Part shown: positions 1-64,000 of the stretch, piece after piece | Position numbering within the stretch: the first letter of the stretch is position 1 | How the letters are laid out: each line of letters opens with the position of its first letter | Origin: Nitrosopumilus sp. | GTDB taxonomy: Archaea; Thermoproteota; Nitrososphaeria; Nitrososphaerales; Nitrosopumilaceae | Direction of reading: 5' to 3' | NCBI GenBank assembly: GCA_965214775.1 | Contig: OZ243974.1 | Coordinates: 480,001 to 544,000, forward strand | Length of the DNA: 64,000 nucleotides | Made by a program: the position numbers and the translations under genes | Notes under the pieces: model-generated | Database searches by the model: none | Told to the model about the DNA's origin: nothing | The model's input: the letters and a program-made list of their open reading frames with translations, nothing else

Positions 1-24
1 GTGAACTACTTTTTGGACTATACA
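1..24. mobile_element. Terminal inverted repeat (end) of an IS481-family element extending left of the window
   Basis: gtgaactactttttggactataca is identical to the right end of the IS481 at 18458-19609 and ends in ACA. Confidence 0.8.
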
Positions 25-824
25 GCGTTGGTGTTTGCTGTAAAACTCTTAATTAACTCCTTCATCTCATCAGAACTCACTCCGATAGCATCCGAAGCTA
101 CTTTGTAATCAGAATCACCAATTTGCGAAACTGCTTTTTCAATGTCATTTTGTGACAAAAGTTTCAACACGCCTGATTTGAGCGCATCTAGTTTTGTCTC
201 CGAATACCACATCAGTGCATAGATATCGGCAACATCCTTCCTTTTTTTGTGATCTTTGTTCCGGTTTGGTAGCGAAATGAGCTTGGTAGCAAGCAGGATC
301 TCTGGTTTTGGAAGCCTAACAGTTACCCCGAATTCCTTAGTTTCTACAAACTCGCCCTTTTCAAACAGCAAACCAAGTAATTTTTCATCAGCAGGCGTGA
401 TTCCCAAAACGTCATGGATGTTATTCGGTATGTTATCTACCAGAGGATCTACGTACAAATCAAACAGATCGTATTGCGGTGTTTTACGGGCTTCTTGTTC
501 TGTGAGCACTCTTTTTGTTTCTCTATGATAGTGTTGAACTAGGCGAAAACCAATCGAATAAAATCCAATGCCCTCCAGTGCACGAACGGATTGGTTAAAT
601 GCGGAATTCTCCATCGATTCTCTGGTTTCATTCTTTGAAAAATGAAATCCCAGGTCAATGTCTTTTGAGCCATGATAATCACGCCCTTTGTCTTTTTTGT
701 AGTTCTTGTTTATCGTAAGATAAACCGCCCACCCGCCAAGCAAACAAAGCGGCTTGGTTACTTTGGAAAACACCCTGACAAGGCTATCTCTTGAAATTTC
801 CGTCTCATGCTCTTCATAAAGCAT
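18..824 (-). CDS. Nucleotidyltransferase, AbiEii-like toxin (type IV TA); stop codon lies within the IS end
   Basis: LLGGWAV...GSKDIDL NTase motif and LLATKL...KDVADI; likely start MLYEEH overlaps the stop of the upstream HTH gene. Confidence 0.7.
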   Translation of the reverse strand: MLYEEHETEISRDSLVRVFSKVTKPLCLLGGWAVYLTINKNYKKDKGRDYHGSKDIDLGFHFSKNETRESMENSAFNQSVRALEGIGFYSIGFRLVQHYHRETKRVLTEQEARKTPQYDLFDLYVDPLVDNIPNNIHDVLGITPADEKLLGLLFEKGEFVETKEFGVTVRLPKPEILLATKLISLPNRNKDHKKRKDVADIYALMWYSETKLDALKSGVLKLLSQNDIEKAVSQIGDSDYKVASDAIGVSSDEMKELIKSFTANTNAV

Positions 825-1410
825 CCTTTTCCACCTTTTCCAGCAACATGTCGCCTGCCTCCCCACAGGCACCGCTCTCGTTGTACAGATCAAGTATGAC
901 TTGCGGAACAGATGCCAGGGTCAGGCCATCGACCTGAAATGACTTGTAAAACACGTGTTCGTCTCCGTAAATAACGCGCACATTTCCTTTTCCCACCAGT
1001 CCGTTTGCAACAAAGAGCTTGTGCCACTGTAGTCTGTCCGAATGGTGAACGTAAATGTCGGTTCTAGACGGAAACAGATAGTTTTGTATTTTGTTTTCTG
1101 CCCTATATGTGGTGAGCGCATATTCCAGATCCGTTTCTTGTAGCAGTTCCAGAGGTTTTTGTACCATGTACTCCCTGTATTGAAAGGCAGGCTGCCATTT
1201 CTGCCACCACAAAAACAGCGATCTAAAATCTCTCACTCTGGTTTTGTGGATTATTCCCTGCTTTTCCAGTCTTTGCAGCAATTCATGTATCCACGAATAT
1301 CCACTATCGGCCAATTTTGCTATTCGATACTTTGTCAATTTTCCGGCAGGCTCATTTAACAGAACTCGTGCCACTCTACCCTTGATGCTAGACCGTGTCT
1401 CTTTTTTCAT
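814..1410 (-). CDS. AbiEi-like winged-HTH antitoxin/regulator
   Basis: N-terminal wHTH (LTKYRIAKLADSGYSWIHELLQRLEKQG) and C-terminal ASVPQVILDLY motif; coupled to the NTase gene. Confidence 0.7.
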   Translation of the reverse strand: MKKETRSSIKGRVARVLLNEPAGKLTKYRIAKLADSGYSWIHELLQRLEKQGIIHKTRVRDFRSLFLWWQKWQPAFQYREYMVQKPLELLQETDLEYALTTYRAENKIQNYLFPSRTDIYVHHSDRLQWHKLFVANGLVGKGNVRVIYGDEHVFYKSFQVDGLTLASVPQVILDLYNESGACGEAGDMLLEKVEKDAL

Positions 1411-1579
1411 TCTATCGGTTTATATTAAATAGTATATCTAATAAAGATATATCTTTTTATTATAAATATTGCATCTAAAACCGATAATTTATTCTCAAAA
1501 TTAGGTTACACAAGTCGAAAATATGGGTATTTCGTCTTTAAATGGAGCATTATAAGCAATGCCGACAGAATTATCCGAG

Positions 1580-1811
1580 TGTAGTATATGAAAAGTCGGT
1601 CCGCTAGTCATCTGCATCCCTCTCCATCCATTTTGGGTCCTTCCTCCTGATCGCTTCCGTTGCCTCCTTGCTTCTAAACGCCAGAAGCGGCGTCTCACAG
1701 TTGGCAATGTCAAGCGAAAAGTGAAGCCTTCTCTCGTTGTAATAGTCCACGTACTGTTTCAGGCCGTCATAATGCCATATCTCCTCCTCGATGGTGCGAT
1801 GGAGCCTCTCC
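1580..1811 (-). mobile_element. IS481 left fragment (TIR plus C-terminal end of the transposase)
   Basis: Starts TGTAGTATATGAAAAGTCGGTCCGC; minus strand encodes ERLHRTIEEEIWHYDGLKQYVDYYNERRLHFSLDIANCETP, homologous to the C-terminus of the IS481 transposase at 12821-13840. Confidence 0.85.
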
Positions 1812-1879
1812 GGTTTACCCGTCTCAGGCGGTGAAATCCCCCCTTAAACCGAAAAAATCCATTGTGAGGTGGCTGTACA

Positions 1880-3316
1880 ATGAGTGATACCGTAAAAAGG
1901 TCGTGGGGGCGGCACGAGAAGCTGCTTGAGGATCCCGACGTCAAGAGATGGTGCGACAATATAGCAAGGGGCAGCGTGGCCACCGCAGAGATCCGGCTGC
2001 GCAGGCTCGGCGTGTACTGCGAGAGGACAGGCACCACGCCGAGGGACTTTGCGCAGGCCGGAGTCGACGACGTAAGAAGCGTCGAGGACCTGCTGATGGA
2101 CCACGTGTCGTTTCTCGAGGGCAGGGGGCATGCGCCCTCGTACATCGAGGACATACTCAAGACGCTGCGCTCCTGGCTCTCGTTCAACTATGTGCGGCTG
2201 GTCCGGAAGATAAAGATCAAGAACGCCGACATTCCGGTGACGCTGGAGGACGAGGAGATTCCCACCCGGGAGAGAATCCAGGACGTGCTGGACTCGGCAC
2301 CGGCAAGGGAGCGCGTGTCGATATCGATGATGGCCTTTGCCGGCGTGCGGCCGCAGGTGCTTGGCAGCCACCACGGCGAGGACGGCCTCAGGATGAGGGA
2401 CATCCCGGATCTGCAGGTGGACGGCCAGAACGTATCCATTGCCAGGACGCCTGCAAGGATAACGGTGAGGCCCGCCCTGAGCAAGGCCGGACACCAGTAC
2501 TTTACGTTCCTGCCCGAGGCAGGGTGCAGGTACCTGCAGGGATACCTCATGGAGAGGATCGCAGGAGGCGAGAAGATTGAACCGGACTCGCCCGTGATCA
2601 CGTTCGTCAAGGGATACAGGACAAAGTCGGACCGCGACACGTCCCACCTGAGGACCGTGACCGTCACGGAAGGAATCAGGAACGCCTTTGGCATTATAAT
2701 CAAGGAGCGGCCCTACGTCCTGCGGGCGTACTTTGACACCCAGCTGCTGCTTGCGGAGAGCAATGGAAGGATGACGCACGCGTACCGCCAGTTCTTCATG
2801 GGACACAAGGGCGACATCGAGGCAAAGTATACGACCAACAAGCACAGGCTTGCCGACGAGCTCGTATCGGACATGAGGGGGGCATACGAGCGCAGCCAGG
2901 GGTTCCTCGTGCCAGGCGCGGATGATGAGACCGCATCAAGGGACAGGAAGGATCTGCTGCTTGAGATGTGGAGGGGGCAGGCGCGGCTGTACGGGATAGA
3001 CCCCGTAAAGATAAGGATAGAAAAGCAGAGGGCATCGCAGGGCAAAAAGACCGGGCAGGCAGATACGGCAGATGATCAGATAGGCGCCATCAAGGCTGCC
3101 ATTCAAAGGATAATCAGGGGAGACGGCCGGACGGTGCGGCCGCAGGCAGGCGAGAAAAAGGCATACGAGAGCAGGCTGGTCGACGGTGAGGGGGATCTCG
3201 TAGCATGTATTGAGGACGGGTGGGAGGTCATAAGGGAGCTAAGCAGCGGCAAGATCCTTCTCAGGCGCAGCACCGGGGCGGAGCCGGCGGGGGTTCCCGA
3301 CCATTCGGACCAGTGA
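1880..3316 (+). CDS. Tyrosine recombinase/integrase
   Basis: AFAGVRPQVL (R), LSKAG (K), PYVLRAYF (R), MGHKGDIEAKY (H,Y); N-terminal SAM-like domain. Confidence 0.9.
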   Translation: MSDTVKRSWGRHEKLLEDPDVKRWCDNIARGSVATAEIRLRRLGVYCERTGTTPRDFAQAGVDDVRSVEDLLMDHVSFLEGRGHAPSYIEDILKTLRSWLSFNYVRLVRKIKIKNADIPVTLEDEEIPTRERIQDVLDSAPARERVSISMMAFAGVRPQVLGSHHGEDGLRMRDIPDLQVDGQNVSIARTPARITVRPALSKAGHQYFTFLPEAGCRYLQGYLMERIAGGEKIEPDSPVITFVKGYRTKSDRDTSHLRTVTVTEGIRNAFGIIIKERPYVLRAYFDTQLLLAESNGRMTHAYRQFFMGHKGDIEAKYTTNKHRLADELVSDMRGAYERSQGFLVPGADDETASRDRKDLLLEMWRGQARLYGIDPVKIRIEKQRASQGKKTGQADTADDQIGAIKAAIQRIIRGDGRTVRPQAGEKKAYESRLVDGEGDLVACIEDGWEVIRELSSGKILLRRSTGAEPAGVPDHSDQ

Positions 3317-3610
3317 CTCTATCGCATCCTCCTTTTTCCGGTATGCCTTTTCAGATATTACGGAGAGCAGCGCGTTGATCAGCTCGACGTACGGGGCTAT
3401 GGCGCCGCATACTACGGCGTCAAGGAACTCGTGCCGCAGGGTCTCCAGGGCGCCTGCAAAGTCCGTGGAATAGACGTAGATCCTGCTTCCGATTACCTCG
3501 CCCTCCTTTGCAGAGTCGGCTTTTGGAACCCACAGGACGTCAAGGTCCGCGTTTGTCCCGCTTGCCTTCTTGAGCCTGTCAAGCTCCTCCCTGAGCGATT
3601 CCCTGAGCAT
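3239..3610 (-). CDS. Small zincin-like protein convergent with the integrase
   Basis: KEGEV...IYVY...LETLRHEFLD, an HExxD/H-like motif. Confidence 0.5.
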   Translation of the reverse strand: MLRESLREELDRLKKASGTNADLDVLWVPKADSAKEGEVIGSRIYVYSTDFAGALETLRHEFLDAVVCGAIAPYVELINALLSVISEKAYRKKEDAIESLVRMVGNPRRLRPGAAPEKDLAAA

Positions 3611-4014
3611 GGCCGCCTTGCCTTCCATCCATCTGCATGGGGCTGTTTTCTTAAAAGCAGAGACAGGGTCCGGACGCGAGGGTCTGCCCCTTCAGAAGGC
3701 GCGGCGTGGGGGTGGAGGGGGGCGTGGTGATCAAGACCCCGGCCGGCGGTGCCGCCCACGGGGAAAGCCCCTGCGTCCGGATTTTCAGGATTTGAAAAAG
3801 CATCTCCGGCAACTGACTGCGTCGGATGCCTTGGAAGCCATGGTGACGGTTGAAGATCCTTGATCATCAAAAGGCGCATTCCGGCGCAGATCATGCCGGC
3901 ATGTGTTGGGGAACTCGGCCGCCACCGTCCATATCAGGGACGATCCAAGTGGGACGTCCAAGTACCGGTGGAAGGCACAGACCACGGCGGTTTTTGACGA
4001 ACCGTAAATGTTCG

Positions 4015-4803
4015 TCAGGATCTCCTTCTTCCCCCAACGATTACGCTTGGGATTCCATAGTTCTTCCTGTACTTGTTGACATAGTCTGCGATATCGCCGC
4101 TAAGCGAGTCATTTGATATGTCGTCAAATATTATCGCGCAGATGTTGGGAAACCTTTCTTGGTACTCCTCAAGCTGGGCCCCGAGGTTGCGCAGATCCGA
4201 GCGCTGCTTTGGCACCTTGAGCTCCAGCACGTACCTGCCGTCTACCAGTATGTCGATTCTGTCGTTTCCGATTATGGTTACCTGCCGGTCGATCTTCCTG
4301 CCGGGAAACTTGGCCTTGAGAAAGATCACCAGCTGCGATTCAAGGTGCTCCTCGTTTGATATCTTTTCGGGCTCAAACTCGGCACGTATCAGGTCGATCA
4401 TCGGCCCAAAGTCGCCGCGCCCATGCTCCGGGCCGCCTGCGTCCCTGAAAAAACTCGGGGATACAATGCGTCTCTTTTTTGCAAACTCGCTGAGATGGGC
4501 GTACCTTATCTCCCCGCCGGGGACGTGCCTCCAGATAAAGTCAAGATAGTCCTTTCTGGATGGCGGGATTTTACGCCTCCTTCCGTTGTCATCAGTATCG
4601 ACCTCCGGCTCGGGTTTTTTATTCAGGTATTTTTTCAAAAACTCCTCAAGATCAGGTATCTCAAAGTGTTCCAGGAGATCGTCGACCCTGCCACGGATTT
4701 CATCGAGTTCGTGCTGCCTCTGCCTCCTTTGATCCTGAACCTGGTCGTATTTCTTCTTGGCATCCGATAGGATCTTCTTCCAGCCCACGCGCAGCTCAGG
4801 CAT
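4015..4803 (-). CDS. PD-(D/E)xK nuclease-domain protein
   Basis: C-terminal EEHLESQL...RIDILVDG...LELKV...QLEEY pattern. Confidence 0.65.
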   Translation of the reverse strand: MPELRVGWKKILSDAKKKYDQVQDQRRQRQHELDEIRGRVDDLLEHFEIPDLEEFLKKYLNKKPEPEVDTDDNGRRRKIPPSRKDYLDFIWRHVPGGEIRYAHLSEFAKKRRIVSPSFFRDAGGPEHGRGDFGPMIDLIRAEFEPEKISNEEHLESQLVIFLKAKFPGRKIDRQVTIIGNDRIDILVDGRYVLELKVPKQRSDLRNLGAQLEEYQERFPNICAIIFDDISNDSLSGDIADYVNKYRKNYGIPSVIVGGRRRS

Positions 4804-5104
4804 GGCAGATATTTAATTTTTGACTGGCATGTGGGACAAGAGTCTGCCCTCCGGGAGATGCGGCACAGAATGCGTGATCATAATAACCTCGGCATGTAGT
4901 GCAGTTGTGGCCAGACTTGACATGGCTGACCGCTTTTTTACAGCCGGCTCTGGTGTTTTTCAGAGTCAGAATATACGTCAGGGCCTGATTGTATCGTACG
5001 CGGCGCCTTTTGCCTCCACACATGCCACGTAATGCTGTCTGTTTTGCATGCATGGCCGACTTGCTATCGGAATATTTTGATCCCGGAGACTGCGTACAGG
5101 GTGA

Positions 5105-5320
5105 CTAGTCGCCGTACTTGGCATAGTGTTCCTTCCACTCTGCAACCCTTTTCTTGATGGCCTGTTTTACGGGCTCAACTGCACCGGGCTCCAGCTCGGA
5201 GAGCTTGAAACCGCCATGACCATGAAGCACGGCAAGCTCTTCTGCGGTGACATATTCCGACATGTGCCCCCTTTCGTATGTCGGATTCTTGAACAGTTCA
5301 GATAAACTTGTATTTGCCAT
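5105..5320 (-). CDS. Small protein overlapping the upstream gene by 23 bp (candidate immunity/antitoxin)
   Basis: 71-aa ORF; weak similarity to 23126-23311 and 23491-23694. Confidence 0.55.
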   Translation of the reverse strand: MANTSLSELFKNPTYERGHMSEYVTAEELAVLHGHGGFKLSELEPGAVEPVKQAIKKRVAEWKEHYAKYGD

Positions 5321-5936
5321 TGCTGTATACCACCACTATCTCTTTTTGGTTGTACTTGTTCTTAAACATTAGCAGTTTTTTCACGTCTGCGCTTATTATC
5401 ATGCCCACGTCATTGTCTACCCTGTTCTTATCCACGTCTGTCCACGTTCCAATCGACGGCGTATATCCCTCGCTTACAGTTCTCTCAAACTCACGTTCAG
5501 ACGTCTCATCAAACGGCCTCGCGTGATGTGTGCGTCCTATGATCCCTACGGGCTTGCCGCCTATGCCGTGTGCGTCATAGAACCTCCTACGATGCGCCGG
5601 ATTAAAGACGTCAAATACGGAGTTGGTTGCATAGTCATACGTTCCACTCCCTCCCTCTGCCATGAGTTTATTCATCGCAGGCAGGCCGTTGGAGAATTCA
5701 GATGCCTTTATCCTTCCGCCGTGCCTGCTCAGGGGGTCGGGCTTTATCGGTTCGCCCTTTTTGTAATTTATCACAGACCGCCTGCCTCCACCCGCTACTG
5801 GAACCTCCCTCCTTATCCATCTTGTGCCCGGACTCGTCAAGCCTTCCTGCACGTGGCGGGAGGAACCTCCTGTGCCGGCAACCATAAATTCGTGAAAGCC
5901 GCCTGCTGCCGGTAGGCGTATTTGTTCATAAAACAC
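5298..5936 (-). CDS. Hypothetical protein, C-terminus homologous to 22714-23148
   Basis: IGTWTD...NDVGMIIS...LMFKNKYNQKEIVV motif shared with 22714-23148. Confidence 0.6.
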   Translation of the reverse strand: MFYEQIRLPAAGGFHEFMVAGTGGSSRHVQEGLTSPGTRWIRREVPVAGGGRRSVINYKKGEPIKPDPLSRHGGRIKASEFSNGLPAMNKLMAEGGSGTYDYATNSVFDVFNPAHRRRFYDAHGIGGKPVGIIGRTHHARPFDETSEREFERTVSEGYTPSIGTWTDVDKNRVDNDVGMIISADVKKLLMFKNKYNQKEIVVVYSNGKYKFI

Positions 5937-6139
5937 TTTACAAACTTTTGCTCGCCAGGATGCCAGTTACCCGGCGGCAAGTGAACCGTCTCCGAGGATC
6001 TTCTCGCAGACCTCACATATGAGGCCGCTTGGCCAGCAATGAGGCGGGACAAGTCACGACTTTGCAGGTGCGTACCTCATTGACCTCGCACGAATCAGAT
6101 CTCTAAATCCTTAATACTGCCACAGTCCTGTTCCAGCGC

Positions 6140-6373
6140 ATGAGATTTCTGGTGGACGAAAACCTCTCAAAGAACAAAAAATCCCTGGTTGATCACAGGA
6201 ACCTGAAAAACGTCAAGGATGAAATCGACGGAGGGGTTTCTGACGAAAGGATCATCGAATGCGCAAAAGGCCACGGTCGCGGAATCTACACCCGGGACAA
6301 GGGGTGCGCCCTGCTTGGACTGATTGCAGGGGTTATCGTATGGTACAGGGATCAAGAAACAAGGAGGGCGTAA
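6140..6373 (+). CDS. DUF5615/PIN-like protein, short
   Basis: MRFLVDENL...SDERII...IYTRDK pattern. Confidence 0.6.
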   Translation: MRFLVDENLSKNKKSLVDHRNLKNVKDEIDGGVSDERIIECAKGHGRGIYTRDKGCALLGLIAGVIVWYRDQETRRA

Positions 6374-6598
6374 AGCTAAATGCCCAGAAGCTGCGATTTA
6401 CAAAAAAAGAAAGGGAAGATGGACCATAGCTGCGCACTGCGGCTCATGTGGTATCCTTGTCCTGTGCACGCATCCATGCGTCTTGGGATGTTTGCAGCAG
6501 ACCGTCGGCTTCATGCAGGCCTGCAGCGTTCAGTCCTGCAGTATTCTGCTTGTCTGAAAAAACGGGGGAGCACTGTCCAGTCCTTCGGGGAACCTGCT

Positions 6599-6718
6599 GT
6601 ATCCCGGAAACCGCGGCCTCCTGCGGGAGCCGTGCAGCCTGATCTCCCGTATCATCTCGATTGCCAGCTCCTGCAGCAATCCCCTTACCTCTGACATGAC
6701 GTAAAAAACCACGCTGCT
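6599..6718. repeat. ~120-bp dispersed repeat, copy 1 (copy 2 at 42904-43024); encodes a short minus-strand peptide
   Basis: Long identical core accgcggcctcctgcgggagccgtgcagcctgatctcccgtatcatctcgattgc. Confidence 0.85.
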
Positions 6719-6961
6719 TTAAAGCCCAAAAAGCCGGACGGGAATATACACCACGGAGGATCCGGCCTTGCTACCGGCCGGCCATGGGGTCGCAGCTGTA
6801 TGGGAGCCCCTGCCCGGCTGACGGGGCGGGAAGTCCGGTGCATGCCCTGACGCGCCGCCCCGGCCAGAGAACAGGGCAAGCCCCTCCGAATCGGCCCAAA
6901 AAACCTTTTATTGCCTGTACCGTACTTTACGGTACCATGAACAAAAGGAAGAGCCAAGGAC

Positions 6962-7153
6962 ATGATTGAGCGCTGTCCCTCGTGCGAGACGGGCTCGATC
7001 AGCACCCCTGTCATCCTTGCCAGGGGATCCAAGAGACGCCGAATCCGGCTCCCGTGCCGGGCATGCCGACACTGCAAGATCATAATCATCGACGACGTAA
7101 AAAAGATGGGCGGCTGGGCCATCTGGATCGGAGATGAAAAATCGGATCTTTAA
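6962..7153 (+). CDS. Small zinc-ribbon protein
   Basis: CPSC...CRHC. Confidence 0.5.
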   Translation: MIERCPSCETGSISTPVILARGSKRRRIRLPCRACRHCKIIIIDDVKKMGGWAIWIGDEKSDL

Positions 7154-7170
7154 ATCATTTCTTTTTTCTT

Positions 7171-7851
7171 GTGTTCGTGAATCCGCTGCTGGTTATTACC
7201 CTGATCCACCTCGCATACGCCGGCGGCATAGATGCATTTCTTGAGGAATACGACAGACAGACGTGGTATCTAGGCGAGGATTTGGTACCCGGCGACTATT
7301 TTGTGTATGACGTGTGCGACGCGGTGCATTTCAGGGACGGCTCGTGCTATGCAATACGCCTTGACTTTTACGCGGAGCTCCTGTCTCCTGCGGGCGATAC
7401 ATGGGTGGTGCAGGCCGAGATAACGGACGGCGGGCACAATACTGCACACCACATATTCCTCATTGACTCGGACACGATGAGGATCAGGACGGATCATGTG
7501 GGATCTGCACATGCGCGCTCCGTGGAGAACACCATATTCTATCTCTCACAGTTTGCCCCGCCATACGGCCAGAAGAGTCTCGGGGTTGGAAGCGTATGGG
7601 GCGAGGTTCCCTCATCGCTGGGGGCAGCCGAGCTCCATGTCGCGTCCCATGATACGGCTCACGTGGGTGATGATATACTGGACGTGTCGATCCTGGAATA
7701 CTGGGTGTTCAGGTCCAGCGTATTTGCGGTATCAGAGTCACTGGGGTTCCCCGTGTCCGCATCCGTGTATGACCCGCGCGCAACGCTTGACGATCCATCC
7801 CTGGCATTCGCGTTCACGCTGTCCGAGTTCTCCTCGGGCAGAGGGCAGTGA
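7171..7851 (+). CDS. Exported hypothetical protein
   Basis: 226-aa ORF with N-terminal hydrophobic signal peptide (AYA). Confidence 0.7.
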   Translation: MFVNPLLVITLIHLAYAGGIDAFLEEYDRQTWYLGEDLVPGDYFVYDVCDAVHFRDGSCYAIRLDFYAELLSPAGDTWVVQAEITDGGHNTAHHIFLIDSDTMRIRTDHVGSAHARSVENTIFYLSQFAPPYGQKSLGVGSVWGEVPSSLGAAELHVASHDTAHVGDDILDVSILEYWVFRSSVFAVSESLGFPVSASVYDPRATLDDPSLAFAFTLSEFSSGRGQ

Positions 7852-7909
7852 GGATTTTCCTAAAACGCCAAGGGCCGAATCCGGACGGCCGCAATACAAT
7901 TCCAAAAGC

Positions 7910-8031
7910 GTCCCGGACGTCGGCTACTGTCGCCCACCTGCGGGAACATTTTGTCCCGGACGTCGGCTACTGTCGCCCACCTGCGGGAACATTTTGTCCC
8001 GGACGTCGGCTACTGTCGCCCACCTGCGGGA
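7910..8031. repeat. Tandem repeat, 43-bp unit x 2.8
   Basis: gtcccggacgtcggctactgtcgcccacctgcgggaacatttt starting at 7910, 7953 and 7996. Confidence 0.95.
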
Positions 8032-8143
8032 CAAGATCATCCCTTCTGCACCGGATCTGACGCGATCCTGGTACGGGCATGCCCGGAATCCGGAACGGGA
8101 GGATTCCTTGCGGCCTCTAAATAGAACCCGCATTATGTATGCA

Positions 8144-8485
8144 ATGAACCCACTGGTGATAGTCGGCGTGGTGACCGTATCGCTGCTTGCCGCAGGCATG
8201 ATTGTGTCGTTTTCGGGGGATCAGCTGAGGTACTCGCAGACGGCCGAAAGGATTGCAGAGATGCAGTCAGAGCGGACGCGCGAGGAGCTGGATGCCACGT
8301 ACGGGGACGGCCGGATCACACTGGAGAATCCGGGCTCCGTGCCGGTGCACATCGTGGAGATTCGCATACTGGATGATGACGGCCATATGATACACCGAGA
8401 AAAGGCCGACAGCACGATTGCGCCTGCACGGGGCCTGGAGGTGCCGCTTGATGCGGGACTGCTAAACCCGGAGGATGCGCAATGA
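8144..8485 (+). CDS. Archaeal pilin/archaellin-like small protein
   Basis: N-terminal hydrophobic helix followed by ITLENPGSVPVHIVEIRI beta-sandwich motif. Confidence 0.55.
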   Translation: MNPLVIVGVVTVSLLAAGMIVSFSGDQLRYSQTAERIAEMQSERTREELDATYGDGRITLENPGSVPVHIVEIRILDDDGHMIHREKADSTIAPARGLEVPLDAGLLNPEDAQ

Positions 8486-10677
8486 GCTACGTCCTGTGCA
8501 TGACCGCAGTTCTGGCGTCGGTCTGCTGCCTTGCGGCAACAGCAACAGCAGTAGCGGCATACGGGGAGACCATAGAGATAGTGACATCCCGGGGAAACGT
8601 CTTTGTTGTAGACATGGGCCCGTCCGGTGGGCCGGATACGGCCGACGATGACGGGGGCAGCAACTCCATGATAGGCGGGCTCGGGATAAACTCGCGGCTC
8701 GTACACCACGGCGTGGCCGGCACCATGATCCACGGCCCGGGTACGACGGGCACCGAGGAGTCGCTGAGGCCGTACACCACGGTTCCCTCCGATACGCGGT
8801 TCGTCGCGATACTTGAGGATGACGGGGCCGACTCGTATCCCGTCCCCGACGCGTATTCAAGGTACGAGTTTGTGGGTGGCGCACTAGAGCGCAGAACCGC
8901 AGAGCCTGCAAACATACTCGGATACGCAGACGCCCGCACCGTTCATGGCAGCGTCGACATCGTGGTAGACGATGACGGCATAACGCTGTCAGGGGAGGGA
9001 CGGATCATACTGAGACTGCACGATACGACCGAGCAGATCCACATGCGGGGCCAGGCAGGCGGCGATACGGTGATGAGGGTTGTTCATTCCCCGTACGATC
9101 TGATGGCAATCCCGCATACGGGCAAGGGGTTCTTGGTAAATAACATGACATCAGATCCCGGAACAAGCGGGCTCGAGGTGCTGGTGGGATCCGTGGACGA
9201 CTCGGTAAAGTCGGCCAATTTCGAGTTCGTGCAGGAGGCCTCCCTGACCGTATACCATGGCAAGTGCTGCAAGGGAAGATACGTGCAGACGGGCTCCCAC
9301 GAGATAAGCACGCCTGCACACCTGATCATACAGGCCCACCCGAGCGGCTATCACGCAGTCACCGGCGACACTACCGATCCGTGGACCATGGATACGGACT
9401 CGATAAAGAGGCCCGGGGCCAAGACGCTCAGCACGCACTACAACAGGGTGACGGGCTTTGAGCACACCATACATGACACGCTCCCGGTCAGGCAGGCCGG
9501 GCCCTCCCTTGTCGGCGCCTTTGATGCCGAGTTTGGCGGCCTGCGCGACGCGTACCTGGTAGTCGACAGCAGCGGCCAAGCGCCCTCCAGGATATGGGCG
9601 CATACGATATCGGATGCCGACTTTGTCAGCATAGGGGGCGTCCCGGACGGCACCGCATACAGGATTACCAGCGGCGCGGATACCGTGTCTGCCGGCATAT
9701 CAGACGGGACCATAACGGTCGGGTCGTTCCCGACGCCCGCCCGGAGCGAGGAGCTTGCACTGCACCTGTATCCGGACGCCCTGGTGCATGTGGGAACGGG
9801 CGATGCGGGAATGATCGTCCTGGATCACGCAAACTCGGAATCCCTTGCAGTCGCAGGAGGAGGTGCCGACGAGGACACCGTGTATACGGTTCACGCATAC
9901 GTCAAGATTCCGGTGACCGGCGCCGTAACGATAAACGGCACCTCGATGGACGGTCTCGCGCTGCCGTATCTTGACGGCAGCTACTCGGGCGGCGATTCCA
10001 TGATGATCCCGGTGATCCCGACGTACAGGGGCATATCCATGTCGATAAACGGGATGGACGCATACCTTGGAATCGCGGACGTGCTGGGCGGGACCGGCCT
10101 GAGGATCACCGATCCCGTATCGAGTACGATCTCGGTATCACAGGACAGGTTTGTCGACAGCATCCAGTCAACTGCGGGAATAGTCGCGTACGCGGTGGCC
10201 CCGACGGACGGCAGGATGAAAGCGCACGTGAGGGCCGAGATCTCCGGCGTCTCGGAGATTACCAATACTAGGACATACTTTGAGAACACCCCGCCACCTC
10301 CCCCGCCGCCGCGGCCAAGGGATCCGCTGACGCTGTGGATAGAGGTGTACGTGAACGGCCAGCTGCGCGAGATCGACGGCCGCACCCAGACGCAGATCTT
10401 CTTCAGCGACACGCCCGGCGAGTCCCACCAGTCCGGCGCCAGCGGGAGCCACTCCACGTTCCATACGGCGCGATTCTCGTATCCTGACATCCTTGTATTT
10501 GACTCCATGTCCGTTCCCGTGGAGGCCGCCGACTTTGTGGAGTTTTACTTTTACAACCAGATAGAGGCGCACGGAAGCGTGCCGCCGCTGCCCTCAGGGT
10601 TTCACGAGCATGCGCAGCACGGCCGCGCCTCGGCCACCGCGACCATGCGGTATGCCAGCATAAACACCGGCATGTGA
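8482..10677 (+). CDS. Large secreted/surface protein
   Basis: Signal peptide, IEIVTSRGNVF motif, poly-Pro linker; ATGA overlap with the previous gene. Confidence 0.75.
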   Translation: MSYVLCMTAVLASVCCLAATATAVAAYGETIEIVTSRGNVFVVDMGPSGGPDTADDDGGSNSMIGGLGINSRLVHHGVAGTMIHGPGTTGTEESLRPYTTVPSDTRFVAILEDDGADSYPVPDAYSRYEFVGGALERRTAEPANILGYADARTVHGSVDIVVDDDGITLSGEGRIILRLHDTTEQIHMRGQAGGDTVMRVVHSPYDLMAIPHTGKGFLVNNMTSDPGTSGLEVLVGSVDDSVKSANFEFVQEASLTVYHGKCCKGRYVQTGSHEISTPAHLIIQAHPSGYHAVTGDTTDPWTMDTDSIKRPGAKTLSTHYNRVTGFEHTIHDTLPVRQAGPSLVGAFDAEFGGLRDAYLVVDSSGQAPSRIWAHTISDADFVSIGGVPDGTAYRITSGADTVSAGISDGTITVGSFPTPARSEELALHLYPDALVHVGTGDAGMIVLDHANSESLAVAGGGADEDTVYTVHAYVKIPVTGAVTINGTSMDGLALPYLDGSYSGGDSMMIPVIPTYRGISMSINGMDAYLGIADVLGGTGLRITDPVSSTISVSQDRFVDSIQSTAGIVAYAVAPTDGRMKAHVRAEISGVSEITNTRTYFENTPPPPPPPRPRDPLTLWIEVYVNGQLREIDGRTQTQIFFSDTPGESHQSGASGSHSTFHTARFSYPDILVFDSMSVPVEAADFVEFYFYNQIEAHGSVPPLPSGFHEHAQHGRASATATMRYASINTGM

Positions 10678-12805
10678 GGCTTAAATCTATAGTGTCGTTT
10701 TGCAGGCAGATGATCGTACAGGGAACGGTACTTGCGGCGCTGCTGCTGCTGTGCGCGGCCCCCGTGGCCATATACGGGGAGGAGCTGTGGGTCCCCCGGC
10801 ACATGATTGCGGGCCAGACCTATCACGGAGTAGTAATCCTGCCAGAGGCCTCGCCGCACGGATCCCTGGTACTGCTCTCCTCGGGCGGGGACGTCGGGAT
10901 GCCACAGAGCCTGTACATACCGTCGCTGCACAACCACGGGATATTCGAGATGGTGCCGGAGGGAGACGGCCCCGTCGAGATCCTTGCAACCATACACGGG
11001 GCGCTCCACTCCGCAGAGAGCACCGTATACCCTGAGACTTCCTCCCCTGCAAGGTTGCAGCTGATCCTGCCTGCCAACGCCACCCTCGCTGATTCCATGA
11101 TCGGATATGTAGCAGTCGTGGACGAGCACGGCCTTCCGGTCATATCAGATGAGACCATCAGGGTCACGCTTGCCGCATCAGGATCAGTCCAGGTGCCTTC
11201 CGGCGTGCACATTGCCAACGGCACGTTCTATGACTCGTTTTACATGGATACCGAGGGGCCGGGCGGGATAATTGCAAGCGCCGCCGGACTGCAGCCGGAT
11301 CACGCCGAGATGCAGAGGGTCCGGGACGGGGTAACGGTGAGAGTCGGGATTGCGCCGGATATTGCAATGCCGGACTCCTTTGCGTACTATTACGTCTGGC
11401 TTGAAAAGGACGGCGCCCCCTTCAAGCCGCCGGGCACGGCAAGGGCGTTCATACACTCCAACAACCATGACATCGCAAGGACCCATGTCAGTCCTGCCTT
11501 TGACTCTGACGGGTTTGCAGTAACCTTGGTCGACGGGGTCGCACGCGGGGTGATATACACGGGTTCAGCTGGCCATGCCGTCATATCTGCAAGCATCCCG
11601 GAGCTCGGCATGGGGCAGGACATGATGTTTGTCGGGGCCGCCAGGTTTGACGGCATGCACGACGACATTGACGAGAGGCACGCATACATGGTATCTGAAC
11701 AGCGGGGGGATCCGGAGGCCAACCTCATACGGTCGTGGATATATCCTGATATAACCGACGGGACGGCGTGGGGGGTTGCAGCCATGTACAACGTGGACAA
11801 GGACAGATACCTTGACGCAAGGCTGGATGAGTCGGGCAGGCTTGAGACTGTCATATCCGAGGACATGATACTTGCACCCGTGGAGACCGACGGCAGGACG
11901 GTCTATGTCTCCTCGCCATACGGCCTGGAGCATGCAGACGCCCTTGTCATGAGATATGACATGATGCCCACAAACGCCGCCGAGTTTGAGATCAGGGGGA
12001 CCGGTGCCGGAAGCTACGAGATGTCGCTCTCCGGCCAGGGGCTGGAGCCCTCATCGTCCCGGGTAAACGTCACCGAGCCGCACGGCAGCAGGTTTCAGCT
12101 CAGCATATCGGCGCTTCCGGTGCTTGGCGACACGTGGCAGGATCTTGCCATGATATCAGTCGTGGACGGGGACGGCGCGATGGTGGATGCCGCCGAGATC
12201 CTTGGAAGGGACGCGGAGATCTCCGTCGTGGCGCCCGGGGGCATAAGCCCGGGCCCGATCCGGCCGGCCCACTCGGGCTCCGCCATACTGGACGGAACGC
12301 TGGACGGGCCGGCGCAGATCACGGCAATACTTGACGGCGTGGGATCGGCCAGCTCCGATATCATTCCTGCGGGGGTGGCGACCTCCCTTGAGCTGCTGCT
12401 GCCCGGATCAGTGCATATCGGCGAGGAGTTTCCGTTTGCGGTACACGAGACAGACAAGCTCGGCATTCCGATACGAAAGGCAGATTCGGTAAGGATATCG
12501 ACGCCTCTTGAGCTGTCCGCAGGCGAGCACATGGTATTGCGCGAGTCCGGTACGGGAAACGTGTCTGCAATATCGGGCGCCGGGGCCGACGGCGCGCAGA
12601 TATCGGGGTTTGCCAATGTAATGCGCGCGGAGCTTGACGTGGATCAGTCCAGGCTCAGGATAGGGGAGACGGCGCGCATCGAGGTAATCAACGACATAGA
12701 TGCGCAATATTCGATAGATACGAGGCAGCCCTTTGAGCGCGTCTCTGACTCGGTATTCGTGATAACCGCGGACAGCGAGGGCGAGTCCACCGTAAGCATA
12801 CTTGC

Positions 12806-13870
12806 TGTATTATATGAAAATTATGTCGCACCATCACCAATGTCCTCCTCCATCCATCTTGGGTTGCTTTTCCTGATCGCTTCTGTGGCCTCCCTGTCGG
12901 AGAATGCCCGCAGCGGCGTCTCGTAGTTGTCGATGTCAAGCGACCAGTGCAGCCTGTCCTCGTTATAGTAGTCGATGTATGCAGACAGACTCTTGTGGTT
13001 CCATATCTCCTCCTCGATGCTCCTGTGGAATCTCTCCAGTTTGCCATTGGTCTGCGGGTGATACGGCCTGGAGTTTATCAGCCCGATTTCGCAGTTGAGC
13101 AGCTCCTCCTCAAAGGCAGTGGGCCTCCATCCGCCCTTGGGCGGACTCTTCTTCTTCTTCGGATCCGAGCGCGCCCCGACAAAGCACTTGCCGTTGTCTG
13201 AGAGTATGGTGGCAGGCGCGCCGAACTGGGCCACGGCCTGCCGCAGGACCGCCACGACGTTTTCTGAGGTGGCCTCCCTGAACAGGCCCGCACCAGTCAC
13301 GCACCTGGACGAGTCGTCTAGGAACGTGACCAAATTGAGCCCTGCAAAGCGCGGATCCTTCATGGTATGCCAGTCCACGTGCCACATGGCATTGGAGTAT
13401 TTGCGCTCAAAGCGGACGTATTTTCTGGGCATTGATTTTGCAGCCGATGGCGTCACCAGCCCGTTTTCTTTCATTATCCTGTATACCTCGTAGTAGCTTA
13501 TATCGAGTTGCCTTCGCAGCCTCTTGGCCGTATGAACCACCCCTGCTGCACTGTGTTTGTACTCCTCCAGGACTGCGCGCACGTCCCCGTCGGGAACCGG
13601 GGCGCTCTTTTTCCTTCCCGGCTTGAGCGGCACGTGGTGCGTGTCGCCTGTCTTCCTGAACCGGGCATACATCCGCTGGACGTGCCTTGTCGTGACGCCT
13701 ATCTCCGGGGCCACCTCCGAGGGCTTTCGTCCCCCTGCACATTGCGTCACTGCGTATCTGATCTGCTTTGCCTCGAGCCTTACAACCATCGGTTTTCTTG
13801 ATCGGTAAAGCCTAAAGTAATCCTTTGCAATCCTCCTCAAATTAGTGCGACCTAATTTTCGTACAATAGA
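12806..13870 (-). mobile_element. IS481-family insertion sequence, 1065 bp, 16-bp TSD
   Basis: Ends tgtattatatgaaaattatgtcgcac / gtgcgacctaattttcgtacaataga; ccgtaagcatacttgc at 12790-12805 and 13871-13886. Confidence 0.92.
12821..13840 (-). CDS. IS481-family transposase
   Basis: HTH plus rve core: WHVDW, LDDSSR, LSDNG, PQTNGKLERFH. Confidence 0.92.
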   Translation of the reverse strand: MRRIAKDYFRLYRSRKPMVVRLEAKQIRYAVTQCAGGRKPSEVAPEIGVTTRHVQRMYARFRKTGDTHHVPLKPGRKKSAPVPDGDVRAVLEEYKHSAAGVVHTAKRLRRQLDISYYEVYRIMKENGLVTPSAAKSMPRKYVRFERKYSNAMWHVDWHTMKDPRFAGLNLVTFLDDSSRCVTGAGLFREATSENVVAVLRQAVAQFGAPATILSDNGKCFVGARSDPKKKKSPPKGGWRPTAFEEELLNCEIGLINSRPYHPQTNGKLERFHRSIEEEIWNHKSLSAYIDYYNEDRLHWSLDIDNYETPLRAFSDREATEAIRKSNPRWMEEDIGDGAT

Positions 13871-14646
13871 CCGTAAGCATACTTGCGACCAGGCCCGGGT
13901 ACGAGCCGGTCATGCTGTCTGCCGAGCTGCAGATACTCCACATATACCTCATGGATATAGACGTCACGGACTCGGGCGGCCTGCGGATACACCCAAGGTT
14001 CACGGTTACCGCGGGCCCGGACTCGGCAGTCGTCGGGCCCCCGTACCATGCAGAGTTTCGGCCGGGAACCGTGAAAGTCGAGTTCCCGGAGCACCACTCT
14101 TCGGATACCGCGGGATACTCCTTTGATCATGCCGTGGTAAACGATGAAATATCACACCACAGCGTGCTGTCGCTAGAGCCGGACGGGGATGTTGTGATAA
14201 ATGCGGTGTACCGGCAGGAGGTGCTGATAAGCGTGATCGGCGGGGAGGGCTCCGGAGTGTACGGTATAGGCCAGACTGTGACCGTCAGTGCTCCCGAAAG
14301 ACACGTCGTGTCATTTCTGGTGCGCGAGGTCTTTGAGAGATGGGACGGGCTAGAACACGGCTCTGCCACGGCCACGTTTGCAGCCGGGGAGAACATGGAG
14401 ATAACTGCAGTGTACCGGACCGATTACACGTACCTGATGGTAATCGTTGCCGCACCACTGCTTGCGGGAAGTGCCATCGTGCTGTACAGGATGTCGGGAC
14501 TGGGATGGGCAATGAAGAATGTAATAGACAGGATGGCAGGCCTCATTCCCGGAGCATCCGCAAAAAGGGACGGCGCCGGGGGCCAGGATCTACAGGAGAA
14601 GGACTGACCGTTTCCTGCCTTTTAACCTGCCGTCCATTGATGGTCG

Positions 14647-16995
14647 TTGAAGGTCCTCATCTGTCTGCTTGCATTCATTGCGGTATTCCTTGCAGCCGAG
14701 GCGGCACACGCGTACCACGGCACGTCGTTTCCGTGCAGCCTGCGCGTGCAGGGTACGATACTGCCCGTATACTACGACGGCAGTCCCCGGAACAATCCTG
14801 ACGGGACGTTTTATCCGGGCGACTCGTTTTACTATCTGGTAAGCTATTCGGCAGGCCCCCAGTGCAGGGGCCTGCACACGCACGAAATAAGGCACACGGA
14901 CGGGCTAGAGATAGAGTTCCATGTGTCGGGGCCCCCGCGTCCGGGCCGCGTAGGGGATGACGGGTACACGGATCCCGACTCTGTGGACAGGATAAGAAAT
15001 GTAATAGAATCCAGGTGCGAAAGAAGCGGCCAGTACTCTGGATGCTTCTTTGGCAAGGCCACCGTCTCCGGGGACGCGGGGTTCTCCTGCACCGGATCGG
15101 ATCCCTGTGTAGACAGGACCGAACACGTAGAGCAGTCGGTGACTGCGATCAAGAGAGTCTGCACAAGCGGTGACGGGGGCATAAGGTGCAGAAACGTGCC
15201 AGTCACAAGGACCGCCGTCATGACGCCCCCCGTCCTCAAGCCCTCCCTGGACGTGATCCTGACAAGGGAGATCCTGCATGACGCAGACGGGTACGAGGCC
15301 CGCAACCTTGACGGGACATACTATCTCTGGGATCCGGTCACCGTACTGCACGTGCAGCAGTTCCGGTGGAAGGACCATCGCGCCAATACGATACACTTTG
15401 AGACAGGCAGGAGCACGGACCTGCATACGGAGGCGGTACGAGAGTGCGGCGAGAACTCGTGCGATGTGATACTGGAGCATTCCGGGCTTACCCCGTCCGG
15501 ATGGCGCCTTGGCAACGGCGACGGCATTACGATATACAACGCCACCGGCGAGCCGCACCTGGGACGGGCCGAGATAGATTATGACGTCAGGGTGTACAAC
15601 AACGGTGAGCTTCTGCTGGACTATAACGAGGAGGTGACAGACGCGCTGATCGTCCTATATCTGCCGCAGTACACGGAATATCCGTACTCGCTGCTGTCTG
15701 ACGACATGCGTACCTCGTATCAGAACCGCGCCTCGGTGGCGCTGCACTACTTTGGCTCGCTTGGCGGGGGGCCTGACGATGCGGAGCTGCTACACGAGGA
15801 CAGGCGCAGCAAGATAAACGACTTTGCATACGCGGGATTCGGCCTTGATCCGTGGCATCCCGTCATGTTCAACGAGACACTGTCATGGTCGGAGGCAGTG
15901 GACGTGGGAATAATCCCGTACCCGGGGGGACACGAGCATATACTATCGCCGTCGTCACATCCGGGTATAATACCGTGCACGACAAAGGAACACGGCACTG
16001 CCATGATGAAAAAATCAGGATACTGCAAGATCCACTTTGACTATCCAATTCTGGATACGGTCACGGGGCCGTCGGGCCCCAGATACGAGAACGCCACGCT
16101 GTTCAACACCCTGATATCGCACGACTTTGCGGGAAGACACGACACGTATCTCTCACACTACGAGTACAGGTTTGCCGAGCCATTCCTGCACACCATGCTC
16201 CGCGTGGAATCCGTCGGGGCAGGCGGCTCTGCGGCCGACACGCCGGTCACAGTAGACATAGGTCCTGCAGGCGACGTCCAGACGATCCCGGAGTATCTCC
16301 ACGAGAAGGCCACACACGATACCGGTGACGCCGGCCTAGGAATCATAGTCTCAAATGACACGCATCCGATCCAGTATTCGGCATCCGGCCAGGGGGCCAT
16401 CGATGTAAAGCTGCGCCGGGTCAGCTCCGAGTTTGGCAGGTACTCCATAGAGGGGAACCAGGACGTTGCAGGAAGGGACATCGCGGACCTTGCGCCGCTC
16501 TACCTTGCAAACTCCAAGAATGCCCGGCTTGAGGTGCCACTTGACGTGGGACTGGGCTCGCCCTCTCCGCTGTCGGTAAACGTTACTGCAGGCGGCATGA
16601 CAAGGCAATACGAGTACGACTATGCGGACTTTGGAAGCAACATCACCATATCGGCAAACCTTGCACAGGACAACATGCTTGCAGCATCGCGGGAGCACGG
16701 CTACGTGACTGTAACGGCGCCCCCCGAATTCGGGAGGATAGAAAGGCTGTATCTGGACGGCCAGGATACGGGTGCCGACTGCGGCGTATCCTGTATCATA
16801 AGCGTGCAGGACGATTCCTCAATCCGGGTTACGGCAGAAAACGGGTGGGGAGGAACCGCACATGCGACAGTCCCGGAGTTTGTGCCAGAAGAGCCGCGCC
16901 GGCTGCTGCCCGAGCACGTGGTTCCGCTTGCGCTGTTTGCGCTTGCAATGATTCCCGCGTACCTGGTATACGACAGGATGAAGAGCAGGCGCTGA
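14647..16995 (+). CDS. Large membrane-anchored surface protein
   Basis: Signal peptide (AHA), Cys-rich N-terminal region, C-terminal TM followed by basic tail. Confidence 0.75.
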   Translation: MKVLICLLAFIAVFLAAEAAHAYHGTSFPCSLRVQGTILPVYYDGSPRNNPDGTFYPGDSFYYLVSYSAGPQCRGLHTHEIRHTDGLEIEFHVSGPPRPGRVGDDGYTDPDSVDRIRNVIESRCERSGQYSGCFFGKATVSGDAGFSCTGSDPCVDRTEHVEQSVTAIKRVCTSGDGGIRCRNVPVTRTAVMTPPVLKPSLDVILTREILHDADGYEARNLDGTYYLWDPVTVLHVQQFRWKDHRANTIHFETGRSTDLHTEAVRECGENSCDVILEHSGLTPSGWRLGNGDGITIYNATGEPHLGRAEIDYDVRVYNNGELLLDYNEEVTDALIVLYLPQYTEYPYSLLSDDMRTSYQNRASVALHYFGSLGGGPDDAELLHEDRRSKINDFAYAGFGLDPWHPVMFNETLSWSEAVDVGIIPYPGGHEHILSPSSHPGIIPCTTKEHGTAMMKKSGYCKIHFDYPILDTVTGPSGPRYENATLFNTLISHDFAGRHDTYLSHYEYRFAEPFLHTMLRVESVGAGGSAADTPVTVDIGPAGDVQTIPEYLHEKATHDTGDAGLGIIVSNDTHPIQYSASGQGAIDVKLRRVSSEFGRYSIEGNQDVAGRDIADLAPLYLANSKNARLEVPLDVGLGSPSPLSVNVTAGGMTRQYEYDYADFGSNITISANLAQDNMLAASREHGYVTVTAPPEFGRIERLYLDGQDTGADCGVSCIISVQDDSSIRVTAENGWGGTAHATVPEFVPEEPRRLLPEHVVPLALFALAMIPAYLVYDRMKSRR

Positions 16996-17197
16996 ACAGT
17001 ATTGCCTGTCCAATCAACCATGCTGTAAAAATGAAAAAAATTACTCCTCGCTGTCCGAAGAGTTTGACGTATGCTCTTTTTTTGGAAACAATGCTTTTTT
17101 CAAATCTCCGCCTACCCTTATTGGCTTGACAGTAGATTCGGCCTCATCGTTACTCATACCATTACAATGCGGATGTTTTATAATAGAGTTGTCCATC

Positions 17198-17710
17198 ATG
17201 TGTTCGTTGCAGGAAGAATTTCTAGAAGAAATGAGATTGGAGTATGACAGGCGTAATCAGGCATCTGAAAGTTTGATAAAAAAAGCAAACAATCTGATGA
17301 CCGTATCTGGAATAATCGCCACCTTGATTATGGGGCTTTATGGCTCTTCGTATGATGCGGAAGGGTTCCAAATCTTTGAGCCCCAGAGCTTGATTTTAGT
17401 TAGCATGGTGATGATGATCGTTACCGTATTTTACTGTGTTGTGTCAAACAGAGTGGAATTTCAACGCACGATATTCTTGGGCAAAAACTTTCTTGAGCAT
17501 TCTATGACAAGCTCTAAAATCATCAAAAGCTGGACAAATTCAGCAAGAGATGACTACCATGAGGCATTAATCGACGAATATGTCAAGTGCTTGTATCAGG
17601 CTGAATGCGTAATTGAAGAAAAATCAGAGAAGCTGGGTAATGCAATAAGAATATTCTTGTTTGGGTTAATTAGCTTTCCAGTGCTCTTTGCACTCGGCAT
17701 GGTTTTTTGA
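17198..17710 (+). CDS. 3-TM membrane protein (Pycsar-effector-like topology)
   Basis: KANNLMTVSGII...2 TM...KSEKLGNAIRIFLFG...TM. Confidence 0.55.
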   Translation: MCSLQEEFLEEMRLEYDRRNQASESLIKKANNLMTVSGIIATLIMGLYGSSYDAEGFQIFEPQSLILVSMVMMIVTVFYCVVSNRVEFQRTIFLGKNFLEHSMTSSKIIKSWTNSARDDYHEALIDEYVKCLYQAECVIEEKSEKLGNAIRIFLFGLISFPVLFALGMVF

Positions 17711-17760
17711 TTTCTGAGGCTATTCCGTGGATCGGTTTCGGATTTTGGGCCGTGTTGTGG

Positions 17761-17852
17761 GCATACTGGCAATCACAGGTTCTTGAAGGCCGCCTGCTAC
17801 CTGCAGAGGTATCTGATCATGAAACACTTGGAACTTTTGCTCGTTAGCATGC
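17761..17852. repeat. MITE-like repeat family B, copy 1 (copy 2 at 50593-50686)
   Basis: Imperfect TIRs; shared ttcttgaa...tgatcatgaaa...gaacttttgctcg. Confidence 0.6.
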
Positions 17853-17872
17853 CTCTGACAAGACCATACGGC

Positions 17873-17982
17873 AGTCTTCCAAGCAACATAAAATGGTTTC
17901 AACTCGAAGCAGTTCAGACCGGCCTGCAGATCCGCACATCGTAGTCTGCACCGCCATGAGCATGGCTACATTTGGGAAGATT
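17873..17982. repeat. MITE-like repeat family A, copy 1
   Basis: gtcttcc...tgggaaga termini and tgcagatccgca core shared with 36190, 43216 and 50471. Confidence 0.6.
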
Positions 17983-18040
17983 GCAGATAATCAAAGACTT
18001 TTAATCGCCGCCACAGTAGCTAGATTAATCCGGGATTCAG

Positions 18041-18457
18041 ATGTCAGAACCGTTGGAATGGATTTATCCATTTGAAGCAATTATTTATTCACGAGATGAA
18101 TTATACAGATATAGTCTTGGTTCAGCAATAACAATCAAAGGCCAAAACTCGGTAATATGCCTTAGAAATATTGACGACGACAAAGTTGCAGGATATTTGA
18201 AATTCAATGTGGATTCAAACACGGACAGCATGAATGAGATTGGAGATATTGCAAAATCAATTTTTGTTAGGTTTGAAGATTCAATGTTACTAAAAGGAAG
18301 AATTCTTAGGGAGACAAAATTTGGTGGGTTAAAGTGTATGAATTGCCAAGGTCGAAAATTCAAGGTTAGTTCTGAACTTGCTATAAGGTGGAAAATTGAA
18401 GGCAAAACAGGAACCATATCCGAGAATGAGGAACGGAAGATTGAAAAATTTTTCAAA
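18041..18457 (+). pseudogene. 5' fragment of a hypothetical gene truncated by IS481
   Basis: AT-rich ORF runs directly into the IS481 left end at 18458. Confidence 0.6.
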
Positions 18458-19609
18458 TGTGGGATCCAGAAAGTAGTTCGCCCCCCCTTATTTGACATCA
18501 TACTCCTCTCCTGTCTGCCCGTCAATAACGGTTTCCCCCTCCTTGGGCATCTTTCTGAGAAATGCCTGTGCGGGCGTCTCCTGGTTGTCCCAGTCCAGCG
18601 ACCTGTGGGGCCTGTCATGATTGTACCACTGCATGAACAGGTCTATCGGGTCGCTTTTTCTCATCATGATCTCCTCGAACTCGTGCAGCTTGCGCTGGAT
18701 CTCCCCGTGGAGGCGCTCGACCTTTCCGTTGGTCTGGGGTCGTCCCACGCCTGCCAGGATCTGCCGTATTCCCAGTTCTGTCAGTTTCTTTTCAAACTCG
18801 CCTTCGCCCCTCTTTTTTGCCGTCTCTTTCTCGTTGGCATAGAACTGGCTGCCGTGGTCTGTCATGATCGAGGCCGGCTTGCCGTGCTTTTCTATTGCCG
18901 TCTCAAGCACTGCCAGGGCGTTTTTGGTCGTGGCATTATCAAAGATGCCATATCCGGTCACAAACCTGGAGGCATCGTCCTCGTAGCACAGGAACCATCT
19001 GCCGTCGTGCATTCCGCCGTGGATCTGCTTCCAGTCTGTATGCCACAGCGAGTTTGAGTGATCGCGCTCGTAGCGGACCCACCTGTACCTTGTACCCTTG
19101 CTGGGCTGCGCCTCTGCCATCTCCTCGTCCCTCAGTATCTTGTGTATGATGCCGTGCGGGATATGGATTCCGGTCTGATTCGCTATGCGCTGCTGCAGTC
19201 CGGCAGCCCCCATGTGCTCTGCATGTCTGGCAGACATGACTGCAGAGTGCTCCCTGCGTCCGGGCAGACCGTTCTGGGGCCTTCCCATTGGCGCAGGATG
19301 CGATATCTCGCTTGCCGCAGGGCAGCCTTTGTGCCTGGCCCACAGCTTCTGGACCCACCGTACTGTCACGTCCATGGTTCCGGCTATCTGGGCGTTGGTA
19401 AGCTCGCCCTTTTTCTTTTCTTTCACTATCCATTGTACTTGGCTTTTCTCTAGCTTCATGCCGTTTGGGTGCTCAAGACTCACGTATTTACGGAGCTTTC
19501 GTCGCCAGACCCACACACCTGTACTTCCAGTGTGGGTCAGGCTTGCACATCTGCTCCTGACCGACTTTACACACTCGGAGAAGGGGTGAACTACTTTTTG
19601 GACTATACA
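18458..19609 (-). mobile_element. IS481-family insertion sequence (second subtype), no TSD
   Basis: Ends tgtgggatccagaaagtagttcgcccc / ggggtgaactactttttggactataca. Confidence 0.85.
18488..19459 (-). CDS. IS481-family transposase
   Basis: WHTDWK, EDDASR, MTDHGSQF, PQTNGKVERLH. Confidence 0.9.
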   Translation of the reverse strand: MKLEKSQVQWIVKEKKKGELTNAQIAGTMDVTVRWVQKLWARHKGCPAASEISHPAPMGRPQNGLPGRREHSAVMSARHAEHMGAAGLQQRIANQTGIHIPHGIIHKILRDEEMAEAQPSKGTRYRWVRYERDHSNSLWHTDWKQIHGGMHDGRWFLCYEDDASRFVTGYGIFDNATTKNALAVLETAIEKHGKPASIMTDHGSQFYANEKETAKKRGEGEFEKKLTELGIRQILAGVGRPQTNGKVERLHGEIQRKLHEFEEIMMRKSDPIDLFMQWYNHDRPHRSLDWDNQETPAQAFLRKMPKEGETVIDGQTGEEYDVK

Positions 19610-19655
19610 TAACGCCAACGTACTTGATGCCCTTGTCAGCAATGCCATCCTGGAC

Positions 19656-21341
19656 TTGGAGTTTGTAGGGAATCTTGACTTGAAAAAAACTATTCTCGAT
19701 CTATATGAAAAACACAAGAACAGCATACCTGCATTATACAACGACGTACTGCGCGACTCTTTTGACAAGTATCTGAGTGACGATCTTGATCACAAGCTGG
19801 ATAATTCCGTCAGCCATCTGGCAAGCAAGTCATACATAACAAGCATGGATGGAGATGTCTCTCTTCCGGCAAAATACTCAAAACTCCATGACAGCGTTTA
19901 CAGCATAATCAGCGAGATGCGTGACGGCCTCTCCTATAGCAGCCTGATGACAAAAATAATGAACGAGTTTCCATTAATCAGAATCACGTCCCGGATACAG
20001 ATGATTGATGGCATGCTAGACGAGCTGGAGCAAAAACACGTGGTTGTCAGAAGCCGGGCTTACTGGAAGTATTCGCCGGACTCTGATCAGCTGTTCACCT
20101 CTGAAAACTATGGCTACAAGAAAGAGCAAACCAAAAAGGGCATCCTGTCTGCCGGGCGAACCAAATTCTTTGGCCGAAACATAACCCCTGATCAGTTCAT
20201 TTCAGAGATAAACGTCATGGAGACCGGAGATCTTGATGATCTTGATGATCAGGTTACACGTATAGCAGGCCTGGTTCTAAGTGATGCAGCCATGCTGCAG
20301 AGTCCCCGGGACAGCATGAAAGAGTTTGATTTCATTGTAAACCTTACAGACTATAACTTCAGACCAGAGCATGTTGAAATGATGAAAAAGCTTGACTTTC
20401 AGGCAACGTCTGACATATTTCACTGCAAGGTTATGATCAAAGAAAAGATTACCCCAAGTGTACTGACATCGCTCAAGGATGCAGTTCCGCCAGGCGAGCA
20501 GGGCGTCATATTTACGTGTACAAAAGTCAGCCCGGAGATACTGCAGCAGACCAGGGATGACAGGAAGATCCAGATAATAGACGAGGAGGGAATCCGTGAC
20601 TGGTGCTCAATAACCCCCACCATCCCGTGCAGGCGGCACTCCGTTGCCAGGGTCATGTACGGGGATGGCGTAGGCAAGATCGTTTTGGTCAGGTCGCTGA
20701 ACTATGAATCCGGACTGGCAATTGTAGAGACTGCCCCAGATCGCATTGAAACCACGTTCCCAATAGGGTGCCTAAGTGAGATCAATTTACAGGTACACAG
20801 TGCAGATGAGCTTGAAGCTGCATCAAACAGTTATTTTGACTTTGCCTGCCTGTTATCAGATTTAGCACCGAACACTTTTGACGAAGGAATGCAAACAAGG
20901 ATAGTTGCCATTCATGACAGATACATCGATCTTAAGAAAAGCACAAACCCTGAATTGTATGATGGGCCGCATCCTCCCTACCATGTTGAAGAAGACAAAT
21001 ACAAGGGCAGCATGTTTGTAGAATTTGACAACACCTATGCAAGGATTAATTTGAGAAAATACCGGCCAGATGATTTTATTGGTTGTGATTGCGGGCATAG
21101 CCTGAATGAGGAATACCACCATACATTATGCAAGCACCTTGTAGCCACGATTGATCATGCCTGTAGGGATGGACTTGAATGGGATGTGATCAAGCACAAC
21201 ATAGAGACATTAACGGAAAAACTCGTCATAATCCAAGCAAGTAATGTCAAAAGAATGATTGATGCCCTATCATGTGTGATCAGGCCAGAATCAAAACAGG
21301 CGTTCAAGGAATATCTCTTGAAACATGTGGACGATGGCTAG
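19656..21341 (+). CDS. Hypothetical protein with C-terminal SWIM zinc finger, probably 5'-truncated by IS481
   Basis: CDC...LCKHLVA SWIM motif; frame open up to the IS end; TTG start. Confidence 0.65.
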   Translation: MEFVGNLDLKKTILDLYEKHKNSIPALYNDVLRDSFDKYLSDDLDHKLDNSVSHLASKSYITSMDGDVSLPAKYSKLHDSVYSIISEMRDGLSYSSLMTKIMNEFPLIRITSRIQMIDGMLDELEQKHVVVRSRAYWKYSPDSDQLFTSENYGYKKEQTKKGILSAGRTKFFGRNITPDQFISEINVMETGDLDDLDDQVTRIAGLVLSDAAMLQSPRDSMKEFDFIVNLTDYNFRPEHVEMMKKLDFQATSDIFHCKVMIKEKITPSVLTSLKDAVPPGEQGVIFTCTKVSPEILQQTRDDRKIQIIDEEGIRDWCSITPTIPCRRHSVARVMYGDGVGKIVLVRSLNYESGLAIVETAPDRIETTFPIGCLSEINLQVHSADELEAASNSYFDFACLLSDLAPNTFDEGMQTRIVAIHDRYIDLKKSTNPELYDGPHPPYHVEEDKYKGSMFVEFDNTYARINLRKYRPDDFIGCDCGHSLNEEYHHTLCKHLVATIDHACRDGLEWDVIKHNIETLTEKLVIIQASNVKRMIDALSCVIRPESKQAFKEYLLKHVDDG

Positions 21342-21343
21342 CG

Positions 21344-22516
21344 CTAATCCATGCCGGTGATTATTTTTTCTAACATTTTTTTGTCACACCTTGCAATCTC
21401 CTTATCCAACACATGAAATACCCTTAACATGTCGGGTTCATCTTTTAGGTCGCCTTGAATAACATCCTTTAATTCATCCAAACTTTTAGCAGAATGGTTG
21501 CCAGGTTCAATGTCGGATGCCGCGTGTTCGTGTCCTGGCTCCTGCGCGTATTTTGTGGCACCATCGTCTCGATACCATGGGTCATATCCGAGCCTTTCCA
21601 ACATGTGTTCCCATGACTGGAATTCCCCCTCATACTGCGATGCGGTTAGTTCAGAGTGCTCCTCAATTTCCTCCTTTGTGGGGGTGCGTCCGACGATGTG
21701 TCTTACGCGCTCAAACTCCGCTATCATGGATGCCTTGTTTGGCGGATCAATTGTCTTTGCAATCCTGACTAGTACGTCGATGCCGGCCCCGAACTCCTCC
21801 TCGATGTCAATCCTTGTGGTGCCTGTCGGCGGAAAATATTCGTAATTGTCTGAGGAGTGTTTTGGCTCTTTTCTTGCTAGGGCCCGTCCAAGGTCCCTCA
21901 GCATGTGCGCACGACGCTTGTTAAAGTACGACAGATCTGGATCATCATGCCCTTCCTCGTCGTATGACGCGCGAAGCTTTGCCTTGTGTTCTACGTTTCT
22001 TGGGTTTCTTCGCACCATGTAATTACAACAGTTGCAGTACCATCCCGCCGAGCCCATCCTTGCAGGAGACCCGTCCTTAACGTGGCATCCTCTGTAGTCT
22101 AGCCATATGTCGCATATCTGGCACCTGCCCTGCCCCGATTCGTACCTTCCTGTGCCCGTGGGCTTTGTCACTGGCTCCCTCGTCTTAGCATAGTGGTCAA
22201 ATGCCTCAATCTGTCTTAATGCCCACTTTGCATAGTCTGCGCTTCTTGCCGTGAGGTATGCCTCACAAAATCCCTCTATGGGATTTCCAGGTGCTCGGCC
22301 TTCATTGACGAATTTTGCATATCTGGTTACCATGTTCCTATAGGGCTGCGGATTTTTGTGATTTCTCCATGCCAGGTATTCCTCAACAATATCCGGCTCG
22401 TACCTTCCTGTGCCCGTGGGCTTTGTCACCCTGAACTTCCTGCATATCCCCTTGCAGGTTCTCTTCTGTTCCAACACCTGATCATGGGACACGCATTCAA
22501 TAAATCTATAAGTCAC
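21344..22516 (-). CDS. Zinc-finger protein with homing-endonuclease-associated repeat and an internal 86-codon insertion
   Basis: CKGIC...GRYxxGQGRCQIC...CNCC...RRNPR; GRTPT...FQSWEHMLERLG repeat. Confidence 0.7.
   Translation of the reverse strand: MTYRFIECVSHDQVLEQKRTCKGICRKFRVTKPTGTGRYEPDIVEEYLAWRNHKNPQPYRNMVTRYAKFVNEGRAPGNPIEGFCEAYLTARSADYAKWALRQIEAFDHYAKTREPVTKPTGTGRYESGQGRCQICDIWLDYRGCHVKDGSPARMGSAGWYCNCCNYMVRRNPRNVEHKAKLRASYDEEGHDDPDLSYFNKRRAHMLRDLGRALARKEPKHSSDNYEYFPPTGTTRIDIEEEFGAGIDVLVRIAKTIDPPNKASMIAEFERVRHIVGRTPTKEEIEEHSELTASQYEGEFQSWEHMLERLGYDPWYRDDGATKYAQEPGHEHAASDIEPGNHSAKSLDELKDVIQGDLKDEPDMLRVFHVLDKEIARCDKKMLEKIITGMD
22140..22429. repeat. 32-bp perfect direct repeat (22140-22171, 22398-22429) within the CDS
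   Basis: tcgtaccttcctgtgcccgtgggctttgtcac twice, 258 bp apart. Confidence 0.95.
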
Positions 22517-22533
22517 GGGTCTTAGTAAAGACC

Positions 22534-22701
22534 ATGAGAGATACCATAGGAGGCCGTCCCTACGAGGTAAGAAAGGACGGATCCAAGTATGTCATCAGTT
22601 TCTATCCGCAAGCAAAGAACGCAAAGAACCCGGATGCCGTCCTGTTTCGGCTGACGCTGACCAAGGACGAGATCAAAAAGCTGGCAAAGATTGCAGCGTG
22701 A
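22534..22701 (+). CDS. Small hypothetical protein (55 aa), below the ORF-track cutoff
   Basis: MRDTIGGRPYEVRKDGSKYVISFYPQAKNAKNPDAVLFRLTLTKDEIKKLAKIAA. Confidence 0.5.
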   Translation: MRDTIGGRPYEVRKDGSKYVISFYPQAKNAKNPDAVLFRLTLTKDEIKKLAKIAA

Positions 22702-22713
22702 GTTGGGACGGGT

Positions 22714-23148
22714 TTGAATGGCGGACGGCACGATCCTCACAAATACGGCGAGGAGTATGATGCAGGAGTGGAGTCGATACGACGGCATGGCTCGGGATCC
22801 GTGACGTATCATCCTGGCATGGGATCCTGCATAGATCTTGCAAATCCAGACGAAAAGGACGCACTCTTTGAGAGGCTTACGGATGGCGGACAGCCGGTCT
22901 ACCTGATCTCCGTCACCAACAACAGAAAGGACTTTGACGAGGAGTCCAGAAACGAGTATATCAGGTTTCGCAAGCAGGGGGCAGACGTGATGCTGGGGCA
23001 GTGGATCGACATCAACGGCTTCACGTACAGGGATGTCACTGTGGCAATCTCTGGAATCGGGCGTGAGGAGGCGTTAAAGTATAAACATGAGTACGGCCAA
23101 GCATACATAGTGGTGATGGAAAGATATGGCCCTCCAAGACTCATCTAG
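22714..23148 (+). CDS. Hypothetical protein homologous to 5298-5936
   Basis: LGQWID...YRDVTVAIS...ALKYKHEYGQAYIVV. Confidence 0.6.
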   Translation: MNGGRHDPHKYGEEYDAGVESIRRHGSGSVTYHPGMGSCIDLANPDEKDALFERLTDGGQPVYLISVTNNRKDFDEESRNEYIRFRKQGADVMLGQWIDINGFTYRDVTVAISGIGREEALKYKHEYGQAYIVVMERYGPPRLI

Positions 23149-23311
23149 CAAAAAGACGTTCAAGAATACGTTTGCCCCGCATGTGGGCAACAAGGAGCTG
23201 GATGTGCAGGCGGTGATAATGGGACTGCGGGTGTCGTTGTTCCACCACGAGGATCTGCCGCCAGAGGTACAAGAGGCCGTCGCATCCGAGCTTGCCAGAC
23301 AAGAGCGCTGA
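23126..23311 (+). CDS. Small protein overlapping the upstream gene by 23 bp (candidate immunity/antitoxin)
   Basis: Clear paralogue of 23491-23694 (KTFKNTFAPH...LDVQA...EDLP.EVQ). Confidence 0.65.
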   Translation: MALQDSSSKKTFKNTFAPHVGNKELDVQAVIMGLRVSLFHHEDLPPEVQEAVASELARQER

Positions 23312-23490
23312 TTCGAAATTAACAGATTCTGATTGTCTGTGAGCGAATTTGCATGACGGTCCAAAACATCAGCAAAATACGAATTATCTGCGAAGTCGCT
23401 TGAAAAACTCGTACGGCTTCTGATTTCGGATCATCTATCAGGGGAAGGGTAAGCTTTTATCCCAAATGTCAATACTGGAGATAAGAAAAG

Positions 23491-23694
23491 ATGACACTGC
23501 GTAATTCCTCCAACCAAAAGACGTTCAAGAACACGTTTGCGCCCCACATAAGAAACGAGACGCTGGATGTCCAGGCCATAGTGGCGGGGTTGCGGACAAC
23601 CCTGATCCACTCCGAGGATCTGCCGAAAGAGGTGCAGGACGCAGTGGTGGACGAGCTTGAAAGGCTTGCAAAGACCAGGCAGGGCGGGGCATGA
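23491..23694 (+). CDS. Orphan paralogue of 23126-23311
   Basis: Shared KTFKNTFAPH and LDVQA...EDLP motifs. Confidence 0.65.
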   Translation: MTLRNSSNQKTFKNTFAPHIRNETLDVQAIVAGLRTTLIHSEDLPKEVQDAVVDELERLAKTRQGGA

Positions 23695-23758
23695 TCCACA
23701 GTCTGCAGTACCTGGATGTTTGTGGAACCGGTAACGACTTTGGCTCTGCCAGCATGCT

Positions 23759-23867
23759 GTCTCACAATGCAACCGCATTTCAAATTTTCCGATGCCTTCG
23801 ATTTTTCTGAGCTTACCGCTCGGCAAATCGAGTCTCACAATGCAACCGCATTTCAAATTTTCCGATG
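23759..23867. repeat. Two identical 36-bp direct repeats separated by 37 bp
   Basis: gtctcacaatgcaaccgcatttcaaattttccgatg at 23759-23794 and 23832-23867. Confidence 0.9.
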
Positions 23868-23917
23868 AGAACACCATGCGGTACAACATAAAGCCGGTTT
23901 CGTCCTCACATTATGCG

Positions 23918-24394
23918 GTGGCGACGATGATCATAATGGCAGGCATCCCGGGCTCGGGCAAGACCACGCTTGCAAAGACGCAATACCCCGGATTCGAGAG
24001 GGTCTCCCTTGACGACATACGGCTGATGCCAGCAGGGGAGAGGCGCAGGCTGCTGGAGGCATCGCGCTCCCATGCCGACATTGCGCCCTACACGAGCAGG
24101 GAGCGGCGCATGGAGCATGTCCTGATAGAGCGGGCACTGGAGAAAGGCAGGGACATCGTAGTAGATGACACCAACACGACGGCGGAGATACGCTCAGTCC
24201 ACATAGCACACGCCTCAAAGTACGGCTACGACATACACGCCGTCTCCTTTTACAACTTTGATGCTGCTGCAGACAGGAACCGACAGCGGAGTGGAGGGGA
24301 ACGCATTCCCGATGCTGCAGTCGCGGCCAAGCGCAGCGAGTTTGAGCCGCCCAAAATCGAGGAGGGCTTTGAGTCTGTCCGCGCCATATTCTAG
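23918..24394 (+). CDS. P-loop kinase (AAA_33 / polynucleotide-kinase-like)
   Basis: IIMAGIPGSGKTT, VVDDTN, RNRQR, EGF. Confidence 0.8.
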   Translation: MATMIIMAGIPGSGKTTLAKTQYPGFERVSLDDIRLMPAGERRRLLEASRSHADIAPYTSRERRMEHVLIERALEKGRDIVVDDTNTTAEIRSVHIAHASKYGYDIHAVSFYNFDAAADRNRQRSGGERIPDAAVAAKRSEFEPPKIEEGFESVRAIF

Positions 24395-24796
24395 ATGGAA
24401 AAAAAGCGCCGCATTTCCAGGAATCCGTCCCAGGCGGCACAAGCCCGCCGGCAGGCCCGCACAATCTCAATCCCCGCAAAATTCGACATACGGGCTCAAA
24501 ATTAAGATTTAACGTTTGAAGAGCGCCTTCATTTTAATCGCATGCCTCCTGGCTTGAGGGGGGAGGGAGGGAGGAGGGCGCGTAAATCTGGTTTTGTAGA
24601 AACTTGGAAATCAAACTTGTATTTTGTGGGCAGCAGATGGCGCATTCGCAACAACTCTGGCCAAATTAACAGAACCAATAATTCGCAATCCTTCAAGTAT
24701 GATCCAAGGCGATCTCGTACCGGGACACGATCACAACTCTAAAATCACATGCCCACATTGGACATCCATGCGGAAGGCAGCTGCAGGAATCTGGCC

Positions 24797-26950
24797 ATGA
24801 ACTTGTATTTCAGATCAGCCCCGCTCGTCCTTGCTGTCACGGCAGTCCTGATCGTATTCTCTCCCGGCCCGGCAGAAGGCCAGTTGTATACCGGAGTTCT
24901 GGAGCTGGACGGGATCCCGTCAGTCGTACAGGCGGGCAGCCCCGTGACCTTCTCGGGATACCTGACCACGACATCCGGGTTTGCCGTGCCAGACGCCGTG
25001 ATCTATATCAAGGACGACGTCACATTTGGGCGCGACAGGATCATGGCGACCCTATTGACCGATGACGCAGGCAGGTTTCACTGGACTTGGGTAGCACAGC
25101 AGCGCAGCAGCGGCAACTGGGACTTTTATGCGGTCTTTGAGGGCAGCGGCAACGTGCGCAGTGCACGCAGCAGTACCGAGGCCGTTGCAGTCTCATCAGG
25201 CCACACGCCAGTGCCTTCCGACTCGTCGTCATCCCGTCGTGCCTCCATAGTCTTGGACAAGATCCCGTCCGCGGTTTACGCAGGGGAATCAGTCACGTTT
25301 ACAGGCCGGCTTACGTCAAACGGATACCCGCTTGCCGACAGGCTCGTGAAGATCAACGAGGACGATCCGCTCCTGCCCGATCAGCGGCTCGGATACCAGA
25401 GGACCGACAGGAACGGAGAGTTTGCGATAACGTGGCGGGTCGGTGCGGGACTAGTCGAGGACGACTTTGACATATATGCGGCCTTTGACGGCGATGGCAC
25501 CTACCAGGGGGCCAGATCATACAACCAGGAGATGGCCGTCATGAAGTATGGCGGCTCGATAGACCTTGATCCCATACCTAGATCCGCAAAGGTGGGCGAG
25601 ACTGTCACGTTCTCCGGGACGCTGAGCCTTGACGGTCACAGCACCGAGGGCGCCGTCGTATACATCATGGACGAGGACACGCTAACACGTGACGACCTCC
25701 TTGTGGCCGCCTACGTCGACGGGAGCGGCAGGTTCTCTGCCAACTGGCTCGTAACCGACGTCGACCCTGACGGGGTCGCAGACATCTACGCGGTCTTTGA
25801 GGGAAACGACATCCTGTCCAGGCTGACAACGTGCGACCCCGGACCAACCAGGGCGTTTGGAGGCATGTGCACGGACACGAAAAAGATCTCGATATCGGGA
25901 TACGCCTCCCGGGAGCCGCCCAACGTGGACATCACGGGCCCGTACATGGAGTTGTATTACTCGCTCCCGTTTCAGCATTCCCCACGCGTTGCCATAGTGC
26001 CGTCCCCCTACTCGTATGACGATGTCAGGAGCCATATCGTGCCAGTGAAGGAGGGCATACTGATGTGGACAGGCATGATGAAGCAGGAGCACGGCGGCAG
26101 CTGGGACGTCACGTTTGATGTCATAATACCTGGTGACTCGTTCCCGTCCCGGCCCGATGTAATAGTCAACCTTGTCACCCATGATGTCCATAGGAGTTGC
26201 TACAGTGATTATTACGGCGTAGCAAAAATCTTTTCCAACCCAAAAGTACCCGTCTATACATGGGTCTGCTCCACATCTGAGGGCAAAAAGCGGCCAGACT
26301 ACGAAGTCTCAGCTACTGCCGCCCATGAGTTCATCCATGCCGTCGGACTCGGCCACACGTTCAACAAGCCCGGCGATCTTTTGTGCAGTGTAGAGGATGG
26401 TATAAACACGTGTCCGCAGTCGCCGTATCCCAATTCTAAGACTCCATCCGATCTAAACCTTGAGGCCGTAGCGCATATTTACGGAACGGATGGGTTCACC
26501 ATGCCCAACAATCTCGTGCAGTACCGTGAAGTGTTTACTGGCAGCAGCCCGCCGGCCGGAGACGACGGCGTGGATCAGGTACCGGGGGTTGCGCGGGGGA
26601 TGTCCCACGGCTGTCCGCTGGAGGGATACACCTACGACGTGTGGGTGGACGGTGAAACAATCGAGCCGGGATGGTCTATCTGGTATGACATATGCAGTAC
26701 GACTCCCATTTACTACTCGTTCACGACGGACGATCCCGAGGACGGATTCTTGCTGTACCTGCTTCCGCCCGAAACCGACATCGACGACTTCATAAGCTAT
26801 GGTGCCGGCAGCTACTACACCTGCGAGGAGTACGATGTGTCTTGGCATTCCAAGTCGAACACCTGCAAAGTCGAGCTCGGCTCAAAGCTGGTCATACACA
26901 ACGACGGCATGAATGCGATACGGATAGTCGACGGCTATATACGAAACTAG
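24797..26950 (+). CDS. Secreted matrixin-like (metzincin) zinc metalloprotease with three Ig-like repeats
   Basis: Signal peptide; three repeats VTFSGxL...YAVFEG; HEFIHAVGLGH. Confidence 0.8.
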   Translation: MNLYFRSAPLVLAVTAVLIVFSPGPAEGQLYTGVLELDGIPSVVQAGSPVTFSGYLTTTSGFAVPDAVIYIKDDVTFGRDRIMATLLTDDAGRFHWTWVAQQRSSGNWDFYAVFEGSGNVRSARSSTEAVAVSSGHTPVPSDSSSSRRASIVLDKIPSAVYAGESVTFTGRLTSNGYPLADRLVKINEDDPLLPDQRLGYQRTDRNGEFAITWRVGAGLVEDDFDIYAAFDGDGTYQGARSYNQEMAVMKYGGSIDLDPIPRSAKVGETVTFSGTLSLDGHSTEGAVVYIMDEDTLTRDDLLVAAYVDGSGRFSANWLVTDVDPDGVADIYAVFEGNDILSRLTTCDPGPTRAFGGMCTDTKKISISGYASREPPNVDITGPYMELYYSLPFQHSPRVAIVPSPYSYDDVRSHIVPVKEGILMWTGMMKQEHGGSWDVTFDVIIPGDSFPSRPDVIVNLVTHDVHRSCYSDYYGVAKIFSNPKVPVYTWVCSTSEGKKRPDYEVSATAAHEFIHAVGLGHTFNKPGDLLCSVEDGINTCPQSPYPNSKTPSDLNLEAVAHIYGTDGFTMPNNLVQYREVFTGSSPPAGDDGVDQVPGVARGMSHGCPLEGYTYDVWVDGETIEPGWSIWYDICSTTPIYYSFTTDDPEDGFLLYLLPPETDIDDFISYGAGSYYTCEEYDVSWHSKSNTCKVELGSKLVIHNDGMNAIRIVDGYIRN

Positions 26951-27017
26951 GCCGATACCCTGCGCCTTGCCGTCTGGTTGAGTCCAACCTGAACTTCCAG
27001 AGCACGACCTGTTACCT

Positions 27018-27101
27018 ATCAGGCTTTGCGTAATCGGTCCAGATCTAGGATTATTACGAACAAATTCATCGCACTCAGGCCGATCACGCATAAAGTCTAA
27101 T
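27018..27101. repeat. MITE-like repeat family C (degenerate copy)
   Basis: Ends atcaggctttgcgtaatcgg / ccgatcacgcataaagtctaat resemble the TIR at 28617-28700. Confidence 0.55.
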
Positions 27102-27138
27102 GAAACTTGTAATCAAACAAGACACTTGGACCAAGCAA

Positions 27139-28596
27139 TCAGATGTAGACATTTTTAGTTTGAACTTGAGTGGTCAAATTCGTTCGTTTTTTGACAATGT
27201 TCATAGCTAGGCCAAAACATTTGGCGGCAAGTTTTTCTGTAATCTCATGTCCTTCATGAATTACGTCATTTCGAAGGCCTTGCAGTGAACGTAATTCCAC
27301 GTATTCGTCATCTGGAATAACTTTATCCAAATGAAGAATTTCTAACACTCGATACAGATCCCATCTGTCAAGATCATCACGGATTCTTTTACTTACTCTT
27401 GCTGAAAGTAATTTTTGCATCCACAAACCATAGATATGTCTTTCAACAATTATCCATGAGGTTATGAAGGATTGGGAATTATCGCCGTTTGACAATTGGG
27501 TATAAGAGCTAAGAAGTAATTTTAAAAGGTTAACATGTTCGTCGTTTGCTAAAATATTTTCAGCTGTTCTAAGAACATTTTCTAAATCACCTATAGAAAT
27601 CTGAGTTCTGGCATTCAGGTGCGCAGGTGGTTGCTTCAAACGAAAATGAAAAAGATCTAATCTTTGTGAAGTACCATGCCATGAAGAACCTGTAATTTTG
27701 TGTGTTTTGTTATCGAATGTTACCTCAGCTAAATCCGAAGAAGACAAAGATTGTAAAGGAATGCCAGATACTACTGCCACAGACATAATTGCACTAAAAA
27801 TTTTCTCAACAGATTCTTTATCGGTGCTTTCAATTCCTATCAATCCCCCTTTTGTGATAACCAATGCATGGTTTTGGAAATTTTTTGCAACCACATATTC
27901 TTCTAGTACAGCATATTCCTGTTGTTGTATTCGTTGTTTAATAGTAGGTTTAAAATCGCCAAAAAGAACCGGAGGATAAAAATAAGTGCCCAAACCAGCA
28001 TTCTGATCAGGAATAAATTCGCGTATTTGAGCAGTTTTTTCAGTTTTGTCTCGTTTAAAATCCGCTCTGTATCCCAGAACACGATCAATGGCATATTTGT
28101 CAAAATCAATATCCGATAAATTGCCATAAAGATCCCAGGTAGCCAATTTTTGATTATGCAAAGATTGACTGCCAATACGCGCATCATCGGAGACCATTTT
28201 TGGCATATTATTAACATGCTTTCCAAATGTGACAACAGCATTTTCGACTGACTCTTTAAAGCTAGAGGTGGTAAATTCTTTAATTTCTGGAAGATTCACA
28301 TGCTCCCACAAAGAGTTAGAAGCGAATTGTTCTAATTTGTCCAAGAACGAGTCATGTTGTAGCGGACATAAGAAAATACTTTTGTCATCTAAAGAATCAA
28401 GATGAGTTTTGATCAGCAGGTGATAACTGTTGTTAGGAGAGCTCAGGATGTGGATTTGACACGGTTCTCTTAATGACGAAATCATCTGCTCTTTTTTCTT
28501 TTCTTCAGCAGTAAGATTCTCAAACTCAGTTCTGAATGTGTCTATCATTCTTGTTAATTTTTGTTCGATAGATTCTTGTTGACTCATACAATGCAT
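27139..28596 (-). CDS. HEPN-domain protein (putative RNase effector)
   Basis: C-terminal SWIIVE...LRNDVIH (Rx4H) HEPN motif. Confidence 0.7.
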   Translation of the reverse strand: MHCMSQQESIEQKLTRMIDTFRTEFENLTAEEKKKEQMISSLREPCQIHILSSPNNSYHLLIKTHLDSLDDKSIFLCPLQHDSFLDKLEQFASNSLWEHVNLPEIKEFTTSSFKESVENAVVTFGKHVNNMPKMVSDDARIGSQSLHNQKLATWDLYGNLSDIDFDKYAIDRVLGYRADFKRDKTEKTAQIREFIPDQNAGLGTYFYPPVLFGDFKPTIKQRIQQQEYAVLEEYVVAKNFQNHALVITKGGLIGIESTDKESVEKIFSAIMSVAVVSGIPLQSLSSSDLAEVTFDNKTHKITGSSWHGTSQRLDLFHFRLKQPPAHLNARTQISIGDLENVLRTAENILANDEHVNLLKLLLSSYTQLSNGDNSQSFITSWIIVERHIYGLWMQKLLSARVSKRIRDDLDRWDLYRVLEILHLDKVIPDDEYVELRSLQGLRNDVIHEGHEITEKLAAKCFGLAMNIVKKRTNLTTQVQTKNVYI

Positions 28597-28616
28597 GATA
28601 TTCAGAATGCATCGCT

Positions 28617-28700
28617 ATTAGACCTTATGCGTATTTTCCAAAAATGACGTAAAAGCTGCCTGATTTTTTTGATTTGAACCAATTACGCATAAGGTCTAAT
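28617..28700. repeat. MITE family C, 84 bp, perfect 17-bp TIR
   Basis: attagaccttatgcgta ... tacgcataaggtctaat; inverted copy at 42280-42362. Confidence 0.8.
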
Positions 28701-28770
28701 GTGTGTTCTTGTCCAGTTTCCGTTTTTGCTCGATCTTTTTGATACGTTTCACTTAGCTGATCAGGAACGG

Positions 28771-29178
28771 CTATTCAAAGAAGAGATAGGTGGGTTTCTT
28801 GTCAACATCTGTAGAAATCCCAAATAATACACCTTCATGATTTTCAACGCGTTCCGCAAAATTACAAAGATTTTCTAAAAATGCTTTTTTGGATCTTTTC
28901 ATTAGTTTTTCATGAGTATTGTATTTAGAAACATATTCAGCTGTAGCATCAAGTCGTGATATTTCAGGCTGTTGTGCGGCTGTTCGTTCTTTCTCATATT
29001 GTTCCTCATATGTTTCAATAGAATCCTTTTCCTTTGATATGGCGTCTAAATTATCAAATGTTTGTTCGACATATGTTTCACAAGGACAAGGCAGGGTTCT
29101 AATGGTTTTATGAACGCATTTTTTTCCACAACTGTGTGTAAATGGTGGATGTCCACAATCTTTACAAATTTTTATCAT
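28771..29178 (-). CDS. Hypothetical protein with N-terminal Cys/His cluster
   Basis: CKDCGH...H.C...C...CPC. Confidence 0.55.
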   Translation of the reverse strand: MIKICKDCGHPPFTHSCGKKCVHKTIRTLPCPCETYVEQTFDNLDAISKEKDSIETYEEQYEKERTAAQQPEISRLDATAEYVSKYNTHEKLMKRSKKAFLENLCNFAERVENHEGVLFGISTDVDKKPTYLFFE

Positions 29179-29785
29179 TTTGACGTAACTCTTAATTTAG
29201 ATTGGTGTCTGTGTTTTGTTGTTTTGTAAGAGTGGCCGAGTAATTTTTTGATTAGCCCCATGTTGCTCCCATTGATTGTAATGGCACGTTCTGTACGCAA
29301 CGGAAAAAAGAATCCCTTTATGGGCCGTATTTCAGAAATTTTTTCTTTGAAGGTTTTGGGATCTATTCTAAATCGTAGCGTTGCCGTTTTTTTGCCTGCC
29401 AACAAAACAGCAAATAGTTTTTTTCGCTCTGTAGGCTCATCGAGATAGAATCCATACCATCCGTGCAACGGCTTTCCAACGCACCTGAATTTGTCAGTAA
29501 TGTGCAAATCTAGTTGTTTTAGCAGAGATTGGACTTCTGGAGATGCTTGATCAAATCTTGTATTCCAGTCTTGAACTTCCTTGTTTTCCTGCTTGGAGAC
29601 GGTTTTGGATAAAGTATCACAGGGGTGAATGTGTGTGCCATTTTTTGCTTCAAATGTATTGAATTCAAGTAATCGGTTTTCTATTTTCTTCATTTCAGAT
29701 ATGGAATCAGACACTTCCTCTATTTCTGGCGTTTTTTTATCAACCACAATAACCAGACCAAGCTCTCCATCTAAGACTTGTTCTA
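29175..29785 (-). pseudogene. 3' part of a gene (DUF5655-like C-terminus) truncated by IS630
   Basis: Frame runs into the IS630 left TIR at 29786. Confidence 0.55.
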
Positions 29786-30891
29786 TAGCAACGAGCATAA
29801 GTCTTTGAGCCAAAACAAGGTAATTCGAAAAGTATAATGATCACGTAACTGGCGCAGTATGTATGGCAAAAGAAACAGATATTCTGTCAGAGGCCATGCG
29901 CAAAGAAAAGGATGTCAAAGTCTACAAGAAGATCATGGTGCTGATGTTTGTGCTAGAAGACGACATGGGCGTACCCGAGACCGCAAGAAGGGTCCGGTGC
30001 AGTGAGAATTCCGTGCGCAACTGGCTGGCGAGGTTTTCGGAGGACGGCATAGACGGTCTCCGGGATCTTCCCCGTTCCGGATGCAGGCCAAAGGTGGGCA
30101 GAGAAAGTATTGTCGCCATAATGGATCTGTCCACTGCATGCAAAAGTACCGATGTCATGACGGTACGCGATGACATAAGGGATGCCACCGGGACAGAATA
30201 CAGTATAGAGCATGTCCGGAGAATGATGCGCCAGCACGGCCTGTCGCGCCGCAAGGTGCAAAACATACATGTTAACCATGCCACCCCAAGCTCGGTATAC
30301 TCATGGCAGTGGTATCTTGAAAACGTGCGGATTCCGTGCCTGAAAAACGACGGTTTTACGCTGGTGTCATCTGATGAGGCGTTCTTCGTGCAGGGCGCAT
30401 ATGACAGATACGTGTGGGGTCCGGTCGGTACCAGAAGCGTGGCATCGTATTCGGGGGATCACACAAAGGTGGCCGTGTTTGGAAGCATCGCAGAAGACGG
30501 CAGGAAGCTGTTCAGGACGCTTGCGGGATCGTTTACGTCGGTGCAGTTCATAGAATGTCTGGAGGCGCTGTGCACCAGGTTTGGCAGGGTTGCCGTCTTT
30601 TGCGACAGGCGGGGCGCGCGCAGGGCTGCTTCCGTCGCAGAATGTCCGGCGGGCCATCCCGACGTCGGGCTGATAATGATCCCTAGGGGATCGCCGTACC
30701 TCAATGTCGTGGAAGAATGCTGGAACCTGGGCAAGCACGCAGTTTTCATGGGGATAGTGTACAGAAGGATCAGCGAGCTGCGGCACACCATATCTGAGTA
30801 TTACAGGACGGTGTCGTTTGCCCGCCTTTGCATGTACAGGTACATTTACAGATCGCCGGCCAAGGCCCTCAATTACTTGTGACCGTTGCTA
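29786..30891 (+). mobile_element. IS630-family insertion sequence
   Basis: Imperfect TIRs tagcaacgagcataagt / acttgtgaccgttgcta, flanked by TA. Confidence 0.75.
29863..30882 (+). CDS. IS630-family transposase (possibly degenerate)
   Basis: HTH with GIDGLRDLPRSG; SSDEA, FCDR, SPYLNVVEECW. Confidence 0.85.
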   Translation: MAKETDILSEAMRKEKDVKVYKKIMVLMFVLEDDMGVPETARRVRCSENSVRNWLARFSEDGIDGLRDLPRSGCRPKVGRESIVAIMDLSTACKSTDVMTVRDDIRDATGTEYSIEHVRRMMRQHGLSRRKVQNIHVNHATPSSVYSWQWYLENVRIPCLKNDGFTLVSSDEAFFVQGAYDRYVWGPVGTRSVASYSGDHTKVAVFGSIAEDGRKLFRTLAGSFTSVQFIECLEALCTRFGRVAVFCDRRGARRAASVAECPAGHPDVGLIMIPRGSPYLNVVEECWNLGKHAVFMGIVYRRISELRHTISEYYRTVSFARLCMYRYIYRSPAKALNYL

Positions 30892-31067
30892 TATATGTAG
30901 AGGTTTCACCGCTAGGATGCATATGAGGTCTAAAGTAGTTCAATAGTTGAAAGTGTGCCACAAGAACCCATCTAGCGACCCGTTCCGTACAGAGTTGTCT
31001 ATCACGAACGTTTCAGATCCCCGGAGAAAATCCGTATATGGTCACCAATTTTACACAGCCCTACTGC

Positions 31068-32269
31068 GGGGTTGTCCAAAAAATTTCCTCAAAATGACCG
31101 CTAAGCTTATAGATCATGGGCGTAATACACCGAAAACAATTTTGATCAGCCGATCCTGGCTATTTCAATGAGTAACAACAGAAAGAACACAGAATACTAC
31201 CGACTCTACGAGCAAAAGCGCAGGCAGGAGAGCCCCCGCAAGAAGAGGGCAAGGAAGAACCTGGGAAAGATCGTGCGCAGGGTGGCCAAGAAGATGGCGG
31301 ACAAAACGGGAATCGATGCCAAACTTGCATGGTCTGCCATACGCATTGCGATCCTCAGGATCGAGAACCACCTGTCCTACAGGATCATGGCCACGCATCT
31401 GGAGACAAATCCGGACGATCTCAGGAGGTGCGGCCTGGACCACACACTCTCCAAGTCCACCCTGCACAACAGGGTGAAGATGCTCTGGGAAATGGGCAAG
31501 GACTTTATGGATGAGGTCGTGCTGGCCATGTCAGACGGCGAGCGCATAGCGGACCTGCACGGCGACTCGACGGGGTTTGGCCTCCGCAAGTACAAGAGCT
31601 GGCATCATGCCAAGTACGGGGAGATGACAGGACACGACTTTGCAAAGCTGCACATAGTAGGCGCAGTAGGAGGCAGGATACTGTCATTTGAGGCCACGCC
31701 TGGCACATCGGCCGACTCGCCGGAGTTTGCCCGCATGTTTTCCCGCATTCCAAAGGGAGGATACGACATAGTGGCGCTGGATTCGGCATACGACTCGTAC
31801 AAAAACTGCGAGCTGATTGCAAAAAGCGGCCGCGGACCTGCCATAAAGCCGGCAAAGGGAAACGAAAAGCCTTGGCGGGTTCAGTGCCCGGGCCAAGATG
31901 CTGCAGTGGCTGCGTGACAGGCCAGACGAGTTCTGGCGCGCCTATCACATGAGGAGCCAGGTAGAGGCCCTGTTCTCGGCAATGAAGGAAAGGACTGGAT
32001 CCGTCCTGCGCTCAAAGCTGGACGGAACCATTACAGTCGAGCTGTTCGCTCGCGTGTTGTGCTACAACCTTACGGTATAATTTTTATCATAATTCCGTAC
32101 TGTTGTTGGACTGCAGCAGCACTACCGTAAGGTATGGCCCGCATGGATATTTACGTTGCCTTTTGCGCATGTCCGGCCGAAAATGTCCCGTTCTGCATCT
32201 GAATTCACATACATACGGGGGCAGACTGGCAGATTATGGCAGCCTCTTGGAAATTTTTTGGACAACCCC
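31068..32269 (+). mobile_element. IS5-family insertion sequence, 21-bp perfect TIR, 9-bp TSD
   Basis: ggggttgtccaaaaaatttcc / ggaaattttttggacaacccc; ccctactgc at 31059-31067 and 32270-32278. Confidence 0.9.
31168..32080 (+). pseudogene. IS5-family transposase with a frameshift near 31870
   Basis: DSTG, KLH and LDSAYDS in the first frame; YHMRSQVEALFSAMK in the second. Confidence 0.8.
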
Positions 32270-32313
32270 CCCTACTGCGACATGTTCATAAACACAAATG
32301 ACCGATAGATGCC

Positions 32314-35300
32314 ATGCCGTTACCTTTTGAAGTAAAACAAGAACATCTACAAAATCTAGGACCGGAAAGATCGGTCGATCTAATCAGATATATGGTGTGG
32401 TCAGATGCAACTGCGTCCGGAATTGGGAAAAATCTGATCAACATTCCCACTGCAATCACAGTAAAGGACGGGGGGATAGATGGGGAGGTAAACGGAGCAG
32501 ATAAGGACGGAAAATACGGCATAATAAAAAAAGGAATCACAAGGTATCAAATAAAATCTGGAAAGTTCAGCTGTAAAGAGTCTGACATAAAATCAATTCT
32601 ATGCAAAAAAGGAACAAATGAGCTAAACAATAGGATGAAATCCTGCTTGGACAAAGACGGAACCCTTGTGATAGTCTTCACGGGTTGGGACGATTCAGAT
32701 GTCACCGATGACTATGTTTTAAACAAATTCAGAGAAATACTGCAGTCAATTTCGGACAAATACAAAACCTCCAAAATCGAGATCTGGCGTCAGAACACCA
32801 TCATTGGGTTTTTGGAAAACTTTCCTTCACTGAGACTTTATGTTCTAGGTATAAGAGATCGCTCATTTTGCTTGCATGAGGAATGGGCAAACTTTTCAGA
32901 TATGAAACCTACCCTGCATCTGGGAGAGCCCCAAGAAAGGTTCATCCGGGATTTCAGAGAAGACCTGCGTGCAGACAACAGACCAACCCACATACGAACA
33001 CTCGGAGAACCCGGAATTGGAAAAACAAAGCTTGTCCTAGAGGCCACAAACACAGATGATCTAAAACCAATCACAATTTACCTAGAAGATCCTGAAAAGA
33101 TTGATGGAATGGATTTCCTAAATCGTATCTCGGGCATAGATAGTGAGTCAAATATTATTTTGGTTGTAGATGAATGTGATTTTAAATCCCAGGCGAGGAT
33201 TTGGAACCGGTTGGAGCATAAGAGCCCAAAAATCAAACTAGTTACGATTTTCAATGAATTCGATGATTCTTCTGGCACCACCCTCAGGAGAGATGTTCCA
33301 GAATTGGATGATGAAGCGATTGGTGAAATACTCCATTATGAATACAAGGTAGATCGATACGAACTAGAAAAGTGGATCGATATGTGCAAACCGTCCCCAC
33401 GAGCAGCTCATATCATAGGCAGGAATTTGCAAGAAAATCCGGAGGACATTCTAAAGTCACCAGACACGGTTCCGGTATGGGATAGATATGTCGCAGACAG
33501 GTTAACACTTGGCAGTGTAGACTTTGAAGAAAGACGTATTATTTTGTGTTGGATAAGCCTTTTTAAGAAATTTGGATCCGAGTCCCCATTTGAAACTGAA
33601 GCAAAGAAAATCGCATCGCTTGTTGAAAAAAACCACGACATCCCGATTGGGACGTTTATGAAAACAGTACGAAAGCTAAAAGACATGAAGATTCTTCAGG
33701 GCCACTCGACCCTATACATAACACCTAAAATACTACATGTGTATTTTTGGACGCAATGGTGGAAAAATTATGGGCGAAGCATAGCTCCAAGTTTTGATGA
33801 ATTAGTCATCTCAGAGGAAGGTGCACGAGATCCTCTGAGTTTGTTCAAGTGGTATCGCGAGATGTTCAAATATGCAAAACAATCTCCTGAGGCAAGCAAG
33901 GTTGTAACAGAGTTATTGCGTGGAAAATCCTTTGATAACGACGCAGTTTTGAAAGCCCAACCTGTAGCAAGTTTTTTTTTGACCCTTAGCAAAACCGATC
34001 CCTCGTCAGCACTCAGCCATCTAGAACAAATCATGAGGAGCAAATCAAGGGAGGATCTGCTAAATGTTACAACCGGCAGGCGTGAAATTGTCTGGTCTTT
34101 GGAGTACATGTCTATGTTCAAAGGGCATTTTGCTAGGGCGGCAGGCCTCCTACTTTTGCTGGCAGGTGCAGAAAACGAAACATGCTCGAACAATGCAACA
34201 GGTGTTTTTACATCGCTTTTTTCACCTGCACCCGGCAGAGTAGCTGCGACCGAGGTTGCACCTGTAGACAGGATTCCAATACTAAAGTCTGCGATGGATT
34301 CGGATTCCAAATACAGAAGGGTAGTAGGGATAAAAGCTTGTGATGCGGCGCTGCAAACGGGAAATTTTTCACGGTTTGTTTCTAATTATTACGATATCGG
34401 TGAACAACCCAATCTCTGGGAGCCAAAATCAAGATCTGAGACAATAGAGTACTATCAGGAAATACTGCATATGCTAATGGGGCACTTGGAAAAACATGGG
34501 GAGGAAATCAATGAGGTTGTAAAAGTGGTACTGGATCACGTAAGAGGCATGATCCGCATTCCAGAGCTCTCCAGTAGAATGATAAAAATCATTCAAAAAT
34601 TGCACGAGACATCCCATGTGGATGACGAGAAGCTGGTAGACACAATAATCAAAATCATAGACTTTGACAAAGAAAAGCTAGATCCTGCTGTTGTCAAAAA
34701 GCTAGAAAGGTTACAAGATAGCATAACCGGAACCGACTTTCATTCGATGATGCGGCGGTATGTGGGAATGCACGCATCTGTGGACTGGGGATCCAAAAAA
34801 GGCCCGGATGATGTCCGCAAGAAGGAAATTGACGAGCTGACCACCAAGTCACTGGATCCTAAAAACATAGAGCCAGAACTTGAATGGCTGGTGACAGACA
34901 AGGCAAAATACGGTCTTGTGTTTGGCTACGAGCTGGCAAAAAAGGATCACTCATACTCATTACTGGATCTGATACTGGATGCCCTAAGGAATTCCAAAGG
35001 CCGGGGAAGTGGATTTTTTGCAGGAGGATACTTTCGGCATATTTTTGAAAACAATGTCAAAAGATGGGAGGATGAATTGGATGCGATATACGACGACCCT
35101 GTATTGTGTATACTCTTGCCTGAAATCACATGGAGATCGGGATTGACTGACAGATCTGCAAAAAGACTGGCAAACGGCATACGTGAGAAAAGATTTGACC
35201 ATGCCACCCTTGGACGTTTCCGACATTACATTCTAGGCAAACTTTCAGAGGAGCGGCTCACAGAATGGATTGAAATCCTGCTGGGTGAAAAGAAAGCCGT

Positions 35301-36060
35301 CTTTATTGCGATTGAAATTTTCTATCACTACTTTGTTCACAGGACACAGAAGGCACTGCCAAGAGATCTCACACTGAATCTGCTGTTGCATGAGGACATA
35401 ATTCACAATGATCCAAAGACGGCACACAGTATGGTGGATGAATACTACTGGAAAGAGACAGGTATGGCGTTTGTAAAACAGTATCCGGAGGACGGCATCA
35501 AAATAGTCGAAAAGATCATCGAGGGTTTTGGAGCCGATAATTTCTTTGGACGACACGGCTCTGAAATGAGCGAGGTTCTTAGTGAAGTTGCCAGAATCAT
35601 GCCCAAGGAAGTTTGGAAGACAGTTTCGCAGTATCTGGGGCCACCGATAGACTCAAGAGCGTTTAGCATACAGCAGTGGGTGCGCGGGAACTGGTTTGAT
35701 TCCAAGCGCGGAATGCTAGATGCAATCCCAATGTCCGAAATTTATAGGTGGATAGACGAGGACAAAAAAACAAGGGCCAGTCACATCGCTGGTTTTTTGC
35801 CGCCATCATTTGAGAAAGTCAGGGATTTTTTGGCAAGGTATGGTGATCAGGAGGAGGTGCGAAGACACATGGTCATAAACTTTGGCAACGAGGTATGGAT
35901 GGGTTCTGCAGTAGCACACTATGAAAAAAAGAAAAAACAGATTGAAAAGCTGGTAGAAAAGGAAACAGATATGAACGTGCTATTATGGTTGAAGGATTAC
36001 ATTGAATCGCTGGATTCCGCCATTCAGCGATCCAAAGAGCATGAGGAAAGAGATTTCTAA
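32314..36060 (+). CDS. Avs-like antiviral STAND NTPase with N-terminal PD-(D/E)xK/Mrr-like nuclease
   Basis: DGGIDG...YQIKSG; GEPGIGKT Walker A; LVVDEC Walker B; long helical C-terminus. Confidence 0.7.
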   Translation: MPLPFEVKQEHLQNLGPERSVDLIRYMVWSDATASGIGKNLINIPTAITVKDGGIDGEVNGADKDGKYGIIKKGITRYQIKSGKFSCKESDIKSILCKKGTNELNNRMKSCLDKDGTLVIVFTGWDDSDVTDDYVLNKFREILQSISDKYKTSKIEIWRQNTIIGFLENFPSLRLYVLGIRDRSFCLHEEWANFSDMKPTLHLGEPQERFIRDFREDLRADNRPTHIRTLGEPGIGKTKLVLEATNTDDLKPITIYLEDPEKIDGMDFLNRISGIDSESNIILVVDECDFKSQARIWNRLEHKSPKIKLVTIFNEFDDSSGTTLRRDVPELDDEAIGEILHYEYKVDRYELEKWIDMCKPSPRAAHIIGRNLQENPEDILKSPDTVPVWDRYVADRLTLGSVDFEERRIILCWISLFKKFGSESPFETEAKKIASLVEKNHDIPIGTFMKTVRKLKDMKILQGHSTLYITPKILHVYFWTQWWKNYGRSIAPSFDELVISEEGARDPLSLFKWYREMFKYAKQSPEASKVVTELLRGKSFDNDAVLKAQPVASFFLTLSKTDPSSALSHLEQIMRSKSREDLLNVTTGRREIVWSLEYMSMFKGHFARAAGLLLLLAGAENETCSNNATGVFTSLFSPAPGRVAATEVAPVDRIPILKSAMDSDSKYRRVVGIKACDAALQTGNFSRFVSNYYDIGEQPNLWEPKSRSETIEYYQEILHMLMGHLEKHGEEINEVVKVVLDHVRGMIRIPELSSRMIKIIQKLHETSHVDDEKLVDTIIKIIDFDKEKLDPAVVKKLERLQDSITGTDFHSMMRRYVGMHASVDWGSKKGPDDVRKKEIDELTTKSLDPKNIEPELEWLVTDKAKYGLVFGYELAKKDHSYSLLDLILDALRNSKGRGSGFFAGGYFRHIFENNVKRWEDELDAIYDDPVLCILLPEITWRSGLTDRSAKRLANGIREKRFDHATLGRFRHYILGKLSEERLTEWIEILLGEKKAVFIAIEIFYHYFVHRTQKALPRDLTLNLLLHEDIIHNDPKTAHSMVDEYYWKETGMAFVKQYPEDGIKIVEKIIEGFGADNFFGRHGSEMSEVLSEVARIMPKEVWKTVSQYLGPPIDSRAFSIQQWVRGNWFDSKRGMLDAIPMSEIYRWIDEDKKTRASHIAGFLPPSFEKVRDFLARYGDQEEVRRHMVINFGNEVWMGSAVAHYEKKKKQIEKLVEKETDMNVLLWLKDYIESLDSAIQRSKEHEERDF

Positions 36061-36189
36061 TCCTTGTTTATAGCATGTAATGAGAATCTACAAGGTGATC
36101 TGGAAAAATTTCGTTATTTACTAAATGTTTTACATCATAGCAAACCTAAGAAATAGACCATAAAGGAATTAAACGTTCGTTTTAAACCG

Positions 36190-36304
36190 GTCTTCCCAAA
36201 CGTATCCGACCCATGATGGTGCAGACGGCTACACGCGGATTTGCAGGCAGCTTGGCTTGAGCTGCTTCGAATGCGGAACCGTCTTGTGGGGAACTGAAAA
36301 GACT
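36190..36304. repeat. MITE-like repeat family A, copy 2
   Basis: gtcttcccaaa...gcggatttgcaggcagct...aagact. Confidence 0.6.
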
Positions 36305-36403
36305 GCAATCCAAAACAATTTTAAGCCGACGCATCCGATGATACACTGAACATCTTGATGAGACCCGAATTTGGCGGGGTTTCGTCGTTTGAGAGCCGTG
36401 GAA

Positions 36404-37237
36404 CCTCTCCAGCTTGCCGTTGGTCTGCGGGTGATATGGCCTGGTGTTTATCAGGATGATGTCCCGTGTAAGCAGCTCCTCCTCAAAGAGCGTGGGCTGC
36501 CACGTCCCCATGCCGGTGCCGCCTTTGGAGGCCGCCTTTTTTCTGCCGTTCTGTCCTACAAAGCACGAGCCATTGTCAGACAGTATGGATGCAGGCGTGC
36601 CAAACCTCTCGATCGCCAGCCTGAGTGTCATTACGGCGTTCTCAGAGGTGGCATGCTCAAATAGTGCGGCCCCCGTAATGCACCTTGAGGCATCGTCAAG
36701 ATACGTGACTAGGTTGAGTCCCTTTAGGCGCGGATCCTTCATTTCATGCCAGTCCACATGCCACATCGCGTTGGAGTATTTGCGCTCAAAGCGGACGTAT
36801 CCCCTCTTTTTTGATTTTGCCGCAGACGGAATCACCAGGCCGTTCTTCTTCATTATGCGGTATACTGCACGGTAGCTTATATTGTGATTGTGCCTCAGCC
36901 TGCCTGCGGTGCGCAGTACGCCTGTCGGTTCGCCCTCGTGCGTCCCGGTCACCAGACGTATCTGGGCGGCTGTGACCGGGACATGCGGCCTGCCCATTTT
37001 CACGCGCGTCGTACCTGTTGCCTGGAACCGGGCCCACAGCCTCCTTACGTGCCTTGCCGTGATGTTCAGATCCTTTGCTATCTTGGAGGACGCGACGCCT
37101 TTCTTGCACTGTCTTACTAGGTACTGCCGTGACTCTTCTGTCAGTATTTTTTTCATGGTTTTTCGTGATCGGTACAGCCTAAAATAGTCCGCTATTGTCC
37201 TCCTGATCCTAGGCGGACCGACTTTTCGTACAATAGA
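36404..37237 (-). mobile_element. IS481 right fragment (5' part of transposase, ATG at 37156, plus TIR)
   Basis: Transposase homology stops at GKLERFH; end gcggaccgacttttcgtacaataga complements the end at 1580. Confidence 0.85.
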
Positions 37238-37289
37238 TTACGCATGAGACTAGCAATACTCTTAATACTGTTTGCAGCGGTGTTAAATC

Positions 37290-37511
37290 ATGAGTTCCAC
37301 AATACAGAAAAGGACCTACACAATCGTCATAACTTCTGATGAAATAGATGGGGGTTTTGTCGGGGTCTGCGATGAGCTGAACGCCTTTTCTCAGGGCGAG
37401 ACGTATGGAGAGGTAATGGAGAACATGAAGGAGGCAGTAGAGCTTGCGGCAGAAGAAAGCGGCAACACTGATGATTTTAACATGCTGATCGTTCAGAAGC
37501 GTAATGACTAG
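37290..37511 (+). CDS. hicB: HicB-family antitoxin
   Basis: DGGFVGVCDEL.AFSQGETYGEVMENMKEAVEL. Confidence 0.85.
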   Translation: MSSTIQKRTYTIVITSDEIDGGFVGVCDELNAFSQGETYGEVMENMKEAVELAAEESGNTDDFNMLIVQKRND

Positions 37512-37740
37512 GATTCCGAGAATTTCCGGCAATGCAATGATAAAATACCTGATCAGGAAAGAATTCACAATAACAAGCAGAAAAGGCAGTCACGTTACAT
37601 TAAGACGTGATCATGTCCCGGTAACGGTTCCTGCAGGAAACAACAAGCTAAAGATTGGATTGCTTTTGGGAGTGCTAGACAAGGCGGGAATTGGCAGGGA
37701 GGAGTTTGTAGAGGATCACAGCAGCGGAATTGCCAAATAA
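37504..37740 (+). CDS. hicA: HicA-family toxin
   Basis: RKGSHVTL...VTVP...LKIGLLLGVLDKAGI. Confidence 0.85.
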   Translation: MTRIPRISGNAMIKYLIRKEFTITSRKGSHVTLRRDHVPVTVPAGNNKLKIGLLLGVLDKAGIGREEFVEDHSSGIAK

Positions 37741-37841
37741 TTGAATGTAAAACTGTCCCAGGCATCACGATCAAAATATAGAGCAAAATAACTATTTTGT
37801 GGAACAGCTGCACAAAAACGCGAATTTGAACATCAAACACA

Positions 37842-38756
37842 ATGCCAAACCAAAGAGGCATGAAGCTGTTTGAGGAGTCAATCAGATCAAAATACACAAA
37901 AAGGAACTATTATTCTCACCTCAACCACTTTATGAAATTTATGAAAGCAGGCTCTGCTGACGATGTGTTGATGCTATCGCCCTCTGAGCTACAACGCGGG
38001 GTAGAGGATTACCTGATGACGTTAAAGTCCACGTCCAATCCAAACTCAGTCCCGTCCATGTTTAGGGGAATAAGGCACTTTTGCATCATGAATGAGATCA
38101 GCCTCAACTGGAACAAAATATACAAGATGTTTCCCCCAAAACAGAAAACCCAGAGCATGAGATCATACACTGCAAGTGAAATCCGCCGGATGCTGTCTGT
38201 TGAAAAAAATGCGAGAAACAAGGCACTGATCCACTTCCTTGCATCAACGGGTGCAAGAACAGGGAGTTTTTGATCATCCCCTGCTGATCAAGCACATGCA
38301 AACGATGCCCTGCCGCTGCAGCGCGGTGCTACTTTATGCCGGGGATGTAGAGGAATACTGGTCATTTCTTACGCCACAGGCAACGAGAACACAAGGGCGT
38401 ACCACGATTACCGCAGGCAAAAAGGCGAGGTCTTCGGTGACGATACACCGGTATTTGGAACTGACAAAGCAGTCCAAGGGCAGCTGGGATGGAGCGGTGC
38501 CAGATCCGTAATCTACAGGGCAATCTCAAAGAGCAGCATATCCAGACTCAAGCAGGGAGGACGTTATGATGTGCAGGCTGATCACGGTTTTAGAAAGCGG
38601 TTCAACACCATACTAAAGCTGGACAATACGATAAACTACAACATTGCAGAAAAACTGATGGGTCACAAAAACGGCCTTGATGGGGTATATTTCACACCTA
38701 CGCTTGGGGAGCTGCTTGCAGAGTTTAGAAAAGTGATGCACAAAATCAGGGTCTAG
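37842..38756 (+). pseudogene. Tyrosine recombinase with two frameshifts
   Basis: ASTGAR in ORF 37842-38273; HGFRKRF...MGH...Y in ORF 38571-38756. Confidence 0.8.
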
Positions 38757-38993
38757 CAGGCCCGTTAACTTGGCAGAAGTTATTGCAAAGGCATCGGCTC
38801 ACGGCAACTTTGACGAACCTATAATCACCGATTTAACAATAAATCGGGCATCATGCAAGGTCGACTTTCTTTCTTGAGCCTTATACCGGCGCTTGACAAA
38901 GAAGGCACTTCTCGGAAACTTTACGCATAATGCATTTTCTGTCCGACATGGCCCTAAGAGAGATAAAACCACAAGTGAGGGCCGGTGGAAGGC

Positions 38994-39099
38994 GCCGGGT
39001 GACGTTTTAAACAAAAAGCCCACGTCCAGACAAAGGCAGCTTGTGAAAAAGCCACGTAGGGCGGAAGGGAGCTCAGGGCAATTCTACCGCCACACAACG
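38994..39099. repeat. ~106-bp direct repeat, copy 1 (copy 2 at 40765-40872)
   Basis: gacgttttaaacaaaaa...gccacgtagggcggaagggagctcagggcaat shared. Confidence 0.85.
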
Positions 39100-39207
39100 T
39101 CTAACTACCCTGAAATAACGACGGTTCACTGTTTACGGATCGAAGTAAATTCAACCAAATCATTCCTTTTACTCGATACGCTACATCACATAATTTCTGA
39201 GAATTAG

Positions 39208-39444
39208 TCACAGCGCACCAATATCATTGCAATCCATAAAGTACAATTTTTTGCCATCGCGATAAGGCCTGATTAAAATTTCTATTCTGTTACCCAGCAT
39301 AAACAACATGTAGTTTTTGCTTTTTTCAGCATGGCTGCATGGCACATAATCCTCATGCTTTGATATATCGTCATATGTCACAATTTCCTGTTTGAAATGC
39401 TCTATAAGATTTATTGAAGGCTCAGATACAACTGATTTTTTCAT
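39208..39444 (-). CDS. Hypothetical protein
   Basis: 78-aa ATG ORF; no motif recognised. Confidence 0.4.
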   Translation of the reverse strand: MKKSVVSEPSINLIEHFKQEIVTYDDISKHEDYVPCSHAEKSKNYMLFMLGNRIEILIRPYRDGKKLYFMDCNDIGAL

Positions 39445-39867
39445 AATACTCAGAGTTAGAGGCGGTCTTACAATTCCAAAAAATATCCATGAAGCAAATA
39501 AAAGAGTATCAAACTAAATATCTATCTCTTTGCCCTGAGTATTATCTCTGAACATTTTGTCAGACTTTTCTGCCATACGATAGTGACGTTCTTCCCATTT
39601 GTACTCTGCTTGGTTCATGTTATACAATACGTTATACAATACTTATAGATGTATCACGCCGGTCTGTGGCATCTCTTATGCCCATATTCCCAAAAATGAT
39701 CTGAAATTCATTTCCAGAATAGGGCTCATTTCATCAAATGACTTTCCAAGGATTTTAGCTGCACAAAAAATAACACTTGAAATAGAGCTGATTTGGCCAG
39801 ATCTCATTTCAAAAAATGATCTGTCCTGCGGCAGAATTACAACTTGCCCATACAAATCAATCCTGTG

Positions 39868-40620
39868 TCAAAATTTTTGTGATGCGCACCGCGCATGAAC
39901 CCAGCTGCCGTAATTGTTCTGCCTCACCTTGTCCTTTCCAGCAGTTATCTTTCTGCCACATACTCTGCAGGTGCTGCCGAACTTGGCCGTTATTCCACCG
40001 CGCTGTGGACTGTGACTGCTTCCGTATCCTCCGCTGTAGCCAATGCGGCCAGTATTGCGTCTTGCGTCACTGCGATGATCGTCATCTTGGAAACGGTGCG
40101 GATCATGCTCGTCCTTGCCACCATCCCCCAACATGCGCGCAAACTTCTTTCCTGGCATGATGTTCCAATCCATGTCTATATGCTGCGGCTTGGCCATGAT
40201 GTCCTCTATTTGGAAGACGGCAATTGGCAGACGTATCTCCGACAGCATGTTGCATTGATTGTCCGAGAAAATACCCAAGCCGGTCTTTACCTCCGCCCAG
40301 CAAAAATCGTCTTTTGCAGGATGCAATGTACGGCGAGTATCTGCGTATTCCGCCTTGCATGCAAGGTAATCAAATACAAAGCTCGGGTTCTGAGCATCGT
40401 GATTGGATGGTTTTGATGTACGGATGACTTCCGGCCTGATGGATCCCGGAATACTTACACGTATCCTGTCAAACCCCATCTTGAATACGACGTTATCCAG
40501 ATTCTTGCAGCTGTGTATAGTTTCAAGCGAGCAGTATGCCCACCCCTTCTGCGAACACAGTTCCTTGTAGTATGTCTCGCCAAGTGCCCCTTTCAGCGTC
40601 TTGGTAATTTTCGGACGCAT
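39868..40620 (-). CDS. Nuclease-fold (PD-(D/E)xK-like) protein with C-terminal zinc ribbon
   Basis: FDYL...WAEVKTG; AKFGSTCRVCG...H.RC. Confidence 0.6.
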   Translation of the reverse strand: MRPKITKTLKGALGETYYKELCSQKGWAYCSLETIHSCKNLDNVVFKMGFDRIRVSIPGSIRPEVIRTSKPSNHDAQNPSFVFDYLACKAEYADTRRTLHPAKDDFCWAEVKTGLGIFSDNQCNMLSEIRLPIAVFQIEDIMAKPQHIDMDWNIMPGKKFARMLGDGGKDEHDPHRFQDDDHRSDARRNTGRIGYSGGYGSSHSPQRGGITAKFGSTCRVCGRKITAGKDKVRQNNYGSWVHARCASQKF

Positions 40621-40764
40621 TATTGTGCAATGAACATCAGGACTAAAAACTGTTCTTGATCCAGCATTACATTCTGGAGTCAAGATGCTGCTTGGTACTG
40701 AAAGTATGGTGCAACCGTCTAGCGCAAAGTTTTCGCGGTACAGCGGCAGCACGATATTGTGGAT

Positions 40765-40872
40765 GCCGGCTGACGTTTTAAACAAAAATCCGACGTCCAG
40801 ACAAAAGGCAGCTTGTGAAAAAAGCCACGTAGGGCGGAAGGGAGCTCAGGGCAATCCGGCCGCCACGCAACG
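40765..40872. repeat. ~108-bp direct repeat, copy 2
   Basis: Aligns with 38994-39099. Confidence 0.85.
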
Positions 40873-41006
40873 GATAGCTGCCCGCCTCTTCGATTAACTT
40901 TCAGAAGGACGTATACACGCTCAGATGCTGGAAAGGATCAGTCTTGATCCAAGATGCTTCAGATGCCGCAAGCAGCTGTATGCGGATTGCCTGAAAAAAG
41001 AGGTGC

Positions 41007-41393
41007 TTGATGACACCAAGCCACGGAAATTGGCCAAACCCGGATTTTCGCATACGAGAAAAAGGGGGTGATCGGCCACGCTACGATTGCAATGACGGAC
41101 CTGAACAGAACCGGGCATTGCAAGATGGGATCCTCTCCTCGTTCCAGCGTGCCAGGATTGCTGTCGACAGGGCAGATTGCAACGCAAAAGATTTCAAGGG
41201 TTTGGGTGCTGGAAAAACAGTGATCGGCCGGGCCATTGCAGAAGCAAAAAACCATCAGAACGACGAAGGCTGCAGAGTCATCGTTCTTGGTCCAGACAAG
41301 GGCGTGGTTGGCCGGCGTAGGAAAGTCGGACTTGCACGCGTACGGCGCAAAAGAACGCAAGGCGTGATGCTTGTCGACTCGGATTGGGCTTGA
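41007..41393 (+). CDS. Hypothetical protein
   Basis: 128-aa ORF; no motif recognised. Confidence 0.35.
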   Translation: MMTPSHGNWPNPDFRIREKGGDRPRYDCNDGPEQNRALQDGILSSFQRARIAVDRADCNAKDFKGLGAGKTVIGRAIAEAKNHQNDEGCRVIVLGPDKGVVGRRRKVGLARVRRKRTQGVMLVDSDWA

Positions 41394-41899
41394 AAATGAG
41401 AGTCAGGTTTTTGACAATAATCGCACTCTGTATTTTTTTATCTTTGGCTGCCTTTGCTATTTTCATACATTCAACAAACTTGGAGCCGGAATCACATGCA
41501 GACATGGGTGGGGATGCAGTCGATCCTGATCCGGATCCGTCTCCCGGTTACGGCGCTGATTTTGCAGGAAGTTTGCTCAGTTTTAACTCAATATTTGTTG
41601 CTGGCCCAATCTTTTTGGGAATCGTTTCTCTGGTTTTTATCGTGTCAAACATAATTTTACAGATAAAAAAGATCCCAACTAGAAAATACATGCTCGTCAT
41701 AGCTGCGGGAGTTTTGATATTTTTAGGCGGCCCTTGGATGCTAAGCGGGATTGAATCCCTATTGGTTATCGAGCAGCTTGAGCATGAAAATTACCGGATA
41801 TTGCTGGTTGGCGCCTTGGTACAATTTGGCATAGGAGCAGTATTTATAACTCCAGGAGTCGTTGCGTTAAAAAAAGCAAGACTGGGAATCAGAAGATGA
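41384..41899 (+). CDS. Membrane protein (about 4 TM)
   Basis: Several hydrophobic segments; ATGA overlap with the next gene. Confidence 0.65.
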   Translation: MGLKMRVRFLTIIALCIFLSLAAFAIFIHSTNLEPESHADMGGDAVDPDPDPSPGYGADFAGSLLSFNSIFVAGPIFLGIVSLVFIVSNIILQIKKIPTRKYMLVIAAGVLIFLGGPWMLSGIESLLVIEQLEHENYRILLVGALVQFGIGAVFITPGVVALKKARLGIRR

Positions 41900-42240
41900 A
41901 GACTCGATACAAAATCACAGTAATCGCATTTTCTATCCTGCTGGGAATATTGTTTGTTCCGGTGGTTGCAAGCAACCTGTACTGCGACTATCTTGCAGAA
42001 CACTGCACCTCTAGAATCACGGGGGTTGGCCCCGGCGGTCTTTATCTCCCCGCCGAATGGGGAACCAGGGACGATTGTCACTTTACCAATGAAAATGGCG
42101 TAACAGAACCGTGCCGCATTGACATTGCCCAGATTAATTGGCCATTTCCGCCACGCATCATGCATGGGCAAGAACACGAATGCGTCGAACTGTGTCCCGA
42201 CGATGATCCCCCACCAAAGCCGTCAAGGCAAAATCCGTGA
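41896..42240 (+). CDS. Small exported Cys-containing protein
   Basis: MKTRYKI followed by a hydrophobic helix. Confidence 0.6.
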   Translation: MKTRYKITVIAFSILLGILFVPVVASNLYCDYLAEHCTSRITGVGPGGLYLPAEWGTRDDCHFTNENGVTEPCRIDIAQINWPFPPRIMHGQEHECVELCPDDDPPPKPSRQNP

Positions 42241-42279
42241 AACAGGCATTCCAACCTTCTTTGAGATTCAACTAATGGC

Positions 42280-42362
42280 ATTAGGCCTTATGAGTAATCT
42301 GTACAGATCAAAAAATCAGGCAGTTTTTACGTCATTTTTGGCAAACACGCACAAGCTCTAGA
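42280..42362. repeat. MITE family C, inverted copy
   Basis: Near reverse complement of 28617-28700. Confidence 0.75.
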
Positions 42363-42450
42363 GGGGTGATCCAAAACTAGAAATCGTGCGAGTTTTTCGA
42401 GTAATTTCACAGATAACTTGTATTTTGTTGGTGTACTGAGATGTTTTATG

Positions 42451-42532
42451 GTACAACTTCAGGTCCTATTTATACTGGCAAGCAAATACTTCCTAGATTC
42501 CTAGGCGGTTTAAATAGGACCTGAAGTTGTAC
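42451..42532. mobile_element. 82-bp MITE, 22-bp perfect TIR, 8-bp TSD
   Basis: gtacaacttcaggtcctattta / taaataggacctgaagttgtac; gttttatg on both flanks. Confidence 0.85.
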
Positions 42533-42671
42533 GTTTTATGCAGATTCCTTCACAAATAATCGGAATCTGCTAGTTTTGAATCAACTCTCAGCATCATACC
42601 TGTTATTTGGCGGATGTCGTGCCACGGCTAGGAAGTTAAAAGAAAAAATACGGCAGGAAATATCGTTCATA

Positions 42672-42745
42672 AGGGATGTAGGTTAGCTTGGTATACTGCC
42701 AGCTTCGGGTGCTGGAGTTCGTGGGTTCAAGTCCCATCATCCCTA
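42672..42745 (+). tRNA. tRNA-Pro (CGG)
   Basis: Acceptor AGGGATG/CATCCCT; anticodon arm CCAGC-TTCGGGT-GCTGG; T-arm GTGGG-TTCAAGT-CCCAT. Confidence 0.93.
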
Positions 42746-42903
42746 TAACACAATAATTGAAACAGAAGTTTTGTAGGAAATCCACATGATGACTGCGCCA
42801 CATCCTGTTGTCCATAGTGCGTGCAGTTGAAAATGGAATATTTTTTTGGTGAAATAGACACGATGTGTCGAAATCATGATCCATTTTTTTATGTGTGCGC
42901 TAT

Positions 42904-43024
42904 GTATCCGGGGAACCGCGGCCTCCTGCGGGAGCCGTGCAGCCTGATCTCCCGTATCATCTCGATTGCAAGATCCTGCAGCAGTCCCCTTGCATCGGAC
43001 ATGACGTAAAAAAACCGCGCTGCT
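42904..43024. repeat. ~120-bp dispersed repeat, copy 2
   Basis: Aligns with 6599-6718. Confidence 0.85.
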
Positions 43025-43215
43025 CAAGCCTGAAAAAATCGGGCGGAGGGCAGGGCCAGCACAAGAGATCTGGCTTGCTGTCGACTGCAAGGAATCCCCG
43101 TGCGAGTGAGGGGGACTTGCTGTCAGCTGCTGCCCTCCCTTGGCAGTGCCTAGGAGATGATCCAAGGCCAGAACCCATGCATGTGTCTGGACTCTTGCAG
43201 ATTCATCAGCTGTCT

Positions 43216-43328
43216 GTCTTCCCAAAGGTACCCGACTCGTGGAGGTAGAGACGGCGACATGCGGATCTGCAGGCAGCTTGAGCTGCTTCAAGATTGGAGC
43301 CGCTTTTTGGGTTGCTTTTGGGAATGCT
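43216..43328. repeat. MITE-like repeat family A, copy 3
   Basis: gtcttcccaaaggtacc...gcggatctgcaggcagct...cttttgggaa. Confidence 0.65.
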
Positions 43329-43370
43329 GAAGACAACAAGTTATTTATGGCACACACGCATAAACACACC

Positions 43371-43604
43371 ATGATGTCCGTCCAGAACAAGGAAATCAAG
43401 GCAGTTCACATTGCAGACTTGGACAGCCTGTTAAAAAAATACGATCAGTTGCAGGATTTCCATAACGGCGAGATAAGGTGCCAGATATGTTCCAATGAGG
43501 TAACACCAAAAAACGTAGGAAGCATGAAACTAACCAACGGCAAGTTCCTGTTTTTCTGCAGCAATGCATCATGCTGTGATCAGATAGTTAAAAATAGCAG
43601 ATAG
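43371..43604 (+). CDS. Small zinc-binding protein
   Basis: CQIC...FCSNASC. Confidence 0.6.
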   Translation: MMSVQNKEIKAVHIADLDSLLKKYDQLQDFHNGEIRCQICSNEVTPKNVGSMKLTNGKFLFFCSNASCCDQIVKNSR

Positions 43605-43791
43605 CAGCATGTCAGCGTAACTACATGGAAGGCATTGTGCTAGAGGGTATGTTTGGATACTTGGTTCAAAGTTTTGAGGATTTCTGGTGGTCGCTTCCAA
43701 TGGCCTTCCTGCTGTATCTGTTGGCAGAATCTGTCTGCAACTGTCACAGCCACTCAAGTCCGTCAGATATGCCCGCAAATTCTTTTTCTTC

Positions 43792-45252
43792 CTAGATCAA
43801 TTCCTGGATCTGTCTTGTCAGGCTTTCGATTGAGGAACTGATTTTATTTTCCTGTCGGGTTACCTTTGTCCTGAGACTGTTGATTTTGGCGGTTCTTTCT
43901 GAAATCATTCGCTTTTGCTCGTCATAGCCTGCAGATCCGGTGGATCTTCTTTCCTTTAGGGAAGACACTACCGTTGTAGAGGAGATAACAGATTCCACAA
44001 GTTTTGGATCTACCTTTGTCGATTCTACAGATTTTTTGATGTCAGACGGAGTCAGTTTTGATATTGGTCTTTTAGATTCATGTGCCAGCTGAGTCAGGAC
44101 CCCTGCAATCTTGTGGGTTATCCTAAACGGGATTCCTTCTTGAACCAGTTTTTCTGCAATATCAAGGGCGACAAGATTGCTTGACTCGGCGGTTTTCCTC
44201 ATCTGTTTTTCATTTACTTTTAATGTCAGAAGCATTGATTTGAAAATCAACAAGGCACTTGTAGAAATTTTTGAGGTAGACCATATTGAAGGCTTTATTT
44301 GCTGTAGATCACGGCCGTAACCGGTTGCAAGGCCTTTTACGGTTGCAAGAATCCAAGTCAAGTTTCCAATAATCTCAGCGGTTTTTCCTCTTGTCAGTTC
44401 CAAAATATCGGGGTTTTTCTTTTGTGGCATCACGCTAGAAGGCGATGTAAACTCATCAGAGAGTTCAAGAAACGAAAATTCGGACGTAGACCAGATAATG
44501 AAATCCTCAGAAAGCTTGCTAAGATTAGTCATCAAAATGGAAATCATTGCAACGTATTCGGCAACAAAATCACGCGTACTTGTCGCATCAATCGAGTTTT
44601 CAACAATTCCATCAAAGCCAAGCATTTCAGCCGTGCTTTGCCTGTCAATAGGAATGCTAGTTCCCCCAACCGGGCCGGCACCAAGCGGACTTTGGTTAAT
44701 CCTTGAAAACATTCCAAAGATTCTTTCAAAATCACGAAACAATACGTCTGCATGTGCCAACAGATAATGGGAAAACAAGCCAGATTGCGCTTGCTGGAGA
44801 TGGGTGTACAACGGCATGATTGTTTTTTGGTGGTTTTTGGCCACGGAGATCAGGGACTCGATGGCATCCAGAAGACAGTTGCAGACCAGAAGAATGTCAT
44901 CTCGAATCTTCATTCTGATATCCAAAGCAACCTGATCATTTCTTGATCTGGCCGTATGCATCTTGCCGCCGCTGGCCATTCCAGCCTTTTTGATTACGAG
45001 TGACTCAATTAGCTCATGAATGTCTTCGGCACCAGACAAGGAACCAGATTTTTTTTCTTTTTTCAAGGATTCCAGGGCAGCCAGTATCTTTTTTGCATCG
45101 TTTTTTGAAATGATTTTTTGCCGGTACAGCATCAGTACATGTGCCTGGCTTCCCACGATGTCATAGGCTGCAATCTGTGAGTCGTCGTTTACAGATGAGA
45201 CATAATCCAAAGTAACATCACTCAAATCGTTGCCAAGGCGAGAACGATACAT
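43792..45252 (-). CDS. argH: Argininosuccinate lyase
   Basis: HTARSRNDQ, SSVMPQKKNPD. Confidence 0.97.
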   Translation of the reverse strand: MYRSRLGNDLSDVTLDYVSSVNDDSQIAAYDIVGSQAHVLMLYRQKIISKNDAKKILAALESLKKEKKSGSLSGAEDIHELIESLVIKKAGMASGGKMHTARSRNDQVALDIRMKIRDDILLVCNCLLDAIESLISVAKNHQKTIMPLYTHLQQAQSGLFSHYLLAHADVLFRDFERIFGMFSRINQSPLGAGPVGGTSIPIDRQSTAEMLGFDGIVENSIDATSTRDFVAEYVAMISILMTNLSKLSEDFIIWSTSEFSFLELSDEFTSPSSVMPQKKNPDILELTRGKTAEIIGNLTWILATVKGLATGYGRDLQQIKPSIWSTSKISTSALLIFKSMLLTLKVNEKQMRKTAESSNLVALDIAEKLVQEGIPFRITHKIAGVLTQLAHESKRPISKLTPSDIKKSVESTKVDPKLVESVISSTTVVSSLKERRSTGSAGYDEQKRMISERTAKINSLRTKVTRQENKISSSIESLTRQIQELI

Positions 45253-45301
45253 TACCTAAGGTTCTAGAATGGTTATATATAGCATCGACGCTTTTGCCCA
45301 C

Positions 45302-45625
45302 ATGAGCCAGGATATCAAACAGCTCCGTGTAAAACTTTTTGACGAGTTATCAAAGATTGTCGATCCCGAAATCAACACATCAATTGTAGAACTAGAACTG
45401 ATTGACGAAGTCGACATCAATGACAGCAATGTCAAAGTTGATCTGCACCTTACAAGCCCTTTCTGTCCGGCGGTATTTGGCTTTAAGATATGCCAAGACA
45501 TTCACGACAACCTGCTGCAAGTCGACGGGGTCAAAGACGTCAAGGTTAACGTGTCAAACCACTTTATGGCAGAACAGATCAACAACCAGGTCAACAACAG
45601 CCCAAATCCAAAAAAATCAGGCTAG
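45302..45625 (+). CDS. DUF59 / FeS-cluster assembly (SufT-like) protein
   Basis: VDPEI..SIVELEL...LTSPFCP. Confidence 0.85.
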   Translation: MSQDIKQLRVKLFDELSKIVDPEINTSIVELELIDEVDINDSNVKVDLHLTSPFCPAVFGFKICQDIHDNLLQVDGVKDVKVNVSNHFMAEQINNQVNNSPNPKKSG

Positions 45626-46389
45626 CTTTTAAAACCCAGCATGTGTCCTCTAAGCAGCTGGATTCCCATTGCAGGATCAACCCCCTTGGGACAGACTTGG
45701 CTGCAAGAGCCGGCAAAATGGCATCTCCAGATTCCGTGAGAATCATCAATGATCTTTAGCCTGGAATCCTTTCCCTTGTCTCTGCTATCGGCAACATAGC
45801 GGTATGCCTGGGCAAGTGCCTGAGGGCCGACAAAAGAAGAGTCAGTTGCCATGGTAGGACATGCCGAATTACACAGTCCGCATTTGATGCAGTTTGCAAA
45901 CTGGATGTATCGTTCCAACTCCTCGGGGGACTGTGGAAACTCCTTTTCGTCAGACTCAAGCTCGGTATCGTCTCTCACAAGATATGGCTTGATTTTGTGA
46001 TGGGTGTCAAACAGTCTTTCAAACTTTACTGCCAGGTCACGGATAATTGGGAAATTATTCATTGGCGCAACTGTTATGACATTGGAATTCAGTTCGCTGA
46101 TTTTTGTAAAGCATGCAAGTCTGGGCTTGCCATTAATCATCATTCCGCAGGAGCCGCACGTTGCTTGCCTGCATGAATATCTAACGGCAACGGAATGATC
46201 AAAATGCTTTTTGACCTCGAGGATTGCCTCCAAGACGGTAGTCCATTTTTCACAGGGTACTGTGAACTCCATGAATTTTGAGGCATCATCCTGTTGAGGG
46301 TTGTATCGTGCAATTCTCAGAGTAATCGAGTTTGCAGAGGATATCGGCGACGATGCTTGTTCGTTTGCAATGGCTGTTTTCAGGGTCAT
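45622..46389 (-). CDS. sdhB: Succinate dehydrogenase iron-sulfur subunit
   Basis: SCRQATCGSC, CIKCGLCNSACP, CHFAGSCSQVCP. Confidence 0.95.
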   Translation of the reverse strand: MTLKTAIANEQASSPISSANSITLRIARYNPQQDDASKFMEFTVPCEKWTTVLEAILEVKKHFDHSVAVRYSCRQATCGSCGMMINGKPRLACFTKISELNSNVITVAPMNNFPIIRDLAVKFERLFDTHHKIKPYLVRDDTELESDEKEFPQSPEELERYIQFANCIKCGLCNSACPTMATDSSFVGPQALAQAYRYVADSRDKGKDSRLKIIDDSHGIWRCHFAGSCSQVCPKGVDPAMGIQLLRGHMLGFKS

Positions 46390-46396
46390 CTCCTCT

Positions 46397-46756
46397 CTAT
46401 ACCATCCCCATGTTAGTCATAATAATTGTTCGCGATCCATATGCTATCAAGCCAAGCATTGCTGCAAGGCACCCGTAAGAGACGGCCTTTTCGTATGTCT
46501 TTCCCTGCTTTAGTTCCAGCAGAATCACTCTTAATCCATTGAATCCGTGAACAGAAAGCAAGATCAGGATCAATTCCAACATTATTGCATACGGAACGAA
46601 CCTGTAATTAGCTAAAACTGTCTCATATTCCAAGGATGCTGCAAATCCTCCGGAGGTCAGGCGCATCAGGACGTGAACGGCAACCAGTGCAACTGCTGCA
46701 AGAGCAGTACCGTAGTGGATTTTCATTATGGTGCTTTCTCTCATCTTGCCACTCAC
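46397..46756 (-). CDS. sdhD: Succinate dehydrogenase membrane anchor subunit
   Basis: 3 TM, HGFNGLRVIL; operon position. Confidence 0.8.
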   Translation of the reverse strand: MSGKMRESTIMKIHYGTALAAVALVAVHVLMRLTSGGFAASLEYETVLANYRFVPYAIMLELILILLSVHGFNGLRVILLELKQGKTYEKAVSYGCLAAMLGLIAYGSRTIIMTNMGMV

Positions 46757-47187
46757 TCACCAAACATTACGGCCAATCCGTACATCATTGCAACGGCAGC
46801 CAAGACTATGGCAGAATAGATGCCAATCTTGTGCCTGTAATTCTGTGAAGCGGGATCGTATGGATAGTCAGGTCTTGCTGGTTTTCCAACACCCACACCG
46901 CCATGGCCCAGCATGACCCTGATTCCGTTTACAGTATGAAAAACACACATTCCGATTACGGCTGCCAGCAAGATGTGTCCCTCAGTTGTCTGTGTCAGTT
47001 CAAGGAACTCGTCCCATCCAGCCCGTCCTCGCAGAATGTTGCTTGTTTCATAAATGTGGCCAATGAAATATGCCAGCAAGCCAAGTCCGCTCAGACGCAT
47101 CATCCAATAGGCCACACGCTCGATTCCATAACGCGTAGGATTGATCATTCCGCCGATGCCTTCCTTGTGTTCGTCGTCGGCAGTCAT
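46753..47187 (-). CDS. sdhC: Succinate dehydrogenase cytochrome b subunit
   Basis: RLSGLGL...FHTVNGIR; operon position. Confidence 0.85.
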   Translation of the reverse strand: MTADDEHKEGIGGMINPTRYGIERVAYWMMRLSGLGLLAYFIGHIYETSNILRGRAGWDEFLELTQTTEGHILLAAVIGMCVFHTVNGIRVMLGHGGVGVGKPARPDYPYDPASQNYRHKIGIYSAIVLAAVAMMYGLAVMFGE

Positions 47188-48899
47188 TAGTATTTCCTCT
47201 CCACTGGCTGATACTTTGTAATCGTAACGGGGAATGTCTTCATGATTGGTTCGTCAGGATCATAGTATGCAAGCGTGTGGTGTAAGAAGTTTGCGTCATC
47301 CCGCTTGGCATAATCGGTTCTGGCGTGTGCGCCGCGCGACTCCTTTCTGTTAATTGCACCCAAAAGAATGATTTCTGCGACCCTGAACATCGAGTCTAGC
47401 TCCATTACGTTTGAAAAGTTTGTGTTGTACTCTTTGGCTTTGTCATCAACGTGTCTCCAGGTTTGGGCTTTCAATTCACGAATCTTCCTCAGACCTTCGA
47501 CAAGGTCTCTTTCGTTCCTATAGACGTATGCCTTTTCGTTCATGGTATCTGTCAATGCCTGCCTGATTTCATACGGATTGGCATGGCCATTTCCACGAAA
47601 GATTCCATCATAGATTCTCTTTTCTTCGGCCATTACAAGATGGTGTGGCCATTGGGCAGACGGGATTCCTTTTTGAATGTACTCTACTGCCAGCTCCCCG
47701 GTAATCTTTCCCCATACAATGCACTCGGAGGTCGAATTTGCACCCAGGCGATTTGAGCCATGGACGCTGTTACATGCAGCCTCACCGGCAGCCCAGACCC
47801 CTTGAATTTCAGTGGCACCATCAATGTCAGTGTGCAATCCGCCCATCATATAGTGGCAGACAGGCCTAATGTCAAGCAATTCCTGTGCAGGATCAATTCC
47901 GGAAAATTTGATAGAGATTTCCCTAATGCCGCCGAGCTTTTCTTTGATTTTTTCATCTCCGACGTGGCGCAAGTCTAACTTCATGCAGTCAACCCCGGTT
48001 TCGTGTCTGAAACCCCTGCCTTCCTGAATTTCTGTCATAATTGATCTTGAAACAATGTCACGTGGTGCAAGCTCCATTTTTCCTGCCGCATAGTTTTTCA
48101 TGAATCGTTCTCCCTTGTTGTTTAGCAGATAGCCGCCTTCACCCCTGGCACCTTCCGTAATCAGAATTCCAGATGGCAGGATTCCAGTTGGATGAAACTG
48201 GACAAACTCCATATCCTTGAGGGCCATTCCAGCTCTTAATCCCATATCCAGTCCGTCAGGAGTTGAAGACAGCGCATATGTTGAAAAACTATACAGTCTT
48301 CCTGCACCGCCTGTTGCAATGATCAGTGCCCTTCCTTTGATGATGTAAAATGTGCCAGAGCCCAGCTCGATTGCAGTAAGTCCCATGAACCTTTTTCCAT
48401 CATGAACGATGGATGTTGCAAACCATTCGTTGAGGTACTCGATGTTTTCAAACTTTTGACAGGTGTCATACAATGTCTGCATTTCAAAGAATCCGACCTT
48501 GTCTGATGCATAGGTTGCCCTTGGGAAACTATAACCGCCAAAGTTTCTTTGATCAATCCTCCCGTCATCTCTTCTGGACCAGGGCATTCCCCAATGCTCT
48601 AGCTGATGAACCTCCTTTGGCATTTCGACACAGAGTCTTTTGGCTACGTCCTGGTCTGCAAGGAAATCACTGCCTTTTACAGTGTCATAGACATGGGATT
48701 CTATTGTGTCGCCCTCATCTTCAAAAAGAACAGCAGCTGTGCCGCCCTCTGCTGAGACCGAATGGGAACGCATAACCTGTAATTTTGAGACGATTCCAAT
48801 TTTGAGATTCGGCCCTTTCTTTGCTGCAGCAATTGCTGCACGAAGTCCAGCCAAGCCAGAGCCACAGATAATCAGATCAAAATCCAGCGAATCTACCAT
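47187..48899 (-). CDS. sdhA: Succinate dehydrogenase flavoprotein subunit
   Basis: GSGLAG, RSHSVSAEGG, QFHPTG, HGSNRLGANS. Confidence 0.97.
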   Translation of the reverse strand: MVDSLDFDLIICGSGLAGLRAAIAAAKKGPNLKIGIVSKLQVMRSHSVSAEGGTAAVLFEDEGDTIESHVYDTVKGSDFLADQDVAKRLCVEMPKEVHQLEHWGMPWSRRDDGRIDQRNFGGYSFPRATYASDKVGFFEMQTLYDTCQKFENIEYLNEWFATSIVHDGKRFMGLTAIELGSGTFYIIKGRALIIATGGAGRLYSFSTYALSSTPDGLDMGLRAGMALKDMEFVQFHPTGILPSGILITEGARGEGGYLLNNKGERFMKNYAAGKMELAPRDIVSRSIMTEIQEGRGFRHETGVDCMKLDLRHVGDEKIKEKLGGIREISIKFSGIDPAQELLDIRPVCHYMMGGLHTDIDGATEIQGVWAAGEAACNSVHGSNRLGANSTSECIVWGKITGELAVEYIQKGIPSAQWPHHLVMAEEKRIYDGIFRGNGHANPYEIRQALTDTMNEKAYVYRNERDLVEGLRKIRELKAQTWRHVDDKAKEYNTNFSNVMELDSMFRVAEIILLGAINRKESRGAHARTDYAKRDDANFLHHTLAYYDPDEPIMKTFPVTITKYQPVERKY

Positions 48900-48926
48900 T
48901 TTTCAGACAGACTTGCTTGGAGCGGG

Positions 48927-50211
48927 TTAAATATGTAGTAATAGCCAGGCATGATCCAAGATATGGCCCAAGTTCTGCCACTTATTCGGGTGATCCTGGG
49001 CGGTGCTACGGATCGGGTGGCCGCGTGATGGTTTGGATGCCATCTTCATCAGGCCCTCGATCCTGCTGATGACCGGCTCCATCCTTATGCCTGCCTGCTC
49101 GGCCGGGGTTCTCTCAGGAGACGAGTGCACCCTTACAAAGTCATGGTGGACCCTCATGGCATCTATGATCTTCTGTGATGACACGGGTATTCATCCCGCG
49201 CATCACCTTCACCCTGTCCCTCATGGTTCCATTGAGGCGCTCCACGCGAGAGTTCAGTCCCTCATGCCTTACGGAAACACTTCGGATGTTTTTTACTCGC
49301 GGGTTTCTTCTTGTAAAGTATTCCTTTTGAAACGCCTCATCATATGACGCCAGGCCATCATGTATTACCGCATGTGTCACTTTTGTTTTTGATTTTGCGT
49401 CTGCAAACACGGCTCTTGCATCTCTTATTTCCCTCCTTTGACTCACCACGCCACTTATCCAGAACCTCGTAGAATCATCCATAAAGTTCCACAACCACTG
49501 GTAATGCCCCTTGTCCATTGACTCGCGCCTTACGTGGACCACCATTTCGTCTACCTGGTACACTCCTCCTAAATTCGGAAGGGTCAGTGAGTCAACGAAC
49601 GGAGCTACGACTTCTGCAAACCTCTGGACCCACCTCAGCACGGAAACGTCTGATATTTTTATGCAGTAAAACTGCTTCACATGATCAGCTATCTTGCGTA
49701 ATGAGACCCCTTTGAAGTACAAGTCGATCGAGGCACAGATAATCTTTGAGTCCTTCTTAGAATTTACAAACCCAGCATTCACCACAAATCGGTAACCGCA
49801 GTTTTTACACAGGTATCTCTGGATCGTACCTTTTTTTGCGTGACGCTTGCCATTCTTAATTATGTCTCCCTGTTTGCAGTTCTCGCACTCTATCCTTTCT
49901 TCGGGAATTGCCAACACAACATCGTCTTGTTCAGCTACCTTTTTTCCAAGCTTTTTTGAGAACAGCACTGCACAGATGTGCTTGCACTGGATCTGCCGAC
50001 TCTTAAAGTCTGGGCAGCTGCAGGCCCATCTGCCATCCTTCCGCCCACCTAGGTTTCGTCCATACTCCTTTCTTACGTCGTACCACATATCGCTGCTAGA
50101 TTGTGACTTGACTGCATAACGCAGCTTGTTGATTTTCCTTATTGGATGATCTGCCGACGCAATCTCCATTCCGCGTACTTGTCTTTGCAACTCCTGTTTT
50201 GTTTGGTACAT
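48927..50211 (-). pseudogene. IS6-family transposase with N-terminal SWIM and zinc ribbon, frameshifted near 49185
   Basis: CSCPD...CKH; QVDE, HDGLASY, NSRVERLNG; C-terminal HDFVRVH...TPAEQAG in another frame. Confidence 0.75.
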
Positions 50212-50271
50212 ACTATTGTATATACTTCAGTGTATATAAATTTTAATATACCTTGGTGTATACCAATGTGT

Positions 50272-50433
50272 ATGGTAAGCGAGTCTAACGTAAAAATCTA
50301 CAAGGTTGGATCTAGGCACAGCATCAACCTGCCCAGCGCGCTAGTTACGGACAGCTTGTTCCCGTTTGAGCCAAACGAGAATCTGATAATCAGGATAAAG
50401 GGCAAACAGCTGATCATCATGCGCTCAGAATAG
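50272..50433 (+). CDS. AbrB/MazE-like small DNA-binding protein
   Basis: KVGSRHSINLPSALV...FPFEPNE.L.IRI. Confidence 0.6.
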   Translation: MVSESNVKIYKVGSRHSINLPSALVTDSLFPFEPNENLIIRIKGKQLIIMRSE

Positions 50434-50470
50434 TGACCTGCAAGTCATAGTTTTATGAAATTATTGTACA

Positions 50471-50590
50471 AGTCTTCCCAAAAGTACCCCAAATGGTGGC
50501 TCCAAACTCGAAGCAATCCAAATCATCCCTGCATGCAGATCCGCATATAGCTGTTTGCATCACCCCTAGTCTAGTACATCTGGGAAGACT
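50471..50590. repeat. MITE-like repeat family A, copy 4
   Basis: TIR agtcttcccaaaagtac / gtacatctgggaagact. Confidence 0.7.
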
Positions 50591-50592
50591 GT

Positions 50593-50686
50593 GTATGCTG
50601 ACAATCATAAATTCTTGAATGCCATCTACTGCCTGTAGGAATGTTTGATCATGAAATACTTCAAGAACTTTTGCTCGCCAGTATAC
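50593..50686. repeat. MITE-like repeat family B, copy 2
   Basis: Imperfect TIR gtatgctgacaatcataaattcttgaa / ttcaagaacttttgctcgccagtatac. Confidence 0.6.
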
Positions 50687-50769
50687 GAGGTCACCTCTCC
50701 CTAATAATTAGGCGCGAATTGCATACCGTTGTGATTTTCATGCCAGTCAGTAAAGAACGCGACCGCGTA

Positions 50770-52338
50770 CTATGGTTTAACAAAATTCGCCGTATCATTT
50801 TCAATGGTTTTTATTTCATTATTGTTTTTAATTTTTTTAATTTCACCATAAATGTCAATGTCGTCTTTAATTTTTTTGCAAATTTCTTTACATTTTGTCA
50901 ACTCTGGTGTTTTTGTTCTAGTAATGCTAAAGTCTTTCACATATGGTTTTATCTTTTTAAATAAATCCGTATTTAAAAATTCCATCAAATATATCTCATA
51001 AATTAGAGCATCCAATACTTGATAGTCCAAATATGTTTTTTCTTGATCATTAGAGTATAATGTTTGTATTATGACAGTAATTTTTCCAACTATCTCTTGA
51101 TTCTCTTTTGCAGTTTCTTTTATTTTACATTTTGCTAATACTCCAATTGATTTAGTATGAAATTTTTTTTCATAATAGAATGTCATTAATCGTGAATTGA
51201 TTATTGCTAAAAGATATTCATACTCAAATTTGCTAGACGTAACGCATAATTGTTGAAATGTATTTGATAGTCTTGTTTCTGCTTTAGTAATCTGTATTCC
51301 ATACTTGTGTCTTATTTTTTGTAGATCTTTCCATTTGGTACCTGTAAACAGTGTGTTATCTGTAAAAAAATACCCATAATCTATTAAACCTACTAATGAC
51401 TTATTTGTAATTCTCCTAACTAATAGCTTGGTATGTTCAAAAACTTCTTTTATTCTTGGACGATGGTGTTCTTTTGGTTGATAATCTAACCATCTATGTT
51501 TTGAGGGTAAAAAGTATCTATCAATGTCTTTTCCTTCAATATATGGCAAAAAATTTTGTTTTTTATTATTAAACACATAATCTTCTTTTTTCTTTTTAAC
51601 ATTTTTTCCTGAGCCATGTTGCAGAATCATTCCTTGTTGACAATAAATTATGCTTTCTAGATCAACAGATTTTTTTTCAATCATATTAATGATCTTGTCA
51701 CTTTCTAAAGATCTTTTATCATTATATGTTAGATTAAGGTTTACTATGTGATTATGCTGTTTTAGAATAAATTGCTTATTTACTGTGATTTTTTTACTAG
51801 TGTCCCAATTCTCAAAAATGAATTCATAATCAGATGGATTATTCATAAGAAGAGTGATCACGGTATGTACACCAGCATTAGGGAATTTTCCCGTGTATGC
51901 TATACCCAAAATTGTAGTTTCATTAAATAAAAATTCTCTTAATGTGCTTGCAGATGCTGAATCTAGAATGCTATCTTCTGTTAGAAATCCAAAAAAACCC
52001 TTCTTTGCAAGCAATGATATTCCACGTTTCATAAATGCCCAGAACAGATCAAACCTTCCTTTCATGATGCTTTTATTTTTGTATGAGAATTGTTCTTTTA
52101 AGAGAGGTTTCAAACATGCGTCAATTTTCTTCACTTCTATGTAAGGAGGATTCCCAACAACAGCATCAAAACCTGGATTCTTTTTCCTTTTCCCATCATC
52201 ATTATGGAATATGTCCGGAAACTCCAGATCCCAGTGGAAGAACGAGTGCTTCTCTGCCACACGCTTGACCTCGGGCCACGTGCTGCCCTCGGCAAAAAAG
52301 TCAAGGCTGTTCTCGCCGATTTTTGCGACATAATCGCC
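50770..52338 (-). CDS. Silent/alternative C-terminal half of the methyltransferase (NPPY plus TaqI-C-like target recognition domain)
   Basis: Begins with sequence identical to 60636-60829, then diverges; KLLVRRI...YLLAIINSRLMTFYY; lacks motif I. Confidence 0.85.
   Translation of the reverse strand, partial: GDYVAKIGENSLDFFAEGSTWPEVKRVAEKHSFFHWDLEFPDIFHNDDGKRKKNPGFDAVVGNPPYIEVKKIDACLKPLLKEQFSYKNKSIMKGRFDLFWAFMKRGISLLAKKGFFGFLTEDSILDSASASTLREFLFNETTILGIAYTGKFPNAGVHTVITLLMNNPSDYEFIFENWDTSKKITVNKQFILKQHNHIVNLNLTYNDKRSLESDKIINMIEKKSVDLESIIYCQQGMILQHGSGKNVKKKKEDYVFNNKKQNFLPYIEGKDIDRYFLPSKHRWLDYQPKEHHRPRIKEVFEHTKLLVRRITNKSLVGLIDYGYFFTDNTLFTGTKWKDLQKIRHKYGIQITKAETRLSNTFQQLCVTSSKFEYEYLLAIINSRLMTFYYEKKFHTKSIGVLAKCKIKETAKENQEIVGKITVIIQTLYSNDQEKTYLDYQVLDALIYEIYLMEFLNTDLFKKIKPYVKDFSITRTKTPELTKCKEICKKIKDDIDIYGEIKKIKNNNEIKTIENDTANFVKP
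52145..52338. repeat. 194-bp perfect inverted repeat, left copy
   Basis: Exact reverse complement of 60636-60829 (compared base by base). Confidence 0.97.
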
Positions 52339-52343
52339 AGAAT

Positions 52344-52982
52344 CTAGGAAAAGTATTGCGACAGATCCGACTGTCTTGCTTTACTCTTGCCCGTTTTTTT
52401 CGAATCCGATGTTGCATCATGAATTATTTCGACCAAACGTTTCTTGTACTGTTCTCTGCCTGGAAGCGAGTTTGTTCTTCCTAGTTTGTTAAGATATTTT
52501 TTTTCCTTCTCAAAGAGATCTAACTTCTTGAGCATCTTGTGCTTTCTTTTTAGTGCTCTGTAGTATGAAAAGTACACAGAATCAATAATCTCGCTTTTCT
52601 TGAAAATCTTGACCACGGCCATTAGATCGTGAATGTAGTCCTTGCTTAATCCAAAATCCCTGGACATAGCCTCATTGTAGTTTATAATTTCAAACTCGTC
52701 TTCTACCGATTCATTGAACGCATTAATCAGATTTCCCAGCTCCCAGTACAGGGAGCTTGGCAGATCCTGATATTTTTCCTCTTTTAGCGATGGTCCGTAG
52801 AATAACTTTTTTGCAGACTGCACCGTATAAAGATATAGTTTTTTGAACTTTTCGATCTTTTTCTCCAGTGTGTTGCTGCTGCCTACGTAATATGTAAAGT
52901 CAACCAGAACGCTTGTCTTCTTGGTGTTGTGCATGTCCTGTGTTTGTACTATGCGGATGGGTATTCTATCTGTCAAATCCAC
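52344..52982 (-). CDS. DUF1016/YhcG N-terminal-like protein
   Basis: LYWELG...MSRDFGLS...FSYYRAL. Confidence 0.55.
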   Translation of the reverse strand: MDLTDRIPIRIVQTQDMHNTKKTSVLVDFTYYVGSSNTLEKKIEKFKKLYLYTVQSAKKLFYGPSLKEEKYQDLPSSLYWELGNLINAFNESVEDEFEIINYNEAMSRDFGLSKDYIHDLMAVVKIFKKSEIIDSVYFSYYRALKRKHKMLKKLDLFEKEKKYLNKLGRTNSLPGREQYKKRLVEIIHDATSDSKKTGKSKARQSDLSQYFS

Positions 52983-54499
52983 ACCGCATGCAGTATTTTT
53001 TCAAACTTTTCGAGGGTCTCTATGGCATCCATTTCTATCTGATCATTTTTTGCTTTGATCAGGGATGAGATGACCACCCTAGTCAGATTATAGTCACGTA
53101 GTGAGGGGTTTTTGGATACGGATTGTGAGAATGGATGTCCTATGTTGTACACTACCGCCCTGTTTTGGACATCAACCCACCCCTCACGTGGATCATCTGG
53201 GAAGTCCTCCGGGATTATGTAGATTCCTCTTGTTTTTCTGGTTTTATTTACTCCCTTTTTGTCGGCTTTGTCGTCTTGGTATGTTCCCGTTCCATGATCA
53301 TCGCCGCTAGGAGATTTTGTAGACTGGGAGTCGTTATCTGTCCTTTCACCCTCAGTCTCGCCTGTCTTGGGAGCTTGTTTCCCCGGGCCCTCGTTGATGG
53401 TAATATCCCCCTCTTCTCTTGCAACAGATATGTCATGCTCGCGCGGATTTGAAAATGGGTTTAGGAACTTTAGCTCCGGATTCTGTAGTATCTTGTCTAG
53501 TCTTTTGGTAAGCTCGTTTACAACTATGTTTGTTTTCGAGGTGATGTCTTCATGTTTGAAGATCAGTTTTCTTTTTTCTAATTCACTATACAATCTTTTA
53601 CTTACTTGGCCTCTGATTTTGTTGGTTTGAAAATTCTTCTTAAAGTTCTCCTTGTTGGCAACCAGATGTGCGGCAAGAATCGATACGTCTGCCATGCAAA
53701 GAATTTTTTTACTGTTGTCCTCTTTTATCAGATTAGCCCATTCTACCAGTTCATTTTTTATTCTTTTTCCAAATACTGAGTATACGATATGGCGCCGGTC
53801 TTCGGGAATTTCGTCTTTACATATCCATATGTGGCATGGTATGTAGCTGTTTGCAACCTTTATTTTTACGTGTATACTTTCCCCTGAAGGTTGCCAAGGC
53901 ATGATAGGTCTGTCATCTACGGATAACTCTAATTTCTTTGAAAGCAATGCGTCATTGAACCAGAATCGCAACTTTTCAGATATGTTCTCCTGCAGCCAGA
54001 TGTATCCCTCTGGGCTTACTTTGACCCTGTACGATGTTCCGTATTTGTGATCTAGCTTTCTATTTCCGGTTATCTGAGTGATTGAGCCACCATTCAAGCT
54101 GGAATCATATTGGACATCATCCCCTGCTCTGAACATTCTAGAAGCTAAAATGTCGCTGTTTTTGCCAGTAATTGTAATAATTTCTGCCTGATCCCATGCG
54201 GCTAGAAATATTTTTGCGCCAACGCCTGCAAATCCAATGCCCTCGCCTTTTGTTTTTGTAGATGATGAGATTGTGTGATATCTCTCAAAGTCAACTGGCT
54301 TCATGGGTGGCCCATCGTTTAGAAATACGATGTAACAGTTGGAGTCATTACGGACAAGATTGATTTTGATTTTTTTTGCCTTGGCATCAATGCCATTTGC
54401 GATGGCTTCTAAAACAAGAACTTCCTCTTTTGGGTATTCATACATGTCAAGCAAGTTGTTTAACGTTTCAAGTATTTTGATCTTAAGCTGTTCAGTCAA
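52973..54499 (-). CDS. GHKL/MORC-type ATPase
   Basis: EAIANGIDA, NDGPPM, GIGFAGVGAK, GT motifs. Confidence 0.8.
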   Translation of the reverse strand: MTEQLKIKILETLNNLLDMYEYPKEEVLVLEAIANGIDAKAKKIKINLVRNDSNCYIVFLNDGPPMKPVDFERYHTISSSTKTKGEGIGFAGVGAKIFLAAWDQAEIITITGKNSDILASRMFRAGDDVQYDSSLNGGSITQITGNRKLDHKYGTSYRVKVSPEGYIWLQENISEKLRFWFNDALLSKKLELSVDDRPIMPWQPSGESIHVKIKVANSYIPCHIWICKDEIPEDRRHIVYSVFGKRIKNELVEWANLIKEDNSKKILCMADVSILAAHLVANKENFKKNFQTNKIRGQVSKRLYSELEKRKLIFKHEDITSKTNIVVNELTKRLDKILQNPELKFLNPFSNPREHDISVAREEGDITINEGPGKQAPKTGETEGERTDNDSQSTKSPSGDDHGTGTYQDDKADKKGVNKTRKTRGIYIIPEDFPDDPREGWVDVQNRAVVYNIGHPFSQSVSKNPSLRDYNLTRVVISSLIKAKNDQIEMDAIETLEKFEKILHAVWI

Positions 54500-54504
54500 C
54501 TGTG

Positions 54505-55446
54505 TTAGCTGTCCGGTTTGGAATAATATGTTTTATGAAATGTTACACTGGCATCAAGATGCCGGTACATGTCAAGCAGCTCTTCCACGGTGTATCTGTT
54601 GTACTGCCCCATGTAAAACTCATGCCCTGCAAGGATATGCCCTAATCCGAACTGTATTCGGTTGGCCTTTGTTATGAAATATGCACGCAGGCTGTGCACG
54701 TGTATCGTGTACCTATTCTGCTTGCAATGATCATATTTTTTCAGCATGCCGGTTTTTTTCCTTGCAGCCGCAAAACGCTTGGTCACAAGGTTACTGAACT
54801 GATCTGATCTTCTACGTCCTGCAAAGACATAATCCGATGCTTTTCCTATGTCTATCCTGTACCGGATCATACTCGATACTTGTTTTGAGAAGAATGTGAC
54901 ACGTGATCTTCCGGTCTTTGTTATGGATGCAGGTATTCTTACCGCTATGTTTTCATGTGCAAGATCAAGATTGGAAATCCTTATTTGTCCAAGCTCCCCC
55001 ACTCGCATTCCGCTAGATACAAGCGCCAGAAGATGAAATCTGAGCTCCGGTCGGGATGCTTCAAGAATGTTTTCCATGATCTCAGGCGTGATGGGCAGCT
55101 GGCTCTCACGTAGCAGTTTTGGAAACTTCAAATTTTGTTTTATGCCTACTGGATCAAGCTTTATCCCGTTGTACCACAAATATGATCTTAATGAGTTAAA
55201 GTAACACCTTATGCTTGAGGAAGCAATCCCACGTCCCACATTCCATTCTATCCACTCCTGAAGAAATGGGTAGATATCCTCTTCATTGTAGTGAGACAGA
55301 TCCTGGGCGTCTATCCCGAATGCGCGAACGTTGTTCACTGTACATTGAAATAGTTTCTGTGTTTGTTCTGATCTCATTTTCAATGTAGACATATAACTTG
55401 ACAGTGTCTTGTGTTTGGTACCACGCGGCGTATACAAAACCATCAT
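54505..55446 (-). CDS. Tyrosine recombinase (candidate invertase)
   Basis: SSGMRVGE (R), TKTG (K), HSLR (H,R), LAGH (H), downstream Y. Confidence 0.9.
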   Translation of the reverse strand: MMVLYTPRGTKHKTLSSYMSTLKMRSEQTQKLFQCTVNNVRAFGIDAQDLSHYNEEDIYPFLQEWIEWNVGRGIASSSIRCYFNSLRSYLWYNGIKLDPVGIKQNLKFPKLLRESQLPITPEIMENILEASRPELRFHLLALVSSGMRVGELGQIRISNLDLAHENIAVRIPASITKTGRSRVTFFSKQVSSMIRYRIDIGKASDYVFAGRRRSDQFSNLVTKRFAAARKKTGMLKKYDHCKQNRYTIHVHSLRAYFITKANRIQFGLGHILAGHEFYMGQYNRYTVEELLDMYRHLDASVTFHKTYYSKPDS

Positions 55447-55606
55447 GTAAGATTTTTAAAACTGCTATATTACAGAAGATGTGAACAAAACGCAATTCAT
55501 GCATTTCAAACCATAGTCATGTTGTATTTTATCTTGATCGTGGAAAATTAAACACAGTCCAATCGTCACCTTTATCTTGAGGCCTTGATCATCACCACAC
55601 AACAGG

Positions 55607-58600
55607 ATGCTACGAGAAGACAACGTGATTGACAACAAAAACGTAGTTCTAAAAGAAGAACTGTTAAAGATCTTGCCAAAGACCAAAAATGCAAGCATTG
55701 CTGTAGGGTATTTTTTTATATCTGGACTATCAGCTGTGGTGGAGTCATTACAGGGTGTTGACAAAGTTCGCCTGCTCATATCAAACACCACAGATAAGGC
55801 GACTGCAGAATCACTCATTGAGGGATTTCACAGTATTAACCAGGTAAACAGGGAGCTCGGAAGGCAAAGTCACGTGAACGACGACAGAAGGGACAGAATT
55901 CGGGACGATTCAAAAAACAACATCAAAAAATCACTGGAATACATGAGTCAGACAAGCGGCGACAAAAAGACAGTCATGCTTCTCATAGAGATGATGAAGA
56001 CAAGCCAGATGGAGGTGCGTGTCTATCCAAAAGAAAAGCTGCACGCAAAGGCCTACATATTTCAGCCAAGAGACACCGACTTTGCACAAGGGCTAGGTAT
56101 AGTGGGATCCAGCAACCTGTCCCTTGCGGGAATATCCCATAACAGCGAGCTGAACCTCAAGACATTCAATGCTCCAGATGTCAACCAACTTTTGAGTTGG
56201 TTTGATGAGTTATGGGAAGAGGGATTGGATTTTACTGAAGACTTTAACATACTGTTGTCAGAATCGTGGGCAGGAACAACATATTCTCCTCGGGATGTGT
56301 TTCTCAAGGCCGCATACTTGGAGTACAAGGACAGATTGGAAGACCAGCATGAGATCGATCCGATCTGGGGTACAACGTTTCCGCAACTATTCCCGTTCCA
56401 GAGAAACGCCGTGGATCAGTGTCTTACGATGATCGAGTCCTATGGAGGGGTGATAATCGGAGATGTGGTGGGCCTAGGAAAGACATATGTTGGAACCGCA
56501 CTGCTAAAATACCTGCAGCTGCAAGATTACCGCCCGCTGATAATCTGCCCACCGCCACTTGAGCCAATGTGGGAAAAGTTCTGCGTAGATTATGAGGTTG
56601 ATGCAAAGATACTCTCACGAGGAAAACTGTCCCAGGACAGCTTTGAACTATATCAGGACTACAGATACAAAGATCGTGACTTGGTACTACTAGATGAAAG
56701 CCACCATTTTCGAAACAACGACTCACGACAATATGAGAATCTACAGCAATTCACACAGGCCCGCGATGCCAAAGTCATACTACTTACTGCAACGCCGTTT
56801 TCCAACGAAGCCAAGGACATCAAGAATCAGATAATGCTGTTCCACCAGTCCGAAAAGACACAGATACCGCCTGCGAACGAAACTGATCTCAACAGATATT
56901 TCGTCACGGTAAAAAAGGGAGAGGCCGATCTGGTGGATCTGCTTCGACACATCATGATCAGGCGAACACGGCGATATGTACTCAAACAATGGGGAGACAC
57001 GGATGAAAACGGGAGGGATTTCCTAAAAGTCGGAGATCAGGACAAGTATTTTCCCAGCCGTAAGATGAAAACACAAAGATACGACATAAACAAAGTTTAC
57101 CAGAACAAGTATGAAACAATCCTAGAATGTCTTCAGCGAGGCGAGCTTACATTTGCCAGATACAGCATTGGACTGTACGTAAAAGACGAATACACGGACG
57201 TTGAGTTGTACAAGGAGCTTGGAGCAGCTGGAACAAAACTCATAGGACTGATCAGGACGATTCTGCTGAAAAGAATGGAAAGCAGTCTTGAGGCGTTTCA
57301 GGAAAGCATTGCCCACTATATAAAAACCCACGAGATCTTTCTTAAACTGCTAGAGGAAAAAATCATCCCCATAGGTGATGTCTCCTACAAATCAATACAC
57401 GATCTCATAGAATCAGACTCAGATTACAGTACCATATATGATCCTGAGACAATAGATGAGTTTCGCAAAAAGATCGAAAAGGCTGGAGAAACAAAATACA
57501 AGTTTGAAGCATTCAAAATAGAGGAACTGACTCGGGACATCGAAAACGACATCAAGATCTTTAACACGATTGATGGCCTGATTCACAGGCTGTCATACAA
57601 GACGGATGACAAACTAAAGAAATTACAGGAATTGCTGGATAAAGAATATGTCGGTAAGAAGGTTCTGATTTTTTCCGAGTTTACAACCACGGCACGATAT
57701 CTGGACAAGCACCTGAAATGGAAAGGCCACAAGGAACAGGTTGATTCTACCACAGGCAACATGATTCAATGTGCAAGAAGGTTCGACCCCGACAACAACC
57801 CAAGCAGTGAAAAAAGGCCCGACAAGTCAGAGGAGATCTCACTGCTTATATCAACAGATGTCCTGTCAGAGGGGGTAAACCTCCAGGCAGGACAGGTAAT
57901 CATCAACTATGACTTTCACTGGAACCCTACCAGACTCATTCAAAGGGCAGGACGAGTGGACAGAATAGGAAGCAAGAACGAATTTGTCACTGTACACAAC
58001 TTTCTTTTGGATCCAGATATGGAGAAGGACTTTAGGTTGGAAGAGCATGTAGACCGGAAAATAGACAGCATACAGCAAAAAATCGGCGAGGACTATCCAA
58101 TATTAAAGCCGGGTGAACCGGTAAACACAAAAGACACTTACGCAATCTACAAAGGCGATGTGTCCATTCTTGATCACGAAGAGGAAAATCCACTAGAGCC
58201 CTCAAGGTTTGAAAAAATGTTAACGGATGTACAAATGAACAGCCCGCAGTTATGGGAAGATTTCACATCGATTCCAGACGGAATCAGAGGTTCTGACGGG
58301 ACAGAAACTGGAGGTGTGCTGCTCTTGGCATGTGAGAGCGGGACAGAAAGAAGCGGCAAGGTGAGAAAATACTATCTTGTCACACCAAACGAAAAAGTAA
58401 ACGAGATATCCTCACAGAAAGCACTGGAAATTCTAGAATCGGAGGACAAATCAACACATGCCACCCCTTCAAGTCACGACAGCCTGGTCGCTGCAGGATG
58501 GCGCCAATTCGTGGAGGAATCAGAGCAGATCAGGGCAAGAGCCTCAAGCACAAAACTAACCAGGCCACAAAAATGGATACGTGAAAAACTAATGAAGATG

Positions 58601-58858
58601 GACAAAAACGATACGTTTACGGATAAAAGGCAAGAGATTGAAACTCTGCTAAAGGCATACTCTATCCCAATCCTCAAGGGAAAACTAAACAGAGAATTGA
58701 CAAAGATTACAAAAGCAGGCATGGAAGACATGGAGATATTGGGCAGCCTTAGTCAGCTGTACCTGCATTACAACCTGCAAAACCAGGTAAGACAGGATGA
58801 GGAGGAGGCAACATCCCCCAGAATCCTATACAGCATGTACGTTGGGAAACATGACTGA
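55607..58858 (+). CDS. PLD nuclease-SNF2-type helicase fusion
   Basis: LHAKAYI...GSSNLS; DVVGLGKT; DESH; LLTATP; SEGVNLQ; QRAGRVDRIG. Confidence 0.9.
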   Translation: MLREDNVIDNKNVVLKEELLKILPKTKNASIAVGYFFISGLSAVVESLQGVDKVRLLISNTTDKATAESLIEGFHSINQVNRELGRQSHVNDDRRDRIRDDSKNNIKKSLEYMSQTSGDKKTVMLLIEMMKTSQMEVRVYPKEKLHAKAYIFQPRDTDFAQGLGIVGSSNLSLAGISHNSELNLKTFNAPDVNQLLSWFDELWEEGLDFTEDFNILLSESWAGTTYSPRDVFLKAAYLEYKDRLEDQHEIDPIWGTTFPQLFPFQRNAVDQCLTMIESYGGVIIGDVVGLGKTYVGTALLKYLQLQDYRPLIICPPPLEPMWEKFCVDYEVDAKILSRGKLSQDSFELYQDYRYKDRDLVLLDESHHFRNNDSRQYENLQQFTQARDAKVILLTATPFSNEAKDIKNQIMLFHQSEKTQIPPANETDLNRYFVTVKKGEADLVDLLRHIMIRRTRRYVLKQWGDTDENGRDFLKVGDQDKYFPSRKMKTQRYDINKVYQNKYETILECLQRGELTFARYSIGLYVKDEYTDVELYKELGAAGTKLIGLIRTILLKRMESSLEAFQESIAHYIKTHEIFLKLLEEKIIPIGDVSYKSIHDLIESDSDYSTIYDPETIDEFRKKIEKAGETKYKFEAFKIEELTRDIENDIKIFNTIDGLIHRLSYKTDDKLKKLQELLDKEYVGKKVLIFSEFTTTARYLDKHLKWKGHKEQVDSTTGNMIQCARRFDPDNNPSSEKRPDKSEEISLLISTDVLSEGVNLQAGQVIINYDFHWNPTRLIQRAGRVDRIGSKNEFVTVHNFLLDPDMEKDFRLEEHVDRKIDSIQQKIGEDYPILKPGEPVNTKDTYAIYKGDVSILDHEEENPLEPSRFEKMLTDVQMNSPQLWEDFTSIPDGIRGSDGTETGGVLLLACESGTERSGKVRKYYLVTPNEKVNEISSQKALEILESEDKSTHATPSSHDSLVAAGWRQFVEESEQIRARASSTKLTRPQKWIREKLMKMDKNDTFTDKRQEIETLLKAYSIPILKGKLNRELTKITKAGMEDMEILGSLSQLYLHYNLQNQVRQDEEEATSPRILYSMYVGKHD

Positions 58859-61800
58859 CAAAAAACTAGAAAGTTTGGCATATCGACTCAGGGATCTGAC
58901 CTCGTTAAGAGATCTTTTTTCAGAACTGAACTTTGATTTTGAGGACAAGCCAGTGAATAAAGACAGCTGGAAGCAAGATCAGAAAGATAAGGTCACAGAA
59001 GCCAGGGTCATAGCGAGCAAAAACAACTATCAGATATGCTATATCAGAACAAACACAAACTCATTAAAGGATTGGAAGGGCATATCATCCCGAATAATCA
59101 AGGACAATTCTGGACTATGTATGGTGTGCTCGCACAATCCTGACGGGTTTAAGTGGGTCTTTTCAAGCCTGTCAAAAAACTTTTCACAGTCCTTTTCAGA
59201 GACCAGACACGTTCCAATAGACATCACCGGGGATTCCGGTGTGCCCAAAACCTTCATCGATTTTTTGGAGGCGCTAAAAATCAAGGGAAAGTCCACCACC
59301 ACATCCATCACCACCCAGATATCCAACGCATTTGACTCGTTCGCAGTACAGATTCACGACGAGCTTACCGTAAACGTGTTCGAGGCGTTGAAGATCCTCT
59401 CTGAAGGGATAATTCTGGACGAGTCCAACGAAATGCAGTTGGATGAACAGCTACTCGAGGAAATCCGAGAACCGGTATTCATTTTGTTATACAGGATCAT
59501 CTTCGTATTGTACGCAGATGACAGGGGAATTTTTCCAATCGACAACAGCACCTATCATGACGAGTTTAGCCTGAAATGGATCAAGCACGAGTGGTTGCTA
59601 AAGGGGCAGGATCCAAAAAAGATAGACGAATACGGTGTCCAGGAACGCTTGTGGCGACTGTTCAGACTGATCGAGTACGGCAGTGAGGATCTAGGATACA
59701 ACCCCGACAAGCTTTTCATGAAGCCCTACTATGGAAGGCTGTTTGACAGGCAGATCCATTCAAGACTGGAAAAATACAAAATAAAAAACCAGTATTTGCT
59801 GGAAGCCATCGGCCTGCTTACGCGCACACGTGACAAAAAGGGGAACTATTTTTTCCTCGATTATTCGGCACTGGAAACAAGACACCTTGGTTCCATATAT
59901 GAGCGCCTTCTGGAATACCATCTTACGGTCAAAGACAAAAAGATCGCGGAGCTTCCAAATCCAAAAGACCGGAAGGCATCAGGCAGTTACTATACCCCCC
60001 AGTACATCGTGGATTACATCGTGGAAAACACAGTAGGTCCGCTAATAGACCACATCATAAAGACGACCGCCGAACCTGACGAGCAGGTTGAAAAGATATT
60101 GGACTTGAATGTTTTGGATCCTGCAATGGGTTCTGGCCATTTCCTGGTGGGAGTTACAGACTACATTGCACGGAGGATATGTGAAATAGAGTTTACTGGG
60201 GAGATACCCGAGCAGGTGTTTGTGGAGCGCAAAAGAGACGTGGCCAGGCGGTGTATCTATGGCGTAGATCTAAACCCATTAGCGGTGGATCTGGCCCATG
60301 TTTCCCTGTGGCTTGAGACGCTTTCATCTGAAAAGCCACTATCTTTTCTGAGTGCACACCTAAAAACAGGTAATTCGTTAGTTGGTGCCAACATAGACGA
60401 CATATTTGCAAAACAGACAACACTGATGGAGTCGGCAAAGGGCAGAACGCAGTTCAAGAAAACTGTCAGGGACTTTATCATGCTTGAACAGCTTGAGGAC
60501 GATACTGCAGCTGCAGTAAAGACAAAGATGGCAAAGTACAAAAAAATTCAATCAAAGGGAACCATATACTATCAGCTGAAATTTTTACTGGATGCCAAGG
60601 TGGCAAAAAACTTCGGCGTGGAAGTTCCACCGTTAGGCGATTATGTCGCAAAAATCGGCGAGAACAGCCTTGACTTTTTTGCCGAGGGCAGCACGTGGCC
60701 CGAGGTCAAGCGTGTGGCAGAGAAGCACTCGTTCTTCCACTGGGATCTGGAGTTTCCGGACATATTCCATAATGATGATGGGAAAAGGAAAAAGAATCCA
60801 GGTTTTGATGCTGTTGTTGGGAATCCTCCATATGGAGCGAAGATATCAAAACATGAACAGAAATACTATAAAGAGAGATTCTCAAAGGTAGGAAGTACTG
60901 ACACGGCACAATTAATGATGCGTGCATCCTTTGACCTGCTATCCAAATTTGGAATCAATGGATTTATCGTTCCCAAGGCACTTACATTTGCATCAAATTG
61001 GAAAAAAATTAGAATGCATCTGATGACAAATTTATCAACACTGATAGATTGTAAAAAAGTGTGGAAGGACGTAAAACTTGAGCAGGTTATTTACATATAT
61101 CAAAACAGTCATACAAGAGAATCCTATCTTACTGGATCACGAATAAAGCATGATCTTATTGCAATCACAAAAATCGACAAGAACGAATGTACGATGTTTG
61201 AATTTTTGATTAGTGGGCTTGAACGAAACGAGATCACAGTGGGACAGAAAATACATGCAAAATCTGAGAAATTAGGAAAATATATTACCAACAATAGAGG
61301 ATGTATGCTACAAAATAAGATCAGAGAAAACGGCGAAGTGAAAGTAATTGGCGGTGCACAGATCCAACGATATTACATCACAAAGGAATTGAAAGGATAT
61401 CTAAATGCCAGAGACATTAACGATAACAAAGCATATATCCAAAAAAACTCGATTCTCGCACAAAATATTGTTGCACATGTTGAAAATCCAGTAGATCATC
61501 TAAAGATTACTGCAACAATACCACACAATGCCAGATTTATTGTATTAGACACAATAAACCAAATCACGGTAAACATGATCGACCCATATTATATCTTGGG
61601 GTTTTTAAATTCAAAAATATTAAACTGGTATGTATACAGATTTATCTTTGCCAAGGCAATTAGAACCATGCACTTTGATAGTACAGTAACAGATAGAATT
61701 CCAATTATTATAGACAAGAAAGAACAGGTAATTAAAAGGGTAAAAAATCTAATTCGGCTACATACAAAGCCTTCAACACTTCAAAGAGACAAAGACATAT

Positions 61801-61895
61801 TGACCGAAGAAGATGAACTAAACCGTTTGTTTTATCACATATTTGGCTTGACAGATGATGAAATCAGAATGATAGAGAGTTCAACTCCGTCTTAA
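58851..61895 (+). CDS. Eco57I/Type IIG-like N6-adenine DNA methyltransferase with C-terminal TRD
   Basis: GSYYTP, VLDPAMGSGHF, YGVDLN, GNPPY; ATGACTGA overlap with the helicase stop. Confidence 0.92.
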   Translation: MTDKKLESLAYRLRDLTSLRDLFSELNFDFEDKPVNKDSWKQDQKDKVTEARVIASKNNYQICYIRTNTNSLKDWKGISSRIIKDNSGLCMVCSHNPDGFKWVFSSLSKNFSQSFSETRHVPIDITGDSGVPKTFIDFLEALKIKGKSTTTSITTQISNAFDSFAVQIHDELTVNVFEALKILSEGIILDESNEMQLDEQLLEEIREPVFILLYRIIFVLYADDRGIFPIDNSTYHDEFSLKWIKHEWLLKGQDPKKIDEYGVQERLWRLFRLIEYGSEDLGYNPDKLFMKPYYGRLFDRQIHSRLEKYKIKNQYLLEAIGLLTRTRDKKGNYFFLDYSALETRHLGSIYERLLEYHLTVKDKKIAELPNPKDRKASGSYYTPQYIVDYIVENTVGPLIDHIIKTTAEPDEQVEKILDLNVLDPAMGSGHFLVGVTDYIARRICEIEFTGEIPEQVFVERKRDVARRCIYGVDLNPLAVDLAHVSLWLETLSSEKPLSFLSAHLKTGNSLVGANIDDIFAKQTTLMESAKGRTQFKKTVRDFIMLEQLEDDTAAAVKTKMAKYKKIQSKGTIYYQLKFLLDAKVAKNFGVEVPPLGDYVAKIGENSLDFFAEGSTWPEVKRVAEKHSFFHWDLEFPDIFHNDDGKRKKNPGFDAVVGNPPYGAKISKHEQKYYKERFSKVGSTDTAQLMMRASFDLLSKFGINGFIVPKALTFASNWKKIRMHLMTNLSTLIDCKKVWKDVKLEQVIYIYQNSHTRESYLTGSRIKHDLIAITKIDKNECTMFEFLISGLERNEITVGQKIHAKSEKLGKYITNNRGCMLQNKIRENGEVKVIGGAQIQRYYITKELKGYLNARDINDNKAYIQKNSILAQNIVAHVENPVDHLKITATIPHNARFIVLDTINQITVNMIDPYYILGFLNSKILNWYVYRFIFAKAIRTMHFDSTVTDRIPIIIDKKEQVIKRVKNLIRLHTKPSTLQRDKDILTEEDELNRLFYHIFGLTDDEIRMIESSTPS
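60636..60829. repeat. 194-bp perfect inverted repeat, right copy (inside the methyltransferase)
   Basis: Exact reverse complement of 52145-52338. Confidence 0.97.
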
Positions 61896-62306
61896 TTGAC
61901 ATGGTTAATACTCAGATGTCACACCACACAGCTTTGGCCAGCAATATGCATCGACATCCCGGATAATTGAACTGCAAAAGTTAGCACTTCAAGATCTTGG
62001 TGAAAATGTCCATCCAATAGGCCCAGTAATCTTGACAGATCATGCAGATCTGAAAGTATGAAGTCACGTCACTTACTGGCTAGACATCTAGTTAAAACAT
62101 CCGTCCACAACACGGTGATGATCCTTGCTTCTAATCCGTGCCGAATCAGACTGACCGTACTTTATAACTAACGTTGGCAATCAAGCAAATTCATGCCTAG
62201 TTGGTAAGGGGAAGCGATCACATATGCCTACGACCACCCGATCCGTAGCACCGCCTACGACCACCCGAATAAGTAGCAGAGCTTTGATCCATAATCTTAA
62301 AATATG

Positions 62307-62328
62307 TCACTAGTGATATCGCTAGTGA
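62307..62328. promoter_or_regulatory. Near-perfect 22-bp palindrome at the PadR start (candidate operator)
   Basis: tcactagtgatatcgctagtga, just downstream of a TTAAAATA box. Confidence 0.4.
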
Positions 62329-62837
62329 TGATTTCTGAATGGTTCCAAAGAGTCGGAAGTTCAGTTCCAAGAGGATTTTCCAGATATTTCATTTTGGAAC
62401 TATTGAAAAAGAAATCACATTCAGGAAAAGAGATCATAGACTATGCCGCAGAACAAAGTAACGGAATCTGGAAGCCGTCACCGGGATTGATCTATCCGCT
62501 ATTGGGAAGGCTGCTTGATGAAGGATTGATTGAGGAGGACTCGGACAGAAAATATCAACTAACCAAGAAAGGAAGGAAGACTGCAGAAGATGTCGGCAAA
62601 GTAAATGATATTGTAAAAAATCAACTAGATGTTCTCTTCAGACTAGGCAATGTGGGAAGGTTTGTCGCAATGGATCTAATTGAAAAGATCTCCTCGATGG
62701 GTGCAATCCTAAGTTCAAACATAAGCAACATGACTGGACATGAGACAAAAAAATACAAAGACTTCCTAGAGTCCGAATTAAAGAAGATTCAGGGAAAGAA
62801 AGTCAAAGCAAAAGGCAGGCAAATAAAGATCGACTAA
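62328..62837 (+). CDS. PadR-family transcriptional regulator
   Basis: WKPSPGLIYPLLGRL..EGLI...YQLTKKG. Confidence 0.9.
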   Translation: MISEWFQRVGSSVPRGFSRYFILELLKKKSHSGKEIIDYAAEQSNGIWKPSPGLIYPLLGRLLDEGLIEEDSDRKYQLTKKGRKTAEDVGKVNDIVKNQLDVLFRLGNVGRFVAMDLIEKISSMGAILSSNISNMTGHETKKYKDFLESELKKIQGKKVKAKGRQIKID

Positions 62838-62865
62838 CAGCAGTTTGGAAAAAACAACACATATC

Positions 62866-62976
62866 GTAACAGGTCGGGCTCTGAAAGCTGTTCCTGATTT
62901 TAGGCACGAATCTACACGGGAGACCTCCCCGAGATAACAAAACTCGCACTTGAACTTCCAGAGCCCGACCTGTTAC
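62866..62976. mobile_element. 111-bp MITE, IS66-like ends, 8-bp TSD
   Basis: gtaacaggtcgggctctg / cagagcccgacctgttac; cacatatc at 62858-62865 and 62977-62984. Confidence 0.85.
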
Positions 62977-63048
62977 CACATATCTCTCCCTCTCTCCCCC
63001 CCCAAGTCTTAAAATCATAAATAACTAATCCAGTCATGGAAAAGCAGA

Positions 63049-63912
63049 ATGAGAAATTTAAAAAAAATGCTGAGAACAGGAAAGCCCCTAGTCATACCCG
63101 GAGTCTATGATGCCTTGGGGGCAAAAATTGCTCAAAAAGTAGGCTTTGAGGCAATGTTTCAGACAGGATACGGGACTTCGGCTGCATTATTTGGAATGCC
63201 AGACTATGGGTTTGTCGGGGCAGCAGAAACTGTGGATAATGCAAGACGAATTTGCAGGGCAGTCTCAGTTCCAGTAATTGTAGATTCAGATACAGGATAC
63301 GGAAATGCCCTTGGTGTTTGGAAGCTAGTCAAGGAATTGGAGTCTGCAGGCGCATCAGGAATGTTTTTAGAAGATCAAAGGTGGCCAAAAAGATGCGGAC
63401 ACATGCAAGGAAAAGAGGTAGTATCTCAAGAAGAATATACGGAAAAATTATCCGCCGCAATTGATGCGCGAGAAAGCAAGGACTTCATTGTTGTTGCAAG
63501 AACCGATGCAAGAGCTACTGAGGGATTGGATGCAGCAATTGAAAGGGGAAGGCAAAATAAAAAGACAGGTGCAGATGCAGTCTTTGTCGAAGCGCCAAGG
63601 TCAATCGAGGAGATGAAAAAAATCGGAAGGGAGATCAACGCGCCGCTTGTTGCAAACATGATCGAGGGAGGGGCAACACCGTTGAGTTCCGCAGAAACTC
63701 TAAACAAGATGGGTTTCAAGATAATTCTCTATCCGTTGTCAGTGCTATATGCAAATACATTTGCAACAATGAGCATACTTGCAGAGTTAAAAAAATCCGG
63801 AACGACAACGAAATCCAGGCAAAAGGTTGTAAATTTTGATCAGTTCAATGATCTTGTAGAGTTGCCAAGGTTTAGAAAAATGGAAGAAAAGTACGGATCC
63901 TCGAAAATATAG
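63049..63912 (+). CDS. Isocitrate lyase/PEP mutase family protein (methylisocitrate-lyase-like)
   Basis: DSDTGYG, EDQ..PKRCGH, VARTDA. Confidence 0.9.
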   Translation: MRNLKKMLRTGKPLVIPGVYDALGAKIAQKVGFEAMFQTGYGTSAALFGMPDYGFVGAAETVDNARRICRAVSVPVIVDSDTGYGNALGVWKLVKELESAGASGMFLEDQRWPKRCGHMQGKEVVSQEEYTEKLSAAIDARESKDFIVVARTDARATEGLDAAIERGRQNKKTGADAVFVEAPRSIEEMKKIGREINAPLVANMIEGGATPLSSAETLNKMGFKIILYPLSVLYANTFATMSILAELKKSGTTTKSRQKVVNFDQFNDLVELPRFRKMEEKYGSSKI

Positions 63913-64000
63913 TGAATGAGTAAATAAAAAATTTCAAGTAAAGTGCAGTTATGCTGCGTTTCTCTTTACTTCAATTTCTATTGTTGAAACATTTCTGGTT

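Follow-up and report, generated by a model that had tools for sequence, protein, structure and literature searches.

What placed 34.6 kb of DNA between the two halves of a single IS? The question is raised by a 64,000-nucleotide stretch of a Nitrosopumilus sp. genome (GCA_965214775.1 OZ243974.1:480001-544000), hereafter the window, in which positions 1580-1811 and 36411-37238 are both halves of one IS481-type IS, with 34,587 bp between them. An earlier note on this DNA had proposed that an integrative element used an IS481 transposase gene as its attB, with exchange inside the sequence CCTCTCC. The analysis presented here supports that proposal, and extends it by recurrence of the same site in two genomes.

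The split IS481 copy and its junctions

The following features define the two junctions.

1580-1811, minus strand: IS481 3' part, subfamily A here, comprising the transposase end from the LER codons on and the terminal inverted repeat
1800-1811, no strand: attL repeat TGGAGCCTCTCC, with the perfect 7-bp core CCTCTCC at 1805-1811 and the IS-type base G at 1804
36399-36410, no strand: attR repeat TGGAACCTCTCC, with the core at 36404-36410 and the element-type base A at 36403
36411-37238, minus strand: IS481 5' part, covering transposase aa 1-251 counting the core, 99.6% identical to copy A
36182-37156, minus strand: fused ORF of 324 aa, in which the N-terminal part of the transposase runs on into the right end of the element

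Intact genomic copies (e.g. 1176826-1177885, 1060 bp) align to both halves, which overlap there by exactly 12 bp, and the earlier assignment of 1580-1811 and 36404-37237 to the 3' end and 5' part of an IS481 is thereby confirmed. The 3' part is 95.7-98.7% identical to the corresponding part of the full-length copies A, B, and C, and aligns by tblastn with transposase aa 243-317. The att direct repeats, TGGAGCCTCTCC at the left and TGGAACCTCTCC at the right junction, are 12 bp long with one mismatch and perfect over 7 bp, and the undivided site is present in intact IS copies. Both the core at the two junctions and the inner TIR (GAAAAGTCGGTCCGC at 1590-1604, with its reverse complement at 37213-37227) were found where they had been described.

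When 1580-1811 is joined to 36411-37237, the resulting 1059 bp contain an uninterrupted ORF of 317 aa, whose product is identical to the copy A transposase at 315/317 residues and has NGKLER at aa 246-251. The ORF is as the earlier note had claimed, but its length of 1059 bp for the IS needs correction: homology to intact copies reaches 37238, which brings the rebuilt IS to 1060 bp, as in its closest relatives. The 1065-bp IS that had been taken for its intact relative actually belongs to another IS481 subfamily, and lies inside the element at 12806-13870.

On the coding strand, CCTCTCC covers, within NGK-LER, the codons for Glu and Arg together with the final base of that for Leu. The Pfam model rve matches the IS 5' part (E 4e-12) and the nested intact copy (E 1e-12). 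Alignments of the IS481 transposase to retroviral integrase cores were weak (E 0.02-0.1) and lay at the WHVDW, SDNG, and NGKLER motifs; in this weak match to solved cores (E 0.02-0.1) the NGK-LER stretch is aligned to the QGVVER motif, which we take to mark the catalytic residue of the transposase.

When the junction 12-mer was counted with A or G at position 5, it occurred twice in the 64-kb window, both times at the element junctions, and nine times in the 2.83-Mb genome. Eight of these nine are within IS481-type sequence (including the two junctions of the window), and the remaining one is a chance match in a host gene, which is unoccupied. Since attL has G at 1804, attR has A at 36403, and the bases following the core differ (GGTTTACC vs AGCTTGCC), the exchange would have occurred within the seven identical bases.

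Members of the IS481 family are described as having terminal inverted repeats that begin with TGT and TSDs of 4-15 bp (PMC10045372). The left terminus of the rebuilt IS begins with TGT at 1580, and its inner TIRs match. Comparison of both flanks revealed no TSD around it, in agreement with the earlier note, and this is noteworthy because copy A has a TSD of 15 bp and the element-internal IS481 copy one of 16 bp. The left half is nearest to copy B (2 mismatches in 224 positions, vs 6 in 232 to A) and the right half to copy A (2 in 826, vs 30 in 831 to B), so the two halves may derive from different IS copies united by later recombination, with the limit that mosaicism is general among IS481 copies and restricts both the chimera and the TSD comparison of the halves. 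The earlier note had named halves matching different copies as adverse to its proposal; they do so here, but the attB claim is not overturned.

The missing TSD and the different nearest copies are in line with an origin of the junctions by homologous or IS-mediated rearrangement, in which diverged IS481 copies recombine at this motif, their longest identical stretch, and happen to enclose the element. The same is suggested by two hybrid IS481 copies (genome 23860-24960 and 29330-30388), both of which have their breakpoints in one shared 23-nt stretch of identity while no element lies between them, a pattern that fits integrase action and homologous exchange alike. IS-IS exchange, however, cannot make non-IS sequence that starts right after the core at both junctions. 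What starts there is the conserved terminus of a family of integrase-bearing elements, which occurs with the same ends at tRNA-Ala and other sites, and the boundary was confirmed in a comparison of genomes G000 and G250 (below). We therefore consider rearrangement very unlikely, and treat the intervening DNA as an integrated element.

The element and its divergent integrase

The element comprises the following features.

1812-36398, plus strand: integrated element body, 34,587 bp, with mosaic GC of 0.36-0.62
1812-1841, no strand: element left end, a 10-nt arm GGTTTACCCG followed by a 20-nt inverted-repeat arm (1822-1841), kept in paralogues b and c
1880-3316, plus strand: integrase of 478 aa, assigned by profile and predicted fold to the tyrosine recombinases as a divergent member, with R157, K202, Y279, R282, H309, and Y317 invariant in 30 homologues
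6885-16998, plus strand: backbone of large ORFs without family match, 88-89% common to a paralogous element at genome 641444-650541, with ORFs at 8482-10677, at 10674-14607 when the nested IS is left out, and at 14647-16995
12806-13870, minus strand: nested IS481 copy of the other subfamily, 1065 bp, a later insertion with a 16-bp TSD that breaks a backbone ORF
18458-19609, minus strand: nested rve-type IS, 1152 bp, a later insertion, multicopy with copies 99% identical
29783-30893, plus strand: nested DDE_3 (IS630-like) IS, a later insertion
31068-32270, plus strand: nested DDE_Tnp_1 IS, a later insertion with an 8-bp TSD
32314-36060, plus strand: cargo protein of 1248 aa that resembles the defence protein PD-Lambda-4_A (E 3e-20)
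36190-36398, no strand: conserved right-end module with an inverted-repeat arm of 19 nt (36376-36394) plus an IS481-copying arm that ends in GCCGTGGAA

The integrase gene has its ATG at 1880 and so begins 68 bp from the left junction. That a tyrosine integrase starts here, as the earlier note had stated, holds by profile and fold, though not by Pfam. The protein matched no Pfam family at E ≤ 10, PF00589 was detected in none of 30 homologues at E ≤ 1, and there was no match in NCBIfam or PHROG, nor in PDB by sequence or by profile. An hhalign comparison of the 30-sequence integrase alignment with a 25-sequence alignment of PF00589-bearing XerA-like proteins gave a probability of 95.4% and an E value of 1.7e-8 over 300 columns, and 90.8% was obtained against a single XerA-like protein. 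With the AlphaFold2 model (mean pLDDT 76.3), Foldseek retrieved 40 PDB matches at E ≤ 1e-3. Among the matches listed all were tyrosine recombinases, the best being archaeal XerA 4a8e (6.7e-7), along with IntI, Cre, XerH, and phage and transposon integrases. As judged by profile-profile comparison and predicted fold, the 478-aa protein is a divergent tyrosine recombinase.

R157, K202, R282, H309, and Y317 are invariant in 30/30 sequences. The Arg, Lys, and H-x-x-R positions align with those of the XerA-like family, in an alignment that is gapped near the nucleophile, and we read these five as candidate catalytic residues. A two-domain fold and catalytic residues are common to the predicted protein and XerA, Cre, and IntI (PDB 4a8e, 5hxy, 2a3v, 1crx). 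It is unlike them in its identity of 11-19%, in the replacement of the first His of H-x-x-R by an invariant Tyr (Y279), and in having about 130 further residues, also conserved, C-terminal to the nucleophile. The ORF is unsplit and full-length (478 aa vs a family consensus of about 485). An SSV-type ('suicidal') integrase element was ruled out, as the integrase gene is not split by integration.

For most backbone and cargo proteins, searches of Pfam, NCBIfam, PHROGs, and PADLOC were without result, and the ESM Atlas likewise yielded no match. A provirus was considered and received no support: no structural PHROG match (capsid, packaging) was found among the element proteins and no integrase relative in viral contigs, a weak negative since the backbone is without family match.

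The direct repeats around the insert are also a feature of a cut-and-paste transposon with a 7-12-bp target duplication. Likewise, the two intact and correctly oriented IS481 inverted repeats, and the intact 317-aa transposase genes present in the genome, would suit a whole IS481-bounded unit moved by transposase in trans, a movement that the earlier note had envisaged. However, a single mismatch separates the two 12-mers, a difference more easily explained by two parental sites than by a duplication. The ends carry no transposase of another kind, and apart from the nested ISs neither Cas1 nor a further DDE gene was found within the element. In addition, no TSD lies outside the IS ends and BLAST gave no second copy of the whole unit, so movement as a unit was not borne out. 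We regard either form of transposition as extremely improbable.

Recurrence of the IS481 site and the wider integrase family

In this genome, IS481 sequence also adjoins two further left ends (b and h) and two further right ends (f' and F) that belong to paralogous elements. Left end b (about 1025927, GTGGAAGCGCTCC joined to GGTCCACCC) and left end h (115404, GGTGGAACCCGCTCC joined to GGAC) abut IS481 3' fragments, and right end f' (about 797457, CCGTGGAACGTTCC joined to AGCTTGCC) abuts a 5' fragment, all three at the same IS481 position as in the window. The exception is right end F (1774259), where the IS481 5' fragment has lost about 228 bp beside the junction. The fragments at all four ends belong to subfamilies different from that of the window. 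In genome G250, right ends L132, L133, and L135 are at the identical IS481 site, and L139 is within an IS481 copy about 40 nt off the common site. One nucleotide position is used across at least four IS481 subfamilies and two genomes; as some ends lack a partner or carry deletions, neither a complete pairing of the events nor a count of independent ones is possible. About 60 rve-type copies are present in this genome.

The element-side arm agrees with IS481 for 11-16 bases past the core. Right ends with the arm CCGTGGA abut IS481 in 6/7 cases, vs 1/8 for the other right ends examined. L140 has this arm at a non-IS site, which indicates that the arm belongs to the element. When right and left ends are combined, a long dyad is formed in the three elements with both ends known (fold z-scores -3.5 to -6.7, calculated with RNA parameters), and the dyad of the window element is centred on the core bases TCTCC.

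Mobility was assessed by comparing paralogue b between G000 and G250. The two are 99.3-99.6% identical over 6.45 kb, and the identity ends at the junction, where the flanks differ; a chromosomal control of 4.7 kb is 74% identical between the same genomes. At the level of sequence comparison, this shows recent horizontal movement of paralogue b.

Of 301 genomes sampled from the class, 86 have the integrase family. The nearest outside homologues, P0003 and P0005, are at 88% and 94% identity. A tRNA gene is adjacent at 60 of the 96 loci with upstream sequence, and IS481 adjoins none of the 109 more distant homologue loci, which suggests that the IS481 users are a small sublineage with an arm copying IS481. 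A scan of the genome collection with the left-end leader matched only the G250 contig, so that the IS481-type sublineage is seen in two species-level genomes; a metagenome scan with a 30-nt right-end motif gave no matches. Paralogue c adjoins tRNA-Ala(GGC), and each of its ends has the 12-bp repeat CCTTCCGGTCCA. The locations of integrases with 78-85% identity include tRNA-Ala, a site unrelated to it, and a short repeat in G250. From these positions, the target specificity of the integrase appears loose. The earlier expectation that integrase homologues adjoin IS481 copies broken likewise is therefore borne out in part: it holds for b, h, f', and the three G250 junctions at the same position, and for F with its loss, but most homologues are at tRNA genes. 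Homologues at tRNA genes or unrelated sites had been named as contrary evidence, and the close paralogues do include both kinds; the attB claim stands nonetheless.

This distribution could reflect opportunistic use of a secondary site, in which an undemanding tRNA-directed integrase meets abundant IS481 copies with a short match and the element is not specialised. The tRNA genes at 60/96 loci against IS481 at 0/109, and the close paralogues at tRNA-Ala, an unrelated site, and a short repeat, favour this explanation, as do thaumarchaeal att sites reported down to 8 bp (PMC6563490). Chance encounters would not readily account for an identical nucleotide position in at least four IS481 subfamilies and two genomes, for an element-side arm equal to IS481 over 11-16 bases past the core, or for the 6/7 vs 1/8 association of CCGTGGA with an IS481 flank, and the sole chance 12-mer in a host gene was left unoccupied. 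We judge opportunistic use to be unlikely, and favour a sublineage that uses the IS481 motif as its attachment site.

Probable integration into IS481 and its relation to known systems

The most probable history, of which we are rather confident, is that a circle of the 34.6-kb element recombined into an IS481 copy by means of its own tyrosine recombinase, in a sublineage that uses the IS481 motif as attachment site. The circular element would recombine with one IS481 copy through the enzyme encoded at 1880-3316, with strand exchange within the 7-bp core CCTCTCC. The IS would thereby be split, its 3' piece going to the attL side and its 5' piece to the attR side, and the core with five neighbouring bases would end up at both junctions. 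The element would be one of a small sublineage within a large thaumarchaeal integrase family whose members usually integrate beside tRNA genes. In this sublineage the element-side arm by the core (GCCGTGGAAC) resembles IS481 sequence, and a multicopy, conserved transposase motif would therefore serve as the attachment site. We infer that the integrase catalysed the integration, where the exact exchange points lie, and that the IS481-like arm is an adaptation.

More tentatively, and with some doubt, we suggest that in this lineage a tyrosine integrase system of the tRNA type has been redirected to the best-conserved stretch of IS481 transposase genes, via an evolved or captured arm that copies it. 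If so, each IS481 copy, whatever its host, would provide a neutral landing pad, and an IS entered by the element would be inactivated. By recombining IS481 copies in pairs, the enzyme could also yield hybrid ISs, such as those at genome 23.9-30.4 kb, and chromosomal inversions.

Integrating elements favour tRNA genes, which are conserved and tolerate insertion. An attachment site in the catalytic-motif codons of a multicopy IS would offer many copies per genome, at no cost to the host, wherever IS481 has spread. The dusA-specific integrases, which Farrugia et al. are said to have described in 2015, reportedly also have their attachment site in a conserved stretch of a protein-coding gene and not in a tRNA gene. 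Their target is said to be a single-copy cellular gene that is usually restored by the element, whereas here a selfish multicopy gene is left truncated. The phiRv1 element is bacterial, uses a serine recombinase, and has a target other than a transposase catalytic motif, and thus differs from the window element. In common with it, phiRv1 uses a repeated multicopy sequence as attachment site, namely the REP13E12 repeats of Mycobacterium tuberculosis (PMC9317374). Targeting of IS481 would pit one selfish element directly against another, with the IS as landing pad.

We know of no link between the Thermococcales integrase and IS481 or a transposase motif. This plasmid-encoded enzyme has been proposed to cause chromosomal inversions (Cossu et al. 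2017, PMC5495485). It is thus likewise the enzyme of an archaeal element proposed to recombine chromosomal repeats, which may bear on the hybrid IS481 copies, and is unlike the present integrase in being SSV-type. If the window enzyme also recombines IS481 copies, it could drive rearrangement in an IS-rich archaeon.

A catalogue of thaumarchaeal cryptic elements lists as target sites 39 tRNA genes, 15 intergenic sites, and 14 3'-distal parts of cellular protein genes (Krupovic et al. 2019, PMC6563490). No transposase appears among the target genes named in that paper, and its supplementary files contain none of the att strings described here (PMC6563490). Similarly to those of its elements that have non-split (pNOB8-like) integrases, the window element has an intact integrase gene at one end and short direct repeats; mixed cargo mostly without assignment, nested ISs, and relatives at tRNA 3' ends are further likenesses to those elements (PMC6563490). 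It differs from what is described there in that its target is the transposase gene of a multicopy IS, broken mid-gene, and in that its integrase is missed by PF00589. Since the family is present in 86/301 genomes yet unseen by the standard Pfam model, integrase-based surveys of archaeal mobile DNA may have missed elements. With their tRNA, IS481, and other targets, the close paralogues, at 78-85% identity, constitute a natural series for studying change of integrase target.

A regex search revealed no attP-like joint in this genome, and the attP-like pattern had no matches in viral contigs. Contigs from four public runs were compared with window positions 1-20000, and the joints observed corresponded to paralogous loci (e.g. 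the h junction); neither a circle junction nor an emptied site was seen in these contigs, which speaks neither for nor against excision. At the contig level, the region is present in six public runs from two studies.

The split IS481 copy and the point of exchange

The contig that carries the window is closed and 2.83 Mb long, the window being its 480001-544000. Reading of both junctions bore out the claim of the earlier note that an integrative element separates two pieces of one IS481-type IS lying in the same orientation:

1580-1811, minus strand: IS481-type IS, 3' end
1800-1811: left att repeat TGGAGCCTCTCC, closing the left IS piece
36399-36410: right att repeat TGGAACCTCTCC, standing before the right IS piece
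36411-37238, minus strand: IS481-type IS, 5' part
36182-37156: fused ORF, coding for transposase residues 1-251 and then continuing into element sequence

The inner inverted repeat said to be shared by the pieces is present at 1590-1604 and 37213-37227. BLAST against the genome revealed full-length IS copies of ~1060 bp elsewhere (e.g. 1176826-1177885), and both pieces map onto these intact copies with an overlap of exactly the 12 att bases. The att 12-mer occurs nine times in the genome and, within the window, at the two junctions only. Crossing over there would restore the IS, as had been proposed: joined by coordinates, the pieces span 1059 bp, or 1060 bp once base 37238 is counted, and contain a 317-aa ORF whose product is identical to the transposase of the intact copy A at 315 of 317 residues, with NGKLER as residues 246-251. 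The rebuilt IS was also rightly described as lacking a TSD; the TSD is 15 bp in copy A and 16 bp in the nested copy at 12806-13870.

The nearest intact relative is copy B for the left half and copy A for the right half. The halves come either from one IS copy, itself mosaic, or from two occupied IS copies that later recombined. Mosaicism is general among the IS copies (e.g. A and D mismatch at 7 of 223 positions on the left and 7 of 827 on the right), and either origin requires that integration occurred at this site.

On the coding strand, the 7-bp core (1805-1811 and 36404-36410) reads G-GAG-AGG, which is the final base of a Leu codon followed by Glu and Arg. The split-IS transposase belongs to the rve family (Pfam). 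A sequence search against solved structures gave only weak matches (E 0.02-0.1), to retroviral integrase cores, which pair WHVDW, SDNG, and NGKLER with corresponding integrase motifs such as QGVVER. The Glu of NGKLER, which we take to be the third catalytic residue, is kept in the fused ORF because the core is retained on both sides. The junctions differ at 1804/36403 (G/A) and at the first base past the core; the exchange in the window is therefore confined to seven bases.

Both ends are known for three elements, and when the right and left ends of each were joined, all three formed a long imperfect dyad of ~2 x 30 nt, with fold z-scores of −3.5, −6.7, and −5.5 (RNA parameters) or −1.7, −6.1, and −3.8 (DNA parameters). 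Its centre in the window element maps to core bases TCTCC, and the dyad is consistent with paired recombinase half-sites flanking an overlap region. All four mismatches between the window element's inverted-repeat arms at 36376-36394 and 1822-1841 are G-T wobble pairs in a single-strand fold; in paralogue c the DNA repeat at this place is near-perfect. The pattern could have arisen by chance (odds of about 1 in 16) or might point to a role for a folded single strand.

Two kinds of altered IS481 copies were observed elsewhere in the genome. The IS481-A copy at 2249620-2250751 carries a 35-nt insertion, beginning 5 nt from the att core, and then a 36-nt duplication of upstream IS sequence, possibly the trace of a recombination at the att site that went wrong. 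Hybrid copies lie in inverted orientation about 4.4 kb apart at 23860-24960 and 29330-30388, one with an X-type 5' and A-type 3' part, the other with an A-type 5' and a different 3' part. They resemble what an inversion between two IS copies would leave. Both breakpoints fall inside one 23-nt identical block containing the att core, and they fit equally well with an integrase acting on pairs of IS copies and with homologous exchange.

The surroundings of the split IS were also inspected. Window 37238-38750 has a second copy at genome 1710322-1713034 (91-96%), and the homology begins exactly at the IS end, so the targeted IS481 copy lies at the border of a further mobile region, which has decayed. 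Immediately to the right of the IS, 37290-38756 (plus strand) holds a HicB-like/HicA pair (HicA E 1e-8) and a broken-up ORF for an integrase N-terminal (SAM-like) domain. The sole Rfam or ARAGORN match in the window, tRNA-Pro(CGG) at 42672-42745 (plus strand), may be the attachment site of this decayed element, which lies on its left. Just left of the split IS, two overlapping ORFs at 18-1410 (minus strand) are possibly an AbiE-like toxin-antitoxin pair; the 291-aa ORF weakly matches AbiEii nucleotidyltransferase toxin (Pfam E 2e-4, just under cut-off; PADLOC E 0.0024).

A divergent tyrosine recombinase

The 478-aa ORF at 1880-3316 (plus strand) starts 68 bp inside the left junction, as the earlier note stated. 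Its product had no match in Pfam (up to E 10), NCBIfam, or PHROGs, nor in PDB by sequence or profile, and none of 30 homologues matched PF00589. Homologues number at least 1418 and are mostly unnamed, a few bearing the NCBI label 'site-specific integrase'. Across the 30-homologue alignment, R157, K202, Y279, R282, H309, and Y317 are invariant. Profile-profile comparison gave a probability of 90.8% with the window's own PF00589-positive XerA-like protein, and 95.4% (E 1.7e-8, 300 columns) with a 25-sequence alignment of the XerA-like family. Foldseek with an AlphaFold2 model (mean pLDDT 76.3) returned 40 matches at E <= 1e-3, every listed one a tyrosine recombinase, including archaeal XerA, IntI, Cre, XerH, and phage and transposon integrases. 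The profile homology and fold thus uphold the tyrosine integrase assigned to the left end and place the protein among the non-split tyrosine recombinases, as a divergent member.

The XerA-like recombinase (54505-55446, minus strand) accounts for one of just two matches to PF00589 genome-wide; integrase-bearing elements are numerous in this genome, yet most of their integrases escape the Pfam model.

Related elements in two genomes

BLAST of the window element against its genome, combined with junction reading, identified five left and six right ends whose terminal sequence is conserved. Identity among the four integrases is 78-85%.

Element ends in the window's genome (genome position; flank)
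Window element, left and right: 481811 / 516399; IS481 subfamily A, both halves
c (left) and c' (right): about 654600 / 583967; intact tRNA-Ala(GGC), with CCTTCCGGTCCA at each end, about 70.6 kb apart
d (left) and d' (right): 2473247 / 2489627; unrelated site
b (left): about 1025927; IS481 3' fragment of another subfamily, position as in window
h (left): 115404; IS481 3' fragment, position as in window; integrase gene deleted
f' (right): about 797457; IS481 5' fragment, position as in window
F (right): 1774259; IS481 5' fragment without ~228 bp beside the junction
e' (right): about 2043864; other, non-IS flank

A scan for the left-end leader in the collection, with one genome per species, found only one other contig, from genome G250. 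Nine right ends were examined there, leaving out further matches L136 and L142: three lie at the same IS481 site, one in an IS481 copy ~40 nt off, and five elsewhere. Among the three same-site junctions, one has lost 1 nt and another has an extra GGTT. In the latter, L135 (G250:C2, about 988257), the right end meets only a short remnant of IS481, and the GGTT that separates core from IS equals the opening bases of the element's left end; this odd junction is not accounted for by plain integration.

Element b is 99.3-99.6% identical between the two genomes across 6.45 kb, whereas a 4.7-kb chromosomal control is 74% identical. The identity stops at the junction, which fixes the element boundary independently, and beyond it lies IS481 in the window's genome and a short repeat in G250. 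Near identity with differing flanks shows recent horizontal movement of element b.

Right ends with a CCGTGGA arm beside the core adjoin IS481 in six of seven cases, and those with other arms in one of eight. L140 lies at a non-IS site and still has this arm, and tRNA-type elements likewise retain their homologous arm across different targets; the arm thus belongs to the element and not to the target. In a motif census of every rve-type copy in the genome, GCCGTGGAACC was native to an IS481 subfamily with 9 copies; the element arm thus matches IS481 for 11-16 bases past the core.

The window element has since gained four IS insertions. Among its other genes, family matches were found for a PD-Lambda-4_A-like protein, a zeta/AAA_33-like kinase, and an HNH-repeat protein, and the remaining genes had no family match. 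Repeats of 75-85 nt at window 27027-27102 and 28616-28700, each with dozens of genomic copies at 83-92% (BLAST), have the appearance of MITE-like elements; in G250, element b is flanked on its left by a short repeat of similar type. Element d (L143, genome 2473000-2490000) carries a serpin (Pfam E 2e-106) and an 1828-aa subtilase with HYR and lectin-like domains, and parts of this cargo module recur at several further loci of the same genome as well as in G250.

Targets of the wider integrase family

Of 301 genomes sampled from the class, 86 contain integrase homologues, a tally that takes in three unpublished genomes (G132, G231, G283). A locus was scored as tRNA-associated when a same-strand tRNA gene lay <=400 bp upstream.

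Upstream context of integrase loci
29 genome loci (one from G132): tRNA 11; none 17; without upstream sequence 1; IS481 fragment 0
80 metagenome loci: tRNA 49; none 19; without upstream sequence 12; IS481 fragment 0

The expectation that homologues adjoin IS481 broken at the same place held for paralogues b, h, and f' and three G250 ends, but no IS481 fragment was found at any of the 29 genome and 80 metagenome loci. From these counts, tRNA genes are the usual target of the family and IS481 is a specialty of the sublineage in the window's genome and G250.

A catalogue of 74 thaumarchaeal integrated elements lists as targets tRNA genes (39), intergenic sites (15), and 3'-distal parts of cellular protein genes (14); no transposase is among the target genes named in its section 6, and the present att strings are absent from four of its supplementary files (PMC6563490). 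The accessible text of a review of archaeal tyrosine recombinases mentions no IS targets. Full-text literature yielded no report of a tyrosine-integrase element with an IS transposase gene as attB, an absence that is unproven as subscription journals are thinly covered. The nearest idea, going by the available text, is phiRv1 in REP13E12 repeats, which differs in using a serine recombinase (PMC9317374).

Many of the metagenome contigs (L047-L126) stop at the tRNA gene or shortly past it, 150-350 bp upstream of the integrase gene. These attachment sites thus seem to be points where assemblies break, which is what variable presence of the elements within populations would produce.

Follow-up and report, generated by a model that had tools for sequence, protein, structure and literature searches.

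Phase-variable restriction-modification is, in bacteria, a major source of clonal heterogeneity, of bet-hedging in phage resistance and of epigenetic regulation, and Mycoplasma carries a Type I hsdS inverton or shufflon with a tyrosine invertase. Among the systems closest to the locus described here, inversions confirmed by long reads have been reported in bacteria for Type II (Cj0031-like) methyltransferases encoded beside a PLD+SNF2 gene, for DISARM DrmMI and for BREX PglX, the Cj0031-like inversion loci including those of Bacteroides ovatus CP083813.1 and CP044495.1 (Milman, Yelin and Kishony, 2023; PMC9881135). By its own statement, that survey of gene-altering inversions is confined to bacteria. 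In the systems termed MANTIS, Gao_RL or 'BREX-related' (BR), an N6 methyltransferase is described as marking self and a helicase-nuclease as restricting, with a fusion of HKD and Swi2/Snf2 as the effector of the type-2 BR systems; a DUF499 AAA+ ATPase and a co-regulator are reported to be required (10.64898/2026.09.23.753747; PMC12839542). The words 'inversion' and 'recombinase' have 0 occurrences each in PMC12839542.

On the archaeal side, Int-pTN3 of Thermococcus nautili is a tyrosine recombinase reported to invert DNA between identical segments of at least 104 bp (PMC8371274), and the available account of archaeal chromosomal invertons covers no more than 42 long-read data sets, without a thaumarchaeal one (bioRxiv 10.1101/2023.03.11.532203). 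A literature search that took in few subscription journals, and surveys without their supplements, returned no archaeal restriction-modification inversion switch. Here a locus of Nitrosopumilus sp. is described which, with a probability of roughly 0.7 judged from its sequence, is a working switch with two states, in which a recombinase inverts DNA and thereby changes the sequence specificity of a defence or modification system.

Materials and methods

The window is the whole stretch of DNA analysed, 64,000 nt (positions 480,001 to 544,000 of contig OZ243974.1, assembly GCA_965214775.1), and all coordinates refer to it. The studied genome (G000) is a single contig of 2,833,656 bases and contains a full-length archaeal SSU match, which supports its archaeal origin. 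The comparative sample consisted of 401 genomes of the class. Of the 16 public sequencing runs listed, 13 contained part of the window, with no RNA run listed among these, and read depth was checked on the Logan k-mer contigs of four runs.

Results

Organisation of the locus

The features of the island and its context are as follows.

48970-49023, left terminal-inverted-repeat-like sequence, about 54 nt (partner at 62231-62286)
49141-50211, minus strand, SWIM/DDE transposase, 356 aa, a context gene
50770..52141, minus strand, unique part of the silent C-terminal half ('TRD2'), with the motifs after IV and a TaqI_C specificity domain
52142..52338, minus strand, left arm of the inverted repeat, encoding GDYVAKIGEN...GFDAVVGNPP
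52344..52982, minus strand, 212-aa ORF, final gene of the recombinase-side string
52973..54499, minus strand, GHKL-type ATPase (HATPase_c_3, 2.7e-10), 508 aa, an accessory gene lying here inside the invertible segment
54505..55446, minus strand, tyrosine recombinase and candidate invertase, 313 aa (Phage_integrase, 1.5e-15)
55447..55606, no strand, divergent intergenic region of 160 nt with the presumed promoters, separating the recombinase string from the PLD-SNF2/methyltransferase operon
55607..58858, plus strand, PLD(HKD)-SNF2 nuclease-helicase, the presumed restriction effector, 1083 aa
58797..60635, plus strand, constant N-terminal part of the methyltransferase, with an N-terminal alpha/beta domain, a helical spacer and motif I (DPAMGSG)
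60636..60832, plus strand, right arm of the inverted repeat, terminating in NPPY (motif IV, residue 676)
60833..61895, plus strand, expressed C-terminal half ('TRD1'), 357 aa after NPP, with TaqI_C

A repeat search of the window returned an inverted repeat with arms of 197 nt, 99% complementary, enclosing a perfect 194-nt core (52145-52338 / 60636-60829). The arms are separated by 8297 nt and occur in exactly two copies in the whole genome. Both lie inside methyltransferase-coding frames and, read in the coding sense, are identical from codon G614 to ...GFDAVVGNPP/Y, so that the repeat ends within motif IV.

The PLD-SNF2 protein carries H146-x-K148 followed by GSSN, a Walker A motif (GLGKT) at 289 and DESH at 363, and matches the PADLOC models 'HKD+Snf2' (4.9e-70), DrmD (3.3e-33) and, weakly, DrmA (5.6e-17). 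The intergenic region contains AT-rich, TATA-like stretches and presumably holds promoters that would move with the segment. A 117-aa ORF overlapping it (55465-55818) is probably spurious, its conserved residues 4-73 being the antisense of the PLD-SNF2 N-terminus at every locus. The GHKL ATPase gives a weak match to MzaB (PADLOC), while the 212-aa ORF, whose stop lies 5 nt from the left arm, has no meaningful family match at E <= 5; the two genes are also paired in genomes G215 and G304, in both of which the GHKL gene stands beyond the segment, on the downstream side of the silent half or of what is left of it.

The methyltransferase and its two C-terminal halves

In its current form the N6-adenine methyltransferase comprises 1032 aa from the first ATG at 58797, or 1014 aa from 58851. 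It matches Eco57I (5.4e-24), N6_Mtase, MmeI_Mtase and TaqI_C in Pfam, DrmMI (2e-69) and PglX (1.9e-18) in PADLOC, and several Type IIG models (1e-35 to 1e-23), and it combines a gamma-class N6 methyltransferase and a C-terminal specificity domain in one chain, an arrangement characteristic of Type IIG / IIL enzymes (Eco57I, MmeI, DrdV), which also have a nuclease domain fused at the N-terminus. For the N-terminal part here, the structure model of residues 1-400 has a mean pLDDT of 54.8, fold searches returned no more than faint resemblances to nucleases and to the N-terminal domains of HsdM and PglX (none above Z 6.2), residues 24-167 resemble the N-terminus of DrdV weakly (Z 5.4, rmsd 3.5, 112 aligned), and Foldseek returned no match for the domain at E <= 0.001.

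Both outer halves supply the remainder of the Eco57I methylase domain and a TaqI_C domain. TRD2 matches Eco57I (1.9e-22) and TaqI_C (2.7e-13) and runs stop-free for 460 aa after NPP, without a conserved start, in DNA with a GC content of 0.28-0.35. A protein comparison of TRD1 with TRD2 gave no significant match, a dissimilarity that suggests different target sequences for the two. Inversion carried out in silico produces an in-frame fusion with no stop and with NPPY kept, which lengthens the enzyme from 1032 to 1135 aa (from 58797) or from 1014 to 1117 aa (from 58851). A weak, word-limited search of a 5.8-billion-protein collection returned neither the flipped fusion nor a full-length TRD2 protein at high identity; the closest full-length match to TRD2 was a 61% identical expressed C-terminal half in a 1080-aa enzyme with an unrelated N-terminal part.

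The first-pass annotation of this DNA had described a perfect 194-bp inverted repeat ending within the NPP codons of motif IV, a different C-terminal half outside each copy and an in-frame 1117-aa alternative to the current 1014-aa enzyme, and all of these hold. Its inventory of the inner 8297 nt was correct in the items listed (an intact tyrosine recombinase, the PLD-helicase, the N-terminal part of the methyltransferase and the divergent region) and incomplete in overlooking the 508-aa GHKL ATPase and the 212-aa ORF.

Comparison with described systems

Three of the features that characterise gene-altering inversions are present in the locus, namely inverted repeats overlapping coding sequence, an in-frame alternative gene and a recombinase within the segment; a further mark of the class is that both orientations coexist in a clonal population. 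The bacterial Cj0031-like loci, as reported, resemble it in pairing a PLD-SNF2 protein with an N6 methyltransferase of the Eco57I type that has a specificity part, in having inverted repeats that overlap the methyltransferase gene, in the principle of exchanging a gene part and in a recombinase that is typically nearby. They differ in having long-read proof, whereas the present locus is known from sequence alone, and the archaeal host and the separate recombinase clade set the latter apart.

BREX type 1 pglX and class 1 DISARM drmMI are likewise described with a homologous methyltransferase, an inversion-based specificity switch and a recombinase gene in the locus. Assignment to BREX was rejected, since Pfam and PADLOC found no PglZ or BrxC in the island and PglX models reached at most 85 bits against cut-offs of 400-900 (NCBIfam PglX: 85 against 500). 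Class 1 DISARM was rejected too, the same searches finding no DrmA or DrmB (DUF1998) and the island having no second helicase gene; its only DISARM-like parts are DrmMI-like and DrmD/PLD-like, the latter fused in one protein. In pglX of L. rhamnosus, according to its description, nested inversions exchange a middle part, whereas here one inversion would exchange the whole C-terminal half from motif IV.

Like the Type I hsdS invertons described in S. pneumoniae (SpnD39III/PsrA) and B. fragilis, the locus has inverted repeats within DNA that codes for specificity, partial genes that are silent, its own tyrosine recombinase and the potential for methylome diversification. Those systems rearrange an S subunit distinct from the catalytic chain; here it is the catalytic polypeptide that is split at motif IV, and about one third of the catalytic domain would be swapped together with the recognition domain.

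MANTIS, Gao_RL or BR identity was rejected: DUF499 was found in 0 of 7 island proteins (Pfam), the island ATPase is of the GHKL type, and Pfam detected no co-regulator of the MANTIS/BR kind in the island. By analogy, the division of labour in those systems is nonetheless a plausible model for cooperation between the PLD-SNF2 protein and the methyltransferase. Int-pTN3, compared by description only, is a plasmid integrase that makes large chromosomal inversions rather than a gene-altering switch.

Related loci in other genomes

Orthologous methyltransferases (66-84% identity) were found in 5 other genomes of the 401. Three genomes (G240, G215 and G357) carry an inverted repeat of 190-192 nt over the same codons, its arms 6.2-8.9 kb apart, and their genes follow one shared order, from the methyltransferase through PLD-SNF2 and the recombinase to the second arm and second half; arm length is conserved across the four genomes at 190-197 nt. 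All four complete loci compared come from one genus and are therefore not independent.

Arm identity is 82-100% within a genome (100 and 99%, about 92-93% in G215 and 82% in G357) as against 75-84% between genomes, and for all 4 genomes the tree places the two arms as each other's closest relatives. The arms thus evolve in concert and have kept recombining since the lineages split. The silent halves of all four genomes are open for 360-460 codons after NPP, without a conserved start. TRD1, the half expressed in G000, aligns along its full length with the half that is silent in G357, at 65% identity over 359 aa, and a remnant of a TRD1-type half stands in the silent position in G181. The two orthologous loci without the recombinase, in G349 and G204, also lack the repeat and the second half within the DNA compared. 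As a separate observation, G357 has a second recombinase-flanked inversion stacked within its distal specificity region.

Taken from sequence comparison, this evidence supports a switch that has been maintained: the layout recurs in four genomes, the arms are concerted, the silent halves are intact, a dedicated recombinase clade turned up only in such loci, and a half expressed here is silent in a relative.

The recombinase and the proposed route of inversion

The recombinase has all six catalytic residues (R148, K177, H251, R254, H275 and Y282), and R-K-H-R-H-Y are invariant or nearly so in alignments with 15 and 19 relatives. Some 55 database clusters are 52-68% identical to it and the next ones 45% or less; for 23 of the 54 other clusters, the longest contig is exactly as long as that of a listed PLD-SNF2 orthologue, an indirect sign of linkage. 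A profile search of genome contigs found 4 loci, all in three genomes already in the comparison, and one of metagenome contigs found 5 distant integrases (29-35%) on short contigs. The clade was found only in this genus and in environmental contigs, with no orthologue among the 302 genomes searched from 26 further genera of its family. Identity with the XerA/XerC/XerD resolvases was rejected, the scores lying below the equivalog cut-offs (recomb_XerA_Arch 70.2 against 220 bits, XerC 37 against 335).

General homologous recombination could act on identical arms of 190 nt, so that the recombinase is only a candidate for the role of invertase. It is conceivable, though unlikely, that the segment inverts and switches specificity by that general route and that the recombinase serves another role, for example in the mobility or resolution of the island. 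The arms, at 190-197 nt, far exceed a normal 30-nt core site, and no clear core site emerged in them from third-position conservation: the arms all agree at 17 of 64 third codon positions, there is a 9-nt invariant run (AAAATCGGC), and no dyad symmetry was established at that run. Among named proteins the recombinase is closest to integrases and XerA, transposon-like terminal repeats (89% identical) bracket the whole island, and pneumococcal hsdS is reported to invert without a known site-specific recombinase (PMC6620402). Against this, a search of 151 genomes of the genus gave recombinase orthologues (58% identity or more) for G000, G240, G215 and G357 alone, plus a broken one in G181; 5 of 5 sit inside such loci, and the two orthologous loci that lack the repeat also lack the recombinase. 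The repeat search found no att-like direct repeats of at least 20 nt flanking the island, and Int-pTN3 is reported to recombine identical segments down to 104 bp (PMC8371274), which makes long arms compatible with a tyrosine recombinase. Inversion by this recombinase is the reading we infer from the sequence, and it would presumably occur at an appreciable rate in this strain.

Could the locus instead be a frozen relic, either a former switch or a duplication from cassette exchange, in which no meaningful inversion now takes place and the second half is an undecayed leftover? A single orientation is on record, and relatives show decay. In G357 the arms are only 82% identical and an IS (DDE_Tnp_1) has landed between the recombinase and the silent arm; in G181 the recombinase is frameshifted, the PLD-SNF2 gene is truncated and a 96-aa fragment of an arm is present; and G304 retains a 40-aa fragment of the recombinase. 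With arm identity down to about 93% in G215 and 82% in G357 despite an intact recombinase, the presence of the enzyme is no guarantee of ongoing exchange. The arms of G000, however, differ at 0 of 194 positions, as against 16-25% between orthologous arms of other genomes, the 460-codon silent frame is unbroken in DNA of 28-35% GC, and motifs are intact in the recombinase and in both catalytic proteins. Both unique C-terminal halves are also kept at single and equal depth in runs from two studies. A relic is consequently judged quite improbable.

The k-mer contigs of all four runs end at the repeat edges and carry no orientation information. In two public runs, the repeat assembles on its own as a 194-base contig, roughly twice as deep as its flanks (X2: 131.4 against flanks of 66.5-73.6; X5: 15.4 against 6.7-13.6), and contigs from two studies match both unique halves and the inner 8.3 kb with zero differences. 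A joint on 'opposite strands' in X5 (49900->62234) was rejected as a sign of inversion, being the left terminal-repeat contig aligned to its 89%-identical right partner, and loose ends at 62234 and 62284 were rejected on account of the same partner. Assemblers can mis-resolve repeats of this length, and the window belongs to a single contig known here as assembled sequence, yet the doubled repeat depth, the exact reproduction of the unique sequence and an architecture shared by three other genomes make it extremely improbable that the second arm or half is a misjoin or DNA of another strain; the misassembly contemplated in the first-pass annotation is not borne out.

Discussion

If the locus is a working switch, it would operate on a two-gene operon encoding the PLD-SNF2 nuclease-translocase and then a Type IIG/DrmMI-like gamma-class N6-adenine methyltransferase, whose C-terminal half (the motifs after IV and the TaqI_C-type recognition domain) would set the target sequence. 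In evolutionary terms, the methyltransferase gene would have been interrupted at motif IV by a recombination arm of about 190 nt, a second, inverted arm heading a promoterless alternative C-terminal half. The tyrosine recombinase encoded between the arms, or recombination that it stimulates, would invert the 8.3-kb segment with the promoter region, the PLD-SNF2 gene, the N-terminal part of the methyltransferase, the recombinase and the GHKL ATPase pair. The N-terminal part would then be joined in frame to the other C-terminal half, and subpopulations with differing methylomes and differing barriers to phages and mobile genetic elements would result. Since the PLD-SNF2 protein itself lacks a recognition domain, the specificities of modification and restriction should change together.

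The first-pass annotation had proposed a two-state switch and named as novel both the thaumarchaeal setting and the inversion of the entire machinery between fixed TRDs. The anatomy and the in-frame logic of that proposal are borne out; its claim to novelty went too far, since inversions of the same type are published and long-read-confirmed in bacteria (PMC9881135), and the flipping of the machinery between fixed TRDs is the same topology seen from another viewpoint rather than a distinct mechanism. Given those bacterial inversions, the locus is best read as an archaeal case of an established switch. What is new here is the archaeal host and a recombinase clade of its own. A broader proposition stands at even odds in our judgement, namely that lineage-specific tyrosine invertases of Nitrososphaeria flip a defence operon between two fixed specificity cassettes by recombining in motif IV across arms of about 190 nt, in a homology-dependent manner closer to Int-pTN3 than to recombination at a 30-bp core site.

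The proposed switch can be tested directly with existing long-read and methylation technology. If it is real, Archaea would gain their first phase-variable methylome/restriction switch, which would extend the phenomenon of specificity inversion to a third domain and provide a compact archaeal invertase with defined substrates. Ammonia-oxidising archaea would then show clonal epigenetic heterogeneity and shifting barriers to viruses, and mixed methylomes would be expected in the cultures and metagenomes of these globally important nitrifiers.

The inverted repeat and the genes of the locus

The repeat search of the window returned two inverted arms at 52142-52338 and 60636-60832, 197 nt long with one mismatch and 8297 nt apart. 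Both read GDYVAKIGENSLDFFAEGSTWPEVKRVAEKHSFFHWDLEFPDIFHNDDGKRKKNPGFDAVVGNPP in the coding sense and lose their identity in the NPPY codons; the exact repeat described by the first-pass annotation as stopping in NPP codons is real. Exactly two arm copies occur in the 2.83-Mb single-contig genome, which also gave a full-length archaeal SSU match, the organism being an archaeon of the Nitrososphaeria. The possibility raised in the annotation, that the second copy is a misassembly, is excluded, because the 194-nt repeat forms a separate contig at about twice the depth in public runs of two different studies (131.4 versus 66.5-73.6 in run X2; 15.4 versus 6.7-13.6 in run X5), and the inner 8.3 kb and both outer halves were recovered without differences in contigs of two runs. 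These run data are short-word contigs, in which an exact 194-nt repeat gives one node in either orientation. The locus comprises the following features.

55607-58858 (+): PLD(HKD)-SNF2 protein, 1083 aa, with PLDc_2, SNF2-rel_dom and Helicase_C
58797-61895 (+): N6-adenine methyltransferase, 1032 aa, with Eco57I, N6_Mtase, MmeI_Mtase and TaqI_C
54505-55446 (-): tyrosine recombinase, 313 aa
52973-54499 (-): GHKL ATPase, 508 aa
52344-52982 (-): 212-aa ORF of no family, with the left arm 5 nt further on
to 50770 (-): left arm and silent open frame of 460 codons, with the remaining Eco57I motifs and TaqI_C

The PLD-SNF2 protein retains H146-x-K148...GSSN, Walker A GLGKT and DESH, matches the PADLOC models 'HKD+Snf2' (4.9e-70) and DrmD (3.3e-33), and its gene overlaps the start of the methyltransferase gene. 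The methyltransferase (motif I DPAMGSG; motif IV NPPY at residue 676) matches DrmMI (2e-69) and many Type IIG models. Its residues 1-400 were poorly modelled (mean pLDDT 54.8); the N-terminal region of DrdV was a weak structural match for residues 24-167 (Z 5.4), and the HsdM and PglX helical N-domains were weak matches for residues 186-400 (Z 5.6-6.2). The C-terminal halves, which follow motif IV and include the TaqI_C specificity domain, have a GC content of 28-38% versus 44-47% in the constant N-terminal part, and the two halves of this genome share no significant similarity. Inverting the segment in silico joined the N-terminal part in frame to the other half, yielding 1135 aa if the first ATG is used and the 1117 aa that had been predicted if a later start is used; no database protein matching this fusion was found in the protein collection search.

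The recombinase, GHKL ATPase and 212-aa ORF genes are tightly packed on the minus strand. A 117-aa ORF at 55465-55818 is probably no gene, its conserved part being the antisense of the PLD-SNF2 start at every locus. The GHKL ATPase and small ORF pair accompanies the module in three genomes (window 52344-54499; L038 18236-19994 in G215; L042 10994-13004 in G304). Here it belongs to the invertible segment, but in G215 and G304 it sits beyond that segment, downstream of the silent half or what remains of it; no such pair was detected in the stretches examined from G357, G240, G349 and G204.

Related loci

In a class sample of 401 genomes, 28 including the genome of the window (G000) matched the constant part at E <= 1e-20. 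Five other genomes contain true methyltransferase orthologues (66-84% identity) and a further two contain fragments the size of an arm; stretches of 16-20 kb around each orthologue or fragment were compared.

Corresponding loci in related genomes
G240: arms of 190 nt, 100% identical, 7.5 kb apart; methyltransferase, PLD-SNF2, recombinase, arm, second half
G215: arms of 192 nt, 93% identical, 6.2 kb apart; gene order as in G240
G357: arms of 191 nt, 82% identical, 8.9 kb apart; order as in G240, with an IS between recombinase and silent arm
G349, G204: no arms; orthologous operon, recombinase and second half absent from the stretches examined
G181, G304: remnants only; recombinase frameshifted or reduced to 40 aa, helicase truncated, arm fragments of 81-96 aa

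Arm start and end codons are identical in all three complete relatives, and the architecture with these boundaries is evidently older than the split of the lineages. In an alignment of all arms, the two arms of each genome are sisters (identities of 100, 99, 92 and 82% within genomes versus 75-84% between genomes); the arms must therefore have been homogenised repeatedly in each lineage, the footprint of recurrent recombination between them. Continuing exchange is not assured by an intact recombinase gene, as the imperfect arms of G215 and G357 make plain. All four silent halves are unbroken for 360-460 codons, though they have no conserved start codon.

The tyrosine recombinase

An intact recombinase between the arms, as first proposed, is supported by six catalytic residues (R148, K177, H251, R254, H275 and Y282) that are invariant or nearly so in alignments of 15 and 19 relatives. 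Assignment to XerA or XerC/D was rejected (70 bits against a 220-bit cut-off). Relatives in the protein collection form about 55 clusters at 52-68% identity, after which identity drops to 45% or less. Among 151 genomes covering the whole genus, orthologues occur only in G000, G240, G215, G357 and, broken, G181, always within this kind of locus; a search of 302 genomes, drawn from 26 further genera of the family, gave no orthologue. For 23 of the 54 other clusters the longest contig is exactly as long as that reported for a PLD-SNF2 orthologue, which indirectly suggests linkage of the two genes in many environmental contigs. No convincing core site was found in the arms, where 17 of 64 third codon positions are invariant; the sole invariant run, AAAATCGGC, lies near the inner end.

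Specificity halves as modules

Along its whole length, the expressed half (60833-61895, +) shares 65% identity with the half that is silent in G357, against 73% for the constant parts, and a remnant of the same type occupies the silent position in G181. The silent half of the window (50770-52141, -; 50770-52338 with its arm) is 61% identical to the expressed C-half of P0206, a metagenomic protein of 1080 aa whose N-part is only 25% identical to the methyltransferase, homology starting at GNPPY. By these comparisons the C-halves are working, exchangeable modules joined at motif IV, and they seem to travel among methyltransferase scaffolds that are only distantly related, the boundary being that motif. 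Low-depth contigs from other organisms' runs (X7, X6) match parts of the silent half (52172; 50830-52097) and continue into unlike sequence just inside the arm, hinting at similar cassettes on diverged constant parts in other strains.

Island surroundings and neighbouring elements

A 13-kb island holding a transposase, both halves and the invertible segment lies between sdhA and a PadR gene, bracketed by an imperfect inverted repeat of about 54 nt (48970-49023 / 62231-62286) that has internal sub-repeats and adjoins a SWIM/DDE transposase gene (49141-50211). A third copy occurs elsewhere in the genome (G000:C1:2590329-2590382), and the modules of G240 and G304 have related transposases (30% identity) as neighbours. 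A transposon may carry the defence island as cargo; no target-site duplication was seen at the island. Between the PadR and PEP-mutase-family genes lies an inverted repeat of 27 nt (89%) whose copies are 67 nt apart (62861-62887 / 62955-62981).

In G357, a second tyrosine recombinase of a different family (L036:4447-5367) directly follows the methyltransferase gene, flanked by a second inverted-repeat set (e.g. 3606-3841 / 6033-6268, 236 nt, 99%) that duplicates the distal C-terminal region (L036 3363-6381); the arrangement resembles a second specificity switch nested in that gene. The 16-kb contig C49 of G204 (L040) holds the closest orthologous operon (84-89% identity), bracketed by a 95-nt, 83% inverted repeat (2491-2585 / 11238-11332), and ends in perfectly inverse-complementary 55-mers (1-55 and 16033-16087); this may be the trace that a larger inverted repeat left in the assembly, or else a mobile element. 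In G215, a second, distant methyltransferase and PLD-SNF2 pair (26-28% identity) sits beside the switch locus in opposite gene order (L038 1434-7039), its methyltransferase belonging to a family of about 1300 aa found in some 20 of the 401 genomes.

The proposed switch and its relation to known systems

In the switch we propose, the presumed promoter region lies on the invertible segment together with the gene for PLD-SNF2 and the N-part of the methyltransferase, the two specificity halves flank this segment and face inward, and recombination between the arms would link the N-part, at motif IV, to either half. This interpretation is well supported by the comparative evidence, and we put the probability of a functional, recombinase-driven switch at roughly 70%; we infer what the recombinase does, how often switching occurs and which two sequences are targeted. 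The conserved arm length of about 190 nt may reflect a recombinase need for long identity, by analogy with archaeal Int-pTN3, reported to act on segments of at least 104 bp (review PMC8371274).

In bacteria, Type I hsdS, BREX pglX and DISARM drmMI are established cases of programmed gene-altering inversion, and long reads have proved inversion of Cj0031-like Type II methyltransferases beside a PLD+SNF helicase gene (PMC9881135). The locus lacks the defining components of DISARM, BREX and MANTIS but matches this Cj0031-like two-gene type as described there; the kind of switch is therefore already known, and what appears to be new is the domain and lineage, an archaeal host. That bacterial survey excluded archaea by its own statement, and the available portion of a long-read inverton screen with 42 archaeal data sets (36 Euryarchaeota, 6 Crenarchaeota) names no restriction-modification case (10.1101/2023.03.11.532203). 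A full-text search of the main texts of openly available papers returned no archaeal or thaumarchaeal example.

Pfam found no recognition domain in the PLD-SNF2 protein. Methyltransferase complexes license the helicase-nuclease in MANTIS (10.64898/2026.09.23.753747) and in BREX-related systems (PMC12839542); by analogy, the restriction target would presumably also come from the methyltransferase here, and modification and restriction would therefore switch together. The topology first noticed, machinery that flips while the recognition halves stay fixed, is correct, though it is that of any inversion and adds no new principle. Its consequence is regulatory: the silent half, whichever of the two it is, is the one that the recombinase string reads into.
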